From the IMG/VR virus record IMGVR_UViG_3300014208_000020, positions 1-33,226 of that record: a stretch of DNA of 33,226 nucleotides. One strand, given 5' to 3'. Shown in pieces: positions 1 to 33,226 of this stretch. A program made the translations under genes and the position numbers. The notes beneath the pieces were generated by a model. That model saw nothing but the letters and a program-made list of their open reading frames with translations, was not told the origin of the DNA and ran no database searches. The stretch is from a virus (taxonomy: Duplodnaviria; Caudoviricetes). Each line of letters starts with the position of its first letter. Position 1 is the first letter of the stretch.

Positions 1-98
1 AAAGATCCAATTCTTGACGCAATCAATCTTTTGAAAAGCAATGGATATAAAGTTTTTAAAGAAAAAGTCGAACTTGAAGAAGTTTAACTATTGACAAA
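1..98. repeat. 98-bp terminal direct repeat (left copy)
   Basis: 1-98 is identical to 33129-33226. Confidence 0.97.
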
Positions 99-119
99 AA
101 AAAGTTTTTAGAGTATAAT
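91..119 (+). promoter_or_regulatory. sigma70-type promoter, repeated cassette promoter
   Basis: TTGACA-17nt-TATAAT with conserved A-run/T-run/AGAG spacer. Confidence 0.9.
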
Positions 120-126
120 TAAAGAG

Positions 127-177
127 TAGTCGCACACAGCAACAAAAAATCAATTTTAATGAAACAAAATGCGACTA
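127..177 (+). ncRNA. ACAGCAA stem-loop RNA, copy 1
   Basis: TAGTCGCA/TGCGACTA stem, ACAGCAA at 136-142, inner TCA-ATTTTAA-TGA hairpin; starts 8 nt after the -10 box. Confidence 0.7.
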
Positions 178-197
178 GTTATTCAGTGAATTAAAAT

Positions 198-250
198 AAG
201 ACACTAACAGCAACAAAAAAACACTGCAAACGTTAAAACAAATGTATCTT
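198..250 (+). ncRNA. ACAGCAA stem-loop RNA, copy 2
   Basis: AAGACAC/GTATCTT stem (1 mismatch), ACAGCAA at 207-213, inner loop CTGCAAA. Confidence 0.65.
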
Positions 251-272
251 GCTTCAAAAAAAAGGAGAAATT

Positions 273-1814
273 ATGAACCCATTACTAAGGAATGTTCCAC
301 CAGCAGTTAATAAAATTACAAAAGAAAAAGTTGTTAAAGTGGCACACATAGAACTTCCAAAGAATCTACTTTTGAAAGAAATGACAAAAGATAGATACAA
401 AACAAAAACAGAAAACGGTGCTGATGCTTATTCAACAACTTTTTCCGCAAATCTTGATTTATTCGCCTCTGGCGGAGCAATGAGAAGCAAAACCACCATT
501 GAAAAAGAAAACATTTTTGCCAAGGCACTAAAAGAAGAACCACTTACTGCTTTAAAAAACATTTTTTATCTTCGGGATATTCGCGAAGGAAAAGGCGAAA
601 GAGAAGCATTTAAAGTTGCCTTGAAATATATGGCAGTACGTTATTCAGAACTTGTTTGGAAAAATATTGGATTAGTAAAAGAATATGGAAGATGGGACGA
701 TTTGTTTGTTCTTTTTGGAACACCGCTTGAAACTGTGATGATGAATACAATAAAAGATCAACTTCTTCTTGACGTAGAAGCAGAAAAACCTTCTTTGTTA
801 AATAAGTGGCTCCCATCAATAAATACATCCTCAAAAGTAAAAGTTGCTATGGCATATAAGTTTGCCAATTTCTTTGGAATAACCCCTCGCCAATATCGAA
901 AAATGTTGGTTGATTTGAGAAATAAAATTAACATTGTGGAAACTACAATGTCGAAAAACAATTGGAAGCAAATTGATTATTCGAAAGTTCCTTCAAAAGC
1001 ATCCTTGCTTTACAGGAAAGCATTTTACAAACACGACGAAATTGGATTTAATAAGTTTATTGAAGCTGTTAAATCCGGTGAAAAGAAAATAAATGTAAAA
1101 GATTTATTTGCTTCGGACATTGTAAATAAAGCTCTTCAATCAGACGGATCAGATGCAGAAATTCTTGATGTGATGTGGAAAAGTTTGCCAGATTTTACAA
1201 ATGGTAAAAGTGCTATTTGTATGATAGATACTTCTGGAAGTATGTTTGATGCTGATGTTGCTCACGTTGCTTTTGCTCTTGGTATTTATTTTGCAGAAAG
1301 AAGTTCTGGCCCCTTCAAGGATCACTACATTACTTTCAGTTCAGATGCCAAATTGGTAAAACTTGAAGGTGAAAATATTGCTCAAAAAGCAAGTTTTTTA
1401 AGAATGATGCAAATAAATGCTGCTAATACAAATGTGATTAGCGGGTTTAAAGCAATTCTTGATGCAGCAATTTCTGCTAATCTCGAACAGAAAGATTTAC
1501 CAGAAAGTGTAATCATAATTTCTGATATGGAATTTGATATTGCATCTTCTGGAAATAAGACACCGATGAAGCAAATAAAAACTATGTTTGATTTGGCTGG
1601 TTATGTTGCTCCTAAGTTGATTTTCTGGAATGTTTGTGCAAGAGGAAAACAATTTCCAGCAACATTTGACGAGAAAAATGTGAACTTGGTTTCTGGGTAT
1701 TCAACAAATATTTTTAAAAGTATTTGCAGTTTAGATGTAGTTCCAGAAGAAACTCCTTTGGAAGCAATGTTGCGAACTTTGAATGTAGAAAGGTATGAAG
1801 CAATAAAAGTTTAA
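273..1814 (+). CDS. TROVE/Ro60-like helical domain plus C-terminal vWA protein (DUF2828-like)
   Basis: RDIREGKGER, EYGRWDDL, KWLPS, MIDAS DTSGS, SDMEFD, IFWN motifs; SD AGGAG before ATG 273. Confidence 0.8.
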   Translation: MNPLLRNVPPAVNKITKEKVVKVAHIELPKNLLLKEMTKDRYKTKTENGADAYSTTFSANLDLFASGGAMRSKTTIEKENIFAKALKEEPLTALKNIFYLRDIREGKGEREAFKVALKYMAVRYSELVWKNIGLVKEYGRWDDLFVLFGTPLETVMMNTIKDQLLLDVEAEKPSLLNKWLPSINTSSKVKVAMAYKFANFFGITPRQYRKMLVDLRNKINIVETTMSKNNWKQIDYSKVPSKASLLYRKAFYKHDEIGFNKFIEAVKSGEKKINVKDLFASDIVNKALQSDGSDAEILDVMWKSLPDFTNGKSAICMIDTSGSMFDADVAHVAFALGIYFAERSSGPFKDHYITFSSDAKLVKLEGENIAQKASFLRMMQINAANTNVISGFKAILDAAISANLEQKDLPESVIIISDMEFDIASSGNKTPMKQIKTMFDLAGYVAPKLIFWNVCARGKQFPATFDEKNVNLVSGYSTNIFKSICSLDVVPEETPLEAMLRTLNVERYEAIKV

Positions 1815-1822
1815 TAAAATAT

Positions 1823-1877
1823 AAGGCACACACAGCAAACAAAATTTTAATATGGTTTTAAAAACAAAATGTGTCTT
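1823..1877 (+). ncRNA. ACAGCAA stem-loop RNA, copy 3
   Basis: AAGGCACA/TGTGTCTT stem, ACAGCAA at 1832-1838, inner TTTTAA-TATGGTT-TTAAAA hairpin. Confidence 0.7.
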
Positions 1878-1904
1878 GACAAAAAAAGTTTTTTAGAGTA
1901 TAAT
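1876..1904 (+). promoter_or_regulatory. repeated sigma70 promoter
   Basis: TTGACA-N17-TATAAT. Confidence 0.9.
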
Positions 1905-1923
1905 ATTTATACAGAGGAGAAAA

Positions 1924-3642
1924 ATGAAAGTAATTATTGTTGGAGATATCCACGGAAGAAATACATGGGAAAAATTAAGAGATAAAGCCGACAAGATTGT
2001 TTTTGTTGGAGATTATTTCGACACAAGAGATAATATCTCTGGTAAAAAACAACTTGATAATTTCATTAGTTTAACATCTTTTAAAAGAGGAAATAAAGAT
2101 AAAGTTATTCTTCTTCTTGGTAATCATTGCCACGGGGTAGGTACTGATATTTTAAGTTCGGATGGATGGATTCCTATAGAGGATGCTTATTTAAAAGCAA
2201 AAGATAACCTTCTAGCTCTAGCTCAGTTTGATATTAATTCTTTAAGTGTTTCTTTTAATAAACCAACAATGGCTTCTAAAGGGTATTCGGAGAAAATGAA
2301 GAGGGTTGAGAGTAGAAATATAAGTATGCTTGTAACTGACGGGCATGATTTAATTTATAAAGGTAAAAAAACTTCCGTAAAAGATTTGGAAAACATAGAG
2401 GTATTAAAAGAATCAGATTTTCCATTAACAGGAAACTCTAATACATCAATTGAGATAGAAGATTCTTGGATAAGATTACTAACTTGGATTATAATGGATG
2501 GGACAATTGTTCATGATAAAAAATATCTTAGTAAAAAGAGAATTCAATTTCATTTAGCCAAAAAAAGAAAAATAGAAGAATTAAAAAAACTTTTAGAAGA
2601 AATGAATATTCCATATACACTTAGAAAAGGAATAAAGAAAGAAAATAGATTACAAGATGTATATATTAATATTTATGGCCAGTATGCTAGAGATATTTGT
2701 ATAAAATTGGACAACAAAAAACAAATTCCAAAAGATTGGGCATTTTTTAGTAAAAGTCAACTTGTCATATTTTTAGATACATTAATACAAACTGATGGTT
2801 ATTTAAGAAAAAATGAAAGAAACCAATCTACTATTTTATGGGCAACAATAACTAAAAATGATATAGATATAGTGTCTCAAATGTGTATTAAAAATAATTA
2901 CATCTTTAGATATAAAGAGAAAATTAACGCCTCTGGATTTAAAAACGGAAAATTACAATATCAAGCAAAAATACAAGAGAACAAAAAAGTAAGAGGGGAT
3001 TTTGTAAAGATTAAAACAGTAGAATACTCTGGAAATACTTATTGCTTTACAATGCCACTTGGAACTTTAATAACAAGATATAATGGTAAAATAGCTTTTG
3101 CTGGAAATTGTTATCAGTATTTAAAAGGCGTCGATGAAACATATTCTGGTTATCAACCAGTTTTTCATCATGATATTAGAGAAGCACTAGAATATGCCTT
3201 AAAAGAAAATTTGATAGAAATTTGCTACGAGTTTAGCAATAATAAAGAAAAGTTTTTAGTTTCTCATGCAGGAGTTTCACCTGTTTGGCTTAAAAACAAA
3301 ATAACAAGAGATGAGAATGTTTCTATTAGTAAACAAATTAATGACTTGTTCTTAATAAACAGAGATGTCTTTTCTTTTTATCAAGAAGAAATAAAATATG
3401 GGAATAGAAGTTCCTATGGAGAAAACGAAGAACAATCTCCTATTTGGATAAGAGAAGCAAGTTTAAATTGGAGTTTATTAAGGGATTTAGAAATTCGTAA
3501 TTATAAACAAATCATTGGCCATACGATGGTTGATAAAATAAATATTGATGAATATCCCTGTTTTATCAAAATTGATTCCATTCATAATAATGAATATCTC
3601 ATTGTTAATGATGATAATATTGAAGTTGGAAAAATAATATAA
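1924..3642 (+). CDS. calcineurin-like metallophosphoesterase interrupted by an intein
   Basis: GDIHG, GDYFD, GNH, SHAG, GHT motifs. Confidence 0.88.
   Translation: MKVIIVGDIHGRNTWEKLRDKADKIVFVGDYFDTRDNISGKKQLDNFISLTSFKRGNKDKVILLLGNHCHGVGTDILSSDGWIPIEDAYLKAKDNLLALAQFDINSLSVSFNKPTMASKGYSEKMKRVESRNISMLVTDGHDLIYKGKKTSVKDLENIEVLKESDFPLTGNSNTSIEIEDSWIRLLTWIIMDGTIVHDKKYLSKKRIQFHLAKKRKIEELKKLLEEMNIPYTLRKGIKKENRLQDVYINIYGQYARDICIKLDNKKQIPKDWAFFSKSQLVIFLDTLIQTDGYLRKNERNQSTILWATITKNDIDIVSQMCIKNNYIFRYKEKINASGFKNGKLQYQAKIQENKKVRGDFVKIKTVEYSGNTYCFTMPLGTLITRYNGKIAFAGNCYQYLKGVDETYSGYQPVFHHDIREALEYALKENLIEICYEFSNNKEKFLVSHAGVSPVWLKNKITRDENVSISKQINDLFLINRDVFSFYQEEIKYGNRSSYGENEEQSPIWIREASLNWSLLRDLEIRNYKQIIGHTMVDKINIDEYPCFIKIDSIHNNEYLIVNDDNIEVGKII
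2128..3108 (+). mobile_element. intein (327 aa) with LAGLIDADG endonuclease
   Basis: starts CHGVGTDILSSDGW, block B VTDGH, LLTWIIMDG and FLDTLIQTDG, ends YCFTMPLG...IAFAGN followed by C+1. Confidence 0.9.
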
Positions 3643-3661
3643 TTTTTTAAAGGAGAGATGA

Positions 3662-4453
3662 ATGATAAAAACACATCTTATGATAATTGATCCCCAGAAT
3701 GACTTCACAAACCCAAAAGGTTCGTTGTTTGTTAATGGGGCAGTAGAAGATATGAGCAGGTTGGCTGCTTTTATTTCAAAGAATAAAACAAAGTTTTATG
3801 ATATTCACACTACGTTGGATAGTCACCACAAACTTCAAGTTTTCCACCCAATGTTTTGGAGAGATAAGGATGGGAAAGAACCAAACCCATTTACCAGAAT
3901 CACAGAAGATGACATCACAAAAGGAATTTGGAACACACGTATTCCTTCAATGAGAGAAAGAGCTTTGAATTATGTTAAAACCTTGAATGCTGGTAATCGT
4001 TATCAGCTTATTATTTGGCCGGAACATTGCCTCATTGGTTCTTGGGGAACACAGGTTAATGATGAGGTTTTTAAAGCTTTGATGGAATGGGAAAGTGCAA
4101 CAACTGGAATGGTTGATTTTGTTACGAAAGGTTCTAATATCGGAACAGAACACTATTCCGCAGTAAGAGCAGAAGTGATTGATCCGGCTGACCCAACCAC
4201 TCAGCTCAACCAGGGATTAATTGATATTAGTCAAGATTCTGACGTTGTTCTTGTTGCTGGTGAAGCTCTTGATTATTGTGTGTATAATACCATCAAGGAC
4301 ATTGCTTCTGCATTTGGTCTGGAAAACACAAAGAAGATTAAAATCCTTCGTGATTGCACTTCTTCTATTGATCCTTCTGCCACGGCAAAAATTGAAGATG
4401 AATTTTCCAAAATGGGAATTCAGTTCGTAGATACCTCTTGGTTTGATAAGTAA
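3662..4453 (+). CDS. nicotinamidase/isochorismatase-family cysteine hydrolase (PncA-like)
   Basis: IIDPQNDF, DSH, WPEHC, KG, GEALDYCV. Confidence 0.85.
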   Translation: MIKTHLMIIDPQNDFTNPKGSLFVNGAVEDMSRLAAFISKNKTKFYDIHTTLDSHHKLQVFHPMFWRDKDGKEPNPFTRITEDDITKGIWNTRIPSMRERALNYVKTLNAGNRYQLIIWPEHCLIGSWGTQVNDEVFKALMEWESATTGMVDFVTKGSNIGTEHYSAVRAEVIDPADPTTQLNQGLIDISQDSDVVLVAGEALDYCVYNTIKDIASAFGLENTKKIKILRDCTSSIDPSATAKIEDEFSKMGIQFVDTSWFDK

Positions 4454-4464
4454 AGGAGAATGAA

Positions 4465-5196
4465 ATGAGATTCGATCTTGATAAAGGCGATATTACCACA
4501 TCTGTAATTCCCGGTTCCAGTTTTAAATATTCTGCCGTAAAAGCAGACAAACTTGGGGCTGTTGAACAGACCCTTGCCACAATTGCCATTGATACTTCTG
4601 GTTCAATGTCTCAACATGAAGGAAAACTCCTTACGATGCTCAACACAATTGTTGATGCTTGTAAGAAATCACCGCGAAGGGAGAATATGATTGTTCGCGT
4701 TCTCACTTTTGATGATAAAGTTTCTGAAATTCACGGGTTTATTCCCCTTAATTCCATTGTTCAATATCAGCAAAGCGATCTTCATTGTAAAGGAATGACG
4801 ACTCTCTATGATGCCACTTTGAATGCTGTTGCCGCTACAAGATTGTATGGAGAAGATCTTGTTAAACAAGATTATGATGTTAATGGAATTGTTTTCATTG
4901 CTACTGATGGAGCAGATAACAAATCTTCTTACACTCCTGGTAAAATTGCCTCAGAAATTGAAGATATTTCTAAATCAGAAACGATTGGAGACATAACAAC
5001 AATTTTGATTGATATGTCTCCATCTTCTCTTGAAACATTCAAGGTGGATGCCAAACTTTCGAGTCGTATTGAATTTGGAGATATCACCTCTGGGAAATTG
5101 GCAAAACTTGCTAATTTTGTTAGTAAAAGTATTAGTTCTTCAAGCCAAGCTTTGGCAACAGGAACTTCTGTTGTTATTGCCGCCCCCACTTTTTAA
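4465..5196 (+). CDS. vWA-domain protein (TerY-like)
   Basis: MIDAS DTSGS, GMTTLYDA, FIATDGADN. Confidence 0.85.
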   Translation: MRFDLDKGDITTSVIPGSSFKYSAVKADKLGAVEQTLATIAIDTSGSMSQHEGKLLTMLNTIVDACKKSPRRENMIVRVLTFDDKVSEIHGFIPLNSIVQYQQSDLHCKGMTTLYDATLNAVAATRLYGEDLVKQDYDVNGIVFIATDGADNKSSYTPGKIASEIEDISKSETIGDITTILIDMSPSSLETFKVDAKLSSRIEFGDITSGKLAKLANFVSKSISSSSQALATGTSVVIAAPTF

Positions 5197-5268
5197 TTAA
5201 AGTATCCCTGCTGTGATGATACAGTTTATCAAGAGTCATTTTTTGACAGGGATGTAAAGGAAATAAAA

Positions 5269-6066
5269 ATGTTAGACATAGTTTTAAAAAAAAGTGACAG
5301 CCACAACATTCAAGATTCTGGTCTTGTTGAGATAGTAAAAATAGGAAACGTTGAAATTCCAACTATGGTTATTTCTGATGGTTGTAGTTCTGGAATAAAT
5401 ACTGAATTTGGTTCTATGTTAATTTCTCTTTCTTTTATGAGTGTAATGAAAGAAAATTCTGATATACTTGATTTTAAAAATCCAGCATTAATTTATGAAA
5501 AATTTCTTAGGAAGTTTTCATATTCCTGTCTGTCTTTAAAGATAGAAGTTGATATGGCACTTGCTACATTAAATGCTGTGTATGTTTTTGAAGGAAAAAT
5601 TTATCATATTATGGCTGGTGACGGTTTTTTATTCTACAAGAAAAAAGAAGAAGTTTTTTATTATAGACATTTCTTTGAAAGTAATGCCCCCTATTATCCT
5701 GCATATAAAATTTTTAACAAAGAAAAAGAATATGAACAATCATTTGAAAAAAACAACAGAATTATTGAGAGGACTGCATATATAACAGGTGATGTCGTTG
5801 ATAGTCATCATTGGGGTAAAAACGTTCACATTCGAGAGCATAATATTGATGACATTTCTTATCTTGGAATTTCAAGTGATGGAATAGAATCATTTCAAAA
5901 TAACGGAAATTCATTTGATTATTATGAAATTTGTAAAGAAATGTGTGATATAAAAAATAGCACTGGATCTTTTGTTCAAAGAACCTTTAATAGAGTTAAT
6001 AAAAATTTAACAAAATTAGAGTATTCAAATTATGATGATGTCAGTATCGCAATGATGATACTTTAA
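5269..6066 (+). CDS. PP2C-like protein phosphatase
   Basis: QD, ISDGCSS, AGDG, SSDG, DDVS motifs. Confidence 0.82.
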   Translation: MLDIVLKKSDSHNIQDSGLVEIVKIGNVEIPTMVISDGCSSGINTEFGSMLISLSFMSVMKENSDILDFKNPALIYEKFLRKFSYSCLSLKIEVDMALATLNAVYVFEGKIYHIMAGDGFLFYKKKEEVFYYRHFFESNAPYYPAYKIFNKEKEYEQSFEKNNRIIERTAYITGDVVDSHHWGKNVHIREHNIDDISYLGISSDGIESFQNNGNSFDYYEICKEMCDIKNSTGSFVQRTFNRVNKNLTKLEYSNYDDVSIAMMIL

Positions 6067-6076
6067 AGGATTTTTT

Positions 6077-7747
6077 ATGTTAAAAATAATTTATAAAGGA
6101 ATTGAAACCACTCTTAGAGATAGTGAATTTCTAACAAGTGGTGGACAAGGAGATATTTATCTTAAAAATGGTTTGATTTTTAAGATATATAACACGGCAA
6201 CATCAAATGAAACTTTTGAAAAACTAAAAGAATTAATGATTCTTGATAAACAAAACATTATCAAACCAATTGATTTGGTTTTTGATATAAAATCTCGTCC
6301 AATTGGATATACTATGTCTTATGTTGACGGGGCAGAAAGTTTACCTCTCCTTTTTACTTCGAGTTTTATCACTAGAAACAACATAGATTTAAAAATGACA
6401 AAAGAACTCATTAAAAATATGGCCGAAACAATTGAATTTATTCACGGAAAAGATATTCTTCTTGTTGACGGAAATGAATTAAACTATTTAGTAGATAAGA
6501 AAACTTTTACAAAACCATATTTTCTTGATGTTGATTCTTATCAAACAAAAAGATTTCCAGCTACTGTCATTATGCCAAGTATTAGAGATTTTAAATCTAA
6601 AACTTTTAATAAAGAAACTGATTGGTATTCTTTTGGTGTGATTTCTTTTCAACTTTGGACAGGTATTCACCCCTACAAAGGGAAACATCAATCCTTCAAA
6701 AACATTGAAGAAAGATGTAAGAATAACATTAGCGTTTTTAATAAAGATGTTAGTTATCCAAATTCGGTAAGAGATTTTAAAAATATTCCAAAAGGATATC
6801 TTGAATGGTATGAAAATGTTTTTGAAAAAGGAATGAGAATACCACCTCCATCAATTGATGACGTTGTTCAAGTTCGTATTATTAAAAATATTAATCCTGC
6901 CGATTTTATTATTAATCTGGAACACATTTTTGAAGAAAGTGAAGTAATTAAATCTGTTAAATATATTAATGGAAATTTTATTATTACTACTGACAAAAGT
7001 ATTTGGCTTAATAAAAGAAAATTTCCAAAAGAGAAAGGAAGCGAAATTGTTTACACTCAAGAAGGAATGTATGAAGTTTTTGTTGTTGGTAAAAAACTTC
7101 ATCTAAAAAATATTACCAAACAAATAACAGAAATTGATACTTCTAAGTTAGTAGATAGATTTTTTGTTATTGACGGAAGATTATATATAATCTATGAAAG
7201 TGTTTTAATGGAACTAGAGATTAGAAAAATTGGAGAAAATATTCATTCGGTTGTTAAGTTTTCTCAGCAAATATCTCCCACTTCTATGAAAATTTTTAGT
7301 AATGTTATTTATGCTGATTTGCTTGGTAAATCTTTTTTCTATATACCATTTGAAAGCGGTAAAATGAATGTTTTTAAATTTTCCATTCTTGATAGATGCA
7401 AAATTCATGACGCAAAATTTGAAAATGGAATGCTAACTGTTTGTGCTACTGATCTGAAAGGAGAAACGGGAATTTATAGAATAAGACCAGATAAAGATTA
7501 TCAATATTTTGAAACAGATATTCAAGAAATTAATTCCACAACCCTTTCTAATGGTGTAAATGTTTTATTTGATACCGCAAAAGATGAGATTTATGTTATG
7601 AATGTTAATGATAAGCAAACAGGGTTTTCTATTCAGCAAAGAATTATTAATAATGTTAATCTTCCAGATTCCTCTCAGCTGATAAATAATGGAACAGCAG
7701 TTTTGTTTTTTCACAAAAATATGTTAAATAATCTTAAGATGAAGTAA
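6077..7747 (+). CDS. Ser/Thr protein kinase-like, with beta-rich C-terminal region
   Basis: SGGQGDIY, FKIY, DGNELN, LDVDS, DWYSFG, GIHPY. Confidence 0.82.
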   Translation: MLKIIYKGIETTLRDSEFLTSGGQGDIYLKNGLIFKIYNTATSNETFEKLKELMILDKQNIIKPIDLVFDIKSRPIGYTMSYVDGAESLPLLFTSSFITRNNIDLKMTKELIKNMAETIEFIHGKDILLVDGNELNYLVDKKTFTKPYFLDVDSYQTKRFPATVIMPSIRDFKSKTFNKETDWYSFGVISFQLWTGIHPYKGKHQSFKNIEERCKNNISVFNKDVSYPNSVRDFKNIPKGYLEWYENVFEKGMRIPPPSIDDVVQVRIIKNINPADFIINLEHIFEESEVIKSVKYINGNFIITTDKSIWLNKRKFPKEKGSEIVYTQEGMYEVFVVGKKLHLKNITKQITEIDTSKLVDRFFVIDGRLYIIYESVLMELEIRKIGENIHSVVKFSQQISPTSMKIFSNVIYADLLGKSFFYIPFESGKMNVFKFSILDRCKIHDAKFENGMLTVCATDLKGETGIYRIRPDKDYQYFETDIQEINSTTLSNGVNVLFDTAKDEIYVMNVNDKQTGFSIQQRIINNVNLPDSSQLINNGTAVLFFHKNMLNNLKMK

Positions 7748-7763
7748 AAAAAGGAGAACAAGT

Positions 7764-7874
7764 ATGTTTAAGAAAATTAGGGTTGCTTTTTATGGGTTTA
7801 GGTATCGAAATATTCTCAAGATTTTGAATAAAATCAGAGAAGAAAAAGGTTTATCAAAAGTTATTTTTGAATAA
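7764..7874 (+). CDS. small hypothetical protein (36 aa)
   Basis: AGGAG SD plus ATG; ends SKVIFE. Confidence 0.45.
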   Translation: MFKKIRVAFYGFRYRNILKILNKIREEKGLSKVIFE

Positions 7875-7883
7875 AGGGAAAAA

Positions 7884-8000
7884 ATGGAAAAAATAATTAT
7901 GACTATCGAGGACGGGATAGGAAGCACAGAAGAACTTTTGAAGATTATTGAAGAACAAGCAAATGAAGCAATAGAAACGACAATTTGTGATAATGAATAA
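7884..8000 (+). CDS. small acidic hypothetical protein (38 aa)
   Basis: AGGGA SD plus ATG, same frame as preceding ORF. Confidence 0.4.
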   Translation: MEKIIMTIEDGIGSTEELLKIIEEQANEAIETTICDNE

Positions 8001-8002
8001 TA

Positions 8003-8031
8003 TTGACAAAAAAAAATTTTTAGTGTATAAT
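8003..8031 (+). promoter_or_regulatory. repeated sigma70 promoter
   Basis: TTGACA-N17-TATAAT. Confidence 0.9.
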
Positions 8032-8037
8032 TAGAGA

Positions 8038-8358
8038 GTGGAGAAAATAGTGATAAATAAAAAAACATTAGATGCTTTTTTGTCAGGTAAATTTGGTAAA
8101 ATATTTAAAAGAGATTATCTTGAAAATATGGAATTGTTTCGATTAAAAAATAATGCTCCTGGTGCTTCTATAAATATTCCTTTTCACGTTGATGGGGAAC
8201 TTGAAGATAATGAAGCCACTATCGTAGTAAGCATTAAAATATGCAACAAAGAGGAATACGAAAAAGGAAATCCTCGGGAAACAAAAATGTTTTCTATCAA
8301 TAACTCATTTAATGATGAGTTATCGAAAACAGTTTTGGATATGATGGGGGAAGTATAA
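8038..8358 (+). CDS. hypothetical protein (start may be GTG 8050)
   Basis: ORF directly after promoter. Confidence 0.65.
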   Translation: MEKIVINKKTLDAFLSGKFGKIFKRDYLENMELFRLKNNAPGASINIPFHVDGELEDNEATIVVSIKICNKEEYEKGNPRETKMFSINNSFNDELSKTVLDMMGEV

Positions 8359-8359
8359 A

Positions 8360-8542
8360 ATGGAAATAAAACAAATTGACATTAATGATAATGACACTCT
8401 TGCTATTAGTATTATAGAAAATTTGAGAATGAATAATATGTTTGTTCAAAATAAAAAAGAAAAAAGCAATTGGATTATTCTTGGAATGTTTAATGATTTT
8501 AATCATTTTGTTGAATATAAAAAAAGTTTTAATTTAAAATAA
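8360..8542 (+). CDS. hypothetical protein
   Basis: coupled ORF with SD. Confidence 0.55.
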   Translation: MEIKQIDINDNDTLAISIIENLRMNNMFVQNKKEKSNWIILGMFNDFNHFVEYKKSFNLK

Positions 8543-8688
8543 GTTTCTCTTTTTATAGAGAAATTATAGTGGCGGTTTAAATAGTTTTCCTATTTATCAT
8601 TAATGATATTAAAATTAAAAAACTATTAGGAATGTGATCCTAAATAAAATCATAAGGTTCGACTTTAACCTTAAAAAGTATAAGTGGC

Positions 8689-8721
8689 ATCCCCCTTCTT
8701 ACTAATGTGGGGATTTTTTTT
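8689..8721 (+). terminator. possible intrinsic terminator
   Basis: ATCCCC...GGGGAT followed by T-run. Confidence 0.45.
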
Positions 8722-8731
8722 AGAGGTAAAC

Positions 8732-8977
8732 ATGAAATTTAAAGTTAATGACGAAATAATAGCAATAAAACCTTGCGATGGAAATGATGATTTAATTGGC
8801 ATAACTGGAAAAATTTTTGAAATAAGACCAGAGGAAGAACTTTCGTGTGGCGTTTATTTTGAAAGATTAGGAATTAATGGGGAAAACTATAGATATTGTT
8901 GGTGGTGCGAAGAAGATAGTTTATCTCTTTCTAAATGTATAAAAAACAAACAACTTTTATTTGATTTTGAAGAATAA
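8732..8977 (+). CDS. small protein with C-terminal tag variant (KQLLFDFEE)
   Basis: GAGG SD, N-terminus MKFKVND. Confidence 0.75.
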   Translation: MKFKVNDEIIAIKPCDGNDDLIGITGKIFEIRPEEELSCGVYFERLGINGENYRYCWWCEEDSLSLSKCIKNKQLLFDFEE

Positions 8978-8983
8978 AAAAAT

Positions 8984-9055
8984 TGGGATATCATATAATG
9001 GTTATTATCGAAAATTTTGAATTTTCTAATTTTGGTTCGATTCCAAATATCCCAG
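8984..9055 (+). tRNA. tRNA-Gln(TTG), very AT-rich
   Basis: TGGGATA/TATCCCA acceptor, GAAAA-TTTTGAA-TTTTC arm, GGTTCGATTCC. Confidence 0.8.
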
Positions 9056-9061
9056 AAGTTA

Positions 9062-9090
9062 TTGACAAAAAAAATTTTTTAGAGTATAAT
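9062..9090 (+). promoter_or_regulatory. repeated sigma70 promoter
   Basis: TTGACA-N17-TATAAT; leader nearly identical to the one at 10146. Confidence 0.9.
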
Positions 9091-9117
9091 TAGTGTATGA
9101 TATTAAGGGAGAATAAA

Positions 9118-9837
9118 ATGTCTCATTTTCAAAAACATCTTAACAAATACTATAAACTTGAAAAACAAGCAATTAATTTAAAAAGAAGAATTAATGAATT
9201 GTATGACATATCCTACACAGAGGAAGTTCCTATCGAAGTTCCGTATCATAGCGGATATTATTTTGAACTTGCCATAAAACAAAACATAAAAATAAAAGAA
9301 AAAAATAGAGCAAAAGTAAATTGGATTCTTGAAAACTCAAAAAAACTTTGGTATAAAGAAAAAAATCCAAGTTCATTGGAATATTATGATGTTTGTTTAG
9401 ATAAAACAATTGAAAAATTTGGTGGTAGTAGAAACTTTTTTCCAATCCTCACAGAAAGAAGTTATGAAAAAGTTCCTAGAGAATTAAAAAGTGATTTTCC
9501 TTTATTTTCTTTTCTTGACAAAGATTCCTTATTTAATCAAGAAATTAAATTTAATACGTGGAGTGGTGAAAAATATAATATGTTTTACATAACTCACGAA
9601 TTTAAAAAAATGTTTTATTTAAAAAGAAGTAAGAGAATAATTACTCATAGAAAAATAATCTTTGGCGAATTTGAAAGCGAAGAAAAAAAAATAAATGATA
9701 AACTATATAATGACGGATTTTACACAAGATTTGCCCCAGATGGAAGAAGATGTTGGGAATATGATTGGCATATTAGAGGAATTAACAAAAGGGACAACAA
9801 AAGGTTTTTTCCAGAAGAAGTTGATGAAGAGTTTTAA
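9118..9837 (+). CDS. hypothetical protein
   Basis: SD AAGGGAG, 239-aa ORF. Confidence 0.75.
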   Translation: MSHFQKHLNKYYKLEKQAINLKRRINELYDISYTEEVPIEVPYHSGYYFELAIKQNIKIKEKNRAKVNWILENSKKLWYKEKNPSSLEYYDVCLDKTIEKFGGSRNFFPILTERSYEKVPRELKSDFPLFSFLDKDSLFNQEIKFNTWSGEKYNMFYITHEFKKMFYLKRSKRIITHRKIIFGEFESEEKKINDKLYNDGFYTRFAPDGRRCWEYDWHIRGINKRDNKRFFPEEVDEEF

Positions 9838-9873
9838 TTATTTTTAATGTATAACTAAGTAAAGGAAAATAAA

Positions 9874-10119
9874 ATGAATAAAATAATTATTGAAACAGAC
9901 AGGTTTAAAAATAAATTCTGGACCTTGGATAACAAACTTCACCGAGTTGATGGACCAGCCGTTGAATATACTGATGGACATAAAGAGTGGTGGTTGGATG
10001 GAAAACTTCATCGAATTGATGGACCAGCTGTTGAATATGCTGACGGAAGAAAATATTGGTATTTGAGCGGTGTTAAAATTCAAGAAAAAGATTTTGTAAT
10101 TAATAAGAAAGGTCAATAA
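9874..10119 (+). CDS. LHRxDGPAxE repeat protein (2 repeats)
   Basis: 22-aa repeats; paralog of 32826-33215. Confidence 0.8.
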   Translation: MNKIIIETDRFKNKFWTLDNKLHRVDGPAVEYTDGHKEWWLDGKLHRIDGPAVEYADGRKYWYLSGVKIQEKDFVINKKGQ

Positions 10120-10145
10120 TTATTCACTTTCAAAAAGGAATAATG

Positions 10146-10174
10146 TTGACAAAAAAAATTTTTTAGAGTATAAT
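10146..10174 (+). promoter_or_regulatory. repeated sigma70 promoter
   Basis: TTGACA-N17-TATAAT. Confidence 0.9.
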
Positions 10175-10203
10175 TAGTGTATGATATTAAGGAGGAGATA
10201 AAA

Positions 10204-10404
10204 ATGAAGATAGTTTGGGCTATCGTATTAAACATAATCATGTTGATTTTGTTAATTTCAGTCGTGGGTCCTTTGGCAATAAATTTGTTGCCAAGTGGTA
10301 GTGGTTTTTTTGTTCTGCCGGTTCTTTTGGTATTACAGGTTCAATTGAATTTGTTTATATTTAAAAAAGAAATCAATAATTTGATTAAGAAAATTAAGGA
10401 GTAA
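10204..10404 (+). CDS. small membrane protein (2 hydrophobic segments)
   Basis: AGGAGG SD; upstream of SPFH gene. Confidence 0.7.
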   Translation: MKIVWAIVLNIIMLILLISVVGPLAINLLPSGSGFFVLPVLLVLQVQLNLFIFKKEINNLIKKIKE

Positions 10405-10406
10405 AG

Positions 10407-11258
10407 ATGAAAAAATTTTTTGTGATGATGATGGCGATTGCCTCTCTTTTTGTTTTTGTTGGATGTAATTCATATCCTGTCCCTGCTGGACAGGTTGGTA
10501 TTATTGTGGATCTTTATGGTGGAAGTAATGGAATTCAAAATCAAGTGGTTACTGTTGGTAGATACACTCTTGGTTGGAATCAAGAACTTCATCTCTACCC
10601 TACTTATAAAATTCAATATGCTTTTACTCAATCAACTGGTGAAGGTGATCCTGATGATGAGGCAGTTTATTTTCAAAATAAAGATGGAGTAAAAACAAAT
10701 GGAGATTTTGCTGTTCAAGTACAAGTAAGGCCCGATGCTGATAGTATTATTAAACTTTTTACTACTTACAGAGAATCGGTTGATAAAGTTGTTCATACAC
10801 AAGTAAGAAACCGGCTTCGTGATTATATAAATCTTTATGCTTCAAGTATGTCAGTTGAAGAACTTTATGGCCCAGAAAAAATGGTTATGGTTGAAAAAGT
10901 TCAAAAGGCATTGAATGAAGAATTTTATCCACAAGGACTAGAAATTATTACCGTTTCGATTCTTGGAAATATGCGCTTTGATCCTCTTGTGGAAGCAGCA
11001 ATCACAGCTAAAATTACAGCAACACAGAAAACACTTCAAAGAGATAACGAAGTGGCACAAACAGAAGCAGAAGCGAAAATTAAAATTGCCCAAGCTCGTG
11101 GAGAATCTGAATCAAATAGATTGCTTGCTATGTCTTTAACTCCACAAATGGTTGAATGGCAGAGAGTTCAAAATGAAAAACTAGCAATTGAAAGATGGAA
11201 TGGTACTTTACCAACCACAACTGCTGGTGGAAGTATTCCTTTTATTAATATCAAATAA
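10407..11258 (+). CDS. SPFH/Band 7 family protein, possible lipoprotein
   Basis: FVGC lipobox-like, VPAGQVGI, AEAKIKIAQARGE coiled coil, IERWNGTLP. Confidence 0.88.
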   Translation: MKKFFVMMMAIASLFVFVGCNSYPVPAGQVGIIVDLYGGSNGIQNQVVTVGRYTLGWNQELHLYPTYKIQYAFTQSTGEGDPDDEAVYFQNKDGVKTNGDFAVQVQVRPDADSIIKLFTTYRESVDKVVHTQVRNRLRDYINLYASSMSVEELYGPEKMVMVEKVQKALNEEFYPQGLEIITVSILGNMRFDPLVEAAITAKITATQKTLQRDNEVAQTEAEAKIKIAQARGESESNRLLAMSLTPQMVEWQRVQNEKLAIERWNGTLPTTTAGGSIPFINIK

Positions 11259-11353
11259 ATCAGAGGACTGCCCCTTATAGGGGTAGTAATGAGCCAATGT
11301 TCCGTTCCAAGTCGGAAAAATAATTTAACTATAATTAAATAAAGGAAAATAAA

Positions 11354-11776
11354 ATGATCAAGTTTCCAAAAAACAAAAAGATTTATATGGAAAAAAACGG
11401 TAGTAAGGATGGTATTTTTATTACCTGTATATTAAAAGAAGACAAATTGCTTCTTTGTTCAAAATCTTTTGATAGAAATGTTGTTGATATAAGAGATTTT
11501 TTCGAACTAACATTAGAAGAAGCAGATGAACAATATAATCTCGGAAACCCTTTTGAACCAAACTGTATTGACAAAAGAAGCGTTTGGGAAATTGTAAATC
11601 AAGAAGGTTCATTACTTGGGTGTGATTCTGTTTGTGAAAAATATGGAATTGATTTGCCCTATAAATCAATTAGATATAATATGTTGTATGTTTTTCTTTG
11701 TTGGTATTCAGCCAGTATTTTAGGAAGACGTTTAGGAAGATGGATGAATAGGAGGTTGAAAAATGAAACTTATTAA
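11354..11776 (+). CDS. hypothetical protein
   Basis: AAGGA SD, ORF. Confidence 0.65.
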   Translation: MIKFPKNKKIYMEKNGSKDGIFITCILKEDKLLLCSKSFDRNVVDIRDFFELTLEEADEQYNLGNPFEPNCIDKRSVWEIVNQEGSLLGCDSVCEKYGIDLPYKSIRYNMLYVFLCWYSASILGRRLGRWMNRRLKNETY

Positions 11777-11966
11777 GTTTAAAAAATGCTTAATTTGGAC
11801 TGGGATAAAAACTACTATAGAATTAAGACGCACTTGGATGATAGGGGTGGCAATAGAATGTTTTATTTCTTTTGAATATAAAGCATTAGTTCTAATTCTG
11901 CCTTTTGTAAGTTTAACAATCGAAAATTATAACGAGGATAAAAAAAATGAAAAAAAAGAAACTTAG
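11763..11966 (+). CDS. hypothetical protein
   Basis: GGAGG SD. Confidence 0.55.
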   Translation: MKLIKFKKCLIWTGIKTTIELRRTWMIGVAIECFISFEYKALVLILPFVSLTIENYNEDKKNEKKET

Positions 11967-12105
11967 GTTTATTATTTTAAGAAAAATATCTGATGAAAAA
12001 GCTGTTCAGTGTGAAACAGGAATAACAGATTCTAAATTTTATAAATCAATTGGGAAAGAAGAAGCCCTAGAAGAATTATTGAAGGAGATAGAAGAAGATG
12101 AATAA
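11947..12105 (+). CDS. small hypothetical protein (52 aa)
   Basis: GAGGA SD; fills the gap before the ligase. Confidence 0.45.
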   Translation: MKKKKLRFIILRKISDEKAVQCETGITDSKFYKSIGKEEALEELLKEIEEDE

Positions 12106-13396
12106 ACCAAAAAATGAAAATTACGCAGGGGTAGTTGTTGCACTTACATCAATCATTCCATTGGAAGGAATGAATAATGTTGTTCATGCAAATATCTTTG
12201 GAAATCTTGTTATTGTTGGGAAAGATTCCAAAGAAGGTGATGTTGGTATTTTCTTCCCGATAGAAACTCAATTGTCAAACAAATATCTTGAAGAAAACAA
12301 TCTTTACAGAAAGCAAGAACTTAATAAAGACAAAACTTTGAAAGGATATTTTGAAGAGAATGGACGAATTAGAGCAATGAAATTTGCTGGCAAGTTTAAG
12401 TCGATGGGACTTTTTATGCCACTTCCTTCTGTTTCTTTTGCTCTTTCTAAAAAAGAGGAATTGAAAGTTGGAGACATTTTTGACGAGATCAACGGGATGG
12501 AAATCTGTAAAAAATATTTCAATCCAAAAAATGAACCAAAAGGGCCAAACAAAACTAAACAAACAAAGCACAAAAAAGTTGAATCAAAACTTATTGAAAA
12601 ACAATGGAATTTTCATATTGATACTCCGCAACTGGGAAGAACAATTCATGATTTGTCTCCTGATGATTTATGTGATGTTAGCACTAAAATTCATGGAAGT
12701 TCTTGGATCAGCGGGAAAGTTCTTTGTAAAAGAAAACTTAACCTATTTGAAAAAGTTTTACACAAACTTGGTGTAAATATTAGAACAGAAGAATATGACT
12801 ATATCTGGTCAAGCCGTCGCGTTGTAAAAAACTTGAATATGGATGAAAAAATTCATTTTTACGGAGAAGATCTTTGGGGAATGGTTCATGAAAAAGTAAA
12901 AGGTTTTCTTGATGACGGAATTACTTTCTACGGAGAAGTGGTAGGACAACTGCCAAACGGAAAATGGATACAGAAAGATTATGATTATGGAACAAATCCT
13001 GGTGAGTTCGGTATTTATTTTTATAGAATTACCCACACAAATTCTGCTGGAAAAGTTTTTGAATGGAGTATGAAGCAAGTTAGAGATTTTTGTAAAATGA
13101 ATGGGTTGAATATAGTTCCTCAACTTTATTATGGAACTCTGGGAGATTGGTTAAATAAAAGAAATATTGAGTGGACGAAAGAAAATTTTCATGAAGTTCT
13201 TCTAAAATCACTACAAAATGAATATCTTGAAAAGGATTCTGTTCTTTGTAAAAACAAAGTCCCAGAAGAAGGGATTGTTTTGAGAAGAGAAAGTAGTGAA
13301 ATTGATGTAAAAAAATTAAAGGCATTCAGATTTTTTGAAGAAGAGGGAAAACAAATTGACAGCGGGGAAGTTGATATGGAAACAGAAGAGAGTTAA
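12098..13396 (+). CDS. RNA ligase, Rnl2/DRB0094-like
   Basis: motif I KIHGS, YGEVVG, EEGIVLR, KLK; N-terminal accessory domain. Confidence 0.82.
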   Translation: MNKPKNENYAGVVVALTSIIPLEGMNNVVHANIFGNLVIVGKDSKEGDVGIFFPIETQLSNKYLEENNLYRKQELNKDKTLKGYFEENGRIRAMKFAGKFKSMGLFMPLPSVSFALSKKEELKVGDIFDEINGMEICKKYFNPKNEPKGPNKTKQTKHKKVESKLIEKQWNFHIDTPQLGRTIHDLSPDDLCDVSTKIHGSSWISGKVLCKRKLNLFEKVLHKLGVNIRTEEYDYIWSSRRVVKNLNMDEKIHFYGEDLWGMVHEKVKGFLDDGITFYGEVVGQLPNGKWIQKDYDYGTNPGEFGIYFYRITHTNSAGKVFEWSMKQVRDFCKMNGLNIVPQLYYGTLGDWLNKRNIEWTKENFHEVLLKSLQNEYLEKDSVLCKNKVPEEGIVLRRESSEIDVKKLKAFRFFEEEGKQIDSGEVDMETEES

Positions 13397-13600
13397 ATGT
13401 TTGTAGAAAATAAGGTAAACAGATCACATAAACTAAAATGTTGCCAATGTAAAACAAATCTTCCAATGGGAACATCAGTTGTTTTTGAACTGGATGAAGA
13501 TTATCGTTTTGTTGCTGTTTATTGTTTAGGGTGCGTAAATAGCGACCCATACCTTTTTCTATCAACGTTAAATGAACATCCATACAATTTGGAGGATTAG
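13397..13600 (+). CDS. small Cys-rich (zinc-binding-like) protein
   Basis: CCQC...CLGC. Confidence 0.6.
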   Translation: MFVENKVNRSHKLKCCQCKTNLPMGTSVVFELDEDYRFVAVYCLGCVNSDPYLFLSTLNEHPYNLED

Positions 13601-13765
13601 ATGCTAAAAGAAGAAGATCACAAATGTTTTACTTGTAAAAAAACTTTCCCCGATTGTAATGCCAAAACAATCATTTGGGGAATTGATATTAATGACAAAT
13701 ATGAAAACACTAAGTTTTCCGATTTAGTTGTTGAGTGTAGTGAATATCAAGAAGTAGAAAAATGA
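13601..13765 (+). CDS. small Cys-containing hypothetical protein (54 aa)
   Basis: GGAGG SD, CxxC. Confidence 0.5.
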   Translation: MLKEEDHKCFTCKKTFPDCNAKTIIWGIDINDKYENTKFSDLVVECSEYQEVEK

Positions 13766-14037
13766 TAATCGGAAGTCATGCACAAAGTAGATTAAAAACA
13801 AGATATAATATTGAAAAAAATAGTTTTCTTGCGGAATACAGAAAAGCAATTCTTAATAAAAATTATTATACAAAAAAAGATGGCGAAAAAGAAGACACAA
13901 GTATTTTAATTTTTTCATCGGATAGAAAAACATTAAGAAAAGTAATCATTTCAAACACCACTGGTTTTATGGCAACCATATTACACGTCCAAAGTAAAGA
14001 CATTAAAGAAGCAATTGATAAAAAAATATTAGATTAA
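13762..14037 (+). CDS. hypothetical protein
   Basis: ATGA overlap; SHAQSRL start weakly resembles DUF4258/RelE-like folds. Confidence 0.6.
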   Translation: MIIGSHAQSRLKTRYNIEKNSFLAEYRKAILNKNYYTKKDGEKEDTSILIFSSDRKTLRKVIISNTTGFMATILHVQSKDIKEAIDKKILD

Positions 14038-14040
14038 CTA

Positions 14041-14069
14041 TTGACAAAAAAAGTTTTTTAATGTATAAT
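14041..14069 (+). promoter_or_regulatory. repeated sigma70 promoter
   Basis: TTGACA-N17-TATAAT. Confidence 0.9.
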
Positions 14070-14089
14070 ATTTATATAGGGGATTTAAA

Positions 14090-14596
14090 ATGAACGAAAA
14101 AGAACTTGAAAAAAAATATGAATTTTTTTTAAAAGAAGAAGAAAAAATAAAAAAAATTGAATTAGACAACAAAGTAAAAATTGTAATATTTATATATTCA
14201 ATTCTTATTTTTTTTGCTGCTATTATTGTTGTTTTTTTGCATCATTCTTTATTTTCTTTTTTTTGGAATATGCCACCAACAAAAGAAGAAGTTTTTTCTA
14301 CTGGTAGGGTTTTTTCAGTTATCTTTTCTCCTCTTATTTTAACGTCAGCAATACTTACAACTTTCTTCCCAATTTATTTTTTCTTTTCTACAATAAAAAA
14401 CACAAAAGAAAAAATTAAAGAAAGTTTAAAAATAAATATAGAAAAAAAAGAATTAAAATCCAAAACAGAAGAAAGAAAAGAATTTTTTAGATTTTATGAA
14501 CTTATGAAAGATGATGATTTTAGAAAAGGATATTTGGAAGCAAAAAATCCAGATAAAATACTTTCTGATAAAATAATGACAGCGGCACGAAAATGA
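14090..14596 (+). CDS. membrane protein (2 hydrophobic segments)
   Basis: hydrophobic stretches flanked by charged regions. Confidence 0.7.
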   Translation: MNEKELEKKYEFFLKEEEKIKKIELDNKVKIVIFIYSILIFFAAIIVVFLHHSLFSFFWNMPPTKEEVFSTGRVFSVIFSPLILTSAILTTFFPIYFFFSTIKNTKEKIKESLKINIEKKELKSKTEERKEFFRFYELMKDDDFRKGYLEAKNPDKILSDKIMTAARK

Positions 14597-14740
14597 TAAT
14601 AAATACTATCCGAGTCCAAAAAAACGTGGGATAACCACAAAAAAATTAGCAAGAAAATCTGCTAAGGGTGAGTTCTGGAAGGGTGTGAGAGCATAGGAAC
14701 TTTTTGGAAAAACATATAAATAAAGGAGGATAATAAAATC

Positions 14741-15907
14741 ATGTTTATAATTAATAGTTTATTAGATACAGATTTTTACAAATTAAATATGCTCCAACAT
14801 TTCTTTCTTAATAATTCTGATATTATTGGAAGATATGAATTTAAGTGTCGAAATAAAGGAATTGTTTGGACCGACAAAATGGTATCTGAAATAAAAAAAG
14901 AATTAAATCATCTGGAAAATCTTTCTTTTACAACAGATGAACTAACCTATCTAAAAAACACAAAACTTTACAAAGAAAGTTTCATTGAATTTCTTAGAGT
15001 TTTTAAATTTAACACAAAACATATAGCATTAAATTTAGTTGATGGAGAATTAAAAATTTCTGCAAAAGGGCCAATAATTTTTGTAAGTCCTTTGGAAATT
15101 CCAATTCTTGCAATTGTTAATGAAATTTATTTCAGAAATATGTTCCCAGATTTTGATTACTATAGAGCAACAATTAAACTTAATAATAAAGTAGAATTAG
15201 CACTAGAAAGTAAGATTAAATTTTCTGATTTTGGAACCAGAAGAAGATTTAGTCATGAGTGGCAAGATTTTGTTGTAAGAACTTTTGCCAAAAAACTTCC
15301 TAATGATATTTTTACTGGAACAAGCAATCCCTATTTTGCTATGAAATATAATATTCTTCCAATAGGAACTATGGCACATGAATATGTTCAACTTTTTCAA
15401 GCGCTTCCTAATGTTTCTCTTATTGATAGCCAAAAAACTGCTTTTCAAGAATGGGCAGAACTTTACAGAGGAAATCTTGGAATTGCTTTAAGTGATACTC
15501 TTGGAATTAAAAAGTTTTTAAAAGATTTTGATGGATATTTTGTTCGACTTTATGATGGAGTTCGTCATGATAGTGGAGACCCATTTGTCTGGGGAAGCGC
15601 TATGATTACTCACTATGAAAAGTTTGGTATAGACCCAAAAACAAAAAGATTAGTATTTAGCGATGGACTTGATTTTGAACTTGCTATAAGATTAAATAAT
15701 ACTTTTAAAGATAAAATAATGGTTGGTTTTGGAATTGGAACAAATCTAACTAATGATATGGGGAAAGATATTATTCCACTTCAGATTGTAATGAAACTTG
15801 TAGAAGTAAATGGAAAACCAGTTGCTAAAATTAGCGACACTCCTGCAAAGGGAATGTGTGAAGATGAAACATTTCTTTCTTATCTAAAAAAAATAATCGA
15901 GGATTAA
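14741..15907 (+). CDS. pncB: nicotinate phosphoribosyltransferase
   Basis: SLLDTDFYK, DFGTRRR, GTSN, GTMAHE, RHDSGDP, FSDGLD, GIGTNL, KISD. Confidence 0.93.
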   Translation: MFIINSLLDTDFYKLNMLQHFFLNNSDIIGRYEFKCRNKGIVWTDKMVSEIKKELNHLENLSFTTDELTYLKNTKLYKESFIEFLRVFKFNTKHIALNLVDGELKISAKGPIIFVSPLEIPILAIVNEIYFRNMFPDFDYYRATIKLNNKVELALESKIKFSDFGTRRRFSHEWQDFVVRTFAKKLPNDIFTGTSNPYFAMKYNILPIGTMAHEYVQLFQALPNVSLIDSQKTAFQEWAELYRGNLGIALSDTLGIKKFLKDFDGYFVRLYDGVRHDSGDPFVWGSAMITHYEKFGIDPKTKRLVFSDGLDFELAIRLNNTFKDKIMVGFGIGTNLTNDMGKDIIPLQIVMKLVEVNGKPVAKISDTPAKGMCEDETFLSYLKKIIED

Positions 15908-15908
15908 T

Positions 15909-16217
15909 ATGAATAAAGTTTTTAAAGTAAAATGTCTCACAGTAGAAGAAATAAGAAAAAAGTTTTCACAAGAAATAATAGTCAAACATCATGACGAAAA
16001 TTGTGAACTATTTTGTGTTGAAAACTATTATTTAAGAACTAAATCTACTGATTATTTCTTTGTGCAAGAGTTTGACGGTCCCGGTTTCAAAGATGGTAAA
16101 TACTATAATATAGATTTAGTAGAAAATTATGGTTTAGAAAAACCATACTCTAGTTATATACCAAAGGATTATGTTGTTCCTTTTAGTAGACGAATTTTTC
16201 TTTTTGAGGATGATTGA
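15909..16217 (+). CDS. small protein with C-terminal tag (SRRIFLFEDD)
   Basis: shared tag; N-terminus resembles 17025 ORF. Confidence 0.8.
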   Translation: MNKVFKVKCLTVEEIRKKFSQEIIVKHHDENCELFCVENYYLRTKSTDYFFVQEFDGPGFKDGKYYNIDLVENYGLEKPYSSYIPKDYVVPFSRRIFLFEDD

Positions 16218-16218
16218 T

Positions 16219-16506
16219 ATGATATTTAAACAAGTTGGTGAAAGTTTAACATTTAGAAAAGAAATAAATCTTGAAGAATTTGAAAGATTAACTTATAAAT
16301 ATTTCCCAAACATAACTTTTATTGCAGTCGATAGTTATCGGAAGGAAGTAAATAAATTTTTAGGGAAAACCATCACTGTTGAAAAAATCTACAAGCGTAA
16401 TGGGAAAGAAGAATTTTATTCATTTAAAGAATCTTCTCATGTTATTATTCCAGAGTTTTTTAGAGAGCATGGTTCAAAACGAATTTTTCTTTTTGAGGAT
16501 GATTAG
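16219..16506 (+). CDS. small protein with C-terminal tag (SKRIFLFEDD)
   Basis: SD GAGGA from the upstream tag; resembles 16722 and 26893 ORFs. Confidence 0.8.
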   Translation: MIFKQVGESLTFRKEINLEEFERLTYKYFPNITFIAVDSYRKEVNKFLGKTITVEKIYKRNGKEEFYSFKESSHVIIPEFFREHGSKRIFLFEDD

Positions 16507-16710
16507 TTGAATAAAGATATAGAATTTATTAGCGTTGATTTTTCTTCACCAAAAGCATCTTCTATGTTTAGAATAGAACACGTTCCCTTTACGGGTTGGT
16601 GTCTTATTAATTTATCAGACATGACAGAAGACGAAAAAATGGAACAACTAGCAGACATTATTTATTATAATATGCCAGAAGAAAAAAAGAAAATGTTTTT
16701 AATGTTATAA
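16507..16710 (+). CDS. hypothetical protein
   Basis: TTG start after GAGGA. Confidence 0.55.
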   Translation: MNKDIEFISVDFSSPKASSMFRIEHVPFTGWCLINLSDMTEDEKMEQLADIIYYNMPEEKKKMFLML

Positions 16711-16721
16711 AGGGAGATAAA

Positions 16722-17024
16722 ATGAAACTGAAAGAAATCGGAGATACAATAACTTTTAGAAGTGATTTAACGTTAGAAAAAATACATGAAATCGACAAAA
16801 AATGTTTTGGAGCAGAAATAAAATACCCAAGAGGAACTATTGATATTTTGTGGGATAATGAAATCCTTTCCAGATTAGGAACAAAAAATGTTATTTCAGA
16901 TATTTATGAAGAAGAAGGACCTCATAAACCTTGTTATGGTTTTGAAGGGGTTAGTTTAAAATTTCCTTATTTACTTTTTAAAGAACATTATTCACAACAA
17001 ATAATTCTTTTTGAGGATGATTAA
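16722..17024 (+). CDS. small protein with C-terminal tag (SQQIILFEDD)
   Basis: N-terminus KEIGDTITFR; shared tag. Confidence 0.8.
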   Translation: MKLKEIGDTITFRSDLTLEKIHEIDKKCFGAEIKYPRGTIDILWDNEILSRLGTKNVISDIYEEEGPHKPCYGFEGVSLKFPYLLFKEHYSQQIILFEDD

Positions 17025-17330
17025 ATGATTAAAACGTTTAAAGTAAAACTATTAAAAAGTTATGAAATAAAACAAAGATTATCAGAAGAAAGGTTAAATT
17101 TTTTAAAAGAAAATGAGTGTTCTTTAAGATCAATAATTAATCGTGATGATAGAGAAGTAATTTTTCACGTGAGCGAATTCGGAGAAAGCAATAAAAAAAG
17201 TAAAGATTTTTATAATGTAGAATATACCTACATTGAATTCAGCGACGAGAATCATCCTTTCAGATTTTATGTCCCAAAAGAATTTGTTACTAAACTGTCA
17301 GGGCGAATAGAAATTAATTTTGATGATTAG
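17025..17330 (+). CDS. small protein with tag variant (SGRIEINFDD)
   Basis: similar to 15909 ORF (FKVK.L...EI; YxPKxxV). Confidence 0.75.
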   Translation: MIKTFKVKLLKSYEIKQRLSEERLNFLKENECSLRSIINRDDREVIFHVSEFGESNKKSKDFYNVEYTYIEFSDENHPFRFYVPKEFVTKLSGRIEINFDD

Positions 17331-17399
17331 GAGAGTAGTATGAAAATAAAAATCGTGAGTTGTGGTTGCTTTATGTAAAGATAATAACAGAGGTGCTTT

Positions 17400-18233
17400 A
17401 TGTTATTATCTATAATAAAATTAAATAAGTTAAATATTCCAATAATTGTTCAAGAGGTTGCATTAGAATGTGATTTATGTAAAAAAAAATGGATAATTAA
17501 AGATATAAGAACTTTTTTAAAACAAGAAAAACAAGGAATTCATAAATGTTTTAATTGTTCAAGATCAAAATGGCAAAAAGGTAGAAGACACTCAGAAGAA
17601 ACGATAAAGAAAATGTCCGATAAAAAAAAAGGGAAAAAAAATATTTTATCAGAAGAGGCACGAAAAAGGGCATCAGATCGCACTAGGAAATATAATTTTT
17701 TAACAAAAGGTAAAACACTAGAAGAAAGATTAGGGAAAGAAAAGTCAGACATTTTAAGAAAAAAAAGAAGTGAAAATGTAAAAGGTGATAAAAATCCAAT
17801 GTTTGGAAAACCAGCTCCTATTGGCTCTGGAGCAAGTAAACAAGGGTGGTATAAAAATATTTATTTTCGATCAATTTTGGAACTTTCTTTTATCATAAAT
17901 TATTTGGAAAAAAATAACATTGAATATATCAATTGTGATCAAAACATAGATTTTAGAATTAAATATTTAATAGATGAAAAAGAAAGAAATTATTTTCCAG
18001 ATTTTTTTCTTGTGAAAGAAAAAATTTTAATAGAAATAAAACCACTTTATTGGAAAGAAAATTGTAATATTGTTAAATTAAAAGAAAAATTTGCTATATT
18101 GTGGTGTTATGAAAAAAAATATAAATATAAACTTTATACTGAAATGGATTTTGATAGATTAAACAAACATGAATTGTCTAATTTAGAAAACTCTGGAATG
18201 TTAAAGTTTAGGAGGGTGAAAAAATCGTTATAA
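17400..18233 (+). CDS. free-standing homing endonuclease, NUMOD3 plus PD-(D/E)XK (TnsA-like)
   Basis: KGRRHSEETIKKMS, KNPMFGK, YFRSILE, YFPDF, LIEIKP. Confidence 0.8.
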   Translation: MLLSIIKLNKLNIPIIVQEVALECDLCKKKWIIKDIRTFLKQEKQGIHKCFNCSRSKWQKGRRHSEETIKKMSDKKKGKKNILSEEARKRASDRTRKYNFLTKGKTLEERLGKEKSDILRKKRSENVKGDKNPMFGKPAPIGSGASKQGWYKNIYFRSILELSFIINYLEKNNIEYINCDQNIDFRIKYLIDEKERNYFPDFFLVKEKILIEIKPLYWKENCNIVKLKEKFAILWCYEKKYKYKLYTEMDFDRLNKHELSNLENSGMLKFRRVKKSL

Positions 18234-18238
18234 AAATT

Positions 18239-19213
18239 GTGAGTTGTGGTAATGCCTTTTCTCGTGTAAATGGCAATCAGTCATTTCTTCTTGAAGAAGA
18301 TGGGAGAAAACTTCTTATAGATGCTGGAACAAGAGTCCCGGCGTTTCTTGACAAAATAGGTATAAAAATATCTGACATTGACGATATTTATATCAGCCAC
18401 CAACACGCTGATCACATTGGAAGTTTAGAAGAATTTGCTTTTCTTCGTTATGATTGGGTAACAAAACCAACTCATTACAAAGATTTTAAATACGGGAAAG
18501 CTCCTAGATTAATTGCTAATGAAGTTCTTATGGATGAACTTTGGAATGAAAGTTTGAAGGGTGGATTAAAATCAATGGAAGGATTTGATAGTAGTTTAGA
18601 AACATTCTTTGAAACAGTTCGTATCCCATCAAATGGGAAATTTGAATGGCAGGGATGGAATGTAAATCTTATACAACAAATCCACGTGATGACTGGGAAT
18701 AGAATTATGCCCACCTATGGACTTCTCTTTAAAAAAGAAGGACACAAAACTGTTTATTTTACAACCGACACACAACATTGTTCTCCAAAACAAGTAGAAA
18801 TATTTTACAAACAGGCAGACATAATCTTTCAGGATTGTGAAACCGCTGGTGTTGATATGTCTTTCAAAGAAGGTTTTGAAGTATATAAAAACGAAGAAGG
18901 AAAAATATTACCTTGGCCTGTTGATGGAATGGAACTTATGGAATTAATAGTAAAAGGAATTGAACCATTTCCGTTTGAAAGATTTAAATTTGGTTCTGGA
19001 GTTCATGCAAACTGGGCACAAATTTCAGGTTATCCTTCTGCTAATTCAATTCGTCTTCCTAAAGAAACAAAGGCAAAAATGTGGCTTTCACATTATCAAG
19101 ATTTTGTAAATGAAAACAAGGATTTTAAGGGGAATTATTGCAACTGGGAAGAAGAAGCAAAAGAAGAAGGATTTGCTGGGTTTGTAAAAGTAGGAATGGA
19201 ATTTGAAGTTTAA
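18239..19213 (+). CDS. metallo-beta-lactamase-fold hydrolase (RNase Z/phosphodiesterase-like); true start uncertain
   Basis: LLIDAG, SHQHADH, TTDT, QDCE, VH, LSHY. Confidence 0.85.
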   Translation: MSCGNAFSRVNGNQSFLLEEDGRKLLIDAGTRVPAFLDKIGIKISDIDDIYISHQHADHIGSLEEFAFLRYDWVTKPTHYKDFKYGKAPRLIANEVLMDELWNESLKGGLKSMEGFDSSLETFFETVRIPSNGKFEWQGWNVNLIQQIHVMTGNRIMPTYGLLFKKEGHKTVYFTTDTQHCSPKQVEIFYKQADIIFQDCETAGVDMSFKEGFEVYKNEEGKILPWPVDGMELMELIVKGIEPFPFERFKFGSGVHANWAQISGYPSANSIRLPKETKAKMWLSHYQDFVNENKDFKGNYCNWEEEAKEEGFAGFVKVGMEFEV

Positions 19214-19242
19214 AGAGTAATTATTTTGAAAATGATTAACTA

Positions 19243-19271
19243 TTGACAAAAAAAATTTTTTAGAGTATAAT
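19243..19271 (+). promoter_or_regulatory. repeated sigma70 promoter
   Basis: TTGACA-N17-TATAAT. Confidence 0.9.
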
Positions 19272-19601
19272 TAAAAAAAGAGAAAGAGAAAAAATCGGGA
19301 ATGTTATTAATTAATTCTTAATAGTTTATTTAATAATGTTTTATTAAACAACATCATTTTGGCTGATTACTAGCAGGAAATGTGCGCTAAGATTTTTTTA
19401 TCGAATAGTAATTGGTTTTGCTAATGCCATCAGTTCTCGCTGAAAAAAAGAAGTTTGGTTCCCTTTCCCATCCAATTTAATTGGAGTTTAATAAGGCGGT
19501 TAAATTTTACCGTAAAATATTTAGGTTTGTGTTTTCTAACCTTAATAAGAAAAATTTGTGGATTGACTACCCGCTAGTATAATTATGAATAGTCTTTTTT
19601 T

Positions 19602-20028
19602 GGGGAGGTGGCGTAATTGGTAGCCGCTACGGACTTATTAATTTGAGCACTATATCGGAAACGATATATGTGAATGGTGTAAATTCAACGAACGGCCTGT
19701 CGAATGGAAGACGACCCAACATTGAGCGAAACTTTATATTGGAGACACTTTAACTGGAAAGATATTACAAGTGACGGTAATAAATGCCAATATGAATGAC
19801 GTGCAGAGACTATAATCACCTACCTAAATTGAAAGATATGGTAAAAGCATAGTCCAGACCACAAACGAACAAAACTATAATAAAAAACGGCACAGGAAGT
19901 TTTGTAATGGGTTCAAGTCCCAACCAATTTAACAGAATTGAGTAAGCCAGAGTTCGGTAGTGAAAACTATAGTGGTAAGAAAATCCGTTGGTCGAAAGAC
20001 CGTGAGGGTTCAAGTCCCTTTCTCCCTA
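19602..20028 (+). tRNA. trnL: tRNA-Leu(TAA), exons 19602-19636 and 19980-20028
   Basis: GGGGAGG..ACGGACTT | AAAATCCGT..GAGGGTTCAAGTCCCT; same architecture as the cyanobacterial trnL-UAA gene. Confidence 0.9.
19637..19979 (+). mobile_element. group I intron in the tRNA-Leu anticodon, no encoded endonuclease
   Basis: U|...G| boundaries; GCAGAGACTA and ATAGTCC core elements. Confidence 0.88.
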
Positions 20029-20032
20029 TTTT

Positions 20033-20108
20033 GCGAGACAAACGAAGCCGGTCGCAGTCGCCTGGTCTTATATGCCAGTTTAGCTGGGTTCAACTCCCAG
20101 GTCTCGTA
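20033..20108 (+). tRNA. tRNA-Ile(TAT)
   Basis: GCGAGAC/GTCTCGT, CTGGT-CTTATAT-GCCAG, CTGGGTTCAACTCCCAG; atypical D arm. Confidence 0.7.
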
Positions 20109-20143
20109 TTTTTTAAACTGTTTTTTAAGGAGGCGTATCAAGA

Positions 20144-20661
20144 ATGAAAACTTACTTTATTGGAGACACACATTTTTTTTCCATCAAAAAATTTTAATAT
20201 TTGAACCATCAAGATTGCTTCTTGGTGAAACAATGGATGCTCATAATTGGGAAATTGTAAAAAGATGGAACAGTGTTGTTAATCAAGAAGACATTGTTTA
20301 TCATCTTGGTGATGTTGCTTTTAAACTGGGTTCTAAAGAAGGGGAGCTTAAAAACATAATTTATAATCTTAATGGACATAAAAAACTTATTATGGGAAAC
20401 CACGATACAAAAGATAAACAATTTTATTTGGATCTTGGATTTGAAGAAGTTTTTGAAGAAGATATTCTTGTTGATGGTATTTGGTTAAGCCATAAACCAA
20501 TTTTAGATCAAAATAAATTGAATGGCAAAATAAACATTCATGGGCACGTTCATAGTAATTCTCATAGAGACGAAGATACTCCAACGAAAAATCTTCATCT
20601 TTATATCAATGCTTCTATCGAAGTTTTGCCAGATTTTAAACCAATGTTGTTTAAAAATTAA
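20144..20661 (+). pseudogene. calcineurin-like phosphoesterase, frameshifted at T8 (20173-20180)
   Basis: MKTYFIGDTHF in one frame; HLGD, GNHD, LSH, HGHVH in another. Confidence 0.8.
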
Positions 20662-20672
20662 GGAGAAAATAA

Positions 20673-20894
20673 ATGGAAAAAATATTAGCTATTGTTTTAT
20701 TTTTTGTTAATTTTTTCAGTTCTATTGCTTTGTGTTTTTCACAAGGGAAAACAATAGATGGTGTTTTGATACTTGGTATGATTATATTATCGTTGTTTTT
20801 GATGGCTGTAGAAATGATGTCTTTGTCAGTAATAATTCCTGAAAAATATCAAACAAAGATTAAAGAAAAAGAAGAAACAGGAACCAAAATTTAA
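20673..20894 (+). CDS. small membrane protein
   Basis: AGGAG SD, 2 hydrophobic segments. Confidence 0.7.
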   Translation: MEKILAIVLFFVNFFSSIALCFSQGKTIDGVLILGMIILSLFLMAVEMMSLSVIIPEKYQTKIKEKEETGTKI

Positions 20895-20926
20895 AACTAT
20901 GTATGGTATTTTATTAAGGAGAAGAA

Positions 20927-21424
20927 ATGTTAAATCTATTTTCAGACGGAAGGATGGAAGAAACTTCAAAAGCAAAAAGTGCAGCAGAAAGAATACAGAG
21001 GGGAAAGCAAGCAGAACTTGAAACAAACTGTGGTCCATTAGCAGAAACTTTATCAAAAATAAAAGACATATGCGAGCCAAAAGCGCTCGACGCCGAAAGA
21101 TCCATATATTTTTCTTACGAGGATTATCGCGTTGTTTATGAGGAAATTTACCATTATTCTAATTTTAGAATAATAAAATTGAATGGATTTTTTAAAACCA
21201 AAGAAACTTGTATTTTTAGTGGACAAGTTGGATACAATTGGAGTCGTGTTTTTGAAAATAAATTAGATTACTGGTTTACAAACTTAGAAATAAACATGGC
21301 ATATAAAGAAGCAATAGAAAGAATTCACAGAGAAATGTATGAATACATTATTTCAAAAGAAGAAGAAAAAATTAAAAATATTATTATTGAAACAGCAATG
21401 ATTTCAGTTAATATGAACTTTTAG
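20927..21424 (+). CDS. hypothetical protein
   Basis: AGGAG SD. Confidence 0.7.
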   Translation: MLNLFSDGRMEETSKAKSAAERIQRGKQAELETNCGPLAETLSKIKDICEPKALDAERSIYFSYEDYRVVYEEIYHYSNFRIIKLNGFFKTKETCIFSGQVGYNWSRVFENKLDYWFTNLEINMAYKEAIERIHREMYEYIISKEEEKIKNIIIETAMISVNMNF

Positions 21425-21446
21425 TTCTATTAATTAAAGGATAATT

Positions 21447-21683
21447 ATGAGTGAAAAAAATTGGAAAATTGGAGACGTTGCTATTTGCATTGTTGAAAAT
21501 GGATTATGTGATGGAATATTAGGAAAAGAATATAAAGTAGTTGGAATATCAAATAGATTTCCTGGCGATTTAATTTTTTCTATTCATCCTTTTGAACGTA
21601 ACCCTTATGGAATTTCTGTTTGCTCTAAAAAAGAAAGATTTAAGAAAAAAAGTCAACAATTACTCCTTTTTGAAGATGAATAA
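21447..21683 (+). CDS. small protein with C-terminal tag (SQQLLLFEDE)
   Basis: WKIGD N-terminus; shared tag. Confidence 0.8.
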   Translation: MSEKNWKIGDVAICIVENGLCDGILGKEYKVVGISNRFPGDLIFSIHPFERNPYGISVCSKKERFKKKSQQLLLFEDE

Positions 21684-21686
21684 CTA

Positions 21687-21715
21687 TTGACAAAAAAAAT
21701 TTTTTAGAGTATAAT
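21687..21715 (+). promoter_or_regulatory. repeated sigma70 promoter heading the tRNA cluster
   Basis: TTGACA-N17-TATAAT. Confidence 0.9.
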
Positions 21716-21811
21716 TAAAAAGTAAAAAAGAGAAAAGATTATTTAGATTAAATCAACCTGACTAGTTGTAAAGGTAATTAATAAGTCATATATTATTATA
21801 GAGATTAATAA

Positions 21812-21885
21812 CGGGTATTGGGCAAAAGGTTAGCCACCTGATCTGGGATCAGGGCATCAAGTGTGTTCGATTCACACATACCCGA
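21812..21885 (+). tRNA. tRNA-Pro(TGG), C at position 33
   Basis: CGGGTAT/ATACCCG, CCTGA-TCTGGGA-TCAGG, GTGTGTTCGATTCACAC. Confidence 0.8.
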
Positions 21886-21937
21886 ATAACGTGGATAAGT
21901 TTTCTTGTTTATAACACGTAAACAAAACAAGAAAAAA

Positions 21938-22084
21938 AGCACATTGGCGTAATCGGGAATAAATACCGACGAAGTGTCGTTTTGTAGACACAGAGACATT
22001 TTTTACTGGAATAAGTTGACAGTAAAATAAACAACGTCCAAGATAATAAACTTGGAGATATGGGTTGGAATCCCATTTGTGTTT
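21938..22084 (+). ncRNA. tRNA-like RNA with multi-hairpin expanded core
   Basis: AGCACA/TGTGTT acceptor, TGGCGTAATCGG D-arm start, ATGGG-TTGGAAT-CCCAT T arm, 3 internal hairpins. Confidence 0.5.
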
Positions 22085-22093
22085 TTATTTTTT

Positions 22094-22196
22094 GCCCTCT
22101 TAGCTCATTTGGTTTAGAGCGATTGCCTTGTCGTGTATTTTTACAAAAGAATATAGGACAAGCAATAGGTGCTCGGTTCGAATCCGAGAGTGGGCA
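22094..22196 (+). tRNA. tRNA (Thr-TGT or Val-TAC) with a 28-nt insertion in the anticodon loop
   Basis: canonical TAGCTCA..GGT..AGAGC and GGTTCGAATCC; ATTGC/GCAAT stem extended by a long hairpin. Confidence 0.7.
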
Positions 22197-22202
22197 TTAC
22201 GA

Positions 22203-22274
22203 CGCAGGAAGAGAAAAGGTGACTATCCGGTCTCATAAACCGTGACATTCTGGTTTCGAGATCCAGTCCTGCTA
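22203..22274 (+). tRNA. tRNA-Met(CAT), initiator-like, divergent
   Basis: C1 mismatch, GCAGGA/TCCTGC, CGGT-CTCATAA-ACCG. Confidence 0.6.
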
Positions 22275-22314
22275 TACTCCTTGGTCGTCAGGGGAAAAGT
22301 TCGACCATTTTTTT

Positions 22315-22345
22315 GCCGCTGTGCTGGAATTGGTATAGGCGTTAG
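22315..22345 (+). pseudogene. 5' fragment of a tRNA-Leu-like gene
   Basis: GCCGCTGTGCTGGAATTGGTA; acceptor strand pairs with TAGCGGT at 23243-23249. Confidence 0.55.
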
Positions 22346-22414
22346 TTTTATTTTCGAACTGGAATACTCTATGTCATATATAATATGTAAAGATAATATT
22401 ATGAGGGTTCGAAA

Positions 22415-23164
22415 TTGACAACAAAATATACAAAAGAAAATTTAGAGGAAATTGTAAAGGAAAGTTTTTCTATATTTGAAGTTTTAAGAAGATTGGAATT
22501 AGTTTGTTCTGGTGGAAACCACTCGCACATTTCTAAATTAATAAAAGATTTTGAAATAGATAAGAGTCATTTTTTAGGACAAGGGCATAGTAAAGGCAAA
22601 ATATTGGGACCTAAATATACAAAGGAAACTTTTTTAGAAACTTTAAAAAAGGATACTAAAATTTTAGGTCATAGATTAGTAAAGAGATTGGTGTTTTTTG
22701 GGATCAAAGAAAGAAGATGTGAGATATGTAAAAATGATATATGGAACGAAAAACCAATACCGTTAGAATTAGATCATATTGATGGAGAACACTCCAATAA
22801 TGAATTAGAAAATATTAGAATATTGTGTCCAAATTGCCACGCACAAACAGATACCTATTGTTCTAAAAATATGAACAAAAAAATTTCTATCATAAAGTTA
22901 GAAAAGAAAAAATATTTTTGTGATTGTGGAAACGAAAAACATCGTAGTTCTAAAAAATGTAAAATCTGTAGTAATAGAAGTTTAGAAAAGTTTAACAATG
23001 GTTTGAAAATAGAGTGGCCTTCCGATGAAGAACTTTTAAAAGAACTAGAAGTTAAATCATATTTAGAGTTAAGTAAAGAGATTGGCGTGTGTGATAATTC
23101 TATAAGAAAACATTTAAAAAAAAGGATTGGATATTTTCCATCAAAGCGTAAAGTTAATAATTAA
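22415..23164 (+). CDS. HNH homing endonuclease
   Basis: CEIC...LELDHIDG...NN.LENIRILCPNCH, CDCG...CKIC, C-terminal HTH-like segment. Confidence 0.88.
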   Translation: MTTKYTKENLEEIVKESFSIFEVLRRLELVCSGGNHSHISKLIKDFEIDKSHFLGQGHSKGKILGPKYTKETFLETLKKDTKILGHRLVKRLVFFGIKERRCEICKNDIWNEKPIPLELDHIDGEHSNNELENIRILCPNCHAQTDTYCSKNMNKKISIIKLEKKKYFCDCGNEKHRSSKKCKICSNRSLEKFNNGLKIEWPSDEELLKELEVKSYLELSKEIGVCDNSIRKHLKKRIGYFPSKRKVNN

Positions 23165-23176
23165 AGATTCATATTT

Positions 23177-23250
23177 GCCCGAGTAGGAAAACTGGTAAAT
23201 ATACCACACTTAGATTATAGGTCGTGTGAGTTCAAATCCCACTAGCGGTA
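23177..23250 (+). pseudogene. chimeric/degenerate tRNA-Leu(TAG)
   Basis: GCCCGAG..CTGGTAA..CTTAG, T arm GTGAGTTCAAATCCCAC; own acceptor stem mismatched. Confidence 0.5.
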
Positions 23251-23320
23251 TTTTTTATAAGGAGTGATTGATGTATTTTATTCGTAATTGTGTAAATGAT
23301 ACTATATAATTAGTTTTTAT

Positions 23321-23401
23321 GCGTCATTATGTGAATCAGCAAACACGGGCGACTGTAAATCGCTTCCTTCGGGGTACTAGGGTCGGCACCTAGATGGCGC
23401 A
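23321..23401 (+). tRNA. tRNA-Tyr(GTA)
   Basis: GCGTCAT/ATGGCGC, GGCGA-CTGTAAA-TCGCT, long variable arm CCTTCGGG. Confidence 0.8.
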
Positions 23402-23404
23402 ATA

Positions 23405-23461
23405 TAGACACACACAGCAAACAAAAAACAACAATCTGTTAAATTGTATAAGTTGTGTCTA
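23405..23461 (+). ncRNA. ACAGCAA stem-loop RNA, copy 4
   Basis: TAGACACA/TGTGTCTA, ACAGCAA at 23414-23420, ACAAT-CTGTTAA-ATTGT inner hairpin. Confidence 0.75.
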
Positions 23462-23471
23462 GTTTTTTCTT

Positions 23472-23543
23472 TCTTCGATAGCTCAGTGGTAGAGCAGGGT
23501 GCTGTTAACACTCAGGTCGCTTGTTCGAATCAAGCTCGAAGAG
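23472..23543 (+). tRNA. tRNA-Asn(GTT)
   Basis: canonical cloverleaf, GGGTG-CTGTTAA-CACTC. Confidence 0.92.
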
Positions 23544-23546
23544 TAA

Positions 23547-23657
23547 AGTATTGTGGTGAAAAGATTTAACACAATGGCGAGGTAGCTCCTCTTGACGGTC
23601 TTGCTATAAGATGCCATAGTTCGCAACAATGAAAGGTTTAATTCCTTTCCAATACTT
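23547..23657 (+). ncRNA. tRNA-like RNA with branched anticodon domain
   Basis: AGTATTG/CAATACT, D arm, ATGGC/GCCAT enclosing two hairpins, GAAAGG-TTTAATT-CCTTTC. Confidence 0.55.
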
Positions 23658-23763
23658 TTAAAGAATATTATTGGTGGCAAGTACGATTATAGTTTGGCTA
23701 GGAAACATGATCCGGGGGCTGAAATTCCAAGGAGGTTAATAACTCTAGTATTCTTTTTTTTAC

Positions 23764-23838
23764 GCGTCATTACTATCAAAAGGTTAGATTCCCATTCTGA
23801 TAAAATGGAGGTTAATGGTTCAATTCCATTATGACGCA
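23764..23838 (+). tRNA. tRNA-Ile(GAT)
   Basis: GCGTCAT/ATGACGC, CCATT-CTGATAA-AATGG, GGTTCAATTCC. Confidence 0.82.
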
Positions 23839-23873
23839 ATGTATTAGTATTTATTTTGGAGATTTCATAAACA

Positions 23874-25067
23874 ATGAACAACAACGCAAAACGCCTTACG
23901 AGAGGTTTGGCTGCAAATATAAAAGAATTAATAGAGGTTGCATTTGAAGATCCGTCAACTAAAAGAGAAATTTGTAGAGGTGGCGGAAGTAATGGTGGGC
24001 AAATAACAAAATTACTTATGAACAAACCAACTGAAAACATACGAATTTCAAAAGAAGCATTGAAATTATGTATGGAAAATAACGTTTTCTTATATGATTA
24101 TTTTTTTCTTGGCAGGGATAATGCTAAACTAAAAGAAAAATATGGCAACTTTTTTTCGTCAAACTGGAAAAGTGCAGAAAAATGCCATGCAGTCGGTCAT
24201 TATATTACAGCAGATCACAATATTCCTAATACTTGCATTATAAATGAAATATTAGAAATAGCGGAAGAAGATATTGAAAAATTAACAGAGGAAAGAATAA
24301 TAAAAATATTAAACTCTCAATCTCTTGATTTTATAACTATTGAAGAAAATGATCTTTTGAATAAAAATGGATTTACTTTTTCTGGAACAAAAGAGGAAAG
24401 GGATTCAATTTGTAGTGAAAAAATAGATATAACAGATGTTTGGCTTACACCAGATCATATTATTAGTCAATTTTTTGAAACTTCTGGTTTAGATATAAAC
24501 CATTGTCTTGATCCTTGTGCTTGTGATGGAAGATGGTTAAAAGGAAAAGGTATCTCTGGAGATATTTTACCTATGAATAAATCAGTTGCTTGGCAAGATT
24601 TTTTAACGGTTGAATCTGTTCCAGAAGAAATTAAACATATAATTGGAAATATTCCATTTTCTTTAACTAAAGAATTTGTTGAAAAAGCATTTTTACTAAG
24701 AAGTGAAGCATATTTTTTAGTGAATGGTGACACTATAATGAATCATTATAATGGACATATAAAAAAAATATGGATAATCAATGGAATCGAAGGAAACCAA
24801 AAAGATTTTAGAAGTAGATGTGAATTTGAAACAATTGTTTTAAAAAAATCTGCTTTGTGGTGTTGTATAGTTCACTTAACAAAAGAAAAACAAGAAGAAT
24901 TTATAATAGAAAAAGATATTTCAAATGAACAAAAAAGGGATGGATTTCATGTAGCATTAGGAAGAAATACATTCATAAAAAGTTTAGTTCCTATTGAGAA
25001 TAATGAAAAAATAATAAGATTGCAAACAAAAGGAACGATTGATTATAAAAAGAAAAAGATAAGTTAA
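23874..25067 (+). CDS. two-domain protein with C-terminal N6-adenine methyltransferase-like domain
   Basis: DVWLTP, LDPCACDG, QDFL, IIGNIPF (NPPF variant). Confidence 0.65.
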   Translation: MNNNAKRLTRGLAANIKELIEVAFEDPSTKREICRGGGSNGGQITKLLMNKPTENIRISKEALKLCMENNVFLYDYFFLGRDNAKLKEKYGNFFSSNWKSAEKCHAVGHYITADHNIPNTCIINEILEIAEEDIEKLTEERIIKILNSQSLDFITIEENDLLNKNGFTFSGTKEERDSICSEKIDITDVWLTPDHIISQFFETSGLDINHCLDPCACDGRWLKGKGISGDILPMNKSVAWQDFLTVESVPEEIKHIIGNIPFSLTKEFVEKAFLLRSEAYFLVNGDTIMNHYNGHIKKIWIINGIEGNQKDFRSRCEFETIVLKKSALWCCIVHLTKEKQEEFIIEKDISNEQKRDGFHVALGRNTFIKSLVPIENNEKIIRLQTKGTIDYKKKKIS

Positions 25068-25071
25068 TTTT

Positions 25072-25215
25072 AGAAACATAGAACGACTAGAATGAACAAT
25101 GGATGAGGTCGGATTCCATACAGGATTAAGGGTAAACAAGTATGTAGCAAAAGTTATGACTTGCCTAGCGTATTTCACAGAAGGTAAATCTGTGTCGAGG
25201 TTCATTTATGTTTCT
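25072..25215 (+). ncRNA. unassigned structured RNA
   Basis: AGAAACATA/TATGTTTCT and ATGAAC/GTTCAT closing stems with internal hairpins. Confidence 0.4.
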
Positions 25216-25221
25216 TTATTT

Positions 25222-25305
25222 AGAAGGTATCCGGACGGCTCCGGGACCGGACTTGAAATCCGGAACGCGGGGAAACTCGTGGAGGATCGACACCTCTATC
25301 TTCTG
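25222..25305 (+). tRNA. tRNA-Ser(TGA)
   Basis: CCGGA-CTTGAAA-TCCGG, long V arm, G discriminator; long D stem. Confidence 0.75.
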
Positions 25306-25436
25306 TAATTGGTTCCTGACGAGGAAATCGAAAGTATTACGCGCCTCTCCCTAACTAGAATTGGGATGCTCACTATGTAGGTCAAATCGTGAAGTTGACG
25401 CTGGCACCACAGCAGAGGTACTCACTGTGGTATTTT

Positions 25437-25522
25437 GGGATAGACAAGCAGTAGGGAATTGTCTTGGATTGCTAATCCAAAGGAAGATGAAAATCTTTGA
25501 GAATCGTATTCTCGTTATCCCG
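25437..25522 (+). tRNA. tRNA-Ser(GCT)
   Basis: GGGATAG/TTATCCC, TTGGA-TTGCTAA-TCCAA, long V arm. Confidence 0.75.
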
Positions 25523-25528
25523 TTTTTT

Positions 25529-25614
25529 GGCACAAATAATCTAATCGGTATTAGAGACGGTCTGCAAAACCGTCCTGTGAAAACAGTTGTGTAGTTCGAC
25601 TCTACTTTGTGCTT
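25529..25614 (+). tRNA. tRNA-Cys(GCA) with tRNA-Sec-like 8/4 fold and long V arm
   Basis: GGCACAAA/TTTGTGCT, TCTAAT-CGGT-ATTAGA, GACGGT-CTGCAAA-ACCGTC, CTGT-GAAA-ACAG, GTAG-TTCGACT-CTAC, U discriminator. Confidence 0.78.
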
Positions 25615-25619
25615 TTTCG

Positions 25620-25647
25620 AAGGAATACAAATTGTATTCCTTTTTTT
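25620..25647 (+). terminator. intrinsic terminator ending the tRNA cluster
   Basis: AAGGAATACA-AAT-TGTATTCCTT plus T-run. Confidence 0.75.
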
Positions 25648-25661
25648 ATTTAGGAGGTATT

Positions 25662-26237
25662 ATGAACTTTTTTAATTTTTTTAAAAAGAAAATCGTTAGA
25701 GAAAAGGAAATTATTACAATATATAAAAGTCCAACAATTTATATTAAAAAAAGAGATACAAGTTTTTTGTCTTATAGTATAAATAATTATATCGTTAAAT
25801 TTGATGGAAATAATTACATTTCTAGTCAAAAATTTCAACGCCTTGAAACTTACAAAGAAACATTACCTGTCGCTTTTATAGAATTTTGCGGATATAAAGT
25901 ATTTAAAAAAAATGAAGAAGAAATAAATAAAATGATAATTGACGTTTATGTTAAAAATTTAAATTTCGCTAGTTCTTTGTTTTCTATAATATCATCATTC
26001 CCTGATGCTGTGGAATCTTTTGATAAATTAAATAAAAACGAAGAAGTTAAAAAAGATCAAAGTGAATTTAGTGACAACTTTTCTTACTTGTTTGGAAAAC
26101 TAAGAAAAAATGAACTGGATTTACAAATAGGGATGGGGAATTTATACGACGATCTCAAGACCCTTATGGATGAATTAGAAGAGAAAATATTTACAGAAAT
26201 TTCTTCTGAAACAAAAATTAAAAAAGAAAAGTATTGA
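25662..26237 (+). CDS. hypothetical protein
   Basis: AGGAGG SD before ATG 25662. Confidence 0.72.
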   Translation: MNFFNFFKKKIVREKEIITIYKSPTIYIKKRDTSFLSYSINNYIVKFDGNNYISSQKFQRLETYKETLPVAFIEFCGYKVFKKNEEEINKMIIDVYVKNLNFASSLFSIISSFPDAVESFDKLNKNEEVKKDQSEFSDNFSYLFGKLRKNELDLQIGMGNLYDDLKTLMDELEEKIFTEISSETKIKKEKY

Positions 26238-26262
26238 CAAAAAAATATTTTTAATGTATAAT
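26234..26262 (+). promoter_or_regulatory. repeated sigma70 promoter
   Basis: TTGACA-N17-TATAAT. Confidence 0.9.
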
Positions 26263-26279
26263 TAAATAAAGGAAAATAA

Positions 26280-26600
26280 ATGACAAAATACAGAACAGTT
26301 TCAAACGGATATTATGATGAACTTGAATATCAAAAAGAATTTAAGTTTCTTTTCTTTAAAAGAAACTCTTGGCATTCTGTTTGGCGACCTTATTATGATG
26401 AAATTTGGGGAAGAACTCTCGACTATAGACATAATTATATAAATTCGATCAACACTAACATAAAAGATTTTGTAACTAAGTGGCCTAATATTAAAAATTA
26501 TTTTGATTGGGCACTTGAAGAACAAGAAAAACTTGAAGAAAAAATAAATAAAGAAAGAATAAAAATAGAATTAAAAAAACAAGAAGTAAAATATTTTTAG
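26280..26600 (+). CDS. hypothetical protein
   Basis: AAGGA SD after promoter. Confidence 0.7.
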   Translation: MTKYRTVSNGYYDELEYQKEFKFLFFKRNSWHSVWRPYYDEIWGRTLDYRHNYINSINTNIKDFVTKWPNIKNYFDWALEEQEKLEEKINKERIKIELKKQEVKYF

Positions 26601-26623
26601 AGTATAATTAAATAGAGGGAAAA

Positions 26624-26896
26624 ATGAAAACAGAAGACATAAAAATAGGAATGAAAATAAAAATTCCTACCGTAAAAAGAACATCTGGTGCTATTTTAAC
26701 TAAAGATTGTTCTGCTTATTTACACGCAACTGAACTTAATCAAAATTTTTTATATATTGTTAGTGGCTTTTATAATAACGGTCATGGCGATGAAGTTACA
26801 GTGGGTGCCACTAAAAAAATTATGAAAGTTCTTTTTATGCAAAAGATTTGCAACCATATTCAAATCAAATTTTTCTTTTTGAGGATGAATAAATGA
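26624..26896 (+). CDS. tagged-family small protein with probable frameshift at A7 (26813-26819)
   Basis: IKIGM N-terminus; adding one A gives ...DLQPYSNQIFLFEDE*. Confidence 0.72.
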   Translation: MKTEDIKIGMKIKIPTVKRTSGAILTKDCSAYLHATELNQNFLYIVSGFYNNGHGDEVTVGATKKIMKVLFMQKICNHIQIKFFFLRMNK

Positions 26897-27189
26897 AAGA
26901 ATACAAAGTTGGCGACACAATTACAATCAGAAAAGACATCACAATAGACAATATAAATGAATTAATGAAACCATATTTTGGAGCAGTTATGGATAATTGG
27001 GAACATTATTACAATATGTTAGTTGATAATAATTTTCTTGAGAAAAGATTTAAAATAATAGAAAGAAAAAACTGGATATATAGGCAAGGTGATGTTTATA
27101 AACTTGATTGGAAAAGACCTAATTATATTAGTCCAGAGTTATTTGTAGAAAGTTTTTCTCGGCAAATAATTTTATCTTGGGAGGACTAA
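26893..27189 (+). CDS. small protein with tag variant (SRQIILSWED)
   Basis: YKVGDTITIR N-terminus; similar to 16722 ORF. Confidence 0.78.
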   Translation: MKEYKVGDTITIRKDITIDNINELMKPYFGAVMDNWEHYYNMLVDNNFLEKRFKIIERKNWIYRQGDVYKLDWKRPNYISPELFVESFSRQIILSWED

Positions 27190-27357
27190 ATGAAAACATT
27201 TGAAGATGAATATAAAAATCTTAAAAACAACTTACCAAAACTTAAAACTTATTGGAATTGGTATAATTTTTGTAGTGGTTTAAGAAAAGAAATTGGATTG
27301 AATCAAAATCAATTTAACGTTCTTGTTCAACAAATGAGAGAAATATATTTGAAATAA
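27190..27357 (+). CDS. small hypothetical protein (55 aa)
   Basis: GGAGGA SD plus ATG. Confidence 0.55.
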   Translation: MKTFEDEYKNLKNNLPKLKTYWNWYNFCSGLRKEIGLNQNQFNVLVQQMREIYLK

Positions 27358-27363
27358 TAATAT

Positions 27364-27475
27364 GGGGTAGAAAATAAATCGACAGATGAAATCGTTTGAG
27401 AACGACGAAAATGCCTAAATTACGAAAGTTCGAGATTTTATTTGAACGGGAGAGAGTTATTCCCCTACTCCACCA
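27364..27475 (+). ncRNA. miniature tmRNA-like RNA (112 nt)
   Basis: GGGGTAG/CTACTCC-A-CCA with G3.U70, stemless D-loop ending ATCGAC, 11-bp P2-like helix, 5-bp T stem. Confidence 0.7.
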
Positions 27476-27492
27476 TTTTAAAGAGGTTAAAA

Positions 27493-27738
27493 ATGAAAGA
27501 AGAAGACATTAAGGTTGGTGATATTGTAAAAATTAAATCAAAAACAGTTCCCAATTTCGAGCGAGACAAAATTATTCCTTTTGAAGGAGTAATACAAGAA
27601 ATAAAAACCTATTCTCATTTAAGCATGTATTACGGTGAAGAAAAAAACAAATTACTTTTTATTATAAATTGTAGTTTTTATTGCTTTGAGGATTTTGAAA
27701 AAAAATCACAACAACTATTTCTTTTCGAGGATGATTAA
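27493..27738 (+). CDS. small protein with C-terminal tag (SQQLFLFEDD)
   Basis: IKVGDIVKI N-terminus; GAGG SD. Confidence 0.8.
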   Translation: MKEEDIKVGDIVKIKSKTVPNFERDKIIPFEGVIQEIKTYSHLSMYYGEEKNKLLFIINCSFYCFEDFEKKSQQLFLFEDD

Positions 27739-28047
27739 ATGATTAATTTAGATGATAAAATTTTTAAACAAAAAGAATTAAACATTAATAATTTTAAATT
27801 TAGAACAAGAGAAGATTCTTTAAAAACTTATAATGATCTTGGTGTAGGAAGATTTTTTCTTGAATTTTTTTGGGACAGAATAGAGCACGATTTGCCAGAA
27901 GTTTTTACAATAGAAAACAGAATAAATCAAGATAGGATATTTTTTTACGATAAAAATCTTGAAGGGTTATTTAATATAACATATATTTCTTTTATTTGTT
28001 ATTTTGAAAAAAAATCACAACAACTTTTTCTTTTTGAGGATGAATGA
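27739..28047 (+). CDS. small protein with C-terminal tag (SQQLFLFEDE)
   Basis: shared tag. Confidence 0.8.
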   Translation: MINLDDKIFKQKELNINNFKFRTREDSLKTYNDLGVGRFFLEFFWDRIEHDLPEVFTIENRINQDRIFFYDKNLEGLFNITYISFICYFEKKSQQLFLFEDE

Positions 28048-28048
28048 T

Positions 28049-28327
28049 ATGGAACTTGAAATTGGAAAACATTATATCGTTTGGAATGCTTATAGTCAAT
28101 CTTACACTTCTGGGTATTATCTTGGAGAGTCCAACAAAGCAATGATATCCTGGACTAGTCAAAGTTGGTATACACCTATTTATGCCCCTGGTTTTGCTTT
28201 TTCAAGTAGTCCTGGCAGAAGCGCCACAGGGAAAAAAGCAAATGTAGTTCCAAAAGATGGGTTTATGATTCTTGTGTGTTTATCTGATATTGATTTACCA
28301 AAGCGGTCATTAGTTGATCCTGAATGA
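28049..28327 (+). CDS. hypothetical protein
   Basis: SD from the upstream tag; LEIGKHY N-terminus. Confidence 0.65.
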   Translation: MELEIGKHYIVWNAYSQSYTSGYYLGESNKAMISWTSQSWYTPIYAPGFAFSSSPGRSATGKKANVVPKDGFMILVCLSDIDLPKRSLVDPE

Positions 28328-28350
28328 AAAATTTTGTAAGGAGGTGAATT

Positions 28351-28593
28351 ATGGACGAAAAACTAGAAACAATCGAATTAGAACTTACTGATAAAATGAT
28401 TGATTTTATTTATAGTAATGAAAAAGATTGGATTGTTGGAGATCTACCGGACAGCAGTCAAGATGATTATTTTCTTTGGCTTGGTGAAAACGGAAAACTA
28501 TATCTTACAAAAGAGAAAACAAAAGAGACAATTTGTGTAAAATATTTAAAGAGAACTTTTAATTTTGAAAATCTTTTTAAGGAACAGAAATAA
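28351..28593 (+). CDS. hypothetical protein
   Basis: AAGGAGG SD. Confidence 0.7.
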   Translation: MDEKLETIELELTDKMIDFIYSNEKDWIVGDLPDSSQDDYFLWLGENGKLYLTKEKTKETICVKYLKRTFNFENLFKEQK

Positions 28594-28824
28594 ATGAACC
28601 AACACAATTTTAAAATAGGTGAAAGATTTCTTATTAAAAATCTTGAATATAATAGCATATGGAATAACAAAAACACAGAGGTTTATGATTTAAGTTCTGA
28701 ACGTTGCTACATTATGTTAATTGATAATAAAAGTATTACAACTTCATTTTCATTAACTGATACAAAACTTATAACAAATCATTTCCAATTTAACCAACGA
28801 ATATTACTTTTTGAAAATGAATAA
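28594..28824 (+). CDS. small protein with C-terminal tag (NQRILLFENE)
   Basis: FKIGE N-terminus. Confidence 0.8.
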   Translation: MNQHNFKIGERFLIKNLEYNSIWNNKNTEVYDLSSERCYIMLIDNKSITTSFSLTDTKLITNHFQFNQRILLFENE

Positions 28825-28882
28825 CTATTGACAAAAAAAATTTTTTAGAGTATAATTAAAGAGTAAGGAAGAAAAAAAAATG
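28792..28882 (+). repeat. about 90-bp direct repeat (tag codons, promoter, SD, ATG); second copy 29177-29266
   Basis: near-identical: one substitution and one A indel. Confidence 0.9.
28828..28856 (+). promoter_or_regulatory. repeated sigma70 promoter
   Basis: TTGACA-N17-TATAAT. Confidence 0.9.
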
Positions 28883-29209
28883 TTAGACGAAAAATTAAAA
28901 ATATTTAAAATTGGTGAAAAAGCAACTTACGTCTTTCAAGAAGATTTGGAAAATTATTTTGTTGAAGATGGTGCTGAAATGACTTTTGTTAGGTATAATG
29001 AAATGGATAAAAAATATCCATACAGTTTTTCTGTTAAAGCAAGAGAATTTATATATCCAGAACACGTTGAAAACGTAGATGAAGACAGTGATGAAGATTA
29101 TGACGAAGAAGATGTAATTCTTGGTGAATACATTATTAAAAATATTGATTTTGCACTCAATGAAGTGAAGAAAAAAAACCAACGAATATTACTTTTTGAA
29201 AATGAATAA
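28880..29209 (+). CDS. small protein with C-terminal tag (NQRILLFENE)
   Basis: FKIGE N-terminus, acidic insert. Confidence 0.8.
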   Translation: MLDEKLKIFKIGEKATYVFQEDLENYFVEDGAEMTFVRYNEMDKKYPYSFSVKAREFIYPEHVENVDEDSDEDYDEEDVILGEYIIKNIDFALNEVKKKNQRILLFENE

Positions 29210-29212
29210 CTG

Positions 29213-29241
29213 TTGACAAAAAAAATTTTTTAGAGTATAAT
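29213..29241 (+). promoter_or_regulatory. repeated sigma70 promoter
   Basis: TTGACA-N17-TATAAT. Confidence 0.9.
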
Positions 29242-29263
29242 TAAAGAGTAAGGAAGAAAAAAA

Positions 29264-29455
29264 ATGAATGAAAATAAAGAAATTATCCGATGGTTAAAAG
29301 AACGCCTTGAAGAAGCAAAAACAGAGAAAGCCAAATTTGGATCAAATATTCCACTTTATAGTTTCTGGGATGGGAAAGAGCAAACCATTGAAGAAACTCT
29401 TAGTAAGTTGGGCGTAATTGTTGAAGTAAATTTTAAGCAGACATCAAATGGATAA
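29264..29455 (+). CDS. hypothetical protein
   Basis: SD plus ATG after promoter. Confidence 0.65.
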   Translation: MNENKEIIRWLKERLEEAKTEKAKFGSNIPLYSFWDGKEQTIEETLSKLGVIVEVNFKQTSNG

Positions 29456-29759
29456 AATAGTTTACGAAAAAACAAGATTTATATTAACAAAAATTGCCAA
29501 TTTATATTCTAAGCGTTTAAATGTAAAATTTTCTTGCGTTCATGAAATTAGTTTAGAAGAAATTGATAATGATGAATATTATCTTGTTAATGATAACACG
29601 AAAGAAAAAATTTTTATGTTTGATCAAAAATTTGTTAGTAGTTCTATTAAATATTATGGGTGCAAAGATGCTAAAAAAATGATTTTTGGTTTGGCTCTTG
29701 GAGGATTTTTAAATGAAAAACATAAAAGCAGGAATGAGAGTAAAAATTCCAGAGCGTGA
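29448..29759 (+). CDS. hypothetical protein
   Basis: overlapping coupled ORF. Confidence 0.6.
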   Translation: MDKIVYEKTRFILTKIANLYSKRLNVKFSCVHEISLEEIDNDEYYLVNDNTKEKIFMFDQKFVSSSIKYYGCKDAKKMIFGLALGGFLNEKHKSRNESKNSRA

Positions 29760-30006
29760 TGAATATGGAAACCTTTTAGAAACCAAAACAACTGGAATTT
29801 TGATTGCCTGTCTTAAAAAAGGTTATCCAAATTATTGTGTTAGATTTGATAGCGAAAATGTTTTTGCTCATAATTATTATCCAGGACCAGAATTTTGTAT
29901 TTTTCATACTGGTGAAGAAAATAAGAATTTGAGAATTTATTACTATTATGGTATAGAAGATGTTGAACCATTTTCACAACAGTTATTCCTTTTTGAAGAT
30001 GATTAA
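29713..30006 (+). CDS. small protein with C-terminal tag (SQQLFLFEDD)
   Basis: IKAGMRVKI N-terminus. Confidence 0.8.
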   Translation: MKNIKAGMRVKIPERDEYGNLLETKTTGILIACLKKGYPNYCVRFDSENVFAHNYYPGPEFCIFHTGEENKNLRIYYYYGIEDVEPFSQQLFLFEDD

Positions 30007-30009
30007 CTA

Positions 30010-30038
30010 TTGACAAAAAAAATTTTTTAGAGTATAAT
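30010..30038 (+). promoter_or_regulatory. repeated sigma70 promoter
   Basis: TTGACA-N17-TATAAT. Confidence 0.9.
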
Positions 30039-30310
30039 TAAAGAGTAAAGAAAAAGAAAATTTGTTGGATTGTCCAAAGATTGACATCTAATGAACGAAA
30101 GTTCATTGTTGAATTATTTTAGGAGGGATTACTTGAAAACTTGAATAAACTTTCTCATTGTGAGAAAAAATTAAGTGTGTTTAGGGCCACCATTTAAAAC
30201 AAAGTTTTAGTGCTGGCATAATATCTGAAATTATTCCGTTGTTTCTATCCTAATTAGGATGGACGTTATGTGATAATTATTTTCTTTTAGAACTTAGGAG
30301 GTTCAATTAT

Positions 30311-30712
30311 ATGATTACTATTTACAAGGTGACAAAAACTGACGAGAGGCTTTTCGCTGACTATGTGGTTCCTGGTGTTTCTGCTGACCAGATTCTCGTG
30401 ACTTCGGTTGCGGCTCGTTACGAAGATTTCGAGGGAGTGAAGAAAGGTTCCACTTTCACCGTCAAGATTGCTGCGGCAAATCGTGGTTCGTTCGGCGTGT
30501 TCAAGGAACTCAATGCTGAAACATTGAAAGATGTTCAGAACGTTCCTTTCGAGTTCGACATCAACTCCCTTTCTTGGAATGTGAGCAACGGTATTCTTCG
30601 TGTGTCCATTCCTCGCAAGGCCGAGTTTGTTGGCAAGACGGTTGTTGCTGACACAAGCGCCGAGATTTTTGGTGAAGTTCTCCCAGAGAACTCTGTCACT
30701 GCTACTAAGTAG
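30311..30712 (+). CDS. small heat-shock (Hsp20/alpha-crystallin-like) protein
   Basis: VPGVSADQILV and NGILRVSIPRK; AGGAGG SD. Confidence 0.7.
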   Translation: MITIYKVTKTDERLFADYVVPGVSADQILVTSVAARYEDFEGVKKGSTFTVKIAAANRGSFGVFKELNAETLKDVQNVPFEFDINSLSWNVSNGILRVSIPRKAEFVGKTVVADTSAEIFGEVLPENSVTATK

Positions 30713-30822
30713 TTGACAATGGCGGGAATGAGATAAGTCTCGCCGTATTGGGTAAGGCCGCAACGGATAAGCGGTAAGGATATAAATTTCTGTGAAACGT
30801 GTTGTTCTTAATTTATTAGAGA

Positions 30823-30961
30823 TTTGGGTTCGATTTGCAGTTCCAAGGAGTTGCATAAGTAATACCTCTCTATGGTTTGGAGTATATGATAATTATTTAA
30901 TAATCTATTCGCTACTTCCCATAACTCTATTTCACAAAGCGGTTCAATTCCGCAACCCAAA
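30823..30961 (+). ncRNA. tRNA-like RNA (acceptor stem and T arm only)
   Basis: TTTGGGTT/AACCCAAA, GCGG-TTCAATT-CCGC. Confidence 0.4.
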
Positions 30962-30972
30962 AAAAGTTTAAG

Positions 30973-31160
30973 AAAAGTAATGACAGAACGGATTGTTGTA
31001 GCGTGCGAACGTGCGAACTAGGTATCAAGTGAAATGTTAACGAGTTGCAAATTAATCATTAAGGCAAAAATCTATTAGATCTAGCATGAGAAGAAATGCC
31101 GGTGTTAGAAAGTAACTCCATTTGAAAATCGCAGATTTGGTTCAATTCCAAGAACTTTTT
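30973..31160 (+). ncRNA. large tRNA-like RNA, copy A
   Basis: D arm TGACAGAACGGATTGTTG, GNRA hairpin, long insert, T arm TTTGG-TTCAATT-CCAAG. Confidence 0.6.
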
Positions 31161-31188
31161 AAAAAACTATTTTATTAAGGAGAAAAAA

Positions 31189-31575
31189 ATGAGTGATATT
31201 CAAGAAAATGCTTTTTTTGATAGCAACGAAAATTTAGTTGATAGATTTGATGAAGATGTCGAAGAAATGGACGAGGAAGAAATCGAAAACGAAGAAGAAA
31301 ACGATCTTGAAGAAAACTCATTTTCTTTAATAGATTTTAATGAAGATTATGATTATGATGAAAATGATTCTTGTTTTTTCGAAGATGAGGAAATTTTGTC
31401 AATCGTTCGCCATGGAATTATTTGGAATATTATTGGTTTCACTAAAAATAAACTTTATATTTTACAAGACCCACAATCAAATTGGATTATTTTCGTTAAT
31501 GACTATGACATTGATGATAATCAAACCGAAAAATCGAAAAAAGAAGAACATTCTGATGGACTTTTTGAACTTTAA
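31189..31575 (+). CDS. highly acidic hypothetical protein
   Basis: AGGAG SD; D/E-rich N-terminal half. Confidence 0.72.
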   Translation: MSDIQENAFFDSNENLVDRFDEDVEEMDEEEIENEEENDLEENSFSLIDFNEDYDYDENDSCFFEDEEILSIVRHGIIWNIIGFTKNKLYILQDPQSNWIIFVNDYDIDDNQTEKSKKEEHSDGLFEL

Positions 31576-31591
31576 GTAATAAATAAATTAA

Positions 31592-31795
31592 CTAAGTAAT
31601 GGCAGAACGGATTGTTGCACTATGAGAATAGGTAATTTTAGGTATCACTAGAGAACGGAAGCACTCATTGTATTTGAACTTTGAATGTTAGATAAAATTT
31701 ATTTTTATTTGATGTGATAATAGTAAAAGAAAAGTCATCACCAACCCTCTAGCCGGTGATAAATTACGGACTTGATTCAATTTCAAGAACTTAGT
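31592..31795 (+). ncRNA. large tRNA-like RNA, copy B
   Basis: same 5' and 3' motifs as copy A, with compensatory changes. Confidence 0.62.
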
Positions 31796-31817
31796 TAATT
31801 TTTTAAAAGGAAAAATA

Positions 31818-32183
31818 ATGACAGAAGAAGAAATAATGAGAACAAACTCAAAAACAATATTTAAATTTACAAAAAGCATGAGTGGTTTAATTTTAGTTAA
31901 TTTAAAAGCAAATATTGTTTGTGATTTACAAGGATCTCCTTTGAACGCAGATGTTGCTGGAGGTTCACATAATAGCAAAAGTTTTCTTTTTTACTTTGGA
32001 AATTTTCACAACAAAGAAGATTTTAAAGACCAACAAGGGTGTAGTAAATACTTACACGATGGTGGAAATACTGCTGAAGGTCTTTATAATAACCAAAATT
32101 ATAAAAAATATTTTATGTGGTGGATTGAATGTGATATAGTAAAATTATATTCAAATCAAATATTTCTTTTCGAGGATGATTAG
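31818..32183 (+). CDS. small protein with C-terminal tag (SNQIFLFEDD)
   Basis: shared tag; WW motif like the 8732 ORF. Confidence 0.8.
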   Translation: MTEEEIMRTNSKTIFKFTKSMSGLILVNLKANIVCDLQGSPLNADVAGGSHNSKSFLFYFGNFHNKEDFKDQQGCSKYLHDGGNTAEGLYNNQNYKKYFMWWIECDIVKLYSNQIFLFEDD

Positions 32184-32210
32184 CCCATTTATTTGGGCGT
32201 TTTTTATTTA
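32183..32210 (+). terminator. intrinsic terminator
   Basis: GCCCA-TTTATT-TGGGC plus T-run. Confidence 0.6.
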
Positions 32211-32219
32211 GGAGTGATG

Positions 32220-32495
32220 ATGAAAAATTGTGAAATATGCCGAAGAGAAGGTGATGATAAATATTTTGAAATACATCACTTATCTCCAGGAGATAAAAAA
32301 AGTAAATTATCTACATTATGTCAAAGTTGCGGGGACATCGTTCATAAATTATTTACTAATAACAAATTAAGAACAAAATTAAACACAATTGAAAAATTGC
32401 TCTTGGAAGGGAAGATTCAAACTTGGATTAAGTTCATTTTTGATAAACCTCTTGATAAAAAAATCCCAATGGCAAAAAAGAAAAGAAAAAAATGA
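32220..32495 (+). CDS. small HNH-like zinc-binding protein
   Basis: CEIC..EIHHL..LCQSC..VH. Confidence 0.72.
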   Translation: MKNCEICRREGDDKYFEIHHLSPGDKKSKLSTLCQSCGDIVHKLFTNNKLRTKLNTIEKLLLEGKIQTWIKFIFDKPLDKKIPMAKKKRKK

Positions 32496-32806
32496 CAAAT
32501 AAACAATTTTCCAATTTAATTAACGGTCAAAGAAGATATTTAAATGATTTAGACAAGAAACAATATTTAAAAGCAATAGAAGATGGGGAAGCAAAAATTG
32601 CTTTTGTTAAAGATTATCATTGCAAATTATATGGGATTGGCATAATTTCAATAAAAGAAAATATGAAAAAAAAATTTTTTATGGATTATATAGATATTTA
32701 TTATAGTTTTAAATTTTCAAGATTATGTAAGTATAACAAAAACGAATTAAACTCAGTCATTGAAATAGAAAATACTTCCACGACTTGGATATTACAAAAT
32801 GTATAA
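32492..32806 (+). CDS. hypothetical protein
   Basis: ATGA-coupled ORF. Confidence 0.6.
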   Translation: MTNKQFSNLINGQRRYLNDLDKKQYLKAIEDGEAKIAFVKDYHCKLYGIGIISIKENMKKKFFMDYIDIYYSFKFSRLCKYNKNELNSVIEIENTSTTWILQNV

Positions 32807-32825
32807 TTAAGTAAAGGAAAACAAA

Positions 32826-33215
32826 ATGGATGAAATATCTACTGAAACAGATATATTTGGAACTAAACGTTGGTATTTGAATGATGAACTTCATCGAGTT
32901 GATGGACCAGCTATTGAATGTGCTAATGGGACTAAATATTGGTGTTTGAATGGCAAACTCCATCGAATTGATGGACCAGCTATTGAATGTGCTGATGGAA
33001 CTAAATTTTGGTATTTGAACGGCAAACATCATAGAGTTGATGGACCAGCTATTGAATGTGCTGATGGAACTAAATCTTGGTATTTGAATAGCATTGAAAT
33101 ATTAGAAAAAGATTTTGTAATTAAAACAAAAGATCCAATTCTTGACGCAATCAATCTTTTGAAAAGCAATGGATATAAAGTTTTTAAAGAAAAAGTCGAA
33201 CTTGAAGAAGTTTAA
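32826..33215 (+). CDS. LHRxDGPAIE repeat protein (3 repeats of 22 aa)
   Basis: 66-nt tandem repeats. Confidence 0.82.
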   Translation: MDEISTETDIFGTKRWYLNDELHRVDGPAIECANGTKYWCLNGKLHRIDGPAIECADGTKFWYLNGKHHRVDGPAIECADGTKSWYLNSIEILEKDFVIKTKDPILDAINLLKSNGYKVFKEKVELEEV

Positions 33216-33226
33216 CTATTGACAAA
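33129..33226. repeat. 98-bp terminal direct repeat (right copy)
   Basis: identical to 1-98. Confidence 0.97.

Follow-up and report, generated by a model that had tools for sequence, protein, structure and literature searches.

The motif bound by the bacterial beta sliding clamp occurs in two registers, Q-phi-x-[LM]-[FL] and Q-phi-x-[LM]-x-[FL], and acidic flanks have been noted beside it; QLELDF was the phage-display winner for clamp binding, Gln at motif position 1 is important but not essential, and binding to the E. coli clamp is weakened by Glu at position 1, by Ile or Phe at position 4 and by Trp at the last anchor (PMC11139829). In phage Mu, the small proteins MuC and Mor carry terminal clamp motifs and use the host clamp, and their overproduction is lethal via the motif (PMC12867686). 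The Caulobacter toxin SocB blocks host replication through the clamp, using the motif pocket (reviewed in PMC9690074), and Gp168 of Staphylococcus phage Twort also inhibits host replication via the clamp, but by blocking its DNA channel rather than the pocket (PMC8565349). In phage T4, which has the clamp gp45, one C-terminal clamp-binding peptide is found on several phage proteins, namely gp43, gp55 and gp33 (PMC9690074). No paper on multi-copy clamp-motif tails borne by small phage orphans was found in the literature searched (mostly open-access text).

Whereas the known clients of the bacterial motif are replication and repair enzymes, a similar peptide is found here in at least 14 copies on orphan proteins of 76-121 aa, within a 33,226-nt stretch of phage DNA (termed here the window). 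The window is probably an accessory segment of a larger, uncultured myophage from groundwater. A true 33-kb circular replicon is unlikely: replication and virion genes are absent from the 53 proteins scanned, the ends sit in a multi-copy repeat, and relatives run on into other genes. The ends overlap at

33129 to 33226, + strand: 98 nt shared with positions 1-98, inside a multi-copy repeat-protein gene and promoter,

which likely reflects assembly closure at the repeat and not a real 33-kb circle; summed contig depth is 140 at this repeat versus about 11-37 elsewhere, and a related record (G006) likewise terminates within a paralogue of the repeat-protein gene. The phage family has T4-like virion genes, a gp55-like late sigma factor and a family C polymerase (DnaE), and a syntenic relative of 201 kb (G007) holds a syntenic replication block that includes DnaB. 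Genes for Hsp20 and ClpP are found in G006, and G007 has Hsp20 too. As a clue to the host, ClpP indicated none, its matches listed being 57-65% to many phyla; a portal alignment scan yielded no new close relative among the matches listed, scans with the capsid protein and a DnaE pattern turned up no further one, and cultured phages gave distant matches only.

An earlier note, made from the letters of the window, had listed 14 open reading frames (ORFs) with a common C-terminal tag resembling a sliding-clamp-binding motif. All 14 ends are confirmed at the positions that it gave, all on the + strand:

8732 to 8977, + strand: 81-aa SH3-like orphan, hexamer tail QLLFDFEE; the orthologue in related record G001 (41% identity) ends QYLFDFDK.
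15909 to 16217, + strand: 102-aa orphan, tail RIFLFEDD; the G001 orthologue (48%) ends EIKIFEDN.
16219 to 16506, + strand: 95-aa orphan, tail RIFLFEDD; 16722 and 26893 are its paralogues.
16722 to 17024, + strand: 100-aa orphan, tail QIILFEDD (strict motif).
17025 to 17330, + strand: 101-aa protein with hexamer tail RIEINFDD, paralogous to 15909; the G001 orthologue (45%) and P0005 end QIELNFED.
21447 to 21683, + strand: 78-aa orphan, tail QLLLFEDE (strict); promoter directly after.
26624 to 26892, + strand: frameshifted gene, tail QIFLFEDE off the start frame.
26893 to 27189, + strand: 98-aa orphan, hexamer tail QIILSWED.
27493 to 27738, + strand: 81-aa orphan, tail QLFLFEDD (strict).
27739 to 28047, + strand: 102-aa orphan, tail QLFLFEDE (strict); 93% identity with 27493 over the final 44 nt.
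28594 to 28824, + strand: 76-aa orphan, tail RILLFENE; promoter next.
28880 to 29209, + strand: 109-aa orphan, tail RILLFENE; final 30 nt the same as those of 28594; promoter next.
29713 to 30006, + strand: 97-aa SH3-like orphan, tail QLFLFEDD (strict); promoter next; the look-alike P0119 ends EIVIDFES.
31818 to 32183, + strand: 121-aa orphan, tail QIFLFEDD (strict).

That 26624 needs frameshift repair is likewise borne out: its start frame ends in a different sequence at 26896, the tail lies in another frame, and a contig of run X1 (which may be the window's own source) carries identical letters at the break.

In these 14 ORFs the tail has the form [QR]-[LI]-x-hydrophobic-(x)-[FW] followed by an acidic end, every one closing with an acidic-rich run of two or three residues. 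In DNA, a degenerate pattern for the tail has 10 matches in the window and none in 100 shuffles. Of 54 genes listed by hand (the broken 26624 being excluded from this count), 13 have a looser peptide pattern within their final 10 residues, versus 86 of 7905 internal windows (1.1%; binomial p 2e-14); because the copies are related by DNA copying, such counts overstate their independence. The tagged genes all encode 76-121 aa (13/13), so that 13 of the 34 genes of up to 130 aa are tagged and none of the 20 larger ones. A Gln-only pattern is also enriched at C-termini (8/59 in the window, 3/51 in G001, 4/200 in G006).

At the peptide level the likeness to clamp-binding motifs holds, and relatives strengthen it, inasmuch as both registers occur and the anchors are retained. 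In G001 the orthologues, though only 41-48% identical and changed in codons and residues, retain the anchors; five more tags come from a 160-kb contig that shares the window's promoter; and among the 151 ORFs of G008 there are 8 Gln-first hexamers where 0.3 are expected (p 9e-10), one of them identical to the phage-display winner. All G008 tails differ in DNA from those of the window while having the same anchors. Since the tail is not enriched in G007 (4 loose matches in 233, p 0.39), nor in G009, G010 or G011, it is dispensable across the family.

For comparison by position, 36 tails were picked by a pattern itself modelled on the clamp motif, one G008 row being re-registered by hand; left out as loose or doubtful were G001 690, 6416 and 19804, G006 26066, 150878, 153316 and 158377, G008 6399 and 44999, P0138, the four loose hits of G007, and one hit each of G009 and G011. 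The pentamer register accounts for 16 of the picked tails and the hexamer register for 20. Position 1 is Gln in 25, Arg in 8 and Glu in 3 (Gln in 9 of the 14 window tails); position 4 is Leu in 23, Phe in 8, Ile in 4 and Val in 1; and the last anchor is Phe in 31, Leu in 4 and Trp in 1 (Phe or Leu in 35/36). Like the bacterial motif (PMC11139829), the tail is C-terminal, uses two registers, in most cases starts with Gln and an aliphatic residue and has Leu/Phe anchors, and has an acidic flank or a free C-terminus; unlike it, 22 of the 36 tails deviate from the strict consensus, which is satisfied by 14 overall and by 7 of the 14 in the window. Eleven begin with Arg or Glu, and position 3 in the window is mostly Phe, Leu or Ile rather than Ser or Asp.

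Small heat-shock proteins provide another comparison, their IXI motif being a C-terminal hydrophobic-x-hydrophobic strand that binds the beta4-beta8 groove (PMC4823740). That the tail is such a strand, fitting into a groove on a small heat-shock protein or on another chaperone or protease and serving protection, sorting or turnover, is improbable. It would accord with the Hsp20 and ClpP genes of G006 and with the [IV]-x-[IV] found at positions 2-4 after Arg or Glu in 5 of the 36 tails; but the other 31 tails lack this motif, C-termini show no excess of [IV]-x-[IV] (10 versus 8.5 expected in the window, 17 versus 21.2 in G008), the fixed Phe at position 5 or 6 and the Gln are foreign to IXI and left unexplained by it, and G007 has Hsp20 but no tails.

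Turning to the bodies, Pfam and PHROGs searches at E<=0.001 assigned no family to any of the 13 intact tagged proteins, and found no match to the Mor/C domain among them. The earlier note regarded the bodies as a library of highly divergent, variable domains, most of them starting with a K[IV]G[DEM]-like strand typical of SH3/KOW-like barrels. Their unrelatedness was overstated, there being at least two paralogue groups, although other kinds of body do carry the tail in related contigs (a hairpin-repeat protein, short helical-looking ORFs and a 470-aa cysteine-rich protein). A start of the form K/E-[IVA]-[GN]-[DEM] is present in 8/13 intact proteins. The SH3/KOW likeness gains some ground from the one body modelled, 15909, which resembles such barrels though it lacks the K-I-G-D start: most of the 50 rows in its VIA list are of SH3/KOW type, every Z being under 4, and the best match has Z 3.6 and rmsd 3.2 over 64 aligned residues. 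The same model had 0 matches at E<=0.001 in the Foldseek viral set; a KOW match in a G001 orthologue has E 0.022, and Atlas leads for 8732 score 0.87-0.88. Many of the bodies look like diverged SH3-type paralogues. A body profile search returned 50 matches, of which 7 end in the tail (4 queries and 3 others), while the remaining 43, mostly longer repeat-domain proteins, have none.

The 15909 model, built on a 4-row alignment, has a folded body (mean pLDDT 84) and a pLDDT under 50 at tail residues 94-102, which suggests that in this protein the motif lies in a flexible tail. This bears on the least probable of the rival explanations, namely that the tail acts within the family, either as an extra strand for homo- or hetero-oligomers of barrels or through an acidic end that shields against C-terminal proteases. 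Acidic C-termini can protect proteins from such proteases, some tails have alternating beta-branched residues, and many bodies look related; however, the tail is unconfident in this monomer model, it is also found on the hairpin-repeat, helical-looking and cysteine-rich proteins, and several G006 and G008 tails end without acidic residues.

At the DNA level, the tail spreads between genes through copying of their 3' ends: unlike genes share 25-44 nt of 3'-end DNA including the tail. The Leu4 codon is CTT in 11/11 pentamer tails (37% in large genes) and the Arg1 codon is CGA in 5/5 tails (5% in large genes); hence the copies are not independent but descend from common DNA. A 15th copy, overlooked in the earlier note, is

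10112 to 10150, - strand: inverted, slightly decayed cassette between short GTCAA/TTGAC inverted repeats.

It lies directly 3' of the repeat-protein gene at 9874-10119, which has no tail because the adjoining cassette is inverted; in a paralogue of this gene (G006 144345) the cassette is in coding orientation. The X1-run contig, again possibly the window's own source, matches the window letter for letter over 10012-10173.

The acidic end of the tail doubles as the ribosome site of the next gene. GAG is used in 7/7 tails that abut the next gene and in 0/4 that precede a promoter (G001 has one GAG tail ahead of a promoter), and the untagged coupled genes 13397 and 14741 likewise end in Glu-Asp. 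Because Glu is GAA in 4/4 window tails ahead of a promoter, it is kept there without a ribosome site. Four of the 12 window promoters directly follow a tail; an example is

21687 to 21715, + strand: sigma70-consensus promoter TTGACA-17-TATAAT, one of 12 near-identical in the window, with a -35 box overlapping the right arm of the cassette inverted repeat.

The synonymous codon variation from which the earlier note argued for selection on the peptide is real but modest: among the 11 pentamer tails, 6/8 third, 3/8 first and 1/8 second codon positions vary, and 9 distinct tails show 55 synonymous versus 82 non-synonymous codon differences. Within the window it is weak evidence, because the tails are copied as DNA and their acidic end is a Shine-Dalgarno site. 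Might the tail, then, be mainly a DNA cassette--a ribosome site plus promoter-flanking homology that drives gene shuffling--with the peptide as passenger? The shared 3' DNA with its fixed codons, the inverted copy, the distribution of GAG, the Glu-Asp ends of untagged genes and the balance of synonymous and non-synonymous differences all fit this explanation, which is nonetheless unlikely: each of the window's 11 forward core copies finishes precisely on a stop codon, 10 of them in frame with an intact gene; second codon positions are the least variable; no ribosome site is common to the hexamer tails; and the G001 orthologue tails and all G008 tails retain the anchors on different DNA.

As to what the peptide binds, the host beta clamp is the likeliest partner on the sequence evidence, because no phage clamp was found and the family's DnaE is without the motif. 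The earlier note had proposed a single hub (host or phage clamp, protease or virion-loading machinery) served by a modular adaptor/effector system, a role that the tagged proteins may have. No beta-clamp or gp45 domain was found in G000, G001 or G006, no match to PF02768 in G007-G011 and none to PF09116 in G006-G010, all of these being incomplete records. The strict motif is present in 0/14 C-terminal pieces of the family's DnaE (2/2 aligned bacterial DnaEs have QLSLF) and in 0/15 replication, transcription and chaperone proteins of G006; a degenerate motif in the G006 DnaE was rejected, a wider alignment revealing a family-wide segment without Gln or Phe. Co-folding of 15909, whose tail is Arg-first, with the E. 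coli beta clamp (alignment A4, without controls) scored 0.00 and gave no answer.

The foremost rival, though itself fairly unlikely, is that the tail's docking partner is a hub encoded by the phage, either a divergent clamp or some virion or assembly protein, which is unrecognised or belongs to a portion of the genome missing from the assembly. G006 is an estimated 69% complete, its DnaB gene missing though G007 and G008 have one; T4 gp55, to which the family's late sigma factor is similar, works with the clamp (PMC9690074); and Arg or Glu at position 1 would suit a hub with preferences of its own. In contrast to T4, however, no gp45 was found here, and the expected clients (DnaE, the gp55-like sigma factor, gp32, exonuclease and primase) are without the tail, and no gp33 was identified; moreover, searches of the 201-kb G007 found no clamp domain, and a conserved 246-aa candidate yielded no clamp look-alike, a weak point given its poor model.

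The host-clamp reading, for which the chances are about even, is that these are small accessory proteins, many of them probably diverged SH3-type barrels, whose shared tail would plug into the partner pocket of the host beta clamp. The tail would be a free linear motif, and strong sigma70-type promoters would make the tagged proteins early and abundant; the host clamp may then be taken up by many tailed proteins in competition with host Pol III and its other clients, which would cost little to a phage whose own DnaE has no motif and for which no phage clamp was found in the incomplete genomes. Such competition is somewhat favoured over a model in which the tail simply tethers the bodies to DNA marked by the clamp. 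The family would be a redundant, drifting set, with weaker or dead members in the Arg- and Glu-first tails, the frameshifted gene and the inverted cassette. In this it would differ from MuC, which is one transcription activator of defined fold, and from SocB and Gp168, which are single genes without a multi-copy tail; nor did the family searches find an antitoxin partner of the SocB type. A more speculative extension, unlikely though not negligible, is that a lineage whose polymerase has lost the clamp motif fields an expanding family of clamp-pocket competitors by way of a mobile tail-plus-promoter cassette grafted to the 3' ends of orphan genes, inversion of which would act as an on/off switch, and that the variable barrels carry separate anti-host or anti-defence activities to host replication forks.

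If binding to the host clamp is real, at least a dozen uncharacterised phage genes would get a single address, and SH3-like phage orphans, which are common and unexplained, would become testable by a cheap peptide assay. The tails would constitute a naturally occurring set of ligands for the clamp pocket, among them Arg- and Glu-first forms missed by consensus searches, and would exemplify how a short DNA cassette can spread a linear motif across a genome. Multi-copy, motif-based shut-off of host replication would then join the known single-gene cases.

Fourteen ORFs in the window, all on the plus strand, end in a shared C-terminal peptide, termed here the tail; eleven of these tails are of a pentamer type, [QR]-[LI]-[FLI]-L-F-E-[DN]-[DE]-stop, and three are of a hexamer type (genes are named by start coordinate):

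Hexamer-type tails in the window
8732, plus strand: QLLFDFEE
17025, plus strand: RIEINFDD
26893, plus strand: QIILSWED

The tail's DNA pattern has 10 matches in the window versus none in 100 shuffles, and a loose peptide pattern ends 13 of 54 hand-listed genes versus 1.1% of internal windows (p 2e-14), which upholds the earlier note's claim of fourteen small proteins with a common tag. All carriers are 76-121 aa long; 26624 is, as had been proposed, a frameshifted gene, with start and tail in different frames. No Pfam or PHROGs family was found for the 13 intact tagged bodies (that is, the proteins minus their tails) at E<=0.001. The bodies had been called highly divergent, which holds for those sharing a weak N-terminal likeness only, but not for two detectable paralogue groups, 15909/17025 and 16219/16722/26893 (E<1e-4). 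The suggested SH3/KOW-like fold is at most weakly indicated: the model of 15909, whose pLDDT averages 84 but drops below 50 in the tail, is nearest to such barrels and Atlas leads for 8732 agree, but the best Z is 3.6 and the lead scores are under 0.9; a Foldseek comparison of the 15909 model with viral models gave no match at E<=0.001.

Tails recur in related phages. Within G001, a 24.8-kb contig, three orthologues (41-48% identity) each carry one:

Tails of G001 orthologues
8732 orthologue: QYLFDFDK
15909 orthologue: EIKIFEDN
17025 orthologue: QIELNFED

There the slot of 16219 holds an unlike body ending in QLFLFEDD, and one further gene ends in EIKVFEDD. The contig G006 has five more tails, one on a hairpin-repeat protein (its paralogues in the window are untailed), and G008, found via a portal-family pattern, has eight Gln-first hexamers (e.g., QLELDFIG, QLEFEF, QMEFDFDV, QYLLDL) on seven ORFs of 45-87 aa and a 470-aa cysteine-rich protein. 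A Gln-only pattern ends 8 of 59 ORFs in the window (0.2 expected), 3 of 51 in G001 (0.1), 4 of 200 in G006 (0.3) and 8 of 151 in G008 (0.3), and is scarce in other relatives (G007, 1/233; G009, 0/80; G010, 0/79; G011, 1/47). A profile search yielded 50 matches, 43 of them without a tail; three short non-query matches end in QYIFDFK, EIVIDFES and RLELFDD. The body type is thus widespread, and the tail lineage-restricted and patchy.

Other terminal motifs were also seen. A 50-aa ORF in G006 (158377-158529) has a hexamer-like QYEFDF close to its N-terminus rather than at its end; tandem paralogues in G008 (24930-27361) and G007 (34575-36189) start M-K-[IK]-R-x-G-F-V-S-N-S-S; and about a dozen G008 ORFs of 45-95 aa have a second shared tag, the N-terminal M-x-K-I-x-x-L-x-x-[LIMA]-F:

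G008 regions whose ORFs carry the N-terminal motif (L244-L247)
4059-5518
7538-7687
20582-23677
70375-71083
75166-75603

Synonymous codon variation had been taken to indicate selection on the peptide. In support, the hydrophobic anchor positions are preserved in G001 orthologues and G008 despite different DNA; against this, CTT is the sole codon for Leu4 and CGA, a single transition from the Gln codon CAA, the sole codon for Arg1, and five pairs of unlike bodies have near-identical 3' DNA:

Shared 3' DNA
27493/27739: 44 nt
21447/G006 144345: 41 nt
26624/31818: 34 nt
28594/28880: 30 nt
15909/16219: 25 nt

The tail Glu codon is GAG in 7/7 window tails abutting the next gene and GAA in 4/4 before a promoter; the acidic tail end thus doubles as a Shine-Dalgarno site. 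In favor of the peptide, Glu is also kept in tails lacking that role, and second codon positions are almost invariant. At 10112-10150 an inverted copy of the tail cassette lies between short GTCAA/TTGAC repeats, so that a stop precedes it, and a joint in both sequencing runs suggests an extra paralogue of 32826 with a variant tail at its end. We read the tail, from these sequence patterns, as both a selected peptide and a DNA cassette, which ectopic copying would spread and single members would hold loosely.

Clamp-binding motifs, as PMC11139829 defines them, take the forms Q-phi-x-[LM]-[FL] and Q-phi-x-[LM]-x-[FL], with a tolerant position 3, acidic flanks and a Gln that is important though not essential. 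Among 36 hand-picked tails, several of them close kin (14 window, 5 G001, 5 G006, 8 G008, 4 database proteins), position 1 is Gln in 25, Arg in 8 and Glu in 3. The likeness to the beta-clamp motif that the earlier note drew is thus partial: both registers are present and the last anchor is Phe or Leu in 35 of 36, but only 14 fit the strict consensus, position 4 being Phe, Ile or Val in 13. Less probably, the tail might be an IXI-type strand, a C-terminal motif binding small heat-shock proteins (for comparison, PMC4823740); that pattern fits 5 of the 36, but shows no C-terminal enrichment.

As to the partner of a clamp-type tail, searches for a clamp domain gave no match in the records covered, among them the 201-kb G007, which has the replication block with DnaB. 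The tail is not on the phage's replication proteins. None of the 14 C-terminal DnaE pieces from the family contains a strict motif at the place where QLSLF stands in two bacterial DnaEs. The phage differs in this from T4, and tail-less replication proteins together with no detected clamp domain point to the host clamp. In the clamps of three candidate hosts the C-terminal Met-Pro is retained and the T-D-G-x-R-L motif contains a Lys, at a position that we take to be His in the E. coli clamp (as in the residue list of the review cited above); speculatively, this Lys might change the position 1 preference.

The window spans its entire record, and none of 53 window proteins scanned is a virion or replication protein. 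It encodes nicotinate salvage enzymes, a kinase/phosphatase/vWA set, homing nucleases and 7 tRNAs; individual regions are listed here:

Selected window regions
249-1814: Ro/TROVE-like protein
1924-3642: metallophosphoesterase interrupted by a probable intein that bears a LAGLIDADG domain (the G001 orthologue, 244 aa, has no such insertion)
3662-7747: nicotinamidase-like gene, then vWA/PP2C phosphatase/kinase triad, missing from the corresponding place in G001
9874-10119, 32826-33215: hairpin-repeat proteins
12098-13396: RNA ligase
14741-15907: NAPRTase
18239-19213: Apyc1-like hydrolase
23874-25067: methyltransferase-like gene in the tRNA region
30060-30310, 30712-31188: GC-richer, without convincing ORF, flanking gene 30311; possibly structured RNA

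The TROVE-like protein, RNA ligase, NAPRTase and Apyc1-like hydrolase, with a Tad3 match in G006 (57807-58391), likely form a counter-defence and repair set. The methyltransferase-like gene is 64% identical to G008 46305-47450, which in otherwise distant phages suggests recent exchange. The hairpin-repeat family (H-R-x-D-G-P-A units; weak DUF6745 match) is also present in G006 at 144345-144614 and the contig end; a strong promoter adjoins each gene, before or behind, and, judging by the summed depth of the contigs, the assembly probably contains far fewer copies than exist.

The window contains 12 promoters of the consensus form TTGACA/TATAAT, and the promoter used as query retrieved G006 (159,813 nt, 29.9% GC). 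Repeats are the only sequence that the two share, and G006 terminates within a paralogue of the last gene in the window. The window's own 98-nt end overlap falls within a multi-copy gene. The 126 G006 proteins scanned include T4-like capsid, portal, terminase and sheath, a gp55-like sigma, gp32, UvsX, a split DnaE polymerase, ClpP and Hsp20; two gp23-like capsid genes lie at 9571 and 14643, and DnaE occupies three ORFs with inteins (127340-139055), many genes lying between the pieces. The sheath gene opens G006, and G007, with the same core order, has a TROVE-bearing accessory block before its sheath gene. By inference, the window belongs to the accessory part of G006's phage, or of a very close one, with a genome of at least 200 kb; no contig bridging the two was found. 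The runs containing the window are groundwater metagenomes. The Apyc1-like protein has 57-62% matches in 3 of 301 genomes from the phylum of a Brevinema record (which we take to be a spirochaete) and in 0/251 and 0/251 from two other phyla, a weak hint of a host in the former.

The clamp motif itself and phage exploitation of the clamp are already known, precedents being MuC (PMC12867686), SocB and T4 (PMC9690074) and Gp168 (PMC8565349). The part of the literature searched (main texts) yielded no description of orphan proteins forming a multi-copy family with clamp-type tails, relative to which such tails on such a family are the new element. Docking of the tails on the host's beta clamp is the likeliest reading, at about even odds. 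If so, the tailed proteins might, as a second choice, tether their bodies to clamp-marked DNA; the preferred function, favored because of the strong consensus promoters, the many copies and a phage polymerase lacking the motif, is that they would compete with the host's own clamp clients.

Follow-up and report, generated by a model that had tools for sequence, protein, structure and literature searches.

Among the described systems closest to the RNA considered here is the tag-less tmRNA of mycobacteriophage DS6A, which is reported to inhibit the host tmRNA in E. coli (PMC4131195 and PMC11915505, citing Mao et al. 2009), an effect said not to depend on whether the RNA can be charged (PMC4131195). 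DS6A is the one phage example named in the available text of these papers, where its role in infection is left open. The bases of tmRNA contacted by SmpB include A15, U17, C18, G19 and A334 (PMC8363625), and the resume point in E. coli is set by an A at position -4 (PMC2481249, PMC8363625). Here we describe a mini-tmRNA gene at positions 27364-27475 of a stretch of 33,226 nt (the window, i.e., the whole DNA that was analysed). The gene is real; it is also under selection, since dozens of viral contigs carry the tag-less form, with its alanine identity and its inner loop conserved. Unreported in the literature searched are this conserved loop, which we read as non-coding, and the D/T elbow. Such RNAs are natural variants for asking whether phages switch off or rewire trans-translation, a nearly universal process and an antibiotic target, and the family offers a route to asking what CDS-less tmRNAs do.

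The window is an AT-rich contig, the whole of its genome record, with seven tRNAs called by ARAGORN, and it encodes HNH endonucleases, an RNA ligase, a NAPRTase, an Apyc1-like hydrolase and many small ORFs of no known family. Since a scan of 47 ORFs of the contig brought up no virion gene, we infer the phage origin from the phage-type gene content and the relatives on viral contigs; the DNA likely belongs to a large phage. The search for a host through the NAPRTase (best identity 59%) found none. The ends of the contig (1-98 and 33129-33226) are identical over 98 nt and contain the start of a repeated promoter, indicating either that the molecule is circular or that it is part of a larger phage and flanked by repeats. 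About 11 near-identical and perfect sigma70-type promoters were noted, e.g., at 91, 1876, 8003, 9062, 10146, 14041, 19243, 21687, 28828, 29213 and 30010. Small ORFs in 16459-32187 share, in at least eight copies, an LFLFEDD-like motif at the C terminus, where it overlaps with the following ribosome-binding site, and those scanned had no Pfam or PHROG match. Three regions (3662-7747, 12098-15907 and 18239-19213) hold isochorismatase-like, PP2C phosphatase and kinase-like genes together with those for the RNA ligase, NAPRTase and Apyc1-like hydrolase, a set that likely represents NAD-salvage and counter-defence cargo. A tRNA at 22094-22199 (+), overlooked by ARAGORN and scored at 50.6 bits by Rfam, has a hairpin of about 31 nt inserted in its anticodon loop; by eye it is likely Thr(UGU), with the hairpin either intron-like or a sign that the gene is disabled. 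A match to the Twister-P5 ribozyme lies at 11259-11316 (+), directly behind an SPFH gene (38.1 bits against a gathering score of 37.6).

The mini-tmRNA gene occupies a 135-nt intergenic gap, one ORF ending at 27357 and the next starting at 27493, and its parts and possible promoter are as follows.

26234..26262 (+): sigma70-type promoter with a 12/12 consensus match, of a repeated promoter family, 1.1 kb upstream of the mini-tmRNA and its possible transcript source on the strength of the consensus match only
27364..27475 (+): mini-tmRNA gene, 112 nt, tRNA-like domain with a short P2 extension (fold, finder, and covariance models at 57.7 bits, E about 9e-14, and 33.9 bits, E about 6e-6)
27364..27370 (+): 5' strand of the acceptor stem, G3 at 27366, 7/7 pairs with 27465-27471
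27371..27383 (+): stemless D loop, 13 nt, keeping the counterparts of E. coli A15, U17, C18 and G19 (contacts according to PMC8363625, available text) and missing the GG elbow pair
27383..27393 (+): 5' strand of P2a, 11 bp with 27434-27444 (first seven pairs: 74/77 cells paired in 11 members)
27398..27418 (+): ENDENA* frame of the first-pass annotation, unconserved and judged coincidental from comparison with relatives
27400..27403 (+): 5' strand of the inner stem, pairing with 27428-27431 (three pairs, of several types: 32/33 cells paired in 11 members)
27404..27427 (+): conserved loop GACGAAA-N2-GCCTA-N4-ACGAAA, 24 nt here and 23 nt in 14/15 relatives
27413..27418 (+): GCC TAA, weakly similar to a resume site and, if used, read as Ala-stop (3.9 bits, 68/200 shuffles equally good)
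27428..27431 (+): 3' strand of the inner stem, from the fold
27434..27444 (+): 3' strand of P2a, from the fold
27445..27447 (+): connector AAC, by alignment GAC in E. coli and 16/23 members, with the A334 equivalent retained
27448..27464 (+): T arm, 5 bp in the fold, with the atypical loop AGAGTTA at 27453-27459
27465..27475 (+): 3' strand of the acceptor, U70 at 27469, A73 at 27472, encoded CCA

All four stems are fully paired. The features listed in the first-pass annotation, made from the sequence alone, all stand where it placed them: the alanine-identity acceptor with G3.U70, A73 and encoded CCA (here 7/7 pairs), the stemless D loop ending in ATCGAC (13 nt), the P2-like helix (11 bp, with 40 nt inside) and the T arm with an atypical loop (5-bp stem). 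It had overlooked the 4-bp inner stem (27400-27403/27428-27431) that closes the 24-nt loop, and that GG is missing from the D loop. The window element is more than chance. A generic finder of tRNA-like domains matched the window once, at 27364-27475, and matched 1/300 random windows of like composition; the folding z-score of the 112 nt was -2.26, with 5/200 shuffles as stable. Contigs from two runs of two studies (one run possibly the record's own source) span all 112 nt with 0 differences, so the gene is not a misassembly. No terminator-like site was found between the promoter at 26234-26262 and the mini-tmRNA.

Standard tools overlook this RNA. Detection by ARAGORN or by the Rfam tmRNA and mitochondrial tmRNA models, which the first-pass annotation had put forward, gave nothing for the window copy: ARAGORN made no tmRNA or tRNA call at 27364-27475, RF00023 remained below its gathering threshold, also in a 181-nt search, and RF02544 had no match in the window. 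Neither did the permuted tmRNA models (RF04321, RF01849-51), the order of the domain being standard and not 3'-half-first, and RF00005 (tRNA) did not match the element, in which the D stem and anticodon arm are absent. Among the loci of the 15 relatives, RF00023 exceeded its gathering score of 47 bits in ten (53-72 bits), L355 among them, and left L335, L341, L346, L351 and L230 unmatched; ARAGORN called no tmRNA in the 52 loci scanned. Mini-tmRNAs thus fall into an annotation blind spot of ARAGORN (52 loci) and Rfam (window copy). A subfamily covariance model built without the window (R1) gave the window copy 57.7 bits, a partly circular result as the pattern that found its members took its loop in part from the window. 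For this reason a second model (R2), made from 26 matches of domain-only scans, is the fairer test, and it scored the window copy at 33.9 bits and the next best match at 11.3.

The relatives are miniature as well, which rules out a one-off deletion; together with the agreement between contigs of the two studies this disposes of a simple deletion or misassembly, the alternative in which relatives would be full-length. The claim of a pseudoknot-less miniature tmRNA was borne out by short relatives with covarying stems and by the identical copy in the second study. Domain-only scans, whose patterns required just the two ends of the tRNA-like domain, returned 71, at least 120 and 108 loci and contained at least 96 distinct domains: 45 full-length, 49 minis (66-140 nt, 36 lineages), the window's and that of DS6A. 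In one of these scans 59/71 loci were rejected as lacking the full domain, two of them being permuted tmRNAs. Two minis among the domain-only matches listed share the window's inner loop. Across all scans there were at least 62 distinct mini relatives of 66-140 nt. The loop leads back to the domain: 5/5 matches of a loop-only scan of viral contigs lie within a tRNA-like domain, and loop-led scans gave 15/26 non-self matches with the domain in metagenomes and 1/4 in genomes, where the sole true match is a 3.7-kb MAG contig (11/27 and 3/4 matches were rejected for want of the domain, and L356 is the window's own contig). Two further loop variants came among 31 loci from a scan for the domain plus GCCYA. 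The homologue search thus yielded a subfamily with the window's loop of at least 15 distinct non-self members, all short (106-128 nt) and 51-63% identical to the window copy.

Covariation in 11 members is extensive, with 77/77 cells paired in the acceptor, 74/77 in P2a, 32/33 in the inner stem and 55/55 in the T stem, and 0/2000 shuffles reached the paired-cell count for any of the four stems; the counts omit five members with a 3' insertion, and the statistics ignore kinship. Changes on both sides were found in 16 of the 23 consensus pairs. An expression describing the motif, picked after viewing the data, matched 13/36 mini interiors against 1.0 in shuffles. G3.U70 and A73 were present in 13/13 distinct relatives from three loop-led scans and, since these scans never required either, alanine identity is conserved without having been asked for by the pattern. 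Both features and the T arm are retained in all 16 members, and the window copy keeps, by alignment, equivalents of all five SmpB-contact bases named above; the equivalent of G333 is an A in this copy only.

The surroundings of the mini-tmRNAs are varied. Many are situated among tRNAs, and 95 flanking ORFs searched against Pfam contain no protein neighbour common to the mini loci and no integrase. No SmpB gene was found in 98 mini loci and the window (flanks of a few kb only), one was found in 1/57 full-length tmRNA loci (short flanks), and no locus held both a mini and a full-length tmRNA, again within short flanks. In one phage clade (L260 2046-3374, L271 379-1722 and related loci) a single-ring ClpA/B-like ATPase gene lies within about 1.3 kb of the 112-nt mini-tmRNA; this neighbourhood is not independent support because it concerns one related clade only. 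Searches for a cultured phage carrying the window's loop subfamily found none: blastn of the element against cultured phages gave no match, blastn of three relatives gave T-arm matches only, none covering 80%, and the seven inspected of 348 cultured-phage record matches were full-length or permuted tmRNAs or unrelated, with no mini form. An exact 16-mer scan of viral contigs produced 32/32 unrelated matches, and no RNA run was present among the sequencing runs listed with the element. Permuted tmRNA genes (103-120 bits) absent from the annotation were seen in the cultured phage records L412, L413, L415 and L416. Close to the genome end of Lactococcus skunaviruses (L410, L411, about 640-740), next to tRNA matches, lies a stretch resembling a T arm that the annotation omits and in which Rfam recognises no tmRNA. 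The literature searched, which was short of most subscription journals, reports no conserved non-coding mini-tmRNA loop, no elbow that has lost both GG from the D loop and UUC from the T loop, and no multi-member family of phage mini-tmRNAs. According to the available text of PMC11915505, its tmRNA database holds 97,179 sequences, and some minis may be among them.

The first-pass annotation had also pointed to a vestigial tag in the inner part of the RNA. The letters GAG AAC GAC GAA AAT GCC TAA are present at 27398-27418 and the encoded ENDENA is similar to ANDENYALAA, the E. coli tag as read from L389, but the frame depends on two changes private to the window copy. The spacer it needs is 2 nt here and 1 nt in 15/15 relatives, and its stop comes from a C-to-U change that makes GCCTA of what is GCCCA in 15/15 relatives. 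The AAC codon, moreover, falls within one strand of a covarying stem, and an A at -4 is missing at all of the first four codons (GAG, AAC, GAC, GAA). In the same frame the relatives read DEKPK*, DERPMQRK... and the like, 8/15 having no stop before the CCA end. A frame with an A at -4 and a degron-like end was found in 0/16 minis, compared with 41/45 of the full-length viral tmRNAs listed, and stops are not enriched in mini interiors (6/36 stop-free against 7.0 in shuffles). As the frame is private to the window copy, a tag is unsupported; the likeness is judged to be due to chance, which had been allowed for from the start, and the conserved loop is read, on comparative grounds, as non-coding. 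Perhaps it descended from the resume-site strand. A likeness of the loop to a hammerhead or K-turn was dropped, there being no third helix and no Rfam match.

The explanation we favour, with moderate confidence, is that the gene encodes a tag-less mini-tmRNA, likely of a phage, which would be charged with alanine, bind the SmpB of the host and oust its tmRNA from stalled ribosomes while supplying no degradation tag. A host-type promoter would drive transcription of the RNA together with small ORFs, and tRNA-processing enzymes would excise it. AlaRS would charge it through G3.U70 and A73, SmpB would bind the face formed by the D loop and connector, and EF-Tu the acceptor and T arms. The charged RNA could then sequester SmpB and/or enter stalled ribosomes, where it would take over the chain, add alanine and offer no message, so that ssrA tagging of proteins would drop during infection. 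The conserved loop may serve as a structural or binding module, possibly derived from the resume-site strand, that gives a second grip on SmpB. The decoy for SmpB suggested in the first-pass annotation is, by analogy with the DS6A precedent, a live reading. Its other proposal, a rescue of ribosomes without a degron, is conceivable. Some reservations apply: RF00023 recognises neither the window copy nor five of the 15 relative loci, the likeness of the loop to a resume site is weak, the window copy alone has the connector AAC and the tip GCCTA, which could be decay, and the retained alanine marks exceed what a pure sponge needs, because inhibition by the DS6A form is described as independent of chargeability (PMC4131195); these marks fit a cooperative rescue equally well.

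In such a cooperative rescue, the charged RNA together with SmpB would take the stalled chain, add one or several alanines and free the ribosome, the gain being recycling of ribosomes for phage translation. The retention of G3.U70, A73 and the T arm in all members agrees with it, as do the polyalanine synthesis supported in vitro by a TLD fragment with SmpB (PMC3929946, PMC2481249) and the persistence of CDS-less tmRNAs in mitochondria and two plastids, for which rescue of this kind has been proposed (PMC11915505). We nevertheless judge it unlikely, as inhibition is what has been reported for the DS6A form, release would need another factor and none is common among the 95 flanking ORFs, and alanine tails act as ClpXP signals (PMC8012679, available text), so tag-less rescue need not be degron-free. 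A bolder proposal, which strikes us as rather improbable, is that of a widespread unannotated class of phage mini-tmRNAs that enter ribosomes, in which the repurposed resume-strand loop either clamps SmpB twice or lets one or two codons be read, bare Ala or Ala-Ala ends replace the host tag, and the window copy, with a rebuilt elbow, goes unseen by standard tools.

Only a small chance is given to a decoy that plays no part at the ribosome and would draw off host defence nucleases directed at the shape of tmRNA or tRNA. CoCoNuT systems have SmpB-like domains predicted to bind tmRNA (PMC11090510), and the contig has other likely counter-defence or RNA-repair genes (Apyc1-like hydrolase, RNA ligase, tRNAs); such targeting is, however, only predicted in the available text, the retained alanine identity would be unexplained, and the data contain no link to a defence system.

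An equally low probability attaches to a functional family of which the window copy is a decaying member. The copy has private changes at the D-loop GG, T loop, connector and loop tip and a 1-nt insertion, it is 51-63% identical to its relatives, and it has no Rfam match. Against decay, the four perfect stems, the five SmpB-contact bases and CCA are retained, the sequence is unaltered in the second study's run, and two other lineages drop GG and TTC together. Of 23 sequences taken from scans with no condition on the T loop, 20 carry the D-loop GG together with the T-loop TTC and three lack both (Fisher p 6e-4), namely the window copy, L346 and L044, the latter two with AG in the D loop and G55-C56. 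We propose that the elbow of the window copy is remodelled rather than decayed, as it can be drawn with A.G, U-A and A.U replacing G.psi, G-C and T.A.

Very unlikely, in our estimation, is a micro-message, in which a resume site persists in the loop and the ribosome translates GCC before it stops, leaving an Ala-Ala tag. The GCC is invariant in 16/16 members and the best resume-like site in 11/16, in the window copy it is followed by TAA and preceded by an A at -4, and tags of two amino acids exist in Fermentibacterota (PMC11915505). It is also the only start in the ENDENA* frame with both an A at -4 and an Ala codon, and would give Ala-Ala, a likely degron. A sister group of mini-tmRNAs of 127-133 nt (L391, L404, L407, L392, L401 and L409), which supplied 7/20 loci of one scan, the remaining loci being left unused, has a canonical-looking resume context, UAACY-GSC, four of its six members having been found by a pattern that required that context. 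Its AGUA/GAA internal loop we take to be loop-E-like. The resume score of the window's GCC, however, is 3.9 bits (median of real sites, 10.8), a value equalled by 68/200 shuffles and, with the unbiased set, by 11/200; the profile is blurred because contexts were chosen automatically and a few look wrong. In the GCC frame 7/15 relatives never stop, the codon after GCC being CAN in 15/15, and members of the sister group have either the stop or CGA, 3/6 each, the varying base being able to pair with G either way. The 30S beak, moreover, is encircled by the full-length RNA in a ring of at least 81 x 97 A (PMC8363625, available text), for which 40 nt seems too short.

It is scarcely credible that ENDENA* is a real or vestigial tag, in spite of its likeness to the E. 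coli one, or that the element is a remnant of an integration site or half of a permuted tmRNA, the PHROG label 'RDF' 1.5 kb from one relative notwithstanding, as the frame is private, the domain has both of its ends and these pair, the Pfam search of the 95 neighbouring ORFs gave no integrase and no permuted model matches in the window.

Compared with known systems, the window copy shares with the standard bacterial tmRNA (RF00023; E. coli ssrA, 363 nt) the acceptor, the stemless D loop ending in UCGAC, P2a, the connector, the T arm and the SmpB-contact bases, but lacks about 250 nt, including the pseudoknots and the tag frame (full-length controls measure 275-421 nt), and its canonical elbow of D-loop GG and T-loop UUC is changed. 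The TLD-only tmRNA of DS6A (JN698994.1 28478-28560) resembles it in having a tRNA-like domain, G3.U70, A73 and a short P2 and no pseudoknots or tag frame. DS6A is known to be phage-borne, whereas phage carriage of the window copy is deduced; the window copy is of 112 nt and DS6A of 83 nt, its P2 is in two parts ending in the conserved loop of 23-24 nt where DS6A has one small hairpin, and it has an altered D/T elbow and an encoded CCA. By the description in PMC11915505, the tmRNAs of Fermentibacterota carry the Ala-Ala tag that GCC TAA would give here, although the window's stop is unconserved in relatives and its resume context weak. The CDS-less organellar tmRNAs (mitochondrial RF02544; plastid, about 65 bp, PMC11915505) likewise have no tag frame and, as far as the available text describes them, may act with SmpB on incomplete mRNAs. 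Those RNAs, however, are cellular and paired with their own SmpB, whereas the RNA of the window is extra to a host tmRNA.
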